A DNA stretch of 64,000 nt from Sphyrna mokarran (Eukaryota). Positions 1 through 64,000 of this stretch are shown in pieces. Position 1 is the stretch's first letter; the number at the start of each line of letters is the position of its first letter. The translations under genes and the position numbers were made by a program. Under the pieces are notes generated by a model. The model worked only from the letters and a program-made list of their open reading frames with translations, was not told where the DNA came from and did not search any database. The stretch is from positions 107,322,001 through 107,386,000 of the forward strand of contig JAGIQG010000009.1 of NCBI GenBank assembly GCA_024679065.1, in the 5' to 3' direction.

Positions 1-904
1 GGCTCAATATCTTCAGTTTCTTTTGCAGAGAATGAGTTCCTATTTATGAATGTGTGGCACTTGCAATAAGCTTAACTGAGCCATGCTAGGAGCTCGATTG
101 GTTATCCTTACTCGTAATGTTTATTTGAAATGATGTACATTCGTATATAGGGAGCACTCTCAGTAAAGAGGGAGTTTAATTGCTCACTTGTCACCTCCAT
201 GATCGCACCGCAATTTTTCTGTAGAGGGGGCAAGTCCTGGCCTCGTTTTAATTGAGGTCCTTCGTTAATCAATTGAGCCTTTTCCTACCGTGCCTCATTT
301 TTCTGTGCCTCCTGATCCGGGAGCGTCATTCGGTGTCTCTCATTCTGATCCAAGATGAAGGCGTCTCTTTGGATTTGTTACCACAAATTATTGGAACCAA
401 CTGATGGCGAATGGGTATGTTGCAGACAATTCACTTTAAGGTAAACAGGGGGAATCACTTACAAATGAGTAACCTGAACAGCATTAAAGATGGAACAATA
501 AAACCCCTGCTGACTGAAAAGAGTACACTGTTAGAGAACGGGTAGGCATTGGGGGCAAAAAATATGCTCTTGATAATGACCAATTGAGTACTCAAGTTTG
601 GATTTACAAGAGCAAGACGAGTAAAGCAAATTAACTTAAACACGGAACAATGATGCACAAGAACCAAAAAGCTCTCATTTTCATTGTGGCCAATGCCCCC
701 GATATGAAAGGAAGCATTTTGCTTCATACCTTGACCGGTTTACTTTTTTTGCTTCTAACAAACTCAGTACTGATGGTGACTTGGCACTGTTTCGGTTGTT
801 GCTGCTTCAATGTTGCTACATGGAGACTGAAGATTCTGCGTTATATTCCCGTGCGCACTTCTCTGCTGCAATGATCCGTTTCTCTACCACTGATGTAACT
901 TGGG

Positions 905-1400
905 TTAACATCCCAGGAATGAAGGGTTTGTCGTATGAGGAGAGGTTAAGGGGCATCGGTCTGTACCCGATTGAGTTTAGAAAGATGAGGGGGGATCTAA
1001 TTGAAATTTACAGAATACCGAGAGAGTGGACTTGGATAGGATGCCTCACTCTGATCTAAGACGAAGGCGTCTCTTTGAATTTGTTACCACAAATTAGGAG
1101 AGTAGGAGAGACTAGAACTCGAGGGCACAACCTCAGAGTGAAGGGATGCTCCTTTAAAACTGAGATGAGGAGGAATTTCTTCAGCCAGAAGGTGCTGTGA
1201 AACTCATTGCTATAGAGGAGGCCAGGTCCTTGAGTGCCTTTAAGACAGAAATAGAGGGGATCTTGATCAATAAGGGGATTAAGAGTTACGGGTGAAAGCA
1301 GGAGAATGGGGCTGAGAATCATATTAGCCATGGTTGAATGGTAGAGCAGACTCAATGGGCTGAATGATCTAATCCTGTTCCTCTACCTTATGATCTTATT
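905..1400 (+). mobile_element. CR1-type LINE 3' fragment
   Basis: IPGMKGLSYEERLR..GLY..EFR.MRGDLIE, the CR1 ORF2 C-terminus, plus 3' tail. Confidence 0.85.
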
Positions 1401-4400
1401 ACAGACATAAATTATGAACAACGAGGAGCAAAGGGACAAGTTCAATAATGAACAGTGTTCAGGACTCTGGCAGGAAAGTGATACGGTGGAGGCCTCCATT
1501 AGCAGCATCCTCTTAACAACAAGCGTCTGCCCTGCCTCCCGAATTATGTTTGCCCCCTGCAGGTCCTCCCCATCTCCTGCATCCCATTCTCCTACCGTCT
1601 TTCCACTGACAACCTAGCCCACCTCAAGATAAACCCTCCCATCCCGAAAATCGCGTCCCAGGTCTGAAATATAAAAAAGAATGACTAACCTTCAATACTA
1701 CTTACGGAAGTTGCCACGGAAATAATCACATTTTTACTTTTCCTTTCCTAACAGGAAATAGGATATTTGCTGCTTCCTCTAACAGCTACTGACGTGTTGG
1801 GAACATAGCAGTACATAGATCCATAGCTGACCAATCAAGATTGAGTAAGAAGTCTCACAGAGCCAGTCAATAATCTTTACATGCACAGAATGTTTCTACA
1901 AGCTAACATAAAGGCTATTTTGATGGAGTGACCAATTATAATTTTTCCTTCTTTAAATATAAAATGTATTGGGGTCGCTATGCATAAAAGCAAAATACTG
2001 CGGATGCTGGAATCTGAAATAAAAACAGAAATGTTGGAAAATCTTAGCAGGTCTGATAGCATCTGAGAGATACAATACAGCCAACGTTTCGAGCCAGGCA
2101 TCCCTGACTCCAAACGTTGGTTTTATGTCTCCACAGATGTTGTCAAACTTACTAAGGGTTTCCATCATTTTTCTGTTTGCGTTCGATATTGAAGCCTGAA
2201 CGCTTTTGGAATCAGATCGAAATAGCAAACCTTTTGAGGACTATAAGCCGCCTCTGAAATACTTTGGCTTAAGGAGTACTCTATATCAAAATCCAAATCG
2301 AACAGTTTGAGACAATTGATGGGGCCAATGTTTGGACAAATATTAACAATTCGAATATTGAACTGTTGTCGATGATATTGTCAAAGGATATGGTAACATC
2401 CGTTTGGCCTTCACTTCTGCCCCCTGCTGGCCCAAGGGGATGTAGGTCCATTATTTCTGTGCTGCTCTATTCGCTCAAGGATGTTCAGGGATGGAACAAT
2501 GATTGAAACTATTTAGCAAGAATGTCCCAATTTTGTCGTTTGACCATATATTTTATAATGATTGTGAACGATATGTTACACTATATTTGAATTATTTTTG
2601 TTACATCACCATTTGACATCCTGCGTCATAGCTCTTTCAATATACGAATTGTATGCGACTTCCTTACGGATCTATGGAATTTTGCGGCTTTTAAACGGAT
2701 GTCTTCGTGAAATAATTGTTAAATGTTGTATTGAACACGTATTGATTTGAAATACAAGTAAGTTTATTGCAAAATTAAATTCGGATGAGAACAACACAAC
2801 GCTTTTATGCAGCGGTATCAATCCAGGAAATGACCCAAGGCATTTCATCGAAATTTAAGGACCGCCAACTCTGCAAAGAAGTCCAAATTCTAAAAATTTT
2901 CTTTGTACCCCATTGTCATCATGGCCGCTTTTTAAACTGTCGAGTGCGCACACGCCGCCCTCACGGCCGTACATGCGCCAAACGTCTCAGTCCTGTCCGG
3001 ATTTGGAGCTTCCCGCCTCCGCTCGCAAAGAAGGTGAATGAGACCAAACACAACGCACCAACACATAATCTGAAAAGGAAATACATTTATATCGTCAGGT
3101 GACTTCTCAAATCTTATAGGCAGGAAAGTATATTTTATTAATTTGCGGGATATGGATGTTGTTGGCTCGCCAACATTATTGCTTTTGAGAGGAAAGTAGT
3201 GAGCTATCTTCTTGAAACGCTGCAGTTAGCGATTGATACAGGCAAATGGCTTGCTAGGCATGCTAAATTGTCCCTCAGTGTCAGGGGGATGGCTAGGCTA
3301 AATGCACAGAATTAGGTGGATAGGGCCTGCATGGGATTGTGTTGGGTGCAGATTCGATGGGTTGAATGGCCTCTGTAGGATTCTGTGATGATTTCTGAGG
3401 GAAGTGAGCAGCCAATTCTGAGTTCATCAGTAGATTCTTAATTCCAGATTTTTAAAATTGAATTCCAATTCCACAATCTGCCATTGCAGATTCCAAACAA
3501 GGCTACCAGAAAATTAGCTGTGTTTCTGGATTAATAATGCAGGGATAATACCACTCGGCCTTTACTTCCCCTGAAATAAGTGCAGGATTTAGATGGTTAA
3601 CACCAATTTACTGCACGAACAGTCTTGTGAGCAAAGCTTTTTATGAGTCATGATATGAAGCAACCACATGATAAAACAAATTCAAGTCCCCCTCTAAGTC
3701 ACTCACCATTCTAATTTGGAAATATATCGAACATTCCTCCACCGTTGTTTGTCAAAATCCTGGAGCTCCCTTTCTGACAGCATTGTGGGCTTACACCTCA
3801 GGGCTGCAACAACTCAAGAAGACAGCTCGCCGTCGCCTTCTAAAGGCCAATAGGAATTGAGGATGAATATTAAGCCTAGCCCAAGTCCCTTGACAGATTA
3901 AATAAAAAAGATCCTCGACTGTGATTTACAGTTTATCATGCATAAAGTTTGGAGAGGTTAGGTTTGTAACGACAGTTTAGAAGAGTAAGAGGTAAGTGGA
4001 ATCAAAAGTGGAATTAAGATCCTGAGTCTTTCTATCATGGTGGGTGTGGAAGGGATGTTTCCTCTTGTTGCAGAATCTCGAACCAGAGATTCACTATTTA
4101 GTAGCGAACAGTCCCTATTTAAGGCAGAGATAAGGATAATTTGTTTTCTCTCAAAGGGTTGTGAGTTTCTGGAACTCTTGCAAAAGGCAGTGGAAGCAAT
4201 CTTTGAGTATTTTAAAGGCAAAGATAGACATATTCTTGATTAACCAAGAGATGAAAGGTTATCGAGGGTTAGACAGAATGTGGGTTGTGGTTACAGTCAG
4301 ATGAGCCGATGGCGAAGCAGCTTCAGTGGTCAGTGGCGCCTCGTGCTCCTAAGTCGTATGTTTGTATGTGGATTATAATACCCATGTCATGATCTAGATT

Positions 4401-7400
4401 GTAGAGCATGCAAATGTCTCTCCCAACTTGGATCGTTTGATCTTGGAGCCGTTCTCTTTCTCTCTCTATATCGCTCTACCACACTACCACCCTTGCCGAT
4501 GCTTATTGCTTTTATTTCCCCGCCGCGCAAACACAAACCCATGTCATCGTTTATATATTGACGGCTATCCAATTATTGATTGCCTTACCTCATTCGTCTT
4601 CACCCCTGTGTGCCAGTATATTTTACGTATCAACCGGGTCTCTTTCAAGTGAGCATCATTCAGAACGATCTTCACGTCTGCCTGTGTATTTTATCTCAAT
4701 GCTCCAAGCTCTTATTTCCTCGAGGGACATAGAAACTCTAATCCTGTGTTTTATATAAGGAGACAGACTCACAGACAGACTCAATGCCTCATCTTGCTGC
4801 TTTGAGGGAGCTCGTTTGTCAGATTGCACAATTATTTCCTTGGCTGTAATGCCTTGTCATTTGCCTATATTGTGCCCTATTTCTAAATTTGCTTATTTTA
4901 ACAACTAGCAAGGACAGATTCGAACACAGACAGTGTTAGTTTCTAATAATGTTATGTTTTAACAATCTGTGCTCTGGTTCCTCAATTAATATTCTTACAA
5001 ACCAATTTCTTTATTCATTCATGGGATATGGGTGTCGCTGGCTGGCCAGCATTTGTTGCCATCCTAATTGCACGAGGGCAGTTCAGAGTCAACCACATTG
5101 CTCTGGAGTTACAAGTAGGCCAGACTGGGTAAGGACGGCTGATTTCCTTCCCTGAAGGAAACGAGTGAGCCAGATGGGGTTCTCGACAATCGACAATAGT
5201 TTCATGGTCGTCAGTATTTTTTATTGAATTCAAATTCCATCAACTGTCGCGATGGAACTCGAACCGAGGTCCCCAGCGTATTATTCCCAGCAACTCTCCC
5301 AGTTATTTTATCAAATTGTTAATGCTCAAGCACGATTTCATTTTGCCAAATTCGTGCTGACTTTTCTTAATTAATTGATCAATATTATACCAGCGATCAA
5401 ATTTTATCATAGTTTATGGGTGGCCTGGTGGCAGTGCTGCTTCACAGCACAGGGGACTGGGGTTCAATTTCGGCCTTGGGTAACTGTCCGTGTAGTGTTT
5501 GCACGTTCTCCCGTGATTGTGTGGGTTTCGCCCACAGTCGAAAGATTTGCAGGTGAAGTGGATTAGCATTGCTAATTTGTCCTTTTTTTGTATAAGGATG
5601 TGTAGTTAGGCGGGTTATCCATGGTAAATGTGAGGGGTTATGGGTGGAAGTGTGATGCTCACATCAGTGAAGATGTGCAAAATGTCCTCTTTTTTCACTA
5701 CAGGGAGTCTTACTGTTCTATCATTGTGGAGAGTTCCTGTACCATTGGCCTCTGGATGCAAGGGTTTGGATTGAACAAGAGAGACGGCAATAAAACCAAG
5801 GTTGGCGTGAACCAAATTCTGCTTTAATTATGTCCTCAAATTTAATGTCTACACTGCAGTTCTTAACAAATTCATAGCGTGAAGTTTTGTAGAAAAGTGG
5901 TGGTGATGCGAGCTCAAATTCCAACACGTCTGTTGTTGGAACTTAAATTCCATACATTAATAAACCTGGTATCAGCAACTAGTCTCAGTGATGGTGATTG
6001 CAAGATTATTGGACCTTCAAAGAACTCATCCGGATTTACAAACGTTCTTTAGAAGAGGACATCTCCCATATGTAACTGGTGACTCCAGTCCACAATTTAG
6101 TTGACTGTTACGTTCCGGTTGAAATAACTGCTGATACCTTCTGCACTAGACCTGAGGCCTTGTGCAGAAGTTAGGAGAGCTGTCCCACAGAATGCCAAAG
6201 GGATATGCTGACATAGTCAATCTCATGGAATCATACCTTACAGCCAGTGACCGAAACATTATCATTAACGCCCTAGGTGCATCTTGTCCCAATTGAAGGA
6301 CAGATCCAGCAGAAGTAGCGACAGATAGAGGTAGAGGTAATGAGTTTACCCGATAGCCTTCAACATTGACTCCAGAACTCTGAGGTCTCCTGGTGTAAAA
6401 ACATAGGAACGTAGAAACCTGGCACAAGATTAAAGATGTCAAAGAAACCTCCTGCAGACTACTGCCAATCATCCTCAGTGTGTTGCTGATCCAGTACCCC
6501 TCTATGTTGAGTATCACTTGGTTGAAACACTGTTGGTAGTAACGGCACGGAATTTACTTTGGGTGTGGACCTTCATTGTTCATCATCAAAAGTGATTTAA
6601 TAGCACTGCCCATGACTGAACAGGTGGAGTCATATAGGATATCTCTGCCAGTCTGGCACAGCAACACACAGTGAGGGAAAGAATAAGAGTACAAAACTTT
6701 ACAAATCATTGTCAATTGGCTCCAGATGATAGTAGTGAATAAAGTGACCGTGGCACTGTGATTATGGAGGTAAAGCCCCGGCTACACAATGTAAATGCAA
6801 TCTATCACGCTAATAGGTAATATTCCTGGCAGATTTTGTACCTCAAGTCTGGGTATCCATAAGTGGCTGGATTAGATCTGCTGTTCTTTTTGTGTACAGG
6901 ACATACCTGAGCAAATTTTCAACATACCGGGTAGATCATGGAATCATAGAATCCCTAGAGTGCAAAAGGAGGCCATTCGGCCCATCAAGTCTCCATCAAC
7001 AACAATCTCACCCAGACCAGATCTTCATAACACCACATATTTACCCTACTAATCCCCCTGGCACTAGAGGTCAATTTAGCACAACCAACTAACCTATACC
7101 GCACATCTTTGGGCTAGATGCCAGTATTAAATCCGTACAGGAACAACTTGGCTTGGGACAGGGCAATTTCTGGAGCACAATTGCTCAGGATTATTGCTTG
7201 AAAATTATCAGGGTCCATGGTCTTTGCAGTACAGAATGCCTTTAGCCGTTTCTTAGTAGCATAAGGAATAAATCGAATTGGCTGAAGATTGGCGTCTGTA
7301 ATGGTGAGGATGTCTGGAGGAGATGAATCATTCATGGGACTTGCTATCTGATAGTTTGCAAATCTTCAGTCTTACCTTTTGCACTGATGTGCTGGGCTCC

Positions 7401-10079
7401 TTCGTCATATGGGATGGAAATACTTAAGAAAGCTAACTATTACTTGCTGCTCTTCCTATTAGGCAGGCAAGTGATCCTGTGCTGTGACTTCACCGTGTTC
7501 ATACCTCATGTTTAGGTATGCCTGCTGTTGCTCATGGCATGCTTTCTTGTAACCTTCGTTAAACCAATGCTTATCCCCAGGTTTGGTGGTAATGGTAGAC
7601 TGGGAAAACACGAGGCCATGATGCTCTAGACTATGGTTGAGTGCAATTCTGCTGCTGTTGATGGGGCACAACTCCTCACCGTTGCCCAGTGTTGAGTTGC
7701 TACAACTATTTGAAATCTAGCCGATAAAGTGAGGCGATGGCTATTAGTATTATCACTGGACTATTAATTCAGCAACTCAGTTAATGTGCTGGGAATCCAG
7801 GTTCAAATACTCCAACAAAGATGCTGGAATTTAAATTCAGTTTAAAAAAGTATCTGGAATTAAGAATCCACTGAAGACTATCAAACCATTGCCGGTTGTT
7901 GGACAAATCTATCTGGTTCACTGTTGTCTTTTAGGGAAAGAAATCTCTTATCTTGTTTGGCCTACATGTGGCCAGAGCAATGCAGTTGAATCCTAAATGC
8001 CCTGAAAGGGATGGGTAAAAAATGCTGGCAAGCCAGCGACGCCCATGTCCCACAAATGGATAGAAAAAATGATACCATGACGAGAATCCCACACAACATG
8101 ATGGAGGGTATTCATAATGCGAAAATGGGAATTTGTCTCCACAAGCATTGTGAACAGTCCTACTGATATTGTCAGGGATAAGTGCATCTGCAGCAGGTAG
8201 GTTGATGCTCCTAATCTAGTTATTTATTTGTATGTTTCCTCTCTTGGTTCCATTGCCATCTGCCGCAGACCCAATTGGGTTCGAATCCCGCCACGGCAGA
8301 TGGAGGAATCTCCGGACTTGGCCAGCTCAGTCTGTAGTTCTGCAGCTGAGCCACACTTAGTGATGGATACTGAAGTCCCCCATCTAGATGCATTCTGCCC
8401 CTTACCACCCTTAATGCTTTCTCTAATTGTATTCGATATGAAGGAGTACTGATTCATCGCCGACGGGGTGGGTTGGTGAGTACATGGTAATCAGCAGGAC
8501 GTTTCCTTGCTTAATATTCTGAGACTCCAGGGGTCCAGAGTCAATGCTGAGGACTCCCAGGTAACGCTCCCGAATGTATACTACTATATCAACGCCTTTA
8601 CTGCGTCCTGCTGCTGGGACTAGCATTAGAGATCCACGAGTTGAAATGATGTCGAGAGGAGATATGAGGAAAATTCTTTTCACCCATATGAACGCATTAT
8701 CTGAAAGAGTCGTAGAAGTATGAACCGTCAAATGATTTAAAAGGTTTTTGAATATTTTTTATTCATTCGTGGGACATAGGGTTCGCTGGTTGGCCACCAT
8801 TTATTGCCAATCCTTAGTTGCCAGAAGGCATTTGAGAGTCAACCGCATTGCTTGGCTCTGGAGTCACATGTAGGCCAGACCAGGTAAGAACGGCAGATTC
8901 CCTTCCCTTAAGGGCATTAGTGAACCAGATGGTATTTTTCGTCAATCTACAATGAGTTCACGGTCATCAGTAGGTTCTTAATTCCAGCTATATTTTACTG
9001 AGTTCAAATTCCTCCATCTGCCATGGCGGGATTCGAACCCAGGTTCCCAGGATACTGGTTGAGTTTTTGGATCAATAGTCCAGCGGTAAGGCCATTTCCC
9101 CGCTTTGAGTGTGCGCCCTTAAGTGCTGTAAGCTGCAGGGCTATAGATTAAATGTTGTCAACACTTATTAGGTTCTGTAGTTCGTCCTTCGGTCGGTGTA
9201 AACACCACCGGCCAAGTGTTTTTTATGCCTATTTTTATGCCATAAATTTTCTATGATTCTACGTACACCATCTATTAACAACACTCATCAAGGCTCTTTC
9301 AAAAGTACTTGGCAAACTGACGACCTCTGCATCTGGGACCGGGCAACAGACTCCAGGCAGCAGCAACATTATACGTTTCATTCCAAGCGGCATACTAATT
9401 TGGTCTTTTTTTTAATGGTAACTGGTTCAAATCCAGGATTTCCTTATTAGCATCACTGCAGCTGCACTGATCTGAGTTGAACTGAAGAACGGGGCAAACC
9501 ATCAACTTCTAAAAGTCAATTACGTGTAGGCAGTAAATGTTAGGCTAGCCAGAGAGGCTCACAATTTATAAATGAATAATAAAAGTAGCTAGAAGGTTAT
9601 TATCCAAAAATGTTATTATTATTTATGTCTCCAAATGACATAATTAGATTCAGTGCTATTCTGGCTTTCTCATGGCAGGGGATAACTAGCATAGCTCTCC
9701 GTTAATCAAATACCAATATAGTGGGGCAATTGCTCTAGGACGCAATATTAGTAAAGTGGATTTACTTAACCAAATGTTAATATTGGGCCCATGAAATAGT
9801 TCTGTAAAGTAGACGTCTCTTAGGTTTGAAGCATGCGTCAATGTAAAAAAAAATGCGGTGACGCAAAATAAATAGCCTAAAAACAAAGCTTTGCTTCAGT
9901 AGTTCTCGCATATGCGGTTGAATTTACGTGCTTTGGGATATTGGGGGAGTTGATGAAGTCTCTTGTCAGCACGCTTTATTGAAGGCGTGTTTTCCATTAA
10001 TAGCTTAGGTGCAGAATGGACCTTTGATCGAATTGCTTTTCCTTTGTTGACTCGCTGAGCTCCTAACACCCACCCGCAA

Positions 10080-10211
10080 TGTGGTTTTCCGTCCATGTAC
10101 ACGGAACAGCTCAAGGCTATTGCTCATATTGTAATTGCCGAACATCAAAAGCACACAACGTATTTTATTCTAAATACATAAGGACATCACTCGCATTGTA
10201 GTTTCACTTCC
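10080..10211 (+). promoter_or_regulatory. Putative gene A promoter: RUNX site (TGTGGTT, 10080-10086) and ETS-IRF composite element (GTTTCACTTCC, 10201-10211)
   Basis: Exact consensus matches 250-380 nt upstream of the ATG; both are altered in the inverted duplicate. Confidence 0.4.
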
Positions 10212-10458
10212 CCACTCTCCAAACATTTTTTCATTTCCTAAGTAAATGGCACGTGGAAAGAGGAATTAATTTTCATTCTGAGCACTCCAGAGGTTGGGCC
10301 CTTTCGCCTGCTATCGCGCAATAACAGGAGCTCTATGTTTCCAACCAGACAGACCTCAACTTGTTCCATTCCCGCCCATTTATTCTACTGAGACTGTTCG
10401 TCTGGCACCACATTCTACAGGTCATCAGCGTGTAGAATTAGCAGTGTGTGCAGTGAAG

Positions 10459-10516
10459 ATGCGATTCACGCAGGGAATTGCTGTCAGCCGACTGATTTTC
10501 TTCGCCTTATGCAGTG
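10459..10516 (+). CDS. Gene A leader exon (signal peptide)
   Basis: gaagATG...AGT G|gtgagt, 58 nt, phase 1, MRFTQGIAVSRLIFFALCS; same length, phase and gaagATG context as the gene C leader. Confidence 0.8.
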
Positions 10517-13500
10517 GTGAGTACATATTTTCCCGAGCTATTACACAATGCAGCAAATATCGTTGGAGGATTTAATGGGCTGACTTTGGCAATTCGGGAA
10601 TGATCAGTCTGTTAACATTAAAATGATATGTCACTCTCTGCGAAATTTTACATTTAAACTCAACAGAATGAATGTAAAATTCTAGCATAACGATATGCGA
10701 TTCTGTCACTTCTTAGAGTTATTTCATCTTCCGACTTATCATTAAAAATAGTATTACTTGAAAAAGAAACCTCCCTCAGCCGGGCGTAAAACATATTGAA
10801 AGCCGAGTCTGTATAAAATAAGCGACTATAATTTGTGAGGATATCAGTTGAATCAGATTCAATTCGATCCATTTCCAGCGGTAACAATTTGTCGAGACGG
10901 CACGTTTAAAGAAGTAAATTCTCGGTAGCAATATGCAGCGTTGACTAATTCTGATGTGGAGATGCTGGCGTTGGAGTGATATAGTAAGAAGTCTCAATAC
11001 ACCAGGTTAAAATCCAACAGGTTCATTTGGAATCACGAGCTTTAGGAGTTCTGCTTCTTCTTCAGGTGACTCATCTCGGAAAACTCGTGATTCCAAATAA
11101 ACCTGTTGGACTTTAACTTGATTAGCTCTAGCCGGAAGGCAGTGGCACATTGGATATTAACAGTAAGGTAGTAATCCAGCGACTCGCGTTAGGCTCTGGA
11201 GGTATCACTTCGAATCTTACCACAGCAGGTGGTGGAACCTGGGGTAAAAGATCTAATGGTCACCAGGAATCGATTGTTGTTAAAACCCATTAGAAATGTC
11301 TTTAGAGAAGGTAGTTTGTCATCCTTACCTGGTAAGGTCTACATGTATATCATGTAACAAATGCATATATATTTGTTACAATTCTTATCTGTTTTTAATT
11401 CTTTGTGGGTGTCGTTATCTAGGCTACCATTTATTGTGCATCCCTAATAACCCTTGAGAAGGTGGTGATGAGCTTCATTATGAACGGCTGCAGTCCATGA
11501 GATGTCGGTACACTTACAGAACTGTTAGGGAGGGAGTTCAGTACTTTGACTTAAGCATCCTATATATTTGTATTTGTGCTTATCTGTACGTTTGTGTGTG
11601 TGTTCTTGTGCGTGTCTGTGTGACTGCGTGACAGAAATGTTGTTGCAGGATTTGCTGTTTCATCTTGAAAATAAATAAAGCAGATTTCTTACACAGATGA
11701 GGATTTTTTCAAGTATAAAACACTGCTCATTGCATAACTTTTGGGAAGAAGACAGATGGGAAGATGACTGATAACTGGTATCTTACTGACTCCAAGCATG
11801 GATTATTAGTCTCTTTGCTTGAAAGAAGAAGGAAAAGTTGTAGAAAGTACAACACTATCACATCAGTCAGGTGTCTATGCTAATTCTACACGTTTATCCA
11901 TCTGGAACTTATTTCAGTCTTTTATTTAAGCAGTTCTATATCTAAGCTAGCCAGATTTGGGCCATTTCAGTTTCGGACAGTGTGCAGAAGGACTGGGTGA
12001 CACGGTGATGCAGTGGTTCGTACTGCAGACTTACAGCGCTAGGGACCTATGTTCCATTCCCGGTTTGGGCCATTGTATGTACGGAGTTTTCATGTTCTCT
12101 TTGTGTTTGTGTGGGTTTCGTCCCACAGTCTTAAAGGTGTGCTGGTTAGGTGCAGTGTCCCGAACAGGCACCAGAGCTTGGCAACTAGAGGAATTTCACA
12201 GCAACTTCATTGCAGTGTTAAAGCAAGCCTTACTTGTAACTAATGAAGAAGTAATTTTAATAATTACCCCGAGAAAGCCGCTTATAGATGAAAGTGTTTG
12301 AATTATTTTTACTGTTATTTGGTTTCCGAGTGGCACTTAAATTGGGATTCCGATTAAACCAATTGTACTTTTATTTTATTCATTTTGGGGTATCGGGGGA
12401 AGCATTTAGTGCCGTATTTATACCTGAGAAGGTAGTGCTGTCATGGGACGAAGGACTGCAACTCTGGAATGACCAGAGATCTGAATTACTCTTACATCAG
12501 AGAACGATAAGGGAAGGTTAATTAGAGGTTTTGAAATTATGAGGGCCCTCAACAGAAAAATTAGGGAGGATTTCATTTTCATAAATGGGTCATCATCAAA
12601 TGGAATTTCAATTCTTAAGAATAGATCAAATGACATCTTTCGAATAGAAACATCATAATTTCGTGGATCGGACCTGGTCTGCGAAGAAAGAGAATGGAAG
12701 GGCCCAAATTGGATAACTACTTCAAACAGTTGTCATATACGCGATAGGCCGAATGGCATCTTTCTTGTCGCAGCATTGCAGGATAGCAGACAAGTTGAGC
12801 AAATAATTATAATAGCTTGAAGACGATGCATTTAGAATTCCCAAATCAAATTAATTGTTCCGTTTTGGCAACAAAATAGGATAATTTGAAGGATTGCTCT
12901 ATAGTTTCTCTTCCTGAAGAATTTCGCCAGTCGAAAAAATAAGGGAGTGAACTTCTTCGGTCAACTAAATTGTAAAAAGCAACAGACTCATGATGCAAAA
13001 TGTATAGGTTTCTGCGCCCGCCGTCTTGAACGTGGATACATGTAGTCCACAGTAAATCCAGCTTTTATAAAGGTAGCACGTGACTGATGCATGTGTGCAT
13101 AAATATTATGGGCTAATGCTTAATAACATGCTGAATAGAGAGTAACAGATTCCTCATTCTCTATATCACGCAGTCAGCTATTCCACATTGTAAAATTAGA
13201 GGAATTTAAAGTTAAAGATCAGGTTCCTCCTGCTATTTTTGAGTTTTCTCCCTTTTTAAACGCAGCTGGAAGCCAGTCGGCGTTTGGACAAGAAACAGCC
13301 AGCTGTAAAATCTATGGCTTGACAGAGAGAGACTCGGGCACCTATTACTGTGACAAAGACGGAAATAGACAAAATAGCACTGTGACAATTAAATGTGAGT
13401 AGTCATTTAAAATAATGATGAATAATGTGCATGATTCATGTTAATATAATTTCTCACTAAGATAAAACGGATGAAAATGCTCTACTGACCTGGAGTCTGC

Positions 13501-16500
13501 ATAAGGGTGGGTAATATTGCACCGGTATATGTGGAAAATCCCGTGAAACTCAAGCTGTTTAACAGCTTTGGAAAACGAGTGAAGAAAGATTTCCAGGGCG
13601 CCAAATGGTTGAATTAGGAAAAAAAAAACACACTCCCCTAGCCCTACTCCGCTTAATGTTTTGGCAAACACATCTCTCCTTTTAACCTGACGCTAGCATA
13701 CAGTCACACAATCCCTATGGTGTAGAAGGAAGCCATTCGGTCTATCGAGTGTGCACTGACTACAATCACACCCATGTCCTAGTCCCGTAACCCTTTATAT
13801 TTACCCTGTTAATCCCCAGATACTAGGTTTAGCATGGCCGCACAACTTTGGACTGTATTTGGGAGCAAACCAGAGCAGCCGAAGGAAATCAACGCAGACA
13901 CGGGGACACTGTGCAACCTCTAAACAGTCAGTGATCCCAGGTCGAATTGAACCCAGGTCTCTGGTGCTGTGAGGCAGCATTGCTAACCACTGCACCACCG
14001 TGCCGTTCCAGCTATGGGAGCGCGTCACCTAGTTTGGACCATTGACTTTGCCATCACACTTTCGGATCCTGACGTACAGCAATGGATTCCAAACTGGACT
14101 ACTACTGACATGTCCTTTCGCTGTAGTGGTGTTTTTGAACAGAAGAATCTAATTTCTCCATTTCCCTCTCATTCTTTCCCTTCGACTTGTATCTCGATTT
14201 CTTCCTCAATAATTCACGAAAATAAAATATATTTGCACAACCTCCTCCAAGCACATTCATCCACCCCACTCTGAAGGCGTTGTGATATCCCTCTTCCTGT
14301 AGTCCCTGTTCTGGTTTTTCCAGCAGTGCTAGTACACCACTTGTTCTGACCCTCCATACCATTCCACCCTTTGACATTTCTGCCTTCCAGCAGCAACTCT
14401 TTCGTTCTATTTTTAATTTTGTGTAGCTACGTGTGTTCCGCCAAATCTTTTCTCATTCTGCCGTCACACTTCACCCAAGCCCTACAGCAAGAGATTCTAG
14501 ATCTGTTTATTAATTCCTCTGACAACGTTATTTAATCACCAACGCTCTTTCTATACCGGATGCCCTTTGTGCTACCTCCCACAATTTCCAATGCTGGAAA
14601 ATAGACATTGTAACAAGACCCATTAAATTTCCTAAGCGCATCGACTGGACTTACAATGTTGCGCGGGAATGTGAAATGGACAATGACAAAATAGGTCCGC
14701 AATACACATGACAATTATTCTTACTTTCAACGCCTATAGGTTTAGAAACCACCTGAGTACTTTACAGATGAGTATTTTTGCCTGCCCATGTGCCCCTGTG
14801 TTAACGGTGCCTGTTATGGTACAATAAGCTAGGGACTGGAAAGATGGGAATTGCCTGACTGTCATCTACAAATGGTGATCTCTTCAGCGCTATAGTGACC
14901 CAGCGCGGATTTGGATGATTGTTGTACTAATAATCTTCAATGATTTCTTGAAATAGTAGCGTGGTCTCAGGTTAGCTCAATTTTCAGACCTTGTGGCAAA
15001 GCCACATTTGTCAGGGACCTGAATTCGATTCCCTCTTTGGATCACTTGATAGTGCAGAATCCGCACTTTCTCCGGGTGCTCTGTTTTTTTCCCACAGCCT
15101 GAAAGACGTGCTGGTTAGGTCAATGGCCATGCAAAATTCTCCTTCGGTGTACCCAAACAGACGCTGGAATGTGGCGGCTAGAGGATTTTCACAATAACTT
15201 CATTGCAATAATGTAATTAATGTCATCCTACTTGTGACACTAATAAACTTTAAAACCATAATTTCTGGTTCATAATCTTTTAGTTCAAGCATATCTTCAA
15301 GTTAGCCCAAAATGCGTCTCCGCCTATCCCCTGGCACAGAGAAAGGCTGAGTTGTGAATCCTGTTCTTAGCTACAGTTCGCTATCTTCCCCTCTCTTCCC
15401 CGCGCTCCCGCCACCCCCCCCCCCAGCTCTGTTTCAAGGAAGTGATGTTGGTGCAGGTCAGCGTCTGAAAGAGAGGGTGGTGATGTTGGTGGGAGTGAGT
15501 ATGTGGGGGTGAAAGGGATGGCGGTGGTGGGGGAGAGCTGTCGTAGAGAAAGGAGATGCGGGAAAGGTGGGCAAATGAGGGGGGGCAATGGAGGGGCGTG
15601 GTGAGGGTAGGGTGCGGCTGGTAAGCATCTAGAACACAGTTCTTGCTGGAATACTATGAAACTTATTTCTCAAAGTTGTGAGCATTTCTTCTGACTACAA
15701 AAAATGTTATATCTAATCCATAGTTCCATATCGATTGAAACTTTGCGGTTATCTTCTTTATGGTAGGCCTCGTTAATGAAACAGCGAGAGACATAACACC
15801 GATTGTTCTGAGCGTCCTGTCAGTAATGGCTGTCTTCATCGTATTTTTGACAGTTCGCGTGATCAGGGGAAAAGGAGGTTTGTGGTTTCGTTATATTTAA
15901 GCATACTGATCCAAATAGTGCCCTATTATAAAGGTCGAATGGAAGTGCTTCCGAGCCTGCGAGTATTCATTTGGTAACATGTCCAAATGATTATGTTTAA
16001 AGTCATCGAGTCATAGAGGTTTACAGCATGGAAACAGGCCGTTCGGCCCAACTTGTCCATGCTGCTCTTTTGTTTAACCCTGAAGCTAGCCCCAATTGCC
16101 CCCATTGGCCCATATCCCTCTATACCCATCTTACCCATGCTTTTTGAAAAACAAAATCGTACCCGCCTCTCTTACTACCTCTGGCAGCTTGTTCCAGACA
16201 CTTACCACACGCTGTGTGAAACAATTACCCTTCTGGGTCCTTTTGCATCTGTCCCCTCAAACTTCTAGGTTTAGACTCCCCTACCTTTGGGAAAGATATT
16301 GACTATCCAGCTGATCTATGCCGCTCGTTACTTTATAGACCTCTATAAGATCACCGTCAGTCCTTTTCGCTCCAGAGAGAAAAAAAAAATCCCAATCTAT
16401 TCAGCCTCTCTTGATAACACAAACCATCAAGTCCCAGTAGCATCCTCGTAAATCTTTCCTGCACTCTTTCTAATTTAATAATATCATTTATATAACAAGG

Positions 16501-19500
16501 TGACCAGAATTGCAGACAATATTCCAATTGTGGCTTACTAATGTCTTGTACAACTTCAACAAGACGTCCCACTCTTGTATTCAATGTTCTGACCAATGAA
16601 ACTAAACATGCTGAATGCCTTCTTTATCACTCTGTCCACCTGTGACTCCACTTCCAAGGAGCTATGAACCTGTACACCTAGATATCTTTGTTCTGTAATT
16701 CCCCCTAACGCCCTACCACTAACTGAGTAAGCCCTGCTCTCGTTCAACCTACCAAAATGCATCACCTCGCATTTATCTAAATTAAACTCCATCTGCCATT
16801 CGTCAGCCTCTGGTCCAATTGATCAAGATCCCATCGCAATCAGAGATAACTTTCTTTACTGTCCATTATGCTACCAATCTTCTTGTCATCTGCAAACTTA
16901 CTAACCATGCCTCCTAAATTCTCGCCAAATCATTAATATAAATAACAAATAACAGTGGACCCAGCACTAAGCCTTGATGTACACAGCTGGTCGCAGGTCT
17001 CCAATTTGAAAAGCAACTCTCGCTGTCATTAAGCCAATTTTTATCCATTTAGCTATCTCATCTCGGGATCCCACGAAATTTAACCTTATGCAACTTACCA
17101 TGCAACACCTTGTCAAAGGCTTTGTTAATGTCTATATAGACAACAGTAGTTGCACTGCCCTCATCCACCCTTCAAATAAACATTTATGAGACATGAACCG
17201 TGCTGAATGTCCCTAATCAGCCCTTGGGTCTCTAAATGCCTGTGTATCCTGTCTCTCAAAATACCTTCCAATACCTTATAATATGAAAGTCACCGTAGGA
17301 ATGTTTGGATCTTTTCGAGACATGCATCAACAAGGCAGCTGTTTCTGACACAATCTGAGGTTATTTGCGTTCTCGTATCTGCCGTGGTTCAATTGGTAGA
17401 GCCTTCGATTCGAAATCATCAGTTTCAAGTCCGCTCTAGGGCTCGAGCGCACAAACCAAGGCTAACATTTCAGTGCAATATTAAGGGAGGATAGCACTGT
17501 TGGAGGTATTGTCTTTCTGTTGAGACATTGAACAGCCTTGACCGGGCTGGAGGTAAAATAACCTACAACATTATCTCGGAGGCAAGCAGAGGAGTTACAC
17601 TCGGTGCCCGGGCCAGCATTTATCCCTCAATCAACACCATGCAAAAAAAGACTCCGCCAGATTATTTGGTGATTGTTCCTGTGCCGTATGTGGGATCTTG
17701 CTGAGGTAGAATTAACTGCCGCGTTTCCTATATTACAATGCCAAAGTGAGCCATTGGCTATGAAGTTCACTACCAGTGAAAGTAGTTGAGGCAGAAACGT
17801 TATGTGATTTCAAGCAAAAATTGAGACATAGTTCTTGGGGGTAAATGGATTAAGGGATATGATGGTGCGGGGGAAGTGGGTGTGGTGGGTAGGGGAGGGG
17901 GGTTGCATGGCGAGGGCGGTAATAAGCAAGGTGGAATCAAGATTTTGAATTTTGATGATCAGCCATGATCAAATGAATAATGGAGCAGGCTTGAAGGGCC
18001 GTATGTCCTACTTCCCCATCTATTTTCTACGTTTCTATAAATTTGAGACGTCCCCTGGTTGTGTATAGCGCTATATAAATGCAAGTATTTAACTTTCTAT
18101 TCCATGCCTGCAATTAACGCACAATTGAGTTCAATTGTCGTAAGCATTCTGAACCCCAGAACGTCCGCTTTTTGCTGACATCAACCAATTCGGGCTTTCT
18201 TAGAAATATACACCATGGGCCATCTTCTCCCCGTGCCTGCGTGGGTTTTCTCCGGGTGTGCCAGTTTCCTCCCACAGTCCAAAGATGTGCCGGTTAGATT
18301 GATTGGCTATGCTAAATTGCCCCTAGTGCCAGGGGATTTATGGAGTTACGGGAGTGATGCCTGTGGGATTATGGTCGGTACACCCTCGATGGTTCGAACG
18401 GCCTCCTTCTGCATTGATAAAATAAGGATTCTACCTTACGTAATCCATCAGACAGTTTCCCATTTCGACCAGGTTAACTGTTAAGCACCGTCGCAAGCAG
18501 TCACAGTTTGCCTTGACTACGAATTATAATTGCTGGGGAATTAAGACAAATAACGTTTTTGCTTAAAATTTCAAATGGTGATGATGTCACTGAGACGGTG
18601 AATAGGGGGTTGCCATCGAGTTGTAACACTTTTGAATTGACATGATACAGATGCTATCGTTTGAGAGGGGAGAGACAGAGCTGATTTGCCTATTTCCTCC
18701 TTGGTTTGTTGGATAGGATTTAATGGGAACAGATTTCAATTGTTATTCTTGTTTTACAGACGAGATGAGATCCATTCTCATTGCCACGAACCCCAACATA
18801 GAGTATTATTTGACGAACGTTTTTCGATGTTATATGATTCTGTTATATTCTTTCTATTACAGATTCCAGCGGCGTAAAGACAACGACACAAGTAAGGACT
18901 ATCAGACGTTTTACATATCAAACAATAAGTGGTTCAATTTTACGGTTCGAGGAGTTACAAATAATTATCTACTGAGCCATTTGATAAGGCCCTAGTATAG
19001 AGACAATAGAAGATGACTTGCAGCATATCTATGTTATAGATGACAATTTAAGGACCCCATAGCTTATCCAAGGGAAAAATTCATAGAAATCATAACAATC
19101 ATAGAAACCCAGCATTGTAGAACGAGGCCATTCGGCCCATCGAGTCTGCACCGATCAAATCCTGCCAGGGCCCATCCCCATATCCCTACATATCCAGCCG
19201 CATCTCAGGACTCTAAGGGGCAACTTTTTTTTAGCATGGCCAATCAACCTAAGGATACACACCTTTGGATAGCACTGTTGGAGGTGTTGTCTTTCTGTTG
19301 AGACGTTGAACAGCCTTGATCAGGCTGGAGGTAAAATAACCTTCAACATTATCCCGGAGGCAAGAAGGGGAGTTACTCCCGTGATATCTTCTGAAAGGAA
19401 AAGGTGGATTTATCCTTGCAATAATTGGTGAGTGGGTTGATCGCAAAATCACATCCCTGGAAAAATTCATGGTGAGCTGCCTTTTTGAACGGCTGCAGTT

Positions 19501-19996
19501 CCTGAGCTGTAGCTATACCCACAGCGGGGAGGGAATTACAGGATTTTGATCATATGACCGTGAAAGATGCACAAGTTGGGCCAAAAAGCCTGTTTCCGTG
19601 TTGTAAGTCTCTGTGACTGTATGACTCTATAATCGGGGTGTGGGGTTCGTGAATTTTAATCGTGCCGCCAAACCGATTGTCCTTACAACATGAATTGAAT
19701 CAGGCGATAGTGCAGAATCTTGGTTTTAAACTAACGCAATAAATGGCAGAGAACGCAGAGAAAACTCGACATTTTTTTTGGTGACAATGACATTTTAACT
19801 CCTTTAGGTGTTTCCCCGTAATCATGTTGCCGAGGAAGAGTGTACGTATACACTGTTGAGTCTACATCGAGGGAAAAGGACTGACTGGCTAAACAGGAAT
19901 AAAAATCACCTGGAATATGCCTCAGTAAACTTACTCAGCATCAGCAATCCGCCACAAACTTCGGCGACCAGAGCTGGCGTACCCCAGTTCCCATGA
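10459..19996 (+). CDS. Gene A (spliced model): inhibitory-type IgSF receptor with leader, shortened V exon, neutral TM and two ITIM-type motifs. Exons 10459-10516, 13200-13394, 15767-15877, 18863-18891, 19808-19996
   Basis: Canonical GT-AG boundaries with compatible phases (1,1,1,0) give one open frame: MRFTQGIAVSRLIFFALCS-EEFKVKDQVPP...DSGTYYC...TVTIK-CLVNETARDITPIVLSVLSVMAVFIVFLTVRVIRGKG-DSSGVKTTTQ-VFPRNHVAEEECTYTLL...LEYASV...QFP*. The V exon acceptor is weak. Confidence 0.7.
10960..11120. repeat. Inverted-repeat (hairpin) remnant, Penelope-like
   Basis: ggttaaaatccaacaggttcatttggaatcacgagcttt ... aaaactcgtgattccaaataaacctgttggactttaact; hairpins of another family at ~1985-2190 and ~39295-39470. 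Confidence 0.65.
11995..12245 (+). mobile_element. tRNA-derived SINE (HE1/V-SINE type, alternative tail)
   Basis: A/B-box head; tail cagcaacttcattgcagtgtt...tacttgtaactaat. Confidence 0.75.
13200..13394 (+). CDS. Gene A internally deleted Ig V-type exon
   Basis: 195 nt, open phase 1-1 from aaattag|; contains A-strand-like FKVKDQVPPAI, SPF, and E/F-strand KIYGLTERDSGTYYC; strong donor AAAT|gtgagt; B-strand Cys and C-strand Trp are missing. Confidence 0.6.
13700..14005 (-). mobile_element. HE1/V-SINE-type SINE
   Basis: Reverse complement ggcacggtggtgcagtggttagca...gggttcaattc, V-domain core, CR1-like tail. Confidence 0.85.
14990..15250 (+). mobile_element. SINE fragment (alternative tail)
   Basis: B-box gaattcgattccc; tail cctacttgtgacactaataaa. 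Confidence 0.7.
15767..15877 (+). CDS. Gene A stalk and neutral transmembrane exon
   Basis: cttctttatggtag|...GGAG|gtttgt, 111 nt, phase 1-1; LVNETARDITP-IVLSVLSVMAVFIVFLTV-RVIRGKG (uncharged TM, basic stop-transfer, NET sequon). Confidence 0.8.
15998..17275 (-). mobile_element. CR1-type LINE fragment
   Basis: Minus-strand ORFs MEFNLDKCEVMHFG, LEYC.QFWSP, LERVQERFTRML. Confidence 0.9.
17380..17770 (+). mobile_element. Deu-domain SINE (SacSINE1/AmnSINE-like)
   Basis: tRNA-like head, then cagtgcaatattaagggagg..gcactgttggaggt..tgtctttc..tgagacattgaac Deu-like core; other fragments at ~19268, ~20440 (-), ~63220. Confidence 0.7.
18760..18891 (+). CDS. Gene A candidate alternative Arg-containing TM exon
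   Basis: ttcttgttttacag|...ACA A|gtaagg, 132 nt, open phase 1-1: EMRSILIATNPNIEYYLTNVFRCYMILLYSFYYRFQRRKDNDT; loosely resembles gene B TM exon (DPGVEFISTLLRTIIL). Confidence 0.4.
18863..18891 (+). CDS. Gene A cytoplasmic exon 1
   Basis: ttctttctattacag|ATTCC...ACAA|gtaagg, 29 nt, phase 1 to 0 (DSSGVKTTTQ); bridges the TM exon to the ITIM exon frame. Confidence 0.7.
19808..19996 (+). CDS. Gene A terminal cytoplasmic exon with ITIM-like CTYTLL and ITIM LEYASV
   Basis: ttttaactcctttag|GTG, phase 0; VFPRNHVAEEECTYTLLSLHRGKRTDWLNRNKNHLEYASVNLLSISNPPQTSATRAGVPQFP*. Confidence 0.8.
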   Translation: MFPRNHVAEEECTYTLLSLHRGKRTDWLNRNKNHLEYASVNLLSISNPPQTSATRAGVPQFP

Positions 19997-20639
19997 ACCA
20001 AGCAGCCACGATCAGCCTCAAAGCACGTGAAGATCCATTGAGAGTGAAACAGGCCTTGAGTGGTAGGGCAAGGTGGCAGTCTGCAGTCTATACATCACTC
20101 CGCCAACAGTGGACTTCAGTGGAGTTAAAATCGGGTCGGAACATACATCAGTGTCAGCGTGCTGTGGTGTTGCACTGGAGTGTTTTCATTTGATCCGTTG
20201 TGCTCTATTAACGTTGTATCTCTGAAAGTGTGTTCTAGAAAGCATTATAGAATTCTACCCGACCCATGATATTCAAAGCTTTATTTATTATTTTGATGTA
20301 GCGTCTTTGCTTGCTCAAACAGATTTGACTAGCTGAGCAGCCTTTTACTGTGAATACGAGGTGCTCGGGACAGCACAATAGCACGGAGAATAGCACTGCT
20401 GCCTCACGGCGCCAGCGACCAGTGTTCATTGCCGCCCTTGTTCAACGTCTCACGGGAAAGACAACATCTCAAACTGTGCACATCTCTCTCCTTCAGTACT
20501 TCACTGAAAGTTCAGCATTTATTTGTGCGCTCAAGTACTGAGGCGGACTTGAACCCAGCGGTTTCAACTCGAGTGCGGTACCAATTGAAGCACGCCTCAT
20601 AGAAACATACAAATAACCTCCGATTGTGTTAAGAATTCT

Positions 20640-21840
20640 AGTTTCTAGTTCTAGTTTCTAGGAGTGGAAACAACTTTCCTGCTTCTATCTTATCTATTCC
20701 CTTCGTAATCTTATGTTTCTATAAAATCTTCCCTCATTCGCCTGAATTCCAATGAATATAACCCTAGTCTACTCAGTCTCTCCTCATGAGGCAAATTTCT
20801 CAATTCCGAAATCGACCTAGAGGATCTTCTTTGCATCCTCTCCAGTGTCAGTATATCCTTTCTCAAGTGAGACCAAACTGTACACTACACTCCAGGTGTC
20901 GCCTCACCAGCAACTTGTACAGCTGCAAGATAACCGCACTGTCTTTAAACCCCATCCCTCAAGCAATGAAGGACAACATTGAATTTGCCTTCTTAATTAC
21001 CTGCTGCACCTGCAAATCAACTCCTTCTGATTCTTGCATCAGAACGCCCAGGTTCCTTTGCACAGCAGCATGCTGCATTTTTTTTTACAATTTAAATAAT
21101 AGTCTATTTTGCTGTTACTCCTACCAAAATGGGATGACCTCATATTTACCAACATTGTATTTCATCTGCCAGATCCTTGCCCACTCATTTAGACTACCGA
21201 CATCGCTTTGCAGACTTTCAGCTTTCTCTGCACCCTTTGTTTTGAAACCCATCTTAGTATCATCTGCGAATTTTGACACACTACACTTGGTCCCCAACTC
21301 CTAACGTAAATCGTAAACAACTGCAGTCCCAATACTGATCCCTGATGCACACCACTAGTCACTGATCGCCAACCAGAAAAATACTCATTCTTTGCTTTCT
21401 ATAAGTTAGCCAATCCTCTATCCATGCTTATACGTTACCGGTAACACAGTGATCTTTATCTTATGCAGCATCCTTTGGTACGACAACCTTGTCGAACGCT
21501 TTCTGGAAATCCAGACATGCCACATCCACATGTTACCCATTGTCCACTGCACATATAATGTTCACAAAGAATTCTATCAAGTTAGTCAAACATAACCTCC
21601 CCTTCATGAACCCAATGCGTCTTCCCAATGTGACAGTTTATATCCAAATGTCGCGCTATTACTTCCTTGATGGTTGATTCAAGCATTTTCCCTTCTACGG
21701 AAGTTAAGCTAACGGGCCTATGATTACCCGCCTTTTGTCTATCTCATTTTTTTAAAACAGTGACATCATATTTGTTCTTTTCCAATCTGCGAGAATCACC
21801 TCAGAGTCCAAAGAATTTTGGTAAATTACTACTAGTGCAT
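20640..21840 (-). mobile_element. CR1-type LINE RT fragment
   Basis: Reverse complement encodes decayed RT motifs (LDFQKAFDKV, GVHQGSVLG, KFADDTK). Confidence 0.85.
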
Positions 21841-22586
21841 TTGTAATATCTAATGGTGTCTGTATACATGTGTATACACCAGGTAAGGATATAATCTTCC
21901 TTCTCTAAAGATATTTGTGATGGGTCTTTACAATAACCTGTTCCTGGTGATCATTAGATCTTTTATTCCAGATTTCACCACCTACTACAGTGGGATTTCA
22001 ACCAATATCTCCAGCGCATTACCCTGGGTCTCTGGATTACTAAGCCCAGTGACAATACCCACTGTGCGACTGCCACCCCGCCAGAATTAATTAAAGCTGC
22101 ATATTGCTACCGAGGATTTATTTTTTCAAAGGTACCGCATTAACAAATGGCTCTCGCTGACAAGGTGCTGATGAGGTCACATCTGGAGTACTGTGTACAT
22201 TTGGTCTACTTAATTGAAAAAGGATGTACTGCATTGGAGGGAGTGCAAAGAAGACTCACTATCCTCACTAATTGTAGTCGCTTATTTAATAAAAGCTCGG
22301 CTTTTAATATATTGTGTTCCCGGCTGAAGGAGAGTTTCTTTTCCGAATAATCTTATCTTTATGGTAAGTCCACAGATGAAGCACTTCTAAGAAGGAATGG
22401 AATCGCATATTGTCGTGTTAGAATTTTATATTCAATCTATTCAGGTTAAATGTAAAATTTCGCAGACAGTAGCATACCATTTTATCATTAATGGGCTGAT
22501 ACTTACCGAACTACTAAAGGCGGCTCATTGAAACCTCAGACGATAATCGCTGCATTGTTTAATAGCTCGGGAAAATATGTACTCAG

Positions 22587-22643
22587 TAGTACATAAAGCG
22601 AAGAAAATCAGTCGATGACAGCAATTAGCTGCACGAATCGCAT
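22587..22643 (-). pseudogene. Dead duplicate of gene A leader exon
   Basis: ATGCGATTCGTGCAGCTAATTGCTGTCATCGACTGA...: 1-nt deletion giving an early TGA, donor changed gt to ct (ctgagt); no V exon found downstream. Confidence 0.8.
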
Positions 22644-25600
22644 CTTCACTGCATACACGCTGATGATCTGTAGGATGAGGTGCATTCACACCAGATGAAC
22701 AGTCTCAGTAGAATAAATAGGCGAGAATTGAACAATTTGAGCCTTGTCTGTTTGGAGGCATAGACCTCCTGTTATTGTTCGATGCAAAGTGAAAGGACCC
22801 GACCTCAAGAGTGCTCAGAATGGAAATCAATTCCTCTCTCCACGTGCTGTTTATATAAGAACTGAAAAAGTAGACTGGAGGGTGAGGAAGTGGAAGCTAC
22901 AATGCGAATGGTGCTCTTATTTATATAAATGTGCGTGTTTGATGTTCGACAATGACAATATGAGCAATGACTTGAGCTCTTCCATGTATGTGGGCGGAAA
23001 ACTACATGGCGGGTGGGTGTTAGGAGCTCAGTGAGTCAACAAAGAAAAAAAAACAACTCGATCAAATGTCCATTCTGCATCTAAGCTGTTAATGGAAAAC
23101 ATGTCTTTAATAGAACCTTCAGACAGGACACCTCATTAACTCCGCCAACATCCCATCTGACGTAAATTCAACCGCATATGCGAGAAGTATTGAAGCAAAG
23201 CTTTTTAAAGGTTATTTATTTAGCACCATTTGCGTTTGTTTTCCTTTACTGATTGACGCATGTTTCTATCTTAAGAGATATCTACTTTATAGAACAATTT
23301 CATGCACACCGTATTAACCTTGGTTTAAAAAATCCCACTTTATCAGCGACGACAGTTGAACTTATGCAAATGAACTTTCACCCGGTTTTGCAACTTACGT
23401 TGCGCCCTATAGTAATTGCCCCGCTATATTGGTATTTGATTAACAGAAAACCATGCTAGTTCCTCCTGCATGTGAAAACCAGAAAACAATGAGTCTAATT
23501 ATGTCATTTGGTGACGGGAAATAATAGTCTGATTACGGTTATTATTTTTTCATAGATTGTGATCCTCTCCGGCTAGACCAGCACTTATTACCCACGCCAA
23601 TTACCCTTTAGGAAGTGACGGCTTGCCCTGTTCTTCAACCGCTGTAGTTCATCTAATGTCTGTACACCTGCAGTGATGCTAATAAGGGATGTCCAGGATT
23701 TGGCCTCACCACCTTAAAAAGGACCGGAATGCGTGTGGTTTGAAATGAAACCGTACTGGAGGCAGTTGCCTTGCCCTAATTACAGACGTAGTCTTGGCGT
23801 GTACTGTTAATAAATAGTGTAAATAGACTCATAGTAAGTTTATGGCATACAGGGAGGTCACTTAGCCCACAGTATCTGCAGTGGCCGAAAGGCGAGCTTC
23901 AGAGCCTAATTCCACTTCACAACATTTGTTTTGTCGCTCTGCAGGTTACGGTACTTCGGATGCACACCCAAGAAAAGGCGATAGCCGAATGATATTATCG
24001 CCGGGCTATTAATCCAAGAACTCAGCTCATGTCTTCGAAATCTAGATTCGAATCCCACTGCAGCAGGTAGTGGAATTTGAAATCAGTAAAAATATAACTA
24101 GAATTAAGAATCTACTGATGACCTTGAAACCATTGAAGATTGTCTGAAAACCACGTCTGATTCACTAATGTCCTTAAGGAAAGTAAATCTAGCGTCCTTA
24201 CCTGGTCTGGCCTACAGGTAACTCCAGAGCCATAGCAATATCGTTGACTCTCAACTACCCTAGGCAAGTAGGGTTGGACAATTAATGGTGGCCAGTTAGC
24301 GACGCCCATGTCCCACAAATAAATAAAAAAAACCCAGACATCTTTTGAATGATTTGACGGTTCCTACCTCTGTAACCCTTTCAGGCAATGCGTTTCATGT
24401 TCCACACCCCTGATCCAGCTCCACACACCGCAATCCTCTGGGTGAGAAGATTTTTCCTCATGTCCCCTCTAGTCATCAGTTTATCTCAATGCCAGTTTAT
24501 CAATGACCTCTGTGCCGAGGCAACAAGATCATACCCATATTCTCTAACATGTCTCATAATTTGAAATATCTCAATAAAATCTGACCTCAGCCTCGACTGT
24601 TCCAATAGGAATATTCCCAGTCTAAGGCACCTATCTCACTACTAACAACTTGGACTTGTGCAGTTATGAAGAGAGGCTAGTTAGGCTGGAGTTGTTCTGC
24701 TGAGGGCAGAGAAGGCTAAGGGAGGACCTAATAGCGGAGTACAAAATTATGAAGGGCATAGTTGTGGTACATAGAAGGAAAACTTCCCCTGCCCCCACCC
24801 CTTAATAGCACGAACAATTACCAGGAGGCATAGATTTAAAGTAAGGAGTAGGCAAGAAATCTACCGCCTCGCCCTGCACGGAATCGGCACGAGGACCCGT
24901 CTGGGAAAGGAAATTTCCATTGACCTCTGGTGAACATTTCTAGTCTCGCCCGAGCGAGCCATAACATCCCGCCTATTATATGATTTGCTGTCTCTAAAAT
25001 TGGGAGAACTGTCTCATGACTAGTTAAACGAAAGCCTGACATAGCCTGACTTCCGCATCTCTAGTAGAAGGGCAGGCGCAGCAAAGGTGATGACATAATG
25101 GCATACATTCGGAAGAGAGTTGCCCTGGGAGTCAACATTGTCTCTGGACCCCATGAAGTCTCAGGATATTAAGACAACGATGGGCAAGGAAACCTCCTGC
25201 TATTTACCATCTTACTTAAAGTCAAGCCAGTTATGTATCGTTCTCCTACTCTGGTTAATTGCTGAAAGCTGGTACTTGTCGCTGCGGGCAATTCTGAAAA
25301 TTAGTTGCTTAATTGTACACCCTCTTACAGAACATGAAATGGCAGAACAGCAAGCCCCTAGGCTCTAGTACTTCTTAGTTTCCAATGTTTGTACAACTCT
25401 TTGAGTTGTATTTGCATGAAATTTCCAACTTCTTTTTTTAGGTATCTCTGAAATTGCTCCTGGACTCTTCATGGACAACGCCTAGCTTGATGTTGATGAC
25501 ATCCCGAGGGCTGCGAAGTTACAGGTTATGGATGAGTACAATCCTTGTGCTCACGATAGCTCACAAGCTTTCCGATACCCAGTTTTGAGTTACGAAATCT

Positions 25601-26099
25601 GTTCTGACACTACACTATCTAGCACGATGGTTTGTATCTTCACTGTGAAGTTGGAGCTTTACCTCTATAATCACAGTGCCATTGTCACTCTATCCACGAC
25701 TGTCATTTGGATCTAATGGCCAACGACTTCTAGATTTTTGCCTTCTTTTTCTTTCCCACACCAAATGCTGCTGTCCCAGACTGCAGAGATATTCTTCATG
25801 ACTTCAACAGCTTGGTCACGAGCAGTGGTATTGAATCACTTTTGATGATGAACACTGAAGGTCTCCATCCAAAGTAAATTCTGTTCCATTGCTATCAACG
25901 ATGTTTCTACCAAGTGGTACTCAACACAGCCGGGTACTGAATCAGCAAGAGACTGAGAGTGATTGGCAGTGATCAGCCAATCACATTGCCATGTTTAACC
26001 AGGTACCAGGTTCCTACGTACCAGGAGATTTCTGGTGTCAATGCTGAAGACTCCACTGGCAACACGTTATCTCTATCTGTCATTACCTAGAACATTGTA

Positions 26100-26425
26100 A
26101 CTCTACAGTACAGAACAAGGCCATTCGGCCCATCACGTCTGCACTACAATCCAACCCAGACCCTACCCCCATATTCCAACATATCTACCCACTAATCCCT
26201 CTAATCTACATATCTCAGAACACAAAGTTGCAATTTTAGCATGGCCAATCAACCTAAACCACACATCTTTGGACTGTGGGAAGAAACAGAAGCACCCAGA
26301 GAAAACCCACACAGACACGAGGAGAATCTGCAAACTCCACACGGACAGTAACCCAAGCAGGGAGTCGAAGCCAGGTCCCTGGAGCTGTGAAGCAGCAGTG
26401 CTAACCACTGTGCTATTGTGTCACC
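26100..26425 (-). mobile_element. HE1/V-SINE-type SINE
   Basis: Full head, core and tail on the minus strand; inserted in the right duplication arm only. Confidence 0.85.
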
Positions 26426-28818
26426 CACCACTGTGATACCATGCTCTCTCTGCTGTGTCTGTCCTTCCGTTGGGACAGAGTGTACCTAATGATGTCAATG
26501 ATGGTGTTTCGGACATTGGCTGTAAGGCATGATTCCATGAGATTGATTATGTCAGGCTGTTCCTTTGCTATTCTGTGGGACAGCTCTGCCAATTTCTGCA
26601 CAGTTCCAGATGCTCGGGCAAGGATTTTAGCAGCTACTATTTCAGTGGGCTGAAATCGTTGCTTGGAGTCACCTATAAAACCATTTACATACGGCAGATG
26701 TCCTCTTCTAAAGTGCATTTGTCAACCGGTTGGGTTCTTAGACAACCCAATAGTTTCACAGCCACCATTGCCGAGACTAGCTGTTGATCCTAGGCTTATA
26801 ATGAATGGAATTTAAGTCAACTAAAAGACATGTTGGGATTTGAGCTTGCATGACCACCACGCCACTCTTCTCTAAAACTCCACACTATGAATTTCGTAAG
26901 ACAGTGGATTTGAGTATGTAAAGAAAGCAGAGTTTGTTTCAGACGAACTTCTGTTTCTTGTCTACTCTGTTTCCAAGCGTTTTGTTCGATATAAACTCTT
27001 GCATCCACAGCCCACTCAGACTCACCTTAATGATTTAGGAACTTTATACAATGATAGAACTGTAAGAATCCCTACAGAAAGACGACATTTGGCACAACTG
27101 CACCAACACGCTCTCCCCAAAAGAGTATCTCACTTCCGTCCGTAACCCCACCCATTTACCATGGCTAATCCATCTAACCTCCACATCTTTGGACAGTAAA
27201 GAACAGTCTTGTACAGCCAATCCACCTCACCTGCAACACTCTGTACTGTGGGCAGAAACTCAAGCAGACACTGACGTATTCATATAAGCAAACATCACAA
27301 CTTGAACATATTTTAAGTGAGAAAGTAGATAAAATATTGAGATAAGGTGATGATTGTGTTCTTTTTCAACAGTTTGTTTCCAAGATTGCAGTGTTGCCTT
27401 TTTAAGAAGCTGGCATTCCTCTTTAACCCCACTTCCCCTAAATTGTTTAGTTAATTGTGAATCTTACTTTGACTTGAGTTCATTTATTCTGGGGAAGTAA
27501 CAGCTTGGTGGTATTAACGCTAGACTATTAATCCAGAAACTCAGCGAATATTGTACGGACCAGAGATCGAATCCCGCCACAGCAGATGGTGGAATTTGAA
27601 TTCAATAAAATTACCTGGAAGTAAGAATCTACTGATAACTTCAGAAATGGCTACTTACTGCCCTCAGAAATGGCCCCTACCGATCCATTCAATTGTATCA
27701 ATTGCTAAGCAGAGCATTTTGGCAGCTCACCATCACCTTCTCAAAGGTTAGTAGGCATAAATGCTAGCCAGCCAGCGACCCCCATGCTGCACACCTGAAG
27801 AAAAAATAAACTTTTCTGTCTATAGTTTAACTCCAGTGATTTGAAAAGACGCCTGACGAGCAATGGGAGGCTGATGTAATTTATGTTACCTTTTTAGATT
27901 ATGTGTTGGTATGTTGTGTTTAGTCTGATTCATTTTATCGAGCGGAAGTGGAACCGTCCAAATCCTGACGGGCTACGAAGTCTGGCGCATGTGCGGCCCC
28001 GAGAATGGCGCATGAGCAGTCGGCAGTTATAGAACCTGGCCATCCTGACTGTCCTGAACAAAGAAGATAAAACTTTTAGAATTGTGACTTCTTTGGAGAG
28101 ATGGCCCTTCATAAATTTGAATGAAATGCCTTGGGACATTCCCTAGATTGATGCCGTTGTCGTTCTCAACTTAATTTAATTTTGCACTAAACCCTTTATT
28201 TATTTTAAATTACTACAACGCGTTACCTGCGACATCCAACAATTATTTTATTAAAGCATCTATTTATATGGTACAAAATTCCATACATTCGTGAGTAGAT
28301 AGCATAAACTTCGTACATTGAAACTATTATGACCTGTCAAATAGCTCAACGTAACAGAAAAACCCTATAAAATATAGTAAAACAGAATCATATTTAATCA
28401 TTCCAAAATGCATGGTCAAACGGCAAACTTGGGACACTATTGGCAAGTTGTTTCGATCATTCTCCATCTCTGAACATCCATGAAAGAATAGGCCAGCTCG
28501 GAAAAAATGGACCTTGCTTTGGGATCAGCAGGAGGCAGAAGTGAGAGAGACACAGAAGTTATCATACTCTTTGACAATATCGTCACCAACAGTTCAGTGA
28601 ATCATATTATTATTCGCCCAAACATTCGATCCGTCAATTGTCTCAACTATTCGAGTTGGATTCTGATTGATGTAGAGAACTCTTTAAGCTGAAATATTCC
28701 AAAAGCGGCCCACAGTCCCTCAGAAGGACTGTTGTTTCGATTTGATTTTGAAGGCGTTGCGGTGTCAATATCAAACACAAACAGAAACATCATGGAAAAT
28801 CTTGGTAGGTCTGACAAA

Positions 28819-29467
28819 TGTCATGCAATTGTACCTTTAAGAAAGTTTTTATTTTACAAAACTCATGCAGCTTATAGCTTCAGCGATGTCATTAGGAAGT
28901 GGAGTTAAGCCGTGGTAGTCAGAGAATAGGGTTTTTAGTTTCGTTTGTGGCAGAGAGGTGATAGCGATATTTTCCTTTATGTTTTCAGTTCGTTTTGGAG
29001 TTTTTGGAGAGCAGTTTAGCAACAAGCTAAGAAGCAGTCTCTTTCAGTAGCTGCTTTCTTTCTTCGTTCTGTTCTGCTGTGTTTTCAGAAACAGATTCGA
29101 TTACAACCTCTTCTGACTTTCTTCATAAGGGATTTTTTAGCATCCAGGAGGTTGGATCCCTGTGACAAGTGGGCATTAACTTATGCTGAATTGTGTTTAT
29201 TTGGAGGGATTTATGTATTGGATTTTGGATTTGATTAGAATACATTAGAGATATTTCCTTATGAGTTATACATTATCCTGGTTGTTGTGTTTCCTGTTTA
29301 TAATTGTTAAAAGTTCTTGCTAATTGTCTTACTATACATGCCAACAATATTCTTGTGGGTCAGTGAAACCTCTCATGCTCATCCTAGCCAAATTCAGCGT
29401 AAAAAAATACAGGTCAGGTGAGCTTCTATAACATCTTGAAGTATTCAACCTGACTTGCAGTATAACA
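28819..29467. mobile_element. Solo-LTR-like insertion
   Basis: TGTCATG...TATAACA termini (TG..CA); absent at the equivalent site (~2140) in the left arm; TSD not evident. Confidence 0.6.
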
Positions 29468-32444
29468 TATATGGAGATACAGAGCCAATTTTTGGAATCA
29501 GGGATATCTAACTCGAAACGTTGGCTCTATTCTCTCTCCTCAGACACTGCCAGACCTGCTGAGATTTTCCAGCATTTTAGTTTTGTGTTTGAAAGCCCAG
29601 CGTCTGCAGTATTTTGCTTTTATCTATAACGGCCACAACATCGCTGGGTGTATTTCATTTTAAATAAGGAAAAATCATAATCAGTCACTCCTCAAAATTA
29701 TAATGCCTTTGTGTTAGTTTGTAGAAACGTTCACTAATTTTAAAGATTATCTCATTATTGACTGGCACAATCTTCATTGGTCAGATATGGATCCATGTGC
29801 TATTGTGTTCCCAACACGACAATAGTTGTTAGGCTGAACAGAAAGCATCCTATTTCCTGTTAGGAAAGGAAAAGTAAAATGTGATTATTTCCGTGGCAGC
29901 TTTCGCAAGTGGTATTGAAGATTACCATTTTGTCATGATTTCAGACCTCGACTTGGGTTTTCAGAATGGCAGGGTTTAACTTCCAGCATCCAAGGAGCCG
30001 GTAGGAACATGTCCCTGCTGATGCTGCCTGTCTGGCTGCCATTTAATTCGCCGACAAACGTTAATTGGGGAGGAAATCCCACCTCAGCGAATTGCCGGCG
30101 ATTTGCAGTCAAAAGCGCCAGAGTCTGCACTGGGCAAAACTGGTACTGCAGGCAACAGAGGCAGCCCCATTCCCGGTGTGCCTTGGAGTTCTGGAGATTT
30201 CGGGCACAAAAAGCAACCTTTCGGATCATCGTGCCTGCGCCGGCTATCAAGCGCCTAATTATTCTAATCTCATGATCCAAAACTTGGTTCGTTGCTTGTG
30301 TATGCTATGGCGTTTCAAATAATTCTTAATTGGTGTGAGGTTCCCTCCTCCACCAACCTTTCAGGCAGTGAGTCCCAAATTCACAGAATTCTTCGGAAAA
30401 TAACGGGCTTTTCGCCAAACCTCCCCTAAATCTCTTTCCCTATTCCTTAAATCTATGCCCCATTTATTGATCACTCTCCTAAGGAGAAAGATTCCTCCTT
30501 ATCCAACTTATTTGTGCCCCTCATAATTTTGTACAACTCGGTCAGGACGCCTCTCAACTTTCTCGGCTCCAAGGGAAACAACCCTAGCCTAACCAACCTC
30601 TCTTCATAGCTGAAGCTCACCAAACCTGCCTACACCCTGTTAACACTTATCTGCACTCACTCTATTACAATCACACCCTTCCGATCGTGTGGCAGCCAGA
30701 ACGGTTCTTCAGCTGTGGCCTACGCCTCAACAAATAAAATGCAAGACCAGGTAAGCATGCTGGCCTCAGGCGAGAGTGAGGATTGTGAATCCCAAATAAG
30801 TGTCTGGAGTTAGGGGACGGTGTCAGTCGTAAGATGGGGGTTAAGATGTCGGGAAGTGGGAGCATCTGGGTCGCCACACCTATTTTGGGAGGCTGGAGGG
30901 GACGCCCTATGGTGAAAGAAGGCTGTTAATGGGGTCCCCACCTCAACCGTTTCCAGGTGGAGTCATTACTGAGTTTGCCCCTTTGCTTCTGGTTGTCTCC
31001 CATCAGACTGAAAATTTATATTTCTAATGTTAACACAAATTACATGAATGGTACAAAGTGGGTCGCTGCAACAGGGAAGTGTGTCCGGGTATACAATGCA
31101 GAATCTTCAGTCTCCCTACAGCAACAATGAAGCTGTAACAACCAACGTGGTGCCAAATCGCCACCAGTATTGATCTTGGTGAATGTACAAAGCTAAACTA
31201 TTTAAGGCATCAAGCAAAGTGCTTCACGTCACATTTGAGGCATTGGTTTTTTTTGGATCTGGCGCATTATTGCTCTGTATTTCAGTTAATCTGGTTTAAC
31301 CGGCCTTGCTCTTGTAAATCCAATTTTGAGTACTCAATTGGCCATTAACAAGAGCACATTCTTTGTCCTCCAATGCAGATCTGTTCTTTAACAGTGTATT
31401 CCTTTCGGTCAGCGTTGATTTAATAGTTCCATCCTTAATGCTGTTCAATTTACCCAGCTTGTCCTCTTTACGGTAAAATGAAACATTTGTAACATGACTA
31501 TTCACCATTTGCTGGTTCCAATCAGCCGTACTGCCATTGCAAAATGCAGACACGTCCCTGTGATGGGCCAGAATGAGACACGAGAGCGGGACACTGAATG
31601 ACTTCTTGATTATAAGATTCAGAAAATTGAGACTGGGTGGGAAACGGCTCAATAATTGGCCAATGAAGGGTCTCAATCAGAGCTAGCCGAGGGCTCGCAC
31701 GCCCTATAGAAGAATTGCCGGAGTGGCTGAGGCCGTGCCACGGCGAGAGCAACGTGACAAATAAGTCTCTGTTTGCTGACTGTAGTGTCTATAGAAAAAT
31801 ATCTATCATATCAAGTATTCTTTATGATAAAGGATAACTAATCGAGCTCCTGACATGTCTCACTTACGCTTACTACACGTGCCATACATTCATACATAGG
31901 AACCTATCCTCTACAAAGAAACTGTTCAAGGCTTGCACCTTTAGTTTGGATACCAGCGAGTTTGCTTCGCCTCAATTTCACGTTGCTTTCTCCATGACAA
32001 CGTTTGGGCCAATTGGAGTCGACTTTCCATCTAATGAGCACTCCTTTTCTCTTGTGACATACATTGCTCGCATTGTTTGAAATTTAGTATTTGCCCGAAT
32101 GAGAGCAAAACAAAAAGCTTCCTCTACTTGCCACTACTCTCAGCAACATTCGCTTAATGAAATCCCATTGATATGGAACAGTTTAGCACAAATGTCTCTG
32201 TTTAGTAGAGACCTACCGTTAGTGGGTGCCAGGAATTATTAAATGCCTTCCTTATATATTAAGGAAAATAACGACTAAGTAAATCATTCTCGGCTTAAAC
32301 TCAGCATCCAGGATGTCTGCATTAAAAATAAATCATTTTAGCGCATAAGGCCCCTCCCCCACCCCTTCCCCCGGAACATCAGTTGAAAGCTGAACGGTAC
32401 AGGGAATCACTACTTTTTCAGATATATATTTGATTGCTTAAGAA

Positions 32445-32504
32445 TTATGGAACATCAAACCTGCGTAACTCGTTGTAAATCTTCACATCGTCCAATTCCA
32501 AACC
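32445..32504 (-). CDS. Gene B cytoplasmic exon 2 (second half of ITAM)
   Basis: ttctattttttaacag|GGT TTG..., phase 0, GLELDDVKIYNELR; then either read-through RFDVP* (TAA 32447-32445) or donor CAG|gtttga at 32461. Confidence 0.82.
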   Translation of the reverse strand, partial: GLELDDVKIYNELRRFDVP

Positions 32505-35500
32505 CTGTTAAAAAATAGAAGAAATCTAATTGTTTTAGACAATTCTGTTTACAAAGGCTTGTTTTAATGCATTCAGGATAGCCTGGCAATGTTCTTTACC
32601 GTGTATGCGGAATCCACTTCAGAGTCAGTTTTATTGTTTGAAGAAACTGTAACGAAGTAATAAACGTGGATAAATAAATAACCAAAGAATCTGTTTTGAA
32701 TTGTAGCTATTGCAATGTTGCTTGATAAGGTTGCCTGTTTTGTGACCTTTCTGCCTATCTTCCCTCTATCTTTCTGTCTACCCACTTAAACAATTGTCTC
32801 TCTGTCTATCTATTTCTCACGATATATATTTCTCCATTATACAAATTCTTGGCTGTTAAATGCGAAATAAATCAGGACATTTCTCAAGACTGAACTATAA
32901 CCCCAACAAAGTGCATACATGACCACTTCCGAACCCACTGATAGACAGACACAGATCTTTCCAGCTGATAATGTGATTGTTATCTTATTGCTAGATTTCC
33001 CGGCTGCACCTGCCCCAAAACCGGAATATCGCGCCGAGATCAATTTGCGTTGTGCCGTCCCACCTGCCACGACTCGCATGATGGGCGGGACGGTAAAATT
33101 CCTCTGAAGTGTTCAACTGGCAATTTTTGTAAAAACCACATTGGAAGTCAAGTTATTCTGCTTATATTGGTATGTGGCATGAAAATATTTATTTTATTAA
33201 ACATGGGGGATTGTTAATGACGACGTTACAACAGAATGGGATATAAAAGTAAAGATATTTAAAATAGCTGTACAGGACCTTGTTGAGACTACATCTGGTG
33301 CATTTTGTTCAGCTTTGGACTCTTTCGAAAAAAATTACAATTGCATTAGATGCTGAGCTCATTCCTGGGAGTAAGGGCATATCTTATGAAGAAAGGTTGA
33401 AGGTTCTATTTACTTAATAGAGTCGATGCAGAGGATGCTTCCTCGTGTTCAGGAAGAAGAAGTAAGGGACAACGTTTAATAAAAAGGGGTCTCCCGTCTA
33501 CGAGGAGAAGAGGAGGATTTATTTAACCTCAGAGATACGTTATCACGTGGAATTCTCATTCCCAGAAAACAGTGAATGCAGGGTCATTGAATCTGAGTTA
33601 AGCAGTTCTTTTTTGCTAGACAGGAGAACATTCGGTTATGGGGAGGCAATCGCGAAAAAAGACCTGAAGCAGCAGTATGACTAATCATGGATCTTATGGA
33701 ATGGTGGAACAAGCTGGAAAGGCCGAGTGATAGACTCCCACATCTAACTCTTTGTTCCAAGATGCTGCCCTCCTTTCAAACACAATGCAGAAGAATACAC
33801 AGTATGTTAGCCAATAAGGAATAAGAAATCTAGTAGAAACTACTTCTCACGAACATAGAGGTAACTATCTACCGAAGTTGCGTATGACAATGATTTAAAG
33901 AAATGACAACACATATATTACCAGTTTTCAGGGGTGGGGACCTTACTTTTTATAAGAATACATACCATTGCGTTTCCATTTTAGTTTGCTTGCTAGTATT
34001 TTAAGTAGCAAGATAATTAACACAACAGCTGGCAAGATTATTGTTCTCAACAGTGTAGATATAAATTCAACCCCGGGGTCTAGGCAATTTGACGTCCTTC
34101 CTGAAAATATGAAAAGAAGACCGTGTTTTTGATTTTATGATCCGGCTAATATTAAGGAGCAAAATAATTGTTTTACACAAGATTGTAGAATACGTTTAGT
34201 AGGATACTGTAACTGTATTTGGAATATTTCTTTTCCACAGACATCGGAACGTCTGTCAGTGACCTATGTTCAACATAGCAGAAGAATTAATTGCACGTCT
34301 AAACTCAAGAACAGGGCTCTGGGACGGCATGGTGACACAATGGTTAGCACTGCTGCCTCACAACGCCAGGGACCCAGATTCGATTCCCGGTTGGGTCACT
34401 GTCTGTGAGGAGTCTGCACGTTTTCCCCGTGTCTGCATGGCTTTCCTCCTGGTGTTTCGCTTTTCTCCCATAGTCCAAAGATATGCAGGCTAGGTGGATT
34501 TGGCAAGCTAAATTGCACTTTGGTGTCAGGAAAACTAGCTAGGATAAATGTATGGGGTTATGGAAAGGGGACTGAGTGGGACTGTGGTTGGCGCAGACTC
34601 GTTGGGCTGAATGACCTTCTTCTACACTGTAGGATTCGATGTACATTGTAAGCTTCAGACATGTTGTAAACAACATGCGGTTTGGTTTTGGATCGCAGTT
34701 TTGTACTTTAATGTCAGTTCCAGCCTGTCAAAACTCCTGACCCCAACACCATTGTAGCGATTTAACTCTGTCGCAACCACTTTCGAGATCTCAGGAAACT
34801 CTCTGCGAGCATCAACAAGTAATCGAGTGCTTTGTCCCATCACGTACAGAATCAAATTGTAGCTTAAACTAGTCCTCGAAAAAAACATGCATTTCGAAAG
34901 TGTCTTAACGTCGTAAATAATGGACTTCATGACATGTAGGCCTGACGGAAAACGTGAGGAGGTAGAATAATATCGCAACATTTAGTCTTTACATCTGAAA
35001 TACTTAGTACTTTAATTAAAATAAACGCATTTCTCTATTTAACTTATGTGTGATACTAGTTTAGGTGTTCGTAGATGTAATCATCATCAAGCAAAGCACC
35101 TAAGTGGAGTTACTGAGGAAACGTGTGTGTTGACTTTCTGAGGGCTTCATCACACCACATAATAATAGCGCCTGAGGCTTCTGTATGAAATCGTGCCATC
35201 CGGTTACTTGATTTGATTTGATTTGATTTATTATTGCCACTTTTATTGGTATGCAGTGTTGTTCCCTGCGCGCCACAAAGACAAAACATACCATATTCAT
35301 AGAATTCATAGGAGAAAAGGAAAGGAGAGGGTGCAGAATATAGTGTTACAGTCATAGCGACGGTGAAGTGAAGAATAACTTACTGACAATAACTTAAAGT
35401 AAGTGTTATACTTGTATCAAGTTAACTTTACGCCATCTTATTTAAGGCACCGGTTTCTCTCCTTCGGTCACTCACGTAGTAATGGTCGGGGCTACTTGTG

Positions 35501-38009
35501 TTACAAGATGCACCTCAATTGATTGCATAAACAGTGTAATAGCAGGTAGTCAATTAATTGCACGGCAGTTAGAGCAGAAAATATTGGATCACAACAATTT
35601 AACTCGTGTAAAATTAGTGCAGTTTCTATCATGAAGCATGTTCATAGGTATTACTTACGTATTACTTCCAGATGGGTGCCATTTCCACTTGTCATTCCTG
35701 ATCCCGTTAAGCTTACATGACAGTAGTATGTATCTGAGTCTTTCTCAATCAACCCAGAGATACGAACATGCATTCTGTTGTTGGAAAATGCTTCGCTGTC
35801 TGATGTCTCCAGCCGATCTTTATAAAATGGGCTCTTGTCCAATCTGTAGCCATCTTGTTTATCCCGTGTCCAATAAGTTGCTCCAATTAGGATTTGGCTT
35901 ACTTCAAATTTCAAGGTACAATTCAGTGTCACCGACTCCCCCTCTACTGCCGTTATAGAGGGAGGGAACTGGTAAACTGTGAAATTTATCCTCCCATCTG
36001 TTGGGAAAAACACTTCAACTGTAAGCGAGATAATTACCAAATTCTAGGTGATACCCACAACTTGGGTTGCTAAGCGTAATTAACATCTGATATTATAAAG
36101 ATGGAAAGAAAATTAATAGAACGACGGTTAGCGGAAACGTCAAGTATATAAGCAGGAAGCGTTTCAAAAATATAGCAAACCAGTCAGAATCTGAAACAGA
36201 ATGCCGGTTATTGTTGGGTTGTGTGCGCAGATTTTTGATCAGACCTACCTTGCATTAAGTTGATCTTTTTCTACACCCTAGCTATCAATGCAATACTACA
36301 TTCTGCACTCTCTCACTTCCTTCTCTATGCTTTTTCTGTATAGCACGGAAGAAACAATACCTTCAACTGTTTACAAATACATATGACAACAATAAATCAA
36401 ATCAAACCAGAAAATCAAATTATTCTTTGGATTAGCTGTCAGGATAATGTTGGGTTGTGTTGTTTGATTGCCGCTAACTGACACTAATCCTCAAAACCCA
36501 ATAACAATATGAATTGGAACTAAATCCCAAAAGCCATTTAAGTACACATGGCAGTAATAGGTGTCTGAGTATTTCTCAGCCAAGTCGGAGATGTTAATGA
36601 ATATTCTGTTGTTAGCAAATGATTGTCTGTCCGATCCCTCCAGCCGACCTTTATAAAATGGGCTCTTGTCCAGTGTCTAACCATCTAGTTTAGTCGCGTC
36701 CAAGGTGGTGATCCGATAAGGGATAGGCTTTCATCAATTTCCAAGGCATAGTTCAGCGTCGCCGACTCCCCCTCTGCTGCCGTTAGAAAGGGAGGAACTG
36801 ATAAACGACGAAATTGAGCTCTCCATCTACTGAAATGGGGGCAAATTAATTTTGAAAAGCTACCCGTTCATTTTTCTGTGGTAAATCCAACTACATTCCT
36901 CATCTATAGACACATAGAATCTATATTCCTCCGGGGTGTGTATAAGGCTTACTGTTTCTCTTGATATCTATGAATCATCTCTAATTATCTGTACTTTGAT
37001 ATGTAGGGCAATTTTTCAAATATAATTTGTAGAACGTGTGAATCTCGAAAATGTAGTAAACAATGGGGAGGATTTCAAGATGTAGTCAGACTGGTAAAAT
37101 TGCAGACTCTTGCAAATACCATGTAATGTAGAGAGGCGTGAAGTCTTACAATTAGTCTGGACGATAAGGAGATTAAATATAAGCAGAATGGAGCTATTTA
37201 CCCAGGGCTGCAGGAACAGAGAGACATGCGGAGTCAAGATCAAGTCAGTCGGAAATTAGTGTTCCAGTAAATGCTTATTTAAATGTGATTTAATTAATCC
37301 TGCATTGTTGTCTTGACAGTGTCACGCCTATATGTCTAAATTTAAGGCGGCTTTTAAATAACACTTTACAATGGAAACACACATACCTAATCCAAACCCA
37401 AGCATTATCCACAATGTGGAATATTCACTGAATTCCATATGATTTCCAGAACCTTAGTGTAAGCTGACTCTGTTGCAGCAACATGAGACGCGATACTTAA
37501 AATAAATGGTTGGTAACCGTTAGTTGAAATTTAAAATGTATGCGAGAAAGGGACTTGTAACCTTCATTAATGATGGGGTTCGAATGAAATGTATCAGCAA
37601 TTTGGCTGCCTGATTTGAGAAAAAATGTTTTTCGTTTCTTTATTTCTGTAGCATCTGATATATATATAATATATATATAAGATATACATATAAACTTGCA
37701 TAAAATTATCTTGCAATTTGTGTAAACCATTTCAGATCAATGGTCAAATCAAGGATGCCGAGTCAATGTATGTAAAAAATGGATCAGCATTACTTTTGAG
37801 GAGAACACAACGTAAGCGAATGTCAACCAAAAAGACAATTTTTTATCCTCTTAAATCATACTAAGAGAGCACTGGCAATCTATAAATTACAGTACAATAT
37901 TGGTCCAAGCGTAATGTCACGATCACCTCACCTTTGGTGAAATAACCTCATAATGTGATAAAGGGAAATCCCAGTAAATAGATATTGAAATAATTGTTGC
38001 ATTTACCAT
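32445..38009 (-). CDS. NCR3-like: Gene B (spliced model): NKp30/NCR3-like VJ-type receptor with charged TM and cytoplasmic ITAM. Exons 38009-38007(?), 37207-37150, 35997-35659, 34100-33966, 32646-32600, 32504-32445 (or to 32461 if spliced onward)
   Basis: Phase-compatible GT-AG exons: M-PWVNSSILLIFNLLIVQTN-YGRINFTVYQFPP...YYCHVSLTGSGMTSGNGTHLEVI-RRTSNCLDPGVEFISTLLRTIILPAVVLIILLLKILASKLKWKRN-VSSNNKTDSEVDSAYT-GLELDDVKIYNELRRFDVP*. Confidence 0.8.
32600..32646 (-). CDS. Gene B cytoplasmic exon 1 (first half of ITAM)
   Basis: tacttcgttacag|...TACACG|gtaaag, 47 nt, phase 1 to 0; VSSNNKTDSEVDSAYT. Confidence 0.82.
33966..34100 (-). CDS. Gene B stalk/TM exon with Arg (and Lys) in the TM
   Basis: cttttcatattttcag|...AATG|gtatgt, 135 nt, phase 1-1; TLLRTIILPAVVLIILLLKIL; stalk Cys. 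Confidence 0.88.
34321..34641 (+). mobile_element. HE1/V-SINE-type SINE in the gene B V-TM intron
   Basis: gggacggcatggtgacacaatggttagcactgctgcctcac...ctgtaggattc. Confidence 0.88.
35659..35997 (-). CDS. NCR3-like: Gene B VJ-type Ig V-set domain exon
   Basis: tttttcccaacag|...ATAC|gtaagt, 339 nt, phase 1-1; GESVTLNC, YW, DSDTYYC and germline-joined J-like GNGTHLEV. Confidence 0.93.
36520..36826 (-). pseudogene. Pseudo-V exon paralogous to the B and C V exons, in the leader-V intron of gene B
   Basis: DGELNFVVYQF / TAAEGESATLNY (Cys to Tyr) / LDKSPFYKGRLEGSDRQSFANNRIFINISDLAEKYSDTYYCHV; two frameshifts, an in-frame TAG, no J-like end or donor. Confidence 0.88.
37150..37207 (-). CDS. Gene B probable leader exon (ATG supplied by an upstream exon)
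   Basis: tctctctgttcctgcag|CCC TGG...AAT T|gtaaga, 58 nt, phase 0 to 1, hydrophobic PWVNSSILLIFNLLIVQTN; candidate ATG|gtaaat at 38009-38007. Confidence 0.55.
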
Positions 38010-38018
38010 ATCTTTCAA

Positions 38019-38560
38019 CAATCTCAGACAGGAATCTTACTCCATCATTGGAACTGGGTACCAAATTGTGTATTAATGTGTTTCAGTCTTACATTTTGAC
38101 TTACGGAGTCTTATAAAGTTAACATCAAATGCACGTTGTCTAGAGCACTACATAGTAACAGATTAAATGAAATACAATACTATATGGTGCCAAGTGATGT
38201 AGGCAGACCAATACATAATAACGAATAATATAAGGTAACTAACCAGTAGTTGGAAGAATTAAATCAGTTGTATCAGATACTGAAACTATTATTGCATTTA
38301 TGGTATCTTAAATAACGCATTCGTCAATCTCAGACAGGAATCTGACTCCAACATTGGAACTGACACCAAATTGTGTATTAATGTGTTTCAATCTTATATT
38401 TTGAATTATGGAGTCTTATAAAGTTAACACCAAACGAGATTAGCTAGACCGCTACATAGTAGCAGATTAAATATTGTGTGGCACCAAGAGCAATATATAA
38501 AAATGAATAATATAAGGTAACTAACCGGTAGTTGGAAGAAAGAGAATCAGCTGTATCAGA
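38019..38560. repeat. Diverged tandem duplication (~250-300 bp unit) upstream of gene B
   Basis: caatctcagacaggaatct...gtatcagat occurs at ~38019-38279 and ~38325-38561. Confidence 0.85.
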
Positions 38561-39519
38561 TTAATTTTTCGAATAGAATCCATCGTCAATACAGGGCACA
38601 TTTTGTGCTGTGCTGTTGAAGCCAAGTACTGTCAATATCTTGAGGGCTGATTTCAGCAGTGACATTACTTGTGGGCTTGTATTGACGACACAGCATATGC
38701 AGATTGTGCTGCCACTGAAAGTGAAGTGAATGGTTTGCATTCAATGCGGTTGCGTAATACTGAACACTTTTTTTTACAATTGCACGGGACATGTTACTCA
38801 GGAAATTTAGAGTGGGATAATGCAGGATTTTGCATCTGTCAGTAATGAGTCTTTATAATAAGATGTTCCCTGTTAAATGCTTCTAAAGTGGACATCACTT
38901 CTTTCGGCGTAGCTTCTGACTTGACCGTAAGTGAACTTCGGGCAAGACCATGGGGAATGGAAGAATGCATAATTAAACTTAGTTTTTAAATGTGAATCGA
39001 ATGATATCTTTCTGCTAAAATGCCAGTACAAACAGTGAAAGAACACATTACAATGAAAGTTATTGGACTATGTTATCTTGCATGAAGGTGTAAAGTGCAG
39101 CACCAATCTTATCAACAATAAAAAGATGCCTTCTGAAAAGTTATGTGCTACTTTATGCACTCAATTAGAGAGGTGTCAATGACTTGAGAGCGGTGCTGGA
39201 GTAATAACGAAGAACATATGCTATGCTTTATTTGAGCCTGTTCAGGGGACACATTTAGGGGACACATTTAAAAGATTCTCAGAAAATTTTAAAAAAAGCA
39301 AGTGCTGAAAATATCTTTGGAGAAACCGAGTTAACGTTTTGAGTCCAATATGCAGATTCGGAACAGTCACTCCGTTTCTCCCTCCACTGGTTTTGCGAGA
39401 CCTGCAGAACTTTTTCAGCACTTCGTTTCATTTCAGATTTCCAGCTCCCGTACTACCTTGATTTCGATTTACAGAGAATCGCAAGTTGGATGAAAAATAT
39501 ACAAAAGAAAAATTAAAAG

Positions 39520-39980
39520 GATGTTACCGAGACTGGAAGGCTTCAATTATAAGGAGGGGCAGAAGAAACTGGGACTTTTCCTCCTGGAACATAGGAGGAC
39601 GAGGATAGTGGTTTATAAAATCATGAGAGGCAAATATAAGGTGAATAGCCAAGATCTTTTCCGTAAGATAAGGGAGTCCAAAACTGGACAGCATAAGTTA
39701 AGATGAGAGAAGAAATATTTAGAAACCTGAAGGGCAACCTTTTCATATAGGGGGTGTTGCGGGTATGGCCTGAGCTACTGGAGGAGATATATGGACTGAA
39801 CTGATAGAGTACAACTGCAACATTTTAAAGACATTTGGACAGGTACATGGATGGAAAGATACGTGGAGGGATGTGGGCCAAACGCACGCAAATGAGACTA
39901 GTTCCTTTTAGGAAACTTAGTAGGCATGGATAAGTTGGGCCGAAGTGCCTATTTCCTTGTTGTATATCTCCGTGATTCCA
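39520..39980 (+). mobile_element. CR1-type LINE 3' fragment
   Basis: MLPRLEGFNYKE..KKLGLF.LE.RR, VYKIMRG. Confidence 0.8.
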
Positions 39981-40036
39981 TGATATCTAACCTTTTTCAT
40001 CTTACCTGAAAAATGTAGGAAAGTCATATTAACGGA

Positions 40037-40312
40037 GGGCGGCATGTTGGGACAGTATATGACACCGTTATCACATTGCGCCAGTGATCCGGGTTTGATT
40101 CCTCGCTTGAATCACTGCCTGTGCAATATTTACGCATTCATCCGTGTCAGTGTGGTGCTCCCATTTCTTCCCATAGTCCGAAGGATGTGTTGCTTAGGTG
40201 CATTGGCAATGCTAACTTCTCCCTCAGTGTACCGAATAGGTGAGTAGGGGATTGGCGCAGTCGCTTCGTTGCAATGTTAATGTAAACCAGCTTATGACAC
40301 TAATCAATAAAG
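40037..40312 (+). mobile_element. SINE (alternative tail)
   Basis: Decayed head and core; tail gcaatgttaatgtaaacc..cttatgacactaatcaataaa. Confidence 0.7.
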
Positions 40313-40454
40313 CAAACAATACCGAAGTTCATGGATGTTACCCTTATCATAATGACCATGGATCATTTGGTTGAAGTGGCAGGGTACAATAATACGTTGG
40401 AACTGCTAGACAATGGAAGACAAAGGGTTACTCTGTAACAGGGTTCTTGTGATA

Positions 40455-42000
40455 CCTGTCATCGCACTTAATAATGAAGTTTTGACGAATCGCAACAATC
40501 CATTTCTGTCCTTTGACCCTGACCTGCGACAAAGAAGACACTAGAGATGGGGAGATTTGGAATCAGAGGCCTAAAATAAAACTTGATTGCCAATCCCGTT
40601 AAAATAAAAGCACTTTATTTCCCATTCACCCTCGTGATTATAGTATCATAGAATCCTACAGTGTAGAGGGAGTCGATTCGGCCCATCAAGTCTGCACCAA
40701 CCAGAATCCCCCCCCACGTCCTATCTCCATAACTCTATGTATTTATTCTAGCTAATCCCTCTGACAATAAGGGACAATTTAGCAGAGCCAATCCATCTAA
40801 CACGCACATCTTTAGACTGTGGGAGGGAGACGGAGTACCCGGAGGAAATCCACACAGTCGGGGGTCGGGGGGAGGGGGAGAATGTACAGTCTCCACATAG
40901 ACAGTGATCCAAGCCGGGAATTGAACCCGGGCCCCTGGCACTGTGAGGCAGCAGTGCTGACCACTGTGCCACCGCCCCTCCCCCCTATCACTCAAATGGC
41001 CTAAATCCCAAAATTTAGACATTTAACATAAAACTATCGAGTTTGCAGTTCCATGGACTAATTTGATTTGATTTCTTCATCCATTAGGTAGTTTTTTCAG
41101 CAATTAATTAACGACCTGTTCACGGATTGTTTTTATTCCCTCTTGATTACGTCATTTAATCGATATCACGTATTTTGGTTCCACGCTTCAACATTTTCCA
41201 AATGCCAATTCACTTCGTCCTTTTTTATTGTCTGTAATAATTTCTTCACTTTGGACGTTAGATTTCCTAACTTCGCATGGTCTAAATTCTCCAACCCCTT
41301 TAGAGTTCCAAAATCTTCAATGAATTTCCTTCTAAGTCGTTACTTCTTCAACTCCCATTTCGCTCGTCACAATTCAGTCCCTCCAATTTCTTACTAAATC
41401 TGACTGCTCCTTTCTGTGGCCCTTGAATTACTGTTTTTCTTTCATTGTGCTTAGCTGAGTACACCGGTTATTACAGAATGAAAATGTGGGTTGGACAATC
41501 CTTGTTGTTTATGGCGCGTAACGGACCGTTCTGTTCCCCCAAATCAGACAGCATTCAAACTCACTTACATCAGTAATGTTGTGAGATTTAGTGATACAGC
41601 CCAAAATATTCAGTTGGAAAAGTTGGCATTGGACATTGGGGACGCAGACAATACCGAATTCGTAGCCTTTTTTGCACAGCAGATTTTCTTTTCGGGAAGT
41701 GCTGTAAAATATACTGCATCTTCCAACAACAACAACTTCCGTAATTTTCAGGGAAGGAGGGTGTTGGACTTTGGCAGCTCTGTTCGTTCTTTATAGCTGC
41801 CAATTGATCCTCATATAACTAAATTTTATGCAAACAATATCAGTCCGACTCCGTAAAGGGGGAAGGGGAAGGTGTGGGTGGGCAATAGCTAAGGAGGAGA
41901 GCTGCCGGGGCGGCGGGGTCGTGTGGTATCCATCAGATTACCTTCCGGGCGATAAAGTTGAAAATCTACATCTCGGGAAGATTAAAACATTCAATGGCTT
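40455..42000 (-). pseudogene. Heavily decayed IgSF pseudogene: V-set-like exon (~42000-41569), second Ig-like exon (41454 to ~41150), possible TM-like exon from 40523
   Basis: Motifs recovered across shifting frames: IFPRCRF, KVI*W, GSYKERTEL, SLKITEV, EDA-IFY(S), donor gtaagt at 41568; second exon LEGNSLKILEL...CEV; several stops and frameshifts. Confidence 0.45.
40646..40977 (-). mobile_element. HE1/V-SINE-type SINE
   Basis: Reverse complement gggcggtggcacagtggtcagcactgctgcctcacagtgccagggg. Confidence 0.88.
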
Positions 42001-42640
42001 CACAGAATACAGGCGGATGTGTAAGAATTTGAAAAACAAGTTAAACATGCACATCCCATAGAATCACTCTGCCGAAAATTTTCGCTGCAAGTACACATTA
42101 TATCTGTTTTGTGCAATTTGGCTCTAAATGATATTCGGTAGGGTAATTTTTGATTTGACGCACATTGGAGATGTTAAATCCATTTATTTCTCTCATCTAC
42201 TGTGAGTTTTACTATATCCGGAAGAATTGGAAATAGACCTTTCTCTTCTACGTGACGACGATAGGCCTGCTACGTGACTCAACGCAGCTTAGAACCGAAC
42301 GTGAGTATTGGTAATATTGAAGGCCACAGCAACGCGTTTCGCATCTGCCGCCGTTTAAAATAACGCCTAGAGAAAGTGGGGATAAATTATTTATAAACAT
42401 TTGAATCTGATTGGACAGAAAACTCATCCGCCTCAACATTAAGGCTTGGCGGATGCAGACAGAAGACACAGAAACCAAATACCTAACAAACGTTCATTCA
42501 CTCTTTTGATTTTACCCCATGTCAAGTGGCGTTAAGAAGTGTCACCAGAAGAGAAAATGCTGGAAAATCTCAGTAGGTCTGGCATCTGTAAGGAGAGAAA
42601 AGAGTTGACGTTTCGAATCCAGATGACTCTTTGTCAAAGC

Positions 42641-42795
42641 TTTGACTGTGGGAGGAAACCGGAGCACCAGGAGGAAACACACGCAGACACAGGGAGAATG
42701 TGCAAACGCCACACAGATAGTGACCGAAGCCCGGAATCCAACTCGCGTCCCTGGTGCTGTGAGGCAGCAGTGCTAACCATTGAGCCACCGTGCCA
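42641..42795 (-). mobile_element. HE1/V-SINE-type SINE, 5' half
   Basis: Head and core, joined to a Penelope-like end at 42550-42640. Confidence 0.8.
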
Positions 42796-43312
42796 ACCGT
42801 GGAACTTATTTGTTTGTACATGATCCACATTTCTAAACCTTTTCTGTTAACATTTACCAACGCGGAACATCATCTCTCCGTTTAAGATCAGAAGATGCAA
42901 TCATAATAACTCTTGGCTTAGTCTGAGACTACTTGCTAAATGGTCAGAATTTCAATTTTTTATGCATACGCCTTTATTCTATGAAGTCACCTTTACTGTT
43001 GCAAGCAGATTTAGCAGCTTCGCTGTTAGAGCTTTTTATATTAGATTGGAAGGCCAGAGTGTCACAAATTGCAACAAATGTTAAAGTACGTGATCTGCAA
43101 AAGCAACACTTTCTTGACAATAGATAAATTGCCCCTCAGTGTCAGGAGGACAAGGGTAAATGTTTGGTATTGTTTGTGGGATTGTGGTCAGTGCAGACTC
43201 AATGGACCGAATGGCATCCTTCCGCACGGTATGATTCTATAATGATACTCAATTTTTCATAAAATGTTTGACGTTAGCCAACCATACAGTGGAAGTTCGA
43301 TTAGCCTTTTAG

Positions 43313-43458
43313 NNNNNNNNNNNNNNNNNNNNNNNNNNNNNNNNNNNNNNNNNNNNNNNNNNNNNNNNNNNNNNNNNNNNNNNNNNNNNNNNNNNNNNNN
43401 NNNNNNNNNNNNNNNNNNNNNNNNNNNNNNNNNNNNNNNNNNNNNNNNNNNNNNNNNN
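43313..43458. other. Assembly gap (146 N)
   Basis: Run of n. Confidence 1.
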
Positions 43459-44114
43459 CTGTGTGAGTATGTATGTGTGTGCGCCCATGTGTGTAAATGA
43501 ATATACATATGATACATAAAGCACAAAATTTAATCATGTGAAAGCTTGTTGTGTAACAGCGAGCCCCAATATTTTAGTTAGAGAAGTTGCCTCAATCCGT
43601 TCTTGACTTCCGAGACCACCTGCAGGTCTATGTGCTCACATACAAGCGTTCTTACTCACTTCACTTCTCCTGCGGCCGTGTGCATCTGGAGGATATTATT
43701 AAAGGGAGCTCATACACATATTTTAGCAATGGGTCAATGTTGGTTTCAACGTCTCTTTGCACCTCCCGAGTGCGGGGGGAGGGGGGTGGGGGCGGGTGGC
43801 GGGGGGAAATGCGGATAAGTGGATTGTAGTTCTGGCGGAAGTTAGTTTGGCCTAGCTCTCTCATTCCTGTTTCAGCAAAGGAGGTGAGACAGCTATGCAA
43901 GTATATCATCACATTATTAAAGTGCACGGATCTATATTCAATCTTTCTCATTTACTGAAAATTTTGTTAGCCTTGCTTAATTGCTACTAGCCTACAAATT
44001 TTAATGGACGTTAGAAGGAGGTAAAATTATTTTTACGGAGCGTGTGGATGAACAACATAAATAAAGTAAAATTACGAATGATGCTTTTTCTTTAAGATGC
44101 TTCGGAAACAGAAC

Positions 44115-44150
<36 letters not shown>
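44115..44150. repeat. (TG)n microsatellite
   Basis: tgtgtg...cgcgcg.tgtgtg. Confidence 0.9.
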
Positions 44151-44151
<1 letters not shown>

Positions 44152-47100
44152 TTATTTGTGTATATGTAAATATTTTTAGTTGGAAATAAAACTTATTAAT
44201 TTGTACATGATTTACATTTCCAACCATGCAGTAATGTAATCTATCAATTCAGCTAAACACGCGCTGTGCTAATCCAGGCGTGGAGAATGTATTGCATTTT
44301 TGCATGGCGTCAGAAATTAGTGAAAAGTCTGTTGAAGAGGTAAGAATATTAGAATAGCTCACTCTCCCTTCCTGTCGCCTGTGAAAGACAAGCGTTGTTG
44401 CCTTTCCTTTACTCTTTGCGAGGTCGACGATCGCTATGTTCACAATTGAATGCTCCCATAGTCTGTTTGGAGCGTACCGCCGACTTAAACCACCTAATTG
44501 GGTGTAGTTGCTCATTCAATTGCAATTGTCTCCAATTCCCTTCCATTGCTATCAAATCCTTTATTCGTTCCACTACGGTATTTATCTATTTCACAGAATA
44601 ACTATGTGCTTTTTCAAACGCATGCAAGAAATTAGATAATAATTCTCCAAGAAAACACACACAAATGACAAATGTTTACTATTGCTGGTGTGATTTCAAA
44701 AGTGGTTTGTCGCGGTTATTGAATTGGGCGGTGGTAATATAGCATCAAGCCTCAGATTCCCCTGAATCCAAGATGGGAAATAATTGTGATTGTATCCCAA
44801 CATAGACTGAATTCAGAGACAATCAATCAACACAAGAACGATTAAAGAATAATGGATGTTTATTTTTATCACCTTCTGATTTGATTATGGATATGGACGT
44901 TACTGGCTCTGCCAGCGTTTGCTATATATTAGTTATTGCCCTTGAACTGAGTAACTTCCTAGTCCATTTCAGAGGACATTTAAAAGTCAACCCCTTGTTG
45001 TGAGTCTGAAGTCACATCTAGGCCAGGCCAGGTGATGATGGACATTAGTAAAATAGATAGGTGTTTTGAACAATTGGCAATGTTTCCAGATTTCCTTTGT
45101 TTGGATTCAGGTTTCATCTAGGGTTCGAAATAGGGACCCCAGAGCATTAGTGTGGATTCCTAGCCCAGTGCCAATATGACTATGTTATCGCCTTGCCGTA
45201 TGCAGCTGCAGTAAAACAACAATGGCCTTCAGATCGTATAATTGGTCTTAATGAGATTGACATCAATAACCCAATATGGTAGTGAAGCTATTTCATTATT
45301 CTATGCACAATAAAGATCACAAAGGAAAGATTCAGTATGACTGGGCCACTCGACTCTGGCCTGGCATTTGATAAGACCATAATCTGGGTGTACACACAGG
45401 TCAACCTTCCCACTGGCATCTCCATAACCTTTGCTACCCTTGAATTAAGAAAAAACATCAGGGTTATCTACAATGGCGAAAGGAAGGTGTGGCGCTGTTT
45501 TAAAAAATATGAAAGCCTACATAACAATAGTTCAGGCTGTCACTCTCTTCCCAAAACAATGAACTATGTCCACTAAATACAATTGCACCATTCAACTGGG
45601 CAAGTTAGCTTGGTGATGCATACCGCGGGGAATACAGCCACGATTGCTCATTAGTCGCTATCTCCTTCCACTGAGCAGTTGACATGATTAGGTATGAACT
45701 GAATAGAGATTTTGAGAGCCAGTATACCTCAGGAGCGGGATAAGGTTGAGAGTGTCGGGTCTGCTTGAATAACCTCAATCGACACTGGAATTGAACCCAC
45801 ACTTGTTGTTATCATGCGCCAGTTGGCTAGCCGACTGAGCTATCGGATCTCCAAATACAATTGCACTGATGATGCCTTATAATGTCGGTGCCTCTCGAAT
45901 CCTGTTATTTTCGACTGTAAACTGATAAATTAAAATCGTATCATTAAACCTATAATCTTCAGGTGGTCTCATTGTTCTAATTCAAAATGGAAGTGAGTAT
46001 GTTTACGGGTTTCGCGATGCGGAATACTTTCTGAATAAAGAATTGAGGCTTTAAGTATTAGACCGTGATCAGATTCTTTTATCCTGCTGCAGTTCAGTTG
46101 CACCGGATATTGCCTATAAGAACAAATAAAGGTCTGGCAGACACTACCCCGGGAACTAGTCTCCACAAGGATATGTTTATGCTCGGGTGACACATTTCAA
46201 TCTGTCTTTGCATTATTAGAATGGAAACAGAATTGTGTGAATTTATTAGTTTTCACTTACCAGTCGCGTTCAATTGATCGCCCCCTCACCTTGTCAACAG
46301 CTTCACACACCGTCAGATTCCTGGAACTCTCTGCATTTGGGACTTTAGTAATCATTGTAATGCCACATAAATTGGCGTCTGACTCTTTTAGATATTAGAT
46401 ATTTGCCCAAATCACCAGCGTTTCTTTTAGGCCATGTGCTCACTGCGGTGTGACTGGTGCATCCGTTCTTCCATAATTCACGGTTCAGCCCAGAGGCGTT
46501 GAAAACGCCATCCTCCCTGCCCACTAAGCGCCAGCACCCCCATCCAGGCATTGCATGTATAACATGAGCTAACTAAATATATTGAGATTCACACCTTGAC
46601 CGCGTAGGGAGTAATTCTAGTTGTATTTACACCTCACCGTACTGCATTGCAAGTCAACCGATAGATAAATTACACAGTATAGAAATGAAACTCGCTGTTG
46701 CAAAAGGTGCGAAAGTATTAGGCGCCCGTATTAAAATAGATTCCTTGCGAATTGTGTTTCTTGCAACTCTGCAAATGTTTGAACCTTGTTATCGCGTGTG
46801 TGCCGGTTTTGTAATTAGCCGCAAAAGGCTGAGCGAATTGGTTCCATTATGAAACAGAGAGTCAGGTCACCTCTAACCGGAGAAAGGCAGGGCATACGTG
46901 AAATATAAAACGTACGCACACATAGATACATACGTACACGCGTGCGCACGTATAGATATGATTGCATGCATGCATGCGTAAATGGAAACATAGAAACTAG
47001 AAGTAGGAGGAAGCCATTCAGCCCTTCGAACCCGCTCCGCCATTCATTTTGTTTGTGGCTGATCATCAAATTCAATATTTTGATCTCCCCTTCCCCGCGT

Positions 47101-49731
47101 ATCCCTTGATCAATTTGGTCCCAAGAGCTATAGAAATGATTACATACATAAAAACATACATACGAATTAGGAGCAGGAGTAGGCCACTCGGCCCTTCAAT
47201 AATATCATGGCTAATCTGATCGCAACTTCAACTCCACATTCCCACCTACCTCACCCATACGCTTCTCAATAATCTATCCACCTCTGCTTTAAAACGTATA
47301 AAGTGTTGCATCCAAAACTTTTCCAGGAAGACAATTACAAGGATCATGTCCTCTGAGTGAAAGTAATCGCCTTATCCCTGTCGAAAATGGGCGGCTCCTC
47401 ATATTTTAAGCAGTGACCCCTTGATTTTCCCAAAAAAGGAAACATCCATTCCACCTCCACCCTGTCAAGAACTCTATAGATTTTAAAGTTTGCGTGCCAC
47501 TTTGAAGCAACTCAGAACAGGCTAACCATTGCACATTAAATAGCTTCTTTCACCGTATTTGCATCGGCACTTGTTTCAATTCCAAATCTACAGGTGATGT
47601 TCGAGACGGAAGAACGTTATTTAAATCAGTGTTTAATTTTTGACTGTTACAAAAAAAAAAGTCTAAATGCATGAATGCCAATTCTTGCCTGAAATTATTT
47701 CAGAAGATAGAAAGTTGGAGCGAGTTTTTCTTCTTCCTGCGCCCAAGCCTCCGGCCTTAGCGAAGACAGAGATTAATCTCGGTACACAGTGGAAAATGTG
47801 TTCACAACTGACATTCATAAGACTATAAAATGGAGTAGAATTAGATCATTCGGCCCATCGAGTCTGCCCGCCATTCGATCATGGCTAATACGTTTCTCAA
47901 TTCCCATTCTCCTGCCTTTTCCCTGGAGTTTTTGATCCCCTTACCAAACAAAAACCTACTTATCTCAGTCTTAAATATATTCAGTTACTTAGCCACCACA
48001 GCTTTCTGTAGTTGTGTGGGCCATTCTCGACTGAACCTACTGCTGCAGACCTGTACCGTGCGGGCACTCCCACTTGAGTTGCGAGCAGGTTTATGATTAC
48101 AAATGTTCTCCCTTGTACCGAGGATCTCCGCCGTCCATAATATTAAAACATCCCAGACTGATAAGTGTACAATATTACAACTGGATCTACTGCTGCATAG
48201 TTATGAACTTATGGCTTATGATTGCTATTGCCCTAAAGGGAAGTATTTTTTTCTTGACCTATCCCATAGTTAACTCCACACTCACTGGAACACGGTTGAC
48301 GTTTAACTGGACTCGGGAGCAGGCAACCAATTGTTGAGTTGTGTCTATACAATAACATTTCACAGAGAATTGCACTTCATTGCAGTGTCAATGTAAGCCT
48401 TACCTGTGACTAATCAATAAACTTTAACATTTTAATTTTAACATTAGCATTGAAGAAAATTAAGTGTCGCCCTCACGGGACCAGCAGTGTGGGATATTAA
48501 ATGCGATATCTGCATACCAAAAATACATGTTTTCCACTGCGGGTAATTGATGGCACGCAACTGCGTAGCTTTGTCTGCTCCATATCCTCTGCCTCTTCAC
48601 AAGTGGGAGCAAAGTGCACTATTTGCAGACCTATATATGCAGCGTTATATAAATAGCGGCACAGTTTCTAAAATAACTAACATTTTCTGCAGTACACAGC
48701 CAGAGAAGCACGGTGCATGACGTGAGAAACAATTAACCACATGAAGAGAAGTCTCTACGCGAGGCCTGTAGATGAAAATGAAACGATACTCTGAGCAGTT
48801 GCAGGATTTCAATTCAATGGCGAAGACGGTCATCTCTCGATGGTGCAACAAATTATCAGCTGAATACAATACAGGTTAAATGTCATGTAACCTTGGACTT
48901 AAATTTTCACTACTTGATAATGTTGTGATGCCGTCAACGGATGGACAATAGCTGACAATAGAGTTATGACTTCCATTTGGCGCCCCACTGCAAAGACTAT
49001 ACAATGACATTTCAACACCGGTATATTGATGCAATGCTCATTATATTTGCAGTAGAGAGACATTTTAGGACAATATAACAATTATTAATTATTTCAAATT
49101 TAAATTTGGAATCTCGCAAACATTAATCACATTGACATCGTCTCTCTGAAATTTAGCCTTCAGTTTGGCCCTGAAAGAACTATCATATTATTGGACTAGA
49201 TACCTGGTGACAAAATACCATCCTCACTTTGTGACAGTTAGATTTTGTGCAACTAAAACAAAATACAGATTTCTATCTTCCCAGTTACATTGTGTTCAAA
49301 TGTGGAAACCCAAACTGTTATCTGGATCTTACCTTTACGTGCCCTTCTGTCTCCGCAGTTTTTGCTTGTTTTGATTTGTCGGGAAACATCACATAAGACC
49401 AGAAGTTGCGCCACTGTAGCCTGGTGCAATCCGTGTGGGTGAAAAATCTCTATTAAGACCAGAAGGAGATCATATAGACGTTGAACACTATGTCTTATAC
49501 TAGAATGGATCGTTCTTATAATCACATTTACAATGTTGTTTAATGTATCTGTAACTGTCCTCTTCAGTTTAATTTGAGCGACTGCGATGGACATTCTTAA
49601 TGGAAAATAAAAAGTCAGCAAAGAGAAGGAGCCACCTGGATGCCCTCTCCCCAGTAGTCCATTCCTCAGTTTCCCAGTCCTCAGTTTGCCCTCTGTTCAG
49701 CGCAGAATGCCTGATCACCTTGCCCTCCCTT

Positions 49732-50030
49732 GTGGCGGCACGGTGGCATCGTGTTTAGGACTGCTACTCACAGACCGAGGGACCCGGGTTCAATTCCGCC
49801 CTCGGTCCACTGTGGAGGTTGCACACTCCCCTTGCATGATACTCCAGTTTACTCCCACGGTCCAAAGAACTGCGGGTTTGTTTAATTGGCCATGCTAAAT
49901 TGACCCTAGTGTCAGGGGATTAGCAGGGTAAATATATTGGGTTATGGAGATAGAGCCTGGGTGGGATTGTGGTCGGTGCAGACTCGATGTGCTGAATGGC
50001 CTCCTTCTGCACAGTAGGGATCCTATGATT
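49732..50030 (+). mobile_element. HE1/V-SINE-type SINE
   Basis: ggcggcacggtggca...gggacccgggttcaattcc...ggcctccttctgcacagtagggatcctatgatt. Confidence 0.85.
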
Positions 50031-50364
50031 CCTGCCTAAGCTCCACAGAAAATTATCTGCTCCATTCCAGTCTGCACTCCTATCAGCTTCATTCCTCTCC
50101 CCAACAATATTCGGTCCTTAACCACCTCCACATTAACCCCAGCCTTCTATGCTACTGCCCATCAGTTGCAAATTTATATTCCCATCATATGCCAAGATCC
50201 AGAGCTCCTCCTACGAGCAGTGCAATGGGAAAGTCGCCCCTGTCCCTCGAACAGTTCCTTCCTGGGCGCCATGTTCCCCAGCTCTGGAAGCGACTCATTT
50301 CAAATGTTGAAGATTTGAAGCTCCTCAATTGAGAAAATGCCCTTCTAGCACCTTTAGTTTTTAT

Positions 50365-51600
50365 TCATTTATGGAGACATGGGCTTCGGTGGTTGGCCGT
50401 ATTTATTACCCATCCCTAATGGCCTTTGAGAAGGTGGTAATGAGTTGCCTTCTTGAAAGGCTGCAGACAGTGTGCAGCGGATTGGCCCACAGTGCCATTC
50501 GCGAGAGACAATCAGCATTTGGCCCAGCAACTGAAAAGGAACGGTAATATATTCCAAGTCAGGATGGTGAGTAGCTTGTAGAGGGACTTGCAAGCGATGG
50601 TGTTCCCATGTAGTTGCTGCCCTTGTCCTTCCAGGAGGAAATGGTCATGAGTTTGCAAGCTACTGTCTAAGCATCTTTAGTGAATTGCTGCAGTGCATAT
50701 TGTAGATAGTACACACTGCTGCAACTGAGCCTCACTGATAGAGGGAGTTTGCGGGTGTGGTGTCATTCAAGAGGGCTGCTTTGCCAAGCTTTCTGAGTGT
50801 TTGCTGGAGCTACACCCTTTCAGGCAAGTGGGGTGTATCCCATCACACTCCTAACTTGTGCTTTGTAGATGATGGACAGGCTTTGGGGAGTCAGGAGTTG
50901 AGTCACTTGAGCAGTATTCCTAACCTCTGACCTGCTCTTGTATCAGCTGCTTTATGTGGCAAGTCCAGTTGAGTTTGTGCTCAATAAGAGAACCAAGAAT
51001 GTTGAAAATGGGGGCGGGGGGAGGGGGTCATGTATGGTAACCCCATTGAGCGTCAAGAAGCGGCGGCTAGATTGTCGCTTATTAGTGATTATCATTGCCT
51101 GGCATTTGTGTCGTGCGAATGTTATGTCCCACTTGACAGGCCACAAGTTTTGATATTGTCCAGATCTGTTGCAGTTGAACATGGACTGCTTCAGATTGTG
51201 AAAAGTCACGAATGGTGGTGATCATTGTGCAACAATCAGTGAACGTCTCAACACGTGACTTTATGACTGGCGGCAGATAATTGCTGAAGCAGCTGTGTAT
51301 GGTTGGACCTGAGGAACTATCCCAAGGTACTCCTGCAGAGAGGCCCTGAAACTGACAGGATTGACCCTCCACAACCACAACTATTTTTTCTATGTGACAG
51401 GTATGACTCCAACCAGCAGAAAATTTGCCCCCGATACACATTGATTCCATTATGCTAGGGCTCGTTGATGCCATACCCGGTCGAATGCAATCTTGATGTC
51501 ACTCACCTCTGGCATTCAGCTCATGTTTGAACCAAGGCTGTAATGAGGTCAAGAGCTGAGTGACCTGGGCTCGCTAAGCAGGTTATTGCCGAGCAGGTGC
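50365..51600 (-). mobile_element. CR1/L2-clade LINE fragment (second family)
   Basis: VVVEGQS...SAGVP..S..GP, KCQAMII motifs; its 3' tail recurs at several other sites (e.g. ~11400, ~3150). Confidence 0.8.
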
Positions 51601-54600
51601 TCAGCTCTGAAAATGGAGACACGATGCTGATTCCCGGTACAGAGGAAATGGACGCGCGAATCGCCAGGATTGCGCTGTCCTACATGAGGAAGAAAGTGCA
51701 CCAGGGGATATTGGCCATTGGGTACTAAGAGGGTAGTAGTTTGGTCCAGCAAGGGAGAGGGAAGCTCGCGGGGGAGGGGGAGTGTTGGGGGAGGGTGGAA
51801 GAGGTGTGGAATGGGGGTGGTGGGGGAAGTTGAACTTCAGAATGAGGCTCAGCAACGCCCTTTCTGCTTATCAATACACCATGACTGGCAAGGGCCACAT
51901 TTTTTGAGCTGTATCTTGACAAAGAAGGGATGTGTTAAAAGTATTAAAAAGGAAGTAAATAGGTTTGAACAGAAAGTGTGCACTGAAAGAAATTTATTAT
52001 AGCGAGCTACACCAATAAAATCTAAAGAGATTTTTCAGTTCTAATATTTGAAGAACTACAAATTAGGAACGGGAGTAGATGTTTAGCCCCTCCAGCCTCT
52101 TTCGTCGTTCAATAAAATCAGATCTGATCTCACAGTGGCATCAACTCATATTCCAACTGTCCTCTGCAATCTTTGATCCCATATTAGTAAACAAAAAAAT
52201 TAACATACCTCTTTCTCCAAAATGTCCATTGACTCTGTCTCTCCCGCTGAGAGACGTTTGGGGCCCTCTCTCCATCGAAGGAAAGGTTTCAACATACACT
52301 CTTCCAATATAAATATATCAAAAATAATAGAAACACAATAATCCAAAATAGCATAACTAGAAACAGAAGGTATATTAACCTTTAAACACACTAAAATGTC
52401 CATCTACATCTGAACGAGCATGATGACCACAAGCCTACCATTTTCATTCCATCATGCGATGCGGATGTCCCTGACTGGGCTAACATTTATTACCCATCTC
52501 TACTGGCTTGCCAGGCCATTTAAGAGTCGGCTACGTTGGTATAGGTTCATCTGCAGGCCTGGCAGAGTAATGGGCACTAATGAATCAGATAACTTTTTAA
52601 TGGCAATCCATTCATGGTCATCATTAGACTATGAACTCCAATTTTTTTATTGCATTCAAATTTCACCAGTTGCAGCAATAGGATTCGAACTACGGTCCTC
52701 AGAGTATTACACAGCATTTCTACATTGCTTACACAGTGAAAATACCACTACGCCACTGTCTCTCCTCATTGTGCATGAGCTACTTCATATCTTCATGAGA
52801 TATGAATAGGAGTAGAATTGGGACATTCAGACCATTGAGTCTGCTCTGCCATTCGATCATGCTGATATGCTGTTCATCCCCATTTTGCTGTCTTCTCCCC
52901 ACAATCCTTCAACCCAATACCAATTAAAAATCTGTCTAACTCTCCCTTAAATTTACTCACTGTTCCAGCATCCACCGCACTTTGGGGTAACGAGTTCCAC
53001 AGATTCACAACCCTTTGGGAGAAGTCATTTCTCCTTAACTGTTTTAAATTTGCTACCACTGATCCTAGGACCTCTCATCTTAGAATGCTCCGCAAGAGGA
53101 AGCATCTGCTCCAAATATACTTTATCCAGACTTTTTATCATCTTGCAAATCGAATTTGATCTCCCCTCATTGTTCTGAATTCCAGAGATTGTAGCCCGAA
53201 ATTGTTCAATCTTTCTTTGTTTACGTAAATTCGTTCATAGAATTGTCCAATGATTACAACACACAAGATGGATATTGTTCCCGCCTTGTAAATGCCAGCT
53301 TTTTGCAAGACCAACTCAATTAGTCCCACTTACTCATCTTTTTCCCGGAGTGCTGCCATATATATTTCTCTTCAAATAAATGCCAAATTTCCTTTTGTAA
53401 GTCACGATTCTATTTGTCTTCACGATACTCTCCAATCCACATCCTAACATTGCTGTTCGCAAACGTTTTACCTTGTGTTGTCATTGGGTCGTTTGCCAGT
53501 CACTTTATATCGGTGTCCTCTCATTGTCGGAAATTGGGAAGTTCGTTAGGGAATGAAGCATAACAGCGCTCTGAAAACGATACTACAAGGTTGCACTATG
53601 AGCGAGACATGATGTAATACAGGTATGATTTAATTGCTGAGGCACTGATCACAATCTCGGGAACAAACCTCCGCCTAGACATCAATATTTGCATTATCAG
53701 CAAAAGTTCCACTTAACATCTAGCTTGTTCCCATAGCAACTGTAGAAATCTCGAGGCAAATAAAGTTATTTTTTCTCACCCAACCCATGCCAATGACAAC
53801 TCCTCGTTATGTCTTTCCATTTTAATCTTCATCATGTGTAATTTTTAATAGTGTGTTTCTTCATATTAATTAGTTCCACGCTTATCTGTTGGTTCAAGAC
53901 ACATTGCCAAAAATAAATCCGATAATCTGAGGGTTAATAAAAACAGAATTAACTTTTCAACTCTATAAACTGGGAAATGTATCAGAACCTAAGGGACGCA
54001 TTAGCAAAGTATTGTATTGAGAGAGATGAATTCCTCAGATCAGGGAGTTTCGTGGATGTAAATGAAATATAACAGAGTGAATTCTTTCAGTATTTCAATA
54101 TTTAATATCAATAATTTCCAACATATACTCTTGAATGAACATCCTAAAAGCATTGGGATGCATCAATATTTAACATTAAAAGCGTCCTGTTATATGGAAG
54201 GATATAACAGCAGTGCTTATCCCTGAAGATGATTAATTGATTGTGCATAAGTTTGCAATAACGTAAAGAAATCTAATATGACCTCGTACAACTGTACGTT
54301 GCTTCGATTTGCCTCGTCTCATTAAGCACGTAACATATTTCTGCTAAATGCTCTTTTCGTAAAGAAATATTTATCCCCTGTTTTTAGGACCCCATAGTAA
54401 TATCTACGCCAATAAATGTAGGCCAGTTTAAATTTCACATCGTATGTAAGTCATTTCAGTCTTCACATATTAGTCCATGAATCCAGAAGCAACTTTTCAT
54501 TAGTTTTAGCATTCTTATTCAACTCCATGTTCATCACGTTACTCGGTACTCCATGTATAAATCAATGCACAATGACAAGGGAGGAAAATGGACACCCCAG

Positions 54601-54879
54601 AATCAAATATATATTTGATAATTTTAGCCCAATGTCATTTTAAAGGCAAATCGTGCATCATATTTTCTCGTTCGCTCTTGATTGCCATTATTCCACTCAG
54701 AATGCCAGTTTATTTTATTTTCAATGTTTATGAAGGAAATAAAGTTTATGCAAAATGCAATGTGTTTCCTCGTCGATTTTCAATCCTTTGCATCCTCTTT
54801 CACAAATTATTAAAGTATGCAATTACTTGCAGCTTATATATTTTGAAGAAAATTATCTGTTTTCCTGTTTCATTTATTA

Positions 54880-55176
54880 GGGACGGCATGGTGACATAGT
54901 GGTACAGTGGTTAGCACTACTATCTTGCAGTGCCAGGGACCCGGATTCGATTCCCACGTTGCGTAGTTTTCTCATTCACATTCTACCCATGTCTGCATGT
55001 GTTTTCTCCCATAGTCCAAGGCGGGTTAGATGCATTGACCATGCTAAATTGCTCCAAAGTATCAGGGGGACTAGTTAGGGTAAAAATATGGGATTATGGG
55101 GATAAGGCCTGGGTTGTATTGTGGTTGGTGCAGACTTGATGGGATGAGTGGCCTCCATTGGCACTATAGAGATTCA
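54880..55176 (+). mobile_element. HE1/V-SINE-type SINE
   Basis: Same head, core and tail consensus. Confidence 0.85.
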
Positions 55177-55439
55177 ATCCTGCTATAATTAACTTAGATT
55201 AGAGTGAGAAAAATACCAACACAAGTTCTTGGAAGTGATGAACAAAACACATTTTTCACTTTCAACAACGAAACAAATTATGGAGTGTCCGACGATGGGT
55301 TCCATCACGTTAACAACAAAAACAAATCGACACAGGTTCACCCACCTTTAGAAACTTTTTTAAAAGTTAATGTTCATGAAGAAAGTGTTAACGTTGACCA
55401 GAAAGTTATGGAGAAAATCTAAAGTTTCAGTCAATGCAA

Positions 55440-57035
55440 AGAAACGTTAGGATGTTTAGAAAATGGCAAAAACACAAACCTCGAGGCATTGCATTTTAAT
55501 GCACGATGCATTCGGAGTAAGGTAGACAAACTTATGGTGCCAATCAATGTAAATAGAAACGATCTCACAGCCATTGTGGGGGTGTGGTTAAAAGGGGATC
55601 AAAACTTGAAATTAATATCCAGGGATATTTTATTGTTCAGAAAATCACAAATAACGGGAAAGGTGGTGGGGTAGCATTGTCAATTTGATAATAAGAGTTT
55701 CTTGAAGAGCCCTTGATGCGGGAGGTAATACATTGGCATGGTTTAAGAATTAACCAATGGTTAGGAGCAGCATGTGGGGATGAGGTGTTTTGTTCCAGGC
55801 TGGCGATCTGAAACTAATGGAATTCCACAGGGCTTAATATTGGGTCTGGAACTATTTACAATATATATTAATGATTGAGAGAAAGGAAGAGAATGTAGCG
55901 TAGACACAAAAATAGATGGAAAGGCAAATTGCAAGATATAAACTGTTGCGTAGAGCTATTCCTAGATAAAATCAGTAAGGGAAAAGTAATCAATGGAGAA
56001 AATGTGAATTGCTGGTTTTGGAAGGGAGAACAAAAGAACAGACTGTTATCTAGATGGAGAGAAACGACAAAACCTGCAACACAAAGGGACTTGGGGATAC
56101 TTGTGTTGAAATTCAGAAAGCGGGGCGGCACGGTAGTGCAGTAGTTAGCACTGCTGCGTCACAGCGCCAGGGACTCGGATTCAGTTCCTAGCTTGGGTCA
56201 GTGTCTGTATGGAGTTTGTATGTTTTCTCGTGTCTGCATGGGTTTCTTCCCGATGCTCCGGTTTCATCCCACCTTTTGAAAGACATTGCTGGTTAGGTGC
56301 ATAGTCACAAATAGGCGCCGGAGTGTGGCAACTATAGGAATTTCACAGTAACTTCATTGCAATGTAAACCTACTTGTGACTAATAAATAATAAATAAGTA
56401 AGCTAGCACACAGATGCGGCAGATAATCAGGAAAGCTAATGGAATATTGGCCGTTTTTTCAAAGGGGTTGGAATATAAGAGTGGGGAATCTGCTGCAACT
56501 GGTATAAGGTACTGGTGAGACCATGCCTAGGGTACTGTGAACAGCAGTTCACAGGTCTCCTTATTTATGAAAATATATTAGTTGTTTAGGAGACAATTCA
56601 GAGAAAGTTCACTAGGATGATTCCTGACATGGAGAGATGGTCTTATGAGACAAAATTAGGGTATAGTGTATTGGAATTTAGAAGAACGAGAGGTGATCTC
56701 ACGGAACATTTTGGAATCTTAAGGGGCTTGACAGAGTAAATGCTCGGAGAATGAGATAGTCCAAACGAAAGGAGGCGTCAATTTCAGACTGAATTGAGAA
56801 GGCACTTCTTCTCTTCAGGATTGTAAGACTTTGCAAACCCTTGCCACAGAGAACTGAGGGAGTAGATATATGTTTAAATATATGTTTAAATCTGAGATAG
56901 ATCGATAGGCAGCAAGGGAATCAGGCGTTACAGAGAAAAGGCAGGAGAATGGACATGAGAAATGTCTGATCAGCCATGATCGTACTGAGTGGCGGAGCAT
57001 GTTCGAGAGGACAAAATAGCCCACTCCTGTTCTTA
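55440..57035 (+). mobile_element. Decayed CR1-type LINE interrupted by a SINE
   Basis: Endonuclease-like FNARCIRSK, RT-like GIPQG..LG, QRDLG; SINE at 56121-56397 flanked by aagc. Confidence 0.8.
56121..56397 (+). mobile_element. SINE (alternative tail, (TAAA)n end)
   Basis: ggggcggcacggtagtgcagtagttagcactgctgc...cctacttgtgactaataaataataaataa. Confidence 0.85.
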
Positions 57036-58325
57036 TTTCTTATCCTCTTTGAGTTTACAAATGTAGTGTGAAAATTCCCCACCGTTCTCACCATCTTCCC
57101 TCCCTCCTTTTACCCGCCCCTTACCCCCTCGCCACCATCCCCCCCGCTCCCCCCCTCCACCCACCATCCCACTAGTGGAGGAGAGGCCAATTTTTCTCTG
57201 CCTGGTTTCCATTAATCCTCTGTTGCACATTACAAAAGCTCGAGACAGTAATTGCTATTGATATTCTACAAACCGAAACGGGAATGCACACCAGAGGGTC
57301 TCTTTCCCACAACCCTCACGTCTTAAGGCTGTCCCCAGATCCCCCGACAATTCCACACCACAGTGTACTGCTGTTTTATAATGTAACTTCCAATTGGTGT
57401 TCCTTTATGTTAAACTATCGATAACAATGTTTCTCCCACATTAATCGCAATAGGCCTTTTTAATATTGGCCGCTAGTTGAGATGTCCTTACACTGACACA
57501 GTCATGCTACAATATCTCCTTTCTCTGCTTTCCAAACACGCCAGGTAATGCTTTCATCTTGGCAATTCTCAAATATACCACAAAACATATAACTGAAAAT
57601 CTTTATATATATAGCAATGTTAGTTGCTTTTTTTCTATGGAGGAACATTTTTTCAGCGTACTCTTTTTCAGAAGAACAAACCGAATGATCAACAATCTTC
57701 AACAGTACAGCCAAACACTGCATGGAAGAATGCGATCATAGATCGGTCTGTGTATTTAACTAATGCGCCTGTATGTGAAATGAAAGTGCGCTTTGCTGCA
57801 AAAAGTTGGGGAAATTGGGGATTTATAATTTACAATTAAATTGTTCGTGTCAGTTATCATTCAAATCAAGGTAGACCAATAAGATTCATTGCACAAGCGG
57901 TTGGGACATTCGTGTGGTGTGCAACAGCAGAAAAAGCCAATAATGATTAACACTAACTTCTTTAATCAGTATCGTAATCAATGCAGAAATTACATTAAGA
58001 CATTTCTTACCTCACCATTCAATATGATTCCATCTGTGATCAGAAGTGGAAAACGAAAAGAAAGGCTTGCCTTTACGCCCATTTCTCCCGAACTCCCAAA
58101 TGCTCTTTGCATTTAACGAGGCGTTGTTACCCTTTCGGAAACGCCCACCGCCAAGTTGGACACAGGGCCATTCGGCAAACAGTAGCGTGATCAGAAGTAC
58201 AGTATCGCGAGATAACTATTGGTTGGGCACCAAAGACTACTCTGTTCTCCTTTAATATAATGGCTTGGGGATCTTCCATCGCAATTGAGGCGGACAGGGC
58301 GCGAATATGTACCTCTGATAAGGCA

Positions 58326-59178
58326 TTAGAACATAGAATATAGAACATTACAGCGCAGTACAAGTCCTTCCGCCCTCGATGTTGCGCCGACCATTGGAAC
58401 CAATCTAATGACTCTCTAACCTAAACTATTCCGATGTTATCCATATGCCTGTCCACTGACCATTTGAACGCCCTTAAACTCGGCGAGTCCACAACTGCTG
58501 CAGGTAGGGCATTCCACGCCCTTACTACCCTATGAGTAAAGAACCTACCTCTGTCATCCGTCCTATAACTACCACCCATTAATTTGAAGCTGTGTCCCCT
58601 CGTGTTAGCCATCTCCATCCGAGGAAAAAGGCTCTCACTGCCCGCCTTATCTAACCCCCTGATCATTAGGTCATCTCTTAACCTTCTTATCTCTAATGAA
58701 AGTAACCTCAAGTCCCTCATTAGACCTTCCCACCATAGCAGGCAATATCCTGGTAAACTTCTCTGCACCCTTTCCAATGCCTCCACATCTTTCTTATAAT
58801 GCAGCGACCAAACCTGTATGCAATACTCCAAGTGCGGCACACCAGGGATTTGTACAGTTGCATCTCATAGCTCCGAAATTCAATCCCTCTACTAATAAAG
58901 GCCTTACGCCTTCTTAACAACCTCATCAACCTGGGTGCCAACTTTCAGGGAGCTATGCACATGTACACCGAGATCTCTCTGCTCGTCGACACTATCAAGA
59001 GTCCTACCATTAGCCCTATATTCTGTACTACTTACTCTTACCAAAGTGAATCACCTTACACTTTTTCGTATTAAACTTCATTTACCACCTCTCGGTCCAG
59101 GTCTACAGCTTATCTATGTCCCTCTGAAAACTGTAACATCCATCCTCACTGTCTACAACTCCTCCGACTTTGGTGTGG
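58326..59178 (-). mobile_element. CR1-type LINE 3' fragment (HER1-like)
   Basis: ORF 58421-58840 PHLEYCIQVWS...ANTRGHSFKL; short tandem-repeat tail. Confidence 0.9.
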
Positions 59179-59504
59179 TATTGTCAATAGAAATCTTTGT
59201 GCTTAATTCTGCTGAAGGGGGACCTGAACTCACGATCTCTCATTGAAGGAACGATGTCCTGTGCTATGTGGGAAGGGGGTGCAAAATTGAACATGTATTG
59301 GGTTGCTTGCGAAATGTTAACGCAAGGCACGTGATGGCAGTTCATAACTCTAAACATTACCTGAGTAATATAAGTGCCTGGATTGTAGACACGCAATGAA
59401 CTGAATGGAAACTCTTCGTCACATTTGTAACCAGGCACCTTTTCCCTCCCTTCTCGTCATCTTCAACAACATCGTCATGGAAAAACCTTAGTGTGTGGAG
59501 GGGG

Positions 59505-59533
59505 CGGGGGGGGGGGGGGGGGGGGGGGGGGGA
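59505..59533. repeat. Poly-G tract within a G-rich segment upstream of gene C
   Basis: About 28 consecutive G. Confidence 0.9.
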
Positions 59534-59871
59534 GAGGTGGCGGGGAAGATTGGAGGGGGAGCGTGGTTGGGAGTTCTCTGCAGACTAGACATAAAACCAC
59601 GCATTTGAAAATATACAAATTACGAATTTATCACTCTGGGTTTCCTGTGTAACTTATTGCTCAAGCAACACCAACAGTGCATTGTCTACCATTCCAAGAT
59701 CCTTTTAATAACACTACTTCAAAAGCGAAGAGAGCTCCATTCTGAGCAACAATCTTTTGTGTCGTCGTGGTGCTAACCACAACTAAATCCATTCGCGGCT
59801 TTAAGTGGGTTCCTGTTATATTATCTGCTCACTTTTCAGCACCTCGAGGCTTCTTCACACACTCACAGAAG

Positions 59872-59929
59872 ATGCCATTAAGTCAACAGCTCACTCTCCT
59901 GCATTTCGTTATCTTTGCAACGCACACCG
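59872..59929 (+). CDS. Gene C leader exon
   Basis: gaagATG...ACC G|gtgagt, 58 nt, phase 1; RUNX-type AACCACA about 95 nt upstream. Confidence 0.82.
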
Positions 59930-62900
59930 GTGAGTTAATTCTATTTTTTTCTGCTTGTGGATGACATCTTTGCACTACAGTAACGTGCTAATTTTAATTG
60001 CAAATTTCGCAGAAGCTGATTTCGGAAAATATTCCCACTTTCCCGTCATCCTTACAGTTTACAGAAGGTTGTTGTACTCATAACGAAATAGCATTCCCAT
60101 TGTATTTAGCAATTAGAAAACGCTCTTCTCGGCAGGATTGCGATTGTTTTCCGGAGTCGAGAACACAGGGATAAAACTTTCCAAAGGTTCCCTCGCTACT
60201 TGGCACTAATTCTGAAGGCTGTTTCTGTTGATCGAGTTTCCGCCGAAATTGCGACGGAAGATGGACAGAACCCGCTAGAGAAATTTCGGGGTATAGTTTT
60301 TATTAACAGCAAGTTGGCTGAGGGACATTGTTGACAATGATTGACAATGAGGTCAGTGCAAAATAGACCATTTGGAAGCATGTTTATATATTTCGACGTG
60401 GGATGGAGAGCTCTACAAATTCACTGCTCTTTATTCATCATTACAAGTATGGTTATCATTTTTAATCGTTATTTTATTTCATTCCTGGGATGTATCCGCC
60501 ATTGCCTTTTGAAGTTTGTGCTCATTCTCAGCCCAAGCTTCTGTGTCAGCCAGGTCTTGCAATTTTGGGATTACCCATATGGAGCGAGGCGGACCAGCAT
60601 AACGAAATATTTGCTTGCAATCACGACGCACGCTCGCACAACCAAACATTAAACTGACAACATAACCCAACAATAACTTGCCCGCACAACCAAACATTAT
60701 CCTGATAATAAAATCCATCATTAACCTGGTAACACAACCCAACATTAACCTGATAACACAACCCAACATCAACATGTCCGCACAACCTGACATTAACCTA
60801 ACAACACAATCCAACATTAATCAAACAACAGCAGCCAAACATTAGTCTGACAACGCCATCTGATATTAGCCTGATAGCACAGACATTGATCTGACAACAT
60901 AACTAAACATTGGCCTGACAGCACAACCAAACATTAATCGGACAACACAACCGAGCATTAGCCTGACAACACAATCAAATATTAACTGGGCAACACAACC
61001 CAACAATAACCGATCAATATAATCCAGTATTAACCGAACGTTACCGGAACAACACAACCCAACATTAATCGAACAATTCAACCAAACATCAACCTAACGA
61101 TACAACCCCGCATTAATCGAACAACATAACTCGACATTAACCGAACAAGTCAACGTTAATTTAATAATCGATCCAAAGAATAATCTGCTCACATAACCCA
61201 ACAATAATCTGACATCCTGTTTAAGATTCTGACTGGTTTGCTAGATATTTCAAATGCTTTCTACTTGTATACTTATATACGTTTCAGCTATCCATCGTTC
61301 TTTTAATTTTCTTTCCACCTCTATAATATAAATTGATAATTAGACTTAGAATCACAAGTTGTGGATAGCATCTAGGATTTGGGAATTATTTCGCTTACAG
61401 TTGAATGTTTTTTTCCAACAGATGGGAGGATGGATTTCACAGTTTACCAGTTCCCTCTCTTTATAACGGCAGCAGAGGGGGAGTCGGTGACACTGAATTG
61501 TGCGATGAAATTTGAAGCAAACCCAATCTTAATCGGAGCAACTTATTGGACACGGGGTGAACAAGATGGCTACAGACTGGACAAGAGCCCATTTTATAAA
61601 GATCGACTGGAGAGTTCGGATAGCAAATCATTTGCCAACAATAGAATATATATTCGTATCTCTAGGTTGATTGAGAAGGATTCAGATACATATTACTGTC
61701 ATGTATCCTCCATTGGATCAGAAGTGAGAAGTGGATATGGTACCCATCTGGAAGTGAGGAGTAAGTAATAAGTAGCAACAAGAGTTCTTTAAAAGCGTCT
61801 CCAATTTTACACAGTGATTCGACTGCCCCGGCCCAGGAACAGCATTGTTTTAATTTGTAGACTGTGATAAATCAACTGACCTCATTGCAGTACAGAAACC
61901 TGGGCGCCATTGATACGCAGATCATTCCAAGTAAATCCGCTGATCATACTAAAATGCTGCACGTCGGAATATATCTGTAATTGTATCTGGGAACGAGACT
62001 GGAGCTGACGCCAACCATTATGTAGAGCACCTGCAGCCTACTATACAACACAATTGGGTATTCCGTTTTCTGGAAGCCAGTTGAAACTAAAATAGAGCGC
62101 AATGGAAAACGGGTTTCTGATGCAATAAAACCTATTTCCATACCCAATGCCGACCAGGCTGAGCTAGGATCCTTTGTTGCTTGGAAGCAAGGAGATCTAT
62201 TGGGCTCAATGTTGAGCATTGCCCTTTGGGAATTTTCAGTGACACCAAAACATCAGGAAGCAGAGGAGAAATACAGGGAGGGCTTGATCATAGAACGCCG
62301 ACAGTGTAGGAGGAGGCCAATTGGCCCACTAAGCCTGCACAGACAACAATCCGACCCAGTTCGTATCCCCATAACCCCACATATTTACTCTGCTAGTTCC
62401 CCAGACACTAAGGGGCAACTTAGCATGACCAATCCATCCAGTACATCTTTCCTCGGATTACCCGGAGGAATCCCACGCAGACACAAGAAGAACATGCCAT
62501 CTCCATAGAGTGACCCAAGTTGGGAATCGAACCCAGATCCCTGGTGCTGTGAGGCAGTAGCGCTAATCACTATGTCACCATGCCGCTCCAATGACGAGAG
62601 AGCAGGCAGAAATGTCTAGAGGTAGAAGGAGGCATTTAGACACGGCCCCTTACACTGAATTGCTACTAGGAGCGCACTACAGTCGCAAATCATCCAGATT
62701 CCATTTCTATTTTAGTCGTTATAGCACCAGCCCAGGACACATTATTTTATTTTATTTGATTTATTATTGTCACATGTATTGTGATACAATGAAAATATTT
62801 TTCTTGCGCACTATATAAACAAAATATACCGTTAATAGAGTATACAGTGGAGAAGAAAAAGAGAGAATGCAGAATATAGTGTTAGAGTCACAATGAGGGT

Positions 62901-63936
62901 GTAGAGAAAGATCATTTAATATGTGATGGAACCATTCACAAGTCTGATGACAACAGAGAAGAAGCTGTTCTTGAATCAGTTGGCACGTGTTCTCAGACTT
63001 TTGTCTTTTTCCATACGGAAGAAAGTTGAAGAAGTATGTCCAGTGTGTATGGAGACCTTGATTATGCTGGCTGCTGACCTGAGACAGCGGGAAGTGTAGA
63101 CGGAGTCAGTGGATAGGAGGTTGATTTGTGGATTACACTCGCGACCCTTTGTAGTTTCTTGCAGTCTTGGTCAGAGCAGGAGACATAAAGCACAAAAATC
63201 CAGGTTGGCTGTCCAGTGTCAAATGGAGGTAATGCTGCACTGTTGCAATGGAGGTGAGGACTATTATACTAACGTTGAACCTGGTGAATGTAAAAAATCC
63301 CATTGCAATTTCAAGACAGATACCCCCATGTCCTGGCCAAAAGCTGCTCCTCAATCACCATCTTAAAACAAAAATAAATTGCTGAGTTTTGCATTGTTAT
63401 TTTTGTAAGCTTCCTGTACGCAAATCACTTGCCTTTCCTAAATTGCAAAAGTGGCTGCTCTTCCAAAATCTTCACCCGGCTTTAAAGTGAATTGGGATGT
63501 ACTGAGGTCGTACAAGGCGCTGTAGAAAGCAAATTGTTATTTATGTGTATAAATTTACAATCGTGCCTTTCCAAAAATGCAAACAACATCAGATCAAAAT
63601 TTTAAAATTTAGTTTCATTTCTTTATTCCAGAGAAAAATAACAGGAATCCTTCCCCGATACTTGGACTGGGAGGTGCTTCAGTTTTGCTGAGTATAACCG
63701 TCATTTTTCTTATATGTGGACTCTGCTGGCAAAACAAAGGTGTGTGTTCCTGTCAAACCTACTTTAGTAGTATGTTTTCGCTATAGGGGCAGTTGCTCTA
63801 CTGCTATGAGATCTAACCAGGTAAATGCTTCCAACGAACTTGTCACTTTTTTTGTGTGATCGGAAACCCGATTAGTATGAGCAATTATTTTAAAACACGC
63901 CATTTCCTTCAGAATTATACAACTGTTCCAATTTAG
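59872..63936 (+). CDS. NCR3-like: Gene C (spliced model, 3' end unresolved): NKp30/NCR3-like VJ receptor with neutral TM. Exons 59872-59929, 61422-61760, 63632-63739, then uncertain tail
   Basis: Phase 1 junctions give MPLSQQLTLLHFVIFATHT-DGRMDFTVYQFP...YYCHVSSIGSEVRSGYGTHLEVR-KKNNRNPSPILGLGGASVLLSITVIFLICGLCWQNK. Confidence 0.8.
60630..61215. repeat. Degenerate ~24-bp minisatellite in gene C intron 1
   Basis: Unit ~acaacacaacccaacattaacctg repeated >20 times; explains the spurious (MLGCVVRL)n ORFs. Confidence 0.9.
61422..61760 (+). CDS. NCR3-like: Gene C VJ-type Ig V-set domain exon
   Basis: ttttttccaacag|...AGGA|gtaagt, 339 nt; canonical Cys/Trp/DxxxYYC and J-like GYGTHLEV. Confidence 0.93.
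62290..62586 (-). mobile_element. HE1/V-SINE-type SINE in the gene C V-TM intron
   Basis: Reverse-complement head, core and tail. Confidence 0.85.
63632..63739 (+). CDS. Gene C neutral TM exon
   Basis: tttctttattccag|...AAAG|gtgtgt, 108 nt, phase 1-1; ILGLGGASVLLSITVIFLICGLCW, no charged residue. Confidence 0.82.
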
Positions 63937-64000
63937 AAAGACACCATTAGGCCGTATGCCGGCTTTTCGTAGGAACAACTGATCTACTATCACTCGCTGA

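What the first reader, a model, noticed from the sequence alone, without database searches (positions are those of the whole stretch)
10459..64000. Paired activating/inhibitory cluster of non-rearranging VJ-type (NKp30/NCR3-like) receptors in a probable shark
Seen: three spliced genes with related V exons but different signalling modules. A has a neutral TM and two ITIM-type motifs; B has an Arg TM and an ITAM; C has a neutral TM and a broken ITAM-like tail. Pseudo-exons lie among them. Known: mammalian NKp30 is a single VJ-type domain with a TM Arg and a short motif-free tail, signalling via CD3zeta/FcRgamma; paired systems (KIR, LILR, CD300, fish NITR) combine similar ectodomains with opposite tails. 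Inference: this is a paired-receptor family built on an antigen-receptor-like VJ domain. The TM and tail exons are mostly invisible in the ORF track, so automated annotation could miss them. Multi-copy shark NCR3-like genes are known, so novelty would lie in the signalling architecture.
Basis: partly seen in the sequence, partly recalled or inferred. Interest (0 to 1): 0.88.

Follow-up and report, generated by a model that had tools for sequence, protein, structure and literature searches.

The report
Shark NKp30-like receptor genes, opposite signalling
This stretch of a shark genome holds several copies of an NKp30-like immune receptor gene: one looks built to switch cells on, one resembles relatives that switch cells off, and one is half-destroyed; this pairing is familiar in other receptor families.

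Summary
Partly confirmed. The window holds two intact VJ-type V exons, one frameshifted pseudo-V exon and one half-deleted V exon. The intact V domains match human NKp30 best by sequence and by predicted fold. In a tree they sit with nurse-shark NCR3 and a Mustelus asterias protein.

Gene B (minus strand, 38583 to 32445) is a clean five-exon model with an Arg-bearing transmembrane (TM) exon. Two micro-exons encode a canonical ITAM, split after 'YT'. Under strict but post-hoc criteria this pattern arose in 1 of 2000 shuffles.

Gene C has a neutral TM exon 89% identical to a Mustelus protein with an ITIM-type tail.

Gene A is colinear with a Heptranchias two-ITIM protein. It lacks about 49 residues of its V domain and has no frame-setting exon before its tail, so it is probably decaying.

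B and C share DNA only around the V exon (86% identity). That is the pattern expected of paired receptors.

No RNA run was listed, so no splice junction is verified. None of the 23 shark NCR3-like proteins I fetched has an ITAM. The key paper (Kinlein 2021) could not be read. The N gap is intergenic, and no model crosses it.

The parts
10459..10516 (+). Gene A leader exon (58 nt, ATG, phase-1 donor gtgagt)
   Evidence: It aligns weakly with the leader of Heptranchias P0159 (E 0.13).
13200..13394 (+). Gene A truncated V exon. An alternative in-phase acceptor with a better pyrimidine tract lies at 13266. Only the A-strand remnant and the E-F-G strands remain.
   Evidence: It has the YYC motif but no first Cys or Trp. 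Pfam V-set gives 17.8 bits, below the cut-off of 26.
15767..15877 (+). Gene A TM exon (111 nt, phase 1 in and out, no charged residue in the hydrophobic core)
   Evidence: It is similar to the P0159 TM (E 0.002). The donor gtttgt is weak.
19808..19996 (+). Gene A tail exon, with the degenerate CTYTLL, the canonical ITIM-type LEYASV, and a stop codon
   Evidence: It is homologous to the P0159 tail (E 1.6e-6). It is read in phase 0, which does not fit the TM exon's phase-1 donor.
38526..38583 (-). Gene B leader exon (58 nt, phase-1 donor gttagt)
   Evidence: It has the same length as the leaders of A and C. Its likeness to NCR3 leaders is weak.
36533..36845 (-). Pseudo-V exon inside gene B's leader-V intron
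   Evidence: It has two frameshifts and one stop, the first Cys is replaced by Tyr, and the J-like motif is lost.
35659..35997 (-). Gene B VJ-type V exon (339 nt, phase 1 in and out)
33966..34100 (-). Gene B stalk and TM exon (135 nt). It has a membrane-proximal Cys, an Arg near the outer end of the hydrophobic stretch, and a Lys near the inner end.
   Evidence: There is a marginal likeness to the Arg-bearing TM of Heterodontus NCR3-like P0161 (E 0.044). Read-through past the donor stops after 7 codons.
32821..32852 (-). Possible alternative first-half ITAM micro-exon (32 nt, ends ...EIYI)
   Evidence: It is mutually exclusive with 32600-32646 by phase. Unverified.
32600..32646 (-). Gene B cytoplasmic micro-exon 1 (47 nt, phase 1 in, phase 0 out, ends ...DSAYT)
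32445..32504 (-). Gene B terminal coding exon (begins GL, holds YNEL, stop at 32445-32447)
43313..43458 (.). Assembly gap (146 N) in the B-C intergenic region
   Evidence: No exon model crosses it.
59872..59929 (+). Gene C leader exon (58 nt)
   Evidence: It is 72% identical to the P0004 leader over 25 residues.
61422..61760 (+). Gene C VJ-type V exon (339 nt)
   Evidence: It is 85% identical to Mustelus asterias P0004.
63632..63739 (+). Gene C TM exon (108 nt, neutral). The following exons lie outside the window.
   Evidence: It is 89% identical to the P0004 TM region over 37 residues.

Best explanation
The window is part of a shark (probably carcharhiniform) cluster of NCR3/NKp30-family genes. 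Each gene has a 58-nt leader exon, a single non-rearranging VJ-type V exon, and a TM exon, followed by short cytoplasmic exons.

Gene C is the common neutral-TM type. In relatives this type carries ITIM/ITSM-like tyrosine motifs and would recruit SH2 phosphatases (inferred).

Gene B carries almost the same V domain on a different chassis: a stalk Cys, an Arg in the membrane segment, and a short tail. The tail is either a 7-codon read-through or, through two micro-exons, a canonical ITAM that would recruit Syk/ZAP-70-type kinases (inferred). Either way B is the activating partner.

Sequence shared by B and C is confined to the V exon and its immediate flanks. The ectodomain was therefore recently copied or gene-converted between an inhibitory-type and an activating-type gene. 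That is how paired receptor families usually arise.

Gene A belongs to a second, two-ITIM subtype and is decaying. The extra V copy in B's first intron is dead.
For: Family:
- PDB sequence searches put NKp30 first. Foldseek ranks 1-4 are NKp30, with TM-score 0.75-0.78. That used a model with pLDDT 83.6, although the other four models scored 38.9-66.3.
- The top representative hit is nurse-shark NCR3. Named neighbours include NCR3 of a possum, lizards and a tortoise.
- In a 68-row tree, B-V, C-V and Mustelus P0004 form a group with SH-aLRT 99. With Scyliorhinus added, support is 97.

Gene B:
- All eight splice sites are GT-AG and the phases fit, giving 639 nt.
- The split ITAM was found in 1 of 2000 shuffles and in 1 of 78 real 3-kb tiles, that tile being B's own.

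Gene C:
- The TM exon is 89% and the V exon 85% identical to P0004, whose tail holds LHYAKV and DEYATI.

Gene A:
- Four exons are colinear with P0159.

Pairing:
- The homology block is 61179-61812 against 36236-35606 only.
- The exon is 86% identical with no gaps, and the 5' flank is 82% identical. dN/dS is 0.54.
Against: - No RNA evidence exists. No run was listed, so read laying could not be used.
- With lenient criteria, an ITAM could be 'spliced' in 53 of 200 shuffles. The strict criteria were set after I had seen the case. A first version with a stricter pyrimidine rule missed the real exons altogether.
- No canonical polyA signal lies within about 1 kb after B's ITAM stop. One lies about 440 nt after the TM exon, which favours a short-tail read-through product.
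- 0 of 23 fetched shark NCR3-like proteins holds an ITAM, so B's tail has no support from conservation.
- C's tail is unseen.
- Deep branches of the tree are weak: possum and lizard NCR3 fall elsewhere at support 71.
- B's Arg lies near the outer edge of the hydrophobic stretch and might sit at the interface.
Confidence: 0.7

Rival explanations
1. Gene B is a classical adaptor-dependent activating receptor. The TM exon is its last coding exon (read-through, 7 further codons), it signals only through an Asp-bearing ITAM adaptor paired with its Arg, and the ITAM micro-exons are chance or unused.
For: - Read-through stops after 7 codons.
- An AATAAA lies about 440 nt downstream of the TM exon, while the first signal after the ITAM stop is about 1 kb away.
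- The lenient test shows that ITAM-like splices are easy to find by chance (53 of 200 shuffles).
- Annotated shark and tetrapod relatives with a charged TM have short tails without motifs, for example P0051, P0055 and P0098.
- 0 of 23 shark NCR3-like proteins has an ITAM.
Against: - The strict split-ITAM pattern occurs in 1 of 2000 shuffles, and only in B's own tile among 78 real tiles.
- Both micro-exons have GT-AG sites and pyrimidine tracts, fit the phase of the TM donor gtatgt, and end in a stop 6 codons after the second YxxL.
Confidence: 0.3
2. The genes in this window are mostly non-functional remnants of a fast-turnover multigene family. The apparent pairing is then a by-product of duplication and decay, not a working activating/inhibitory pair.
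For: - Of four V-like exons, one is a frameshifted pseudo-exon and one is half-deleted.
- Gene A cannot be read into its tail.
- dN/dS between the two intact V exons is 0.54, and exon identity (86%) is only a little above that of the 5' flank (82%).
- There is no expression evidence.
Against: - The two intact V exons have no indel in 339 nt, while their flanks have gaps.
- They keep both Cys, the Trp, YYC and the GxGT J-like motif.
- Every exon of B and every visible exon of C is open with canonical splice sites.
- C's closest relative is an annotated Mustelus gene.
Confidence: 0.15
3. The V domains belong to another VJ-type family, such as SIRP-like or multi-V shark receptors, and not to NCR3.
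For: - Shark multi-domain proteins named turtle-like, SIRP-beta-like or pIgR-like score E 1e-27 to 1e-21. That is better than tetrapod NCR3, at 5e-7 to 1e-4.
- SIRP chains follow NKp30 closely in the PDB profile search, 1e-9 against 2e-11.
- Mammalian and lizard NCR3 do not join the shark group in the quick tree.
Against: - NKp30 is first in all three PDB comparisons.
- The nearest named protein is the nurse-shark NCR3 entry.
- The single-V plus TM architecture, and an Arg near the outer end of the TM, match named NCR3 of a possum (P0113) and its turtle relatives (P0055, P0098).
Confidence: 0.1

Closest known systems
Shark NCR3 (NKp30) family. This covers nurse-shark NCR3 (P0006) and RefSeq 'NCR3-like' or uncharacterised proteins of Mustelus asterias, Scyliorhinus canicula, Chiloscyllium, Heterodontus and Heptranchias. 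It was described by Kinlein et al. 2021 (Immunogenetics 73:333). I saw only the reference listing; its content is recalled.
   Same: - A single VJ-type V exon, 56-86% identical in protein.
- The same leader, V and TM exon logic.
- C's TM exon is 89% identical to Mustelus P0004.
- A's four exons are colinear with Heptranchias P0159.
   Different: - Gene B's tail with an ITAM is not found in any of the 23 fetched shark family members.
- Those members carry ITIM/ITSM-like motifs, or a Lys or Arg in the TM with a tail without an ITAM.
- Gene A's V domain is internally deleted.
Mammalian NKp30 (NCR3). PDB entries 3NOI, 3PV6 and 6YJP; full-length possum NCR3 is P0113.
   Same: - It is the best sequence and fold match for the V domain, at 31-32% identity and TM-score about 0.77.
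- It has a J-like GxGT motif.
- It has an Arg near the outer end of the TM segment (P0113).
   Different: - By recall, mammalian NKp30 is a single gene with a short tail without motifs, and it signals through CD3-zeta/FcR-gamma.
- Here there are several genes. One has a possible ITAM of its own, and others are of the neutral-TM type that is ITIM-tailed in relatives.
Paired activating/inhibitory Ig-like receptor families (KIR, LILR, CD300, SIRP alpha/beta, teleost NITR, skate MDIR, hagfish APAR). All features of these are recalled.
   Same: Neighbouring genes have near-identical ectodomains (77% in protein) but different TM and tail modules. Shared DNA is limited to the ectodomain exon.
   Different: - The ectodomain here is an antigen-receptor-like VJ domain of the NCR3 family.
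- The activating member may carry its ITAM in cis as well as a charged TM residue.
FcR-gamma / CD3-zeta / DAP12 adaptor chains (recalled)
   Same: - A short ectodomain stub with a membrane-proximal Cys, and a charged residue in the TM.
- An ITAM encoded by two exons, with the break after 'YT' before 'GL'. I recall the same break for FcR-gamma.
   Different: - The adaptors carry Asp, not Arg, in the membrane and have no Ig domain.
- No significant sequence match for B's TM exon was found in the PDB or Pfam.
- The ITAM exons are too short to search.

Membership tests
NCR3 / NKp30 family | A single extracellular V-set Ig domain encoded by one exon, with a germline-joined J-like end (GxGT.L.V) | tested here: met
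   B and C each have a 339-nt V exon. Pfam V-set E-values are 1.2e-13 and 2.7e-11. The ends read GNGTHLEV and GYGTHLEV. Gene A fails this test: 17.8 bits, below the cut-off, and no first Cys or Trp.
NCR3 / NKp30 family | The V domain is closer to NKp30 than to other V families | tested here: met
   NKp30 is first by phmmer (1.2e-9, next hit 1.6e-8), by profile (1.9e-11, next hit 3.3e-10), and by Foldseek (ranks 1-4). The best of 1.84 billion representatives is nurse-shark NCR3. The margins are only one to two orders of magnitude, and deep tree branches are weak.
NCR3 / NKp30 family | A basic residue in the TM segment for adaptor pairing (the mammalian type) | tested here: inconclusive
   B has an Arg, followed by 14 hydrophobic residues and then a Lys. 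This placement resembles possum NCR3 P0113 and turtle relatives. C and A have none. Whether the Arg is buried cannot be told from sequence.
NCR3 / NKp30 family | Linkage to the MHC (reported for sharks; recalled) | not testable with these tools
   No MHC gene was recognised in the window. 0 of 10 large non-receptor ORFs had a Pfam hit.
NCR3 / NKp30 family | Binding of a B7H6-type ligand | not testable with these tools
   This needs protein experiments.
Paired activating/inhibitory receptors | Highly similar ectodomains on genes with opposite signalling modules, in one cluster | tested here: inconclusive
   The V domains of B and C are 77% identical, and their TM exons are unrelated. B is of the activating type. 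C's inhibitory tail is inferred only from P0004 and is not in the window.
Paired activating/inhibitory receptors | Both partners are expressed and signal as predicted | not testable with these tools
   No RNA run was listed.
ITAM-bearing receptors | A cytoplasmic YxxL/I-x6-8-YxxL/I, with an acidic residue before the first Tyr (consensus recalled) | tested here: met
   DSAYT joined to GLELDDVKIYNEL reads in frame across two GT-AG micro-exons. The pattern arose in 1 of 2000 shuffles under strict post-hoc criteria but in 53 of 200 under lenient ones. Use of the exons is unverified.
ITIM-bearing inhibitory receptors | A cytoplasmic [S/I/V/L]xYxx[I/V/L] (consensus recalled) | tested here: inconclusive
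   Gene A's tail exon has LEYASV plus the degenerate CTYTLL. It cannot be joined in frame to the TM exon. Gene C's tail is unseen.

The most novel reading that the evidence does not exclude
Gene B is an expressed, self-signalling NKp30: a germline VJ-domain receptor that carries both an adaptor-pairing Arg in the membrane and its own FcR-gamma-style two-exon ITAM. Its ectodomain would be kept matched to a neighbouring inhibitory gene by exon-scale gene conversion. That would be a natural 'receptor plus adaptor in one chain' form of the family thought to be closest to the non-rearranging ancestor of antigen receptors. It would suggest that cis-ITAM signalling was available to such VJ receptors in early jawed vertebrates.
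Probability: 0.3. Interest if true: 0.7.

Novelty: new variant of a known kind. Interest (0 to 1): 0.5.

Why it matters
NKp30 is, from recall, the one NK receptor traceable across jawed vertebrates. Its VJ domain is often discussed as a relative of the ancestor of rearranging antigen receptors.

Suppose sharks run this family as a paired activating/inhibitory system, and one member couples the VJ domain directly to an ITAM. That would give a concrete, testable example of how antigen-receptor-like domains were wired to signalling before, or beside, the CD3/FcR-gamma adaptor solution. It would also show exon-scale copying of the ligand-binding domain between opposing receptors in a very old lineage.

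If B's ITAM exons are unused, the locus is an ordinary example of a known multigene family.

Tried and rejected
- RNA evidence. The look-up of sequencing runs on 32300-38299 listed no run, so read laying was never called.
- Literature. Kinlein 2021 (PMC8273117) and Flajnik 2012 (PMC3709836) are not held. Five full-text searches found no readable paper on the signalling motifs of shark NCR3. I therefore cannot say whether an ITAM-bearing shark NCR3 is in print. Supplements were not consulted.
- A bridging micro-exon for gene A, like 'TSGHVQATAQ' of P0159. An exhaustive AG...GT search between 15870 and 19807 gave no convincing candidate (best local score 24).
- Further copies of B's TM or ITAM exons, or of A's TM or tail exons, in the window. 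None was found.
- Other V-like exons. 68 V-domain queries found only the four places already listed.
- PDB and Pfam searches with the TM and tail exons gave nothing meaningful.
- Rfam gave no match.
- Ten large ORFs outside the genes gave 0 Pfam hits.
- The ITAM shuffle test with a 9-of-12 pyrimidine rule missed the real exons. I repeated it with 8 of 12. The criteria were chosen after seeing the case.
- The reading of C's last 261 nt as an ITAM-like tail is rejected.
- A search for B-like ITAM exons in 9100-9800 found nothing.


Full report
**What is in the window.**
- The window is 64 kb at about 41% G+C, with one run of 146 N at 43313-43458.
- Six-frame searches with the two obvious V-like ORFs, and later with 68 V domains from relatives, find V-like sequence at only four places:
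  - 35659-35997 on the minus strand (gene B);
  - 61422-61760 on the plus strand (gene C);
  - about 36533-36845 on the minus strand;
  - about 13200-13394 on the plus strand (gene A).
- The first two are intact 339-nt exons with a polypyrimidine-AG acceptor and a gtaagt donor, both in phase 1. They are 77% identical in protein. Pfam V-set E-values are 1.2e-13 and 2.7e-11.
- The third needs three reading frames, has an in-frame stop, has Tyr in place of the first Cys, and has lost the J-like end. It is a dead exon lying inside gene B's first intron.
- The fourth keeps only a remnant of the A strand fused to the E-F-G strands. About 49 residues are missing relative to its closest relative, Heptranchias perlo P0159, including the first Cys and the conserved Trp. 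It scores 17.8 bits against Pfam's cut-off of 26.

**The gap.** The N run lies between the leader exons of B (38583) and C (59872), with non-coding DNA on both sides and a TG-rich stretch on the right. No exon model crosses it, so no reading frame depends on it. Only the statement that B and C are neighbours depends on the scaffold.

**Gene B (minus strand).**
- The model has five exons: leader 38526-38583, V 35659-35997, stalk and TM 33966-34100, micro-exon 32600-32646, and terminal coding exon 32445-32504.
- All junctions are GT-AG with pyrimidine tracts. The lengths are 58, 339, 135, 47 and 60 nt, which keep one frame of 639 nt, or 212 codons plus a stop.
- The TM exon encodes a membrane-proximal Cys. 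It then has an Arg near the outer end of the hydrophobic stretch, 14 hydrophobic residues, a Lys, and a basic stop-transfer stretch.
- The two micro-exons end in DSAYT and begin with GLELDDVKIYNEL. Together they give YTGL-x7-YNEL, which fits the ITAM consensus as I recall it. The stop comes six codons later.
- The break after 'YT' before 'GL' is, from recall, the position of the intron in FcR-gamma.

**Is the ITAM more than chance?** I tested the 3 kb downstream of the TM exon.
- Lenient rules: any in-phase exon pair or single exon giving YxxL/I-x6-9-YxxL/I. The real DNA has 3 solutions, and 53 of 200 dinucleotide shuffles have at least one. The bare possibility of an ITAM proves nothing.
- Strict rules: an acidic residue before the first Tyr, an intron exactly after 'Yx', phase-1 entry, a stop within 12 codons, and 8 of 12 pyrimidines at both acceptors. 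The real DNA has 2 solutions. Only 1 of 2000 shuffles has any. Of 78 real 3-kb tiles of the window on both strands, only the tile holding B's tail has any.
- A first run with a 9-of-12 rule missed the real exons and found nothing anywhere.
- The strict rules were written after I had seen the case, so the numbers are indicative, not a probability.
- The second real solution is an alternative first-half micro-exon at 32821-32852, ending in EIYI. By phase it excludes the other one.
- Evidence against the ITAM being used:
  - Reading through the TM donor gives a stop after 7 codons.
  - An AATAAA lies about 440 nt further on, while the first polyA-type signal after the ITAM stop is about 1 kb away.
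- A classical product with a charged TM and a short tail is therefore a serious rival. In either case B has the hallmarks of an activating receptor.

**Gene C (plus strand).**
- The visible exons are leader 59872-59929, V 61422-61760 and a neutral TM exon at 63632-63739, all in phase.
- Identity to Mustelus asterias LOC144497821 (P0004) is 72% for the leader, 85% for the V exon and 89% for the TM exon.
- P0004, S. canicula P0003, nurse-shark NCR3 P0006, Chiloscyllium P0009, Heptranchias P0160 and Heterodontus P0168 all continue after the TM with '[V/A]ILRL...'. Their tails hold motifs such as LHYAKV, VQYAKV, VEYATI and DEYATI.
- No such exon lies in the 261 nt left before the window ends.
- The YEQL and similar strings there are interrupted by stop codons.
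- C's tail is therefore outside the window.

**Gene A (plus strand).**
- The exons are leader 10459-10516, truncated V 13200 (or 13266)-13394, neutral TM exon 15767-15877, and tail exon 19808-19996.
- All four align in order with Heptranchias P0159, at E 0.13, 7e-6, 0.002 and 1.6e-6. P0159 has LHYSQL and LEYASV in its tail.
- A's tail has LEYASV, which fits the ITIM consensus as I recall it, and CTYTLL, which does not.
- The TM exon leaves in phase 1 and the tail exon is read in phase 0. A direct splice gives a stop after four codons.
- P0159 bridges this gap with about 11 residues. I found no equivalent exon in A.
- With a V domain that cannot fold as an Ig domain and an unresolved frame, A is most likely a decaying member of a second, two-ITIM subtype.

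**Family.**
- The single V1 sequence finds NKp30 chains first in the PDB (1.2e-9 to 1.5e-9, next hit 1.6e-8).
- A profile of nine shark sequences does the same (1.9e-11 to 5.2e-11; the next hits are 3.3e-10 and SIRP-beta at 1.1e-9).
- An AlphaFold model of B's V exon has a best pLDDT of 83.6 and pTM of 0.79. The other four models score only 38.9-66.3. Its Foldseek ranks 1-4 are NKp30 structures (E 3.4e-11 to 1.4e-10, TM-score 0.75-0.78, 31-32% identity), ahead of TCR, SIRP and VNAR at about 1e-9.
- Among 1.84 billion representatives there are 196 hits at E up to 1e-3. Only one is below 1e-30, and that is the nurse-shark protein named NCR3.
- Named neighbours include NCR3 or NCR3-like proteins of Heterodontus, Heptranchias, a tortoise, lizards and a possum.
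- Shark multi-domain proteins with automatic names such as 'turtle-like' or 'SIRP-beta-like' also appear, and they score better than tetrapod NCR3.
- In a quick 68-row tree (114 columns, SH-aLRT only), B-V, C-V and Mustelus P0004 form an unresolved trio with support 99. Scyliorhinus joins at 97, then the nurse and bamboo sharks.
- Deeper branches are weak, and possum and lizard NCR3 fall elsewhere at support 71.
- I left near-duplicate isoforms and fragments out of the tree (P0001, P0002, P0008, P0013, P0030, P0037, P0162-P0166), as well as any hit whose matched stretch covered fewer than 85 query positions.
- The NCR3 label is therefore the best-supported one, but the margins are modest.
The closest proteins are from Mustelus asterias, so a carcharhiniform shark is likely.

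**Pairing.**
- DNA shared by the B and C loci is limited to 61179-61812 against 36236-35606. That is the V exon plus about 240 bp upstream and 50 bp downstream. Scattered interspersed repeats are the only other matches.
- Within the block, the exon is 292 of 339 nt identical with no gap. The 5' flank is 199 of 243 identical with 4 gap columns. Identity collapses to about 41% beyond it.
- dS is 0.236, dN is 0.129 and dN/dS is 0.54.
- The TM and tail exons of B and C are unrelated.
- B's TM has only a marginal likeness to the Arg-bearing TM of Heterodontus NCR3-like P0161 (11 of 28 identical, E 0.044 for the single comparison).
- This is what one expects if a ligand-binding exon was recently copied or converted between an inhibitory-type and an activating-type gene. 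That mechanism is inferred, not shown.

**Novelty.**
- That sharks have many divergent NCR3 genes is known from Kinlein et al. 2021. I saw only its reference listing and recall its abstract. The paper is not held.
- Public annotations already show neutral-TM/ITIM-type members and Lys- or Arg-TM members. A mix of inhibitory and activating forms in this family is therefore visible in public data.
- What I did not find is an ITAM. 0 of 23 named shark NCR3-like proteins match the ITAM pattern. Only 4 of all 173 fetched proteins match it, and none of those is a single-V NCR3-like protein.
- The protein searches are limited by word sharing, clustering and length windows, and I could not read the key paper. 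I therefore cannot claim it is unpublished.
- I rate the finding as a new variant of a known kind, conditional on B's micro-exons being used.

**Other notes of this scan.**
- Notes on the same window agree with what I found for B's ITAM (s1-886405) and A's half-deleted V (s1-886524).
- One note, on alternative TM exons and dual-frame coding in A (s1-886449), I could follow only in part. Heptranchias isoform X2 (P0037) does read the tail exon in another frame. In gene A, that direct splice simply terminates.
- Notes on neighbouring DNA (s1-887873, s1-887759, s1-886631) say that further NKp30-like genes lie on both sides. One is an Ig-less gene with an Arg-TM exon just upstream. I could not check these.

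**What was left out.** The joined spliced models were not sent to any search or folding tool; every search was exon by exon. No RNA reads were laid.

Noticed in passing
window 32821-32852 (minus): A second possible first-half ITAM micro-exon. It is 32 nt, has a good acceptor and a gtgaga donor, and ends in EIYI. It would also complete an ITAM with the terminal exon at 32504. By phase it excludes 32600-32646.
   Followed up: partly
window 33945-33965 and about 33523 (minus): Read-through past gene B's TM-exon donor stops after 7 codons. An AATAAA lies about 440 nt downstream, so a short-tail isoform without an ITAM is possible.
   Followed up: partly
window 60637-61148: A 24-bp minisatellite lies in gene C's leader-V intron: about 16 copies at 68% match, followed by related 48- and 24-bp arrays. 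Short matches to it lie at 36419-36469 in gene B's equivalent intron.
   Followed up: no
window 12001-12123, 13714-14011, 18225-18320, 19098-19245, 34319-34641, 62287-62590: Copies of an interspersed repeat, 66-79% alike, are scattered through the introns of all three genes. Rfam finds no tRNA- or SINE-type family at its gathering thresholds.
   Followed up: partly
window 59500-59532: A run of about 33 G within a G-rich 14-bp array lies some 340 bp upstream of gene C's start codon.
   Followed up: no
window 35062-35100 (minus): A short open stretch reads GALLDDDYIYEHL between B's V and TM exons. It loosely resembles the second-half ITAM exon (7 of 13 identical, E 2.2). It is probably chance.
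   Followed up: no
leader exons 10459-10516, 38526-38583, 59872-59929: All three leader exons are exactly 58 nt and end in phase 1. Gene B also has a further in-frame ATG six codons upstream.
   Followed up: partly
proteins P0037 / P0159 (Heptranchias perlo, relatives of gene A): The two annotated isoforms differ by a small exon. Skipping it makes the tail exon read in another frame, which removes both ITIM-type motifs.
   Followed up: partly
protein P0118 (unnamed, 792 aa, among the distant V-set hits): A multi-Ig protein model that looks like two fused gene copies. Each copy ends in YTGLDLQTRSNDVYYTL, an ITAM that begins with the same YTGL as gene B's.
   Followed up: no

What the first reader, a model, noticed from the sequence alone, without database searches (positions are those of the whole stretch)
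32445..34100. Receptor with both a charged TM and its own ITAM, split by an intron as in FcRgamma/CD3 adaptors
Seen: joining 32646-32600 to 32504 across a 95-nt phase-0 intron gives DSEVDSAYT|GLELDDVKIYNEL, a full D-xx-YxxL-x7-YxxL ITAM. The TM has Arg (TLLRTIIL) and Lys. Known: ITAMs of FcRgamma/CD3-type chains are typically split by an intron within the first YxxL; FcRgamma reads YTGL and CD3zeta has YNEL. Receptors with basic TM residues normally lack ITAMs and borrow them from adaptors. Inference: a natural VJ-domain/ITAM fusion, either ancestral or made by capturing adaptor exons. Read-through of the TM donor gives a short tail (NGMYSYKK*), i.e. a possible classical adaptor-dependent isoform.
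Basis: partly seen in the sequence, partly recalled or inferred. Interest (0 to 1): 0.85.

Follow-up and report, generated by a model that had tools for sequence, protein, structure and literature searches.

The report
Shark NKp30-like receptor with own ITAM
A shark gene related to the natural-killer receptor NKp30 appears to carry both the charged membrane residue that normally recruits a signalling partner and, on two small downstream exons, a complete activation motif of its own, but no RNA or orthologue evidence could be obtained to show that these exons are used.

Summary
On the minus strand lie a leader candidate (38583-38526), a VJ-type Ig exon (35997-35659), a transmembrane exon with Arg and Lys (34100-33966), and two micro-exons (32646-32600; 32504 onward). 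Across a 95-nt phase-0 intron these two read D-x-x-YTGL-x7-YNEL. All exon phases fit.

The Ig domain is NKp30 (NCR3)-like. Human NKp30 is the best solved-structure match, and the nearest proteins are shark "natural cytotoxicity triggering receptor 3" entries. A paralogue 25 kb away, with a 76% identical V domain, has an uncharged TM. Its Mustelus orthologue has an ITIM tail. The two therefore look like an activating/inhibitory pair.

In-phase ITAMs of this quality arose in 6 to 127 of 2000 shuffles. The second-half exon is the only one of its kind in the window.

Splicing and conservation therefore remain untested.

I read it as a new variant of a known kind. Receptors with an ITAM in their own tail exist in teleosts and hagfish. 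Unchecked first-stage notes report similar two-exon ITAMs elsewhere in this genome.

The parts
38526..38583 (-). Candidate leader exon. It has an ATG, 19 codons (MDSIRKINLIQLILFLPTT) plus 1 nt, and donor G|GTTAGT in phase 1.
   Evidence: It was the best of 4 hits in a scan for ATG plus hydrophobic core plus phase-1 GT donor over 36000-46000, minus strand. It has the same length as the leader of the paralogue at 59872-59929, and its ATG and donor align with that leader without gaps. tblastn with the Mustelus protein did not find it.
36530..36830 (-). Pseudo-V exon lying inside the leader-V intron. It is broken by frame shifts and a stop.
   Evidence: tblastn hits fall in two frames with an in-frame stop. 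It is 76.8% identical over 271 nt to the paralogue's V exon. Sequence read.
35659..35997 (-). VJ-type Ig V exon, 339 nt, phase 1 to phase 1, with YYC and a GNGTHLEV J-like end. NKp30-like.
   Evidence: Pfam V-set E=1.2e-13. The 4 best PDB sequences are human NKp30, E about 2e-9. It is 61-63% identical to catshark and nurse shark NCR3 entries. dN/dS against the paralogue V is 0.54.
33966..34100 (-). Stalk plus transmembrane exon, 135 nt, phase 1 to phase 1. It has a stalk Cys, an Arg in the outer third of the TM, a Lys near the inner boundary and a basic stop-transfer stretch.
   Evidence: Read, translated. It is the only TM-like hydrophobic segment on the minus strand in 30900-34200. Its Arg aligns with the Arg of a Heterodontus NCR3-like TM, weakly (E=0.044 for the single comparison).
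32600..32646 (-). ITAM exon 1, 47 nt. It enters in phase 1 and ends in phase 0 after ...DSEVDSAYT.
   Evidence: Acceptor pyrimidine fraction 0.71. Donor ACG|GTAAAG.
32505..32599 (-). 95-nt phase-0 intron that splits the first YxxL after Y-x.
   Evidence: The position matches the rule for classical ITAMs stated in PMC4536121.
32448..32504 (-). ITAM exon 2: GLELDDVKIYNELR..., with a stop at 32447-32445 if read through. There is a weak possible donor (CAG|GTTTGA) after 32461.
   Evidence: Acceptor pyrimidine fraction 0.82. It is the only such exon in the window at the strict acceptor setting. The nearest A[AT]TAAA on this strand is about 1 kb downstream, at 31424-31419.
59872..63739 (+). Neighbouring paralogue, the presumed inhibitory partner. 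Leader 59872-59929, V exon 61422-61760, uncharged TM exon 63632-63739. Its tail exons lie beyond the window.
   Evidence: The V exon is 76% identical in protein to the V exon at 35997-35659. V is 85% and TM 89% identical to Mustelus asterias LOC144497821 (P0155), whose tail has two ITIM-like motifs.

Best explanation
This is an intact activating member of a shark NKp30 (NCR3)-like paired-receptor cluster. One VJ-type Ig domain sits on a short Cys-containing stalk. The transmembrane helix has an Arg in its outer part. The short cytoplasmic tail is encoded by two micro-exons that together form one classical ITAM.

Inferred mechanism. Ligand binding clusters the receptor. A Src-family kinase phosphorylates the two ITAM tyrosines in its own tail, and a Syk/ZAP-70-type kinase docks through its tandem SH2 domains. 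The TM Arg, shared with mammalian NKp30, may additionally recruit an Asp-bearing FcRgamma/CD3zeta-type dimer, or be needed for surface expression. The neighbouring paralogue, with a 76% identical V domain, an uncharged TM and (by orthology) an ITIM tail, would be the inhibitory counterpart.

Shown: exon anatomy, phases, splice motifs, family of the Ig domain, and rarity by chance. Inferred: splicing, expression, signalling and adaptor binding.
For: Exon anatomy and phase continuity hold from leader to V to TM to ITAM1 to ITAM2. The Ig domain is V-set, with human NKp30 as the best solved relative, and the nearest proteins are named NCR3 in sharks. There is only one TM-like segment upstream of the ITAM exons on that strand. 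Shuffle tests gave 6 to 127 of 2000. The second-half exon is the only one in 128 kb of real sequence at the strict acceptor setting. The ITAM and TM exons are not part of a repeat seen elsewhere in the window. The split position agrees with the published rule for classical ITAMs (PMC4536121). V-exon dN/dS of 0.54 against the paralogue argues against long neutral decay of both copies.
Against: There is no transcript evidence: no RNA run was listed, so read laying could not be used. No homologue with this tail was found. None of the NKp30-like proteins retrieved has a canonical ITAM. The regex hit 3 of 153 proteins, and none of the 3 is a single-V NKp30-type protein. The further shark proteins read by eye have ITIM-like tails. 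The TM-exon search was blank. A Mustelus orthologue of this gene did not appear in the profile search, although the orthologue of the neighbour did. The duplicated block shared with the paralogue covers only the V exon and its flanks, and a broken V exon lies between leader and V. There is no poly(A) signal within about 1 kb after the stop, and the optional last donor is weak. A second, poorer first-half exon (32852-32821, ending Y-I) also completes the motif, which shows that first halves are easy to find.
Confidence: 0.57

Rival explanations
1. It is a conventional adaptor-dependent activating NKp30-like receptor. Transcripts end shortly after the TM exon (the read-through tail NGMYSYKK, or another unrecognised exon), signalling goes only through the TM Arg and an FcRgamma/CD3zeta-type partner, and the two ITAM exons are unused sequence.
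For: Mammalian NKp30 works this way (PMC6514059). No RNA support exists for the ITAM exons. No homologue has such a tail. The ITAM regex and half-motifs are not rare in themselves.
Against: The in-phase, well-spliced, acidic ITAM arose in only 6 to 36 of 2000 shuffles at the observed site quality. It is the only such second-half exon in the window, and it sits 1.5 kb downstream of a receptor TM exon on the same strand. The split position is the classical one.
Confidence: 0.25
2. It is a decaying partial duplicate (pseudogene or silent gene). The V exon was copied without its leader, next to a broken V exon, and the locus is not expressed as a protein whatever its downstream exons encode.
For: The block shared with the paralogue is only 636 nt around the V exon. 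A frame-shifted V exon lies 0.5 kb upstream. The leader candidate is divergent and was missed by tblastn. No orthologue is annotated.
Against: All five exons are open with usable splice sites and matching phases. The leader candidate matches the paralogue's leader in length, ATG and donor. V-exon dN/dS is 0.54 and the exon is slightly more conserved than its flank, 86.3% against 82.6%.
Confidence: 0.14
3. The ITAM exons belong to a separate small adaptor gene (FcRgamma/DAP12-like) that happens to lie downstream of the receptor gene.
For: The motif resembles adaptor ITAMs, and the exon structure is the adaptor type.
Against: No other TM-like segment exists on that strand between 34200 and 30900, so such a gene would have no membrane anchor within that span. 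The phase of ITAM exon 1 fits the receptor's TM exon.
Confidence: 0.04

Closest known systems
Mammalian NKp30 (NCR3)
   Same: A single VJ-type IgV domain with a GxGT J-like end; it is the best solved-structure match. It has an Arg in the transmembrane segment (PMC6514059).
   Different: Per the same review, mammalian NKp30 has no signalling motif and relies on CD3zeta/FcRgamma. Here a full ITAM is encoded downstream. Identity was not printed; the E-value is about 2e-9.
Annotated shark NKp30-like proteins (nurse shark NCR3 P0004, Mustelus asterias P0155, Heterodontus P0157/P0163, catshark P0001/P0003)
   Same: The V domain is 58-79% identical and the leader-V-TM exon plan is the same.
   Different: All have ITIM-like tails and, except Heterodontus P0023/P0163, uncharged TMs. 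None has an ITAM.
Teleost NILTs with an ITAM (carp NILT1, trout NILT2), and the few ITAM-bearing NITRs
   Same: These are V-type Ig receptors that carry their own cytoplasmic ITAM. Their gene tables show a small penultimate exon (44-59 nt) before the last exon (PMC3022915, passages and table).
   Different: They have a different Ig lineage (NKp44-like fold according to that paper). A basic TM residue combined with the ITAM is not described in the passages I saw.
Hagfish NICIR3/ALA
   Same: An IgSF receptor with ITAMs in its own tail (PMC3634110, passages).
   Different: It has V plus C domains, two ITAMs, and is from a jawless vertebrate. No relation to NKp30 was shown.
FcRgamma / CD3 / DAP12 / CD79 signalling subunits
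   Same: [quoted passage not shown]
   Different: Those chains have an acidic TM residue and little or no ligand-binding ectodomain. This gene has a basic TM residue and a full V domain. Sequence relatedness of the exons could not be tested: the 20-residue search was blank.
Dual-feature receptors: NKp44 (TM Lys plus tail ITIM) and chicken CHIR-AB
   Same: A charged TM residue together with a tyrosine motif in the same chain (NKp44: PMC6514059; CHIR-AB 'bifunctional': abstract start only, PMC3601082).
   Different: In those receptors the motif in the receptor's own tail is inhibitory. Here it is an activating ITAM.

Membership tests
NKp30 / NCR3 family | Single V-set Ig domain of non-rearranging VJ type (YYC ... 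GxGT-L-V) | tested here: met
   Pfam V-set E=1.2e-13. The J-like GNGTHLEV was read, and aligns to human NKp30.
NKp30 / NCR3 family | Closest relatives are NKp30 rather than other V-set proteins | tested here: met
   The 4 best of 1363 PDB sequences are NKp30. The best database proteins are named NCR3 or NCR3-like in sharks. No tree was built.
NKp30 / NCR3 family | Basic (Arg) residue in the transmembrane segment | tested here: met
   Read. The feature is stated for the mammalian protein in PMC6514059.
NKp30 / NCR3 family | Cytoplasmic tail without a signalling motif (mammalian definition) | tested here: not met
   The gene model ends in a canonical ITAM. Annotated shark members have ITIMs, so this feature is not general outside mammals.
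NKp30 / NCR3 family | Location in the MHC class III-type region; binding to B7H6 | not tested
   Only an unchecked first-stage note places AIF1 about 60 kb away (s1-886599). Ligand binding is not testable here.
Classical ITAM | D/E/N-xx-YxxL/I-x7-YxxL/I | tested here: met
   D-S-A-Y-T-G-L, 7 residues, then Y-N-E-L across the splice. The consensus is as given in PMC4536121.
Classical ITAM | [quoted passage not shown] | tested here: met
   A 95-nt phase-0 intron follows Y-T. The rule is stated in PMC4536121. The splice itself is predicted, not observed.
Classical ITAM | Tyrosine phosphorylation and tandem-SH2 (Syk/ZAP-70) recruitment | not testable with these tools
   This needs biochemistry.
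ITAM-bearing transmembrane signalling subunits (FcRgamma, CD3, DAP12, CD79) | Acidic TM residue and a minimal or accessory ectodomain | tested here: not met
   The TM has Arg and Lys and no acidic residue, and a full V domain lies upstream. It is therefore not an adaptor.
Paired activating/inhibitory receptors | Closely related ectodomains on an activating and an ITIM-bearing chain encoded side by side | tested here: inconclusive
   The V domains are 76% identical and lie 25 kb apart. The partner's TM is uncharged. Its ITIM tail is inferred from the Mustelus orthologue only, because its tail exons lie beyond the window.

The most novel reading that the evidence does not exclude
This is an expressed NKp30-family receptor that signals in two ways at once: through an ITAM in its own tail, and through a TM Arg that still recruits FcRgamma/CD3zeta-type dimers. 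It would be either a survivor of the undivided state before ligand-binding and signalling chains separated, or a natural exon-capture fusion of an adaptor's ITAM cassette onto a receptor. If the unchecked first-stage notes are right, it would be one of several such receptors with their own ITAM in this shark genome.
Probability: 0.2. Interest if true: 0.75.

Novelty: new variant of a known kind. Interest (0 to 1): 0.5.

Why it matters
Activating immune receptors of jawed vertebrates usually divide the work: a ligand-binding chain with a basic TM residue, and a separate ITAM-bearing adaptor. How and when that division arose is an open question. An NKp30-lineage receptor in a cartilaginous fish that has both the basic residue and a classical two-exon ITAM would be a concrete test object. 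One could ask whether the Arg is still needed, whether the ITAM exons share ancestry with FcRgamma/CD3 exons, and whether shark NKp30 clusters evolved activating members in a different way from mammals. The value is limited for two reasons. IgSF receptors with their own ITAM are already known in teleosts and hagfish. And the present case is a gene model without RNA or orthologue support.

Tried and rejected
RNA evidence. The look-up of sequencing runs on 32300-36100 listed no run, so read laying was never called.

Protein searches.
- The V ORF search gave 3 hits from 9 candidates.
- The representative search gave 165 hits, of which 150 were listed.
- The profile of 11 sequences gave 15 hits from 6297 candidates.
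- The TM-exon ORF search gave 0 hits from 1 candidate.
- None returned a protein with this TM and tail.

The length window of the search for homologous proteins means that longer or shorter relatives could have been missed. The 50% clustering of the representative library hides close variants.

The 20-residue ORF around ITAM exon 2 found nothing in the PDB at E up to 10.

Exons were searched apart.

Rejected readings. A separate adaptor gene was rejected because there is no second TM. Repeat-derived exons were rejected because the only repeat in 31400-34200 is 31400-31924. An ITIM-type tail downstream of this gene was rejected because tblastn with the Mustelus protein found only V, TM and leader hits. 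In that call, the rows of the 4 other query proteins in the script were not printed.

Literature. Searches returned no paper describing an ITAM-bearing NKp30 in cartilaginous fish. However, the two key papers on cold-blooded NKp30 are not held and I saw nothing of them beyond their titles in reference lists. These are Flajnik et al. 2012 Immunogenetics and Ohta & Flajnik 2015 Immunol Rev. The claim of novelty is therefore provisional. Supplements were not consulted. The exon-boundary figures of PMC4536121 are not held, so the exact Y-x split in FcRgamma/CD3 genes rests on that paper's sentence and on recall. The motifs YTGL for FcRgamma and YNEL for CD3zeta are recalled, as in the finding, and come from no call.
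Full report
What is there. The window is eukaryotic, about 40% G+C, with one 146-nt run of N at 43313-43458 that I left alone. On the minus strand I read the following.
- A V exon at 35997-35659, 339 nt, with acceptor ccaacag| and donor ATAC|GTAAGT.
- A stalk/TM exon at 34100-33966, 135 nt.
- A 47-nt exon at 32646-32600.
- A 95-nt intron.
- An exon beginning at 32504.

The phases fit throughout. The V exon leaves 1 nt, which with the first two of the TM exon makes an Arg codon. The TM exon leaves 1 nt (G), which with the first two of the 47-nt exon makes a Val codon. That exon ends in phase 0 after ...DSEVDSAYT, and the next begins GLELDDVKIYNELR. This is a canonical D-xx-YxxL-x7-YxxL motif.

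After the motif the frame either runs on six codons to a stop at 32447-32445, or uses a weak donor (CAG|GTTTGA, GT at 32460-32459). The nearest poly(A) hexamer on that strand is about 1 kb further on, so the 3' end is undefined.

Completing the gene. The DNA shared with the paralogue on the plus strand is only 636 nt around the V exon, at 83% identity, so the leader had to be sought separately. I scanned 36000-46000 on the minus strand for an ATG, a hydrophobic core and a phase-1 GT donor. This gave 4 hits. The one at 38583-38526 has the same length as the paralogue's leader (19 codons plus 1 nt), and its ATG and ACCG|GT.AGTTA donor align with it without gaps. Between this leader and the V exon lies a broken V exon (about 36830-36530) with frame shifts and a stop. 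No other TM-like segment exists on this strand between 34200 and 30900, so the ITAM exons have no other membrane anchor to belong to. The TM and ITAM exons are not part of any repeat detectable within the window.

Is it chance? The bare ITAM regex is common: it occurs 10 times in the six frames of the window, all hydrophobic junk. What is rare is the context. I enumerated every way to reach an ITAM in the TM exon's phase, through one or two GT-AG exons, in the 2.5 kb downstream. The real sequence gives two ways. The other is a poorer first half at 32852-32821 joined to the same second exon. Among 2000 dinucleotide-preserving shuffles, at least one such configuration occurred in 127 with loose criteria, in 36 with acceptor pyrimidine content as observed, and in 6 when D/E at -3 was also required. 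On the real window, both strands, the exon at 32504 is the only one that starts x-L/I-x6-8-YxxL/I behind a YAG acceptor with at least 60% pyrimidines. There are 9 with lax acceptors. With the same strict acceptor, the two other phase-0 split positions give 2 and 3 hydrophobic candidates.

What family. The V exon is a V-set domain (E=1.2e-13). Against all PDB sequences the four best of 1363 matches are human NKp30, E about 2e-9, with the J-like GNGT aligned. The nearest database proteins are shark entries that UniProt or NCBI name natural cytotoxicity triggering receptor 3 or NCR3-like. They include catshark (63%), nurse shark (61%), Heterodontus, Heptranchias, Chiloscyllium and Pristis.

The plus-strand paralogue has its leader at 59872-59929, V at 61422-61760 and TM at 63632-63739. 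Its V domain is 76% identical to ours and its TM is uncharged. It is 85% (V) and 89% (TM) identical to Mustelus asterias LOC144497821, whose tail has two ITIM-like motifs. The window therefore comes from a shark related to, but distinct from, Mustelus (inference). The two genes look like an activating/inhibitory pair. dN/dS between the two V exons is 0.54.

Evidence against. Among 153 retrieved proteins, 3 match the ITAM regex. They are a catshark two-VJ protein with an ITIM-like and an ITAM-like motif (P0040), a catfish CD22-like protein, and a teleost protein in which the match lies in an Ig domain. None is a single-V NKp30-type protein. The further shark NKp30-like proteins, read by eye, have ITIM-like tails. 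Only the Heterodontus protein P0023/P0163 has an Arg in its TM, aligned with ours at a weak E=0.044, and it too has ITIM-like motifs. The profile search found the Mustelus orthologue of the neighbouring gene but none of this gene. The TM-exon search was blank.

Comparison with what is known. A review states that NKp30 has an IgV domain and a TM Arg that pairs with CD3zeta/FcRgamma, and that the NCR tails lack signalling capacity, except for NKp44's ITIM (PMC6514059, passages). [quoted passage not shown] The present exon pair follows the first rule, while the chain has the opposite TM charge and a real ectodomain. It is therefore not an adaptor, but a receptor carrying an adaptor-type cassette. 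Receptors with their own ITAM are known:
- Teleost NILTs, with a small penultimate exon of 44-59 nt in their gene table, and a few NITRs (PMC3022915).
- Hagfish NICIR3/ALA (PMC3634110).

I found no description of an ITAM-bearing NKp30 in cartilaginous fish. The two papers most likely to hold one were not available.

Other notes of this scan. Unchecked first-stage notes describe this window as a paired NKp30-like cluster (s1-886394). They place AIF1 about 60 kb away (s1-886599). They list other two-exon ITAMs on other pieces of this genome (s1-887232, s1-887025, s1-887740, s1-887198). I could not read those loci and use the notes as leads only.

Verdict. The most likely reading is an activating NKp30-like receptor with an ITAM in its own tail in addition to the family's TM Arg (confidence about 0.57). 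The main rival is that the ITAM exons are not used and the gene is a conventional adaptor-dependent receptor (0.25). Next is a silent duplicate (0.14). Whether the cassette is ancestral or captured is open. It is a new variant of a known kind, of moderate interest until a junction-spanning transcript or a conserved orthologue is shown.

Noticed in passing
window 36530-36830 (-): A broken V exon lies inside the leader-V intron of the gene. It has frame shifts and a stop, and is 76.8% identical over 271 nt to the paralogue's V exon.
   Followed up: partly
window 59872-63739 (+): A second NKp30-like gene with an uncharged TM. It is the orthologue of Mustelus asterias LOC144497821 (ITIM tail), and its tail exons lie beyond the window end.
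   Followed up: partly
window 35062-35100 (-): Behind a TAG acceptor, in the V-TM intron, lies a short ORF reading GALLDDDYIYEHLN then a stop. It resembles the second ITAM exon (tblastn E=1.5; sequence). It may be a relic of a duplicated cassette, or chance.
   Followed up: partly
window 34083-34088 (-), within the TM exon: There is a Cys in the short membrane-proximal stalk (...SNCLDPG...), which could form a disulphide-linked dimer as in CD28-family receptors and adaptor chains. This is inference only.
   Followed up: no
window 13139-13399 (+): An ORF with only the C-terminal half of a V-set domain (Pfam E=0.0039). A first-stage note describes it as a half-deleted V domain.
   Followed up: no
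window 31400-31924 versus 14-522; 34325-34633, 40645-40981 and 62287-62589: These are dispersed repeats. One is a 539-nt pair at 67% identity just downstream of the gene. The other is a roughly 300-nt element present at least three times, whose ORFs share a recurring peptide.
   Followed up: no
P0040 (Scyliorhinus canicula LOC119975535), P0165 (Heterodontus francisci): These publicly annotated shark multi-VJ receptors have tails that carry an ITIM-like motif followed by an ITAM-like Y..L-x6-Y..L (catshark) or a near-ITAM (Heterodontus). This suggests that activation-type motifs in the receptor's own tail may be commoner in shark VJ receptors than annotation indicates.
   Followed up: partly
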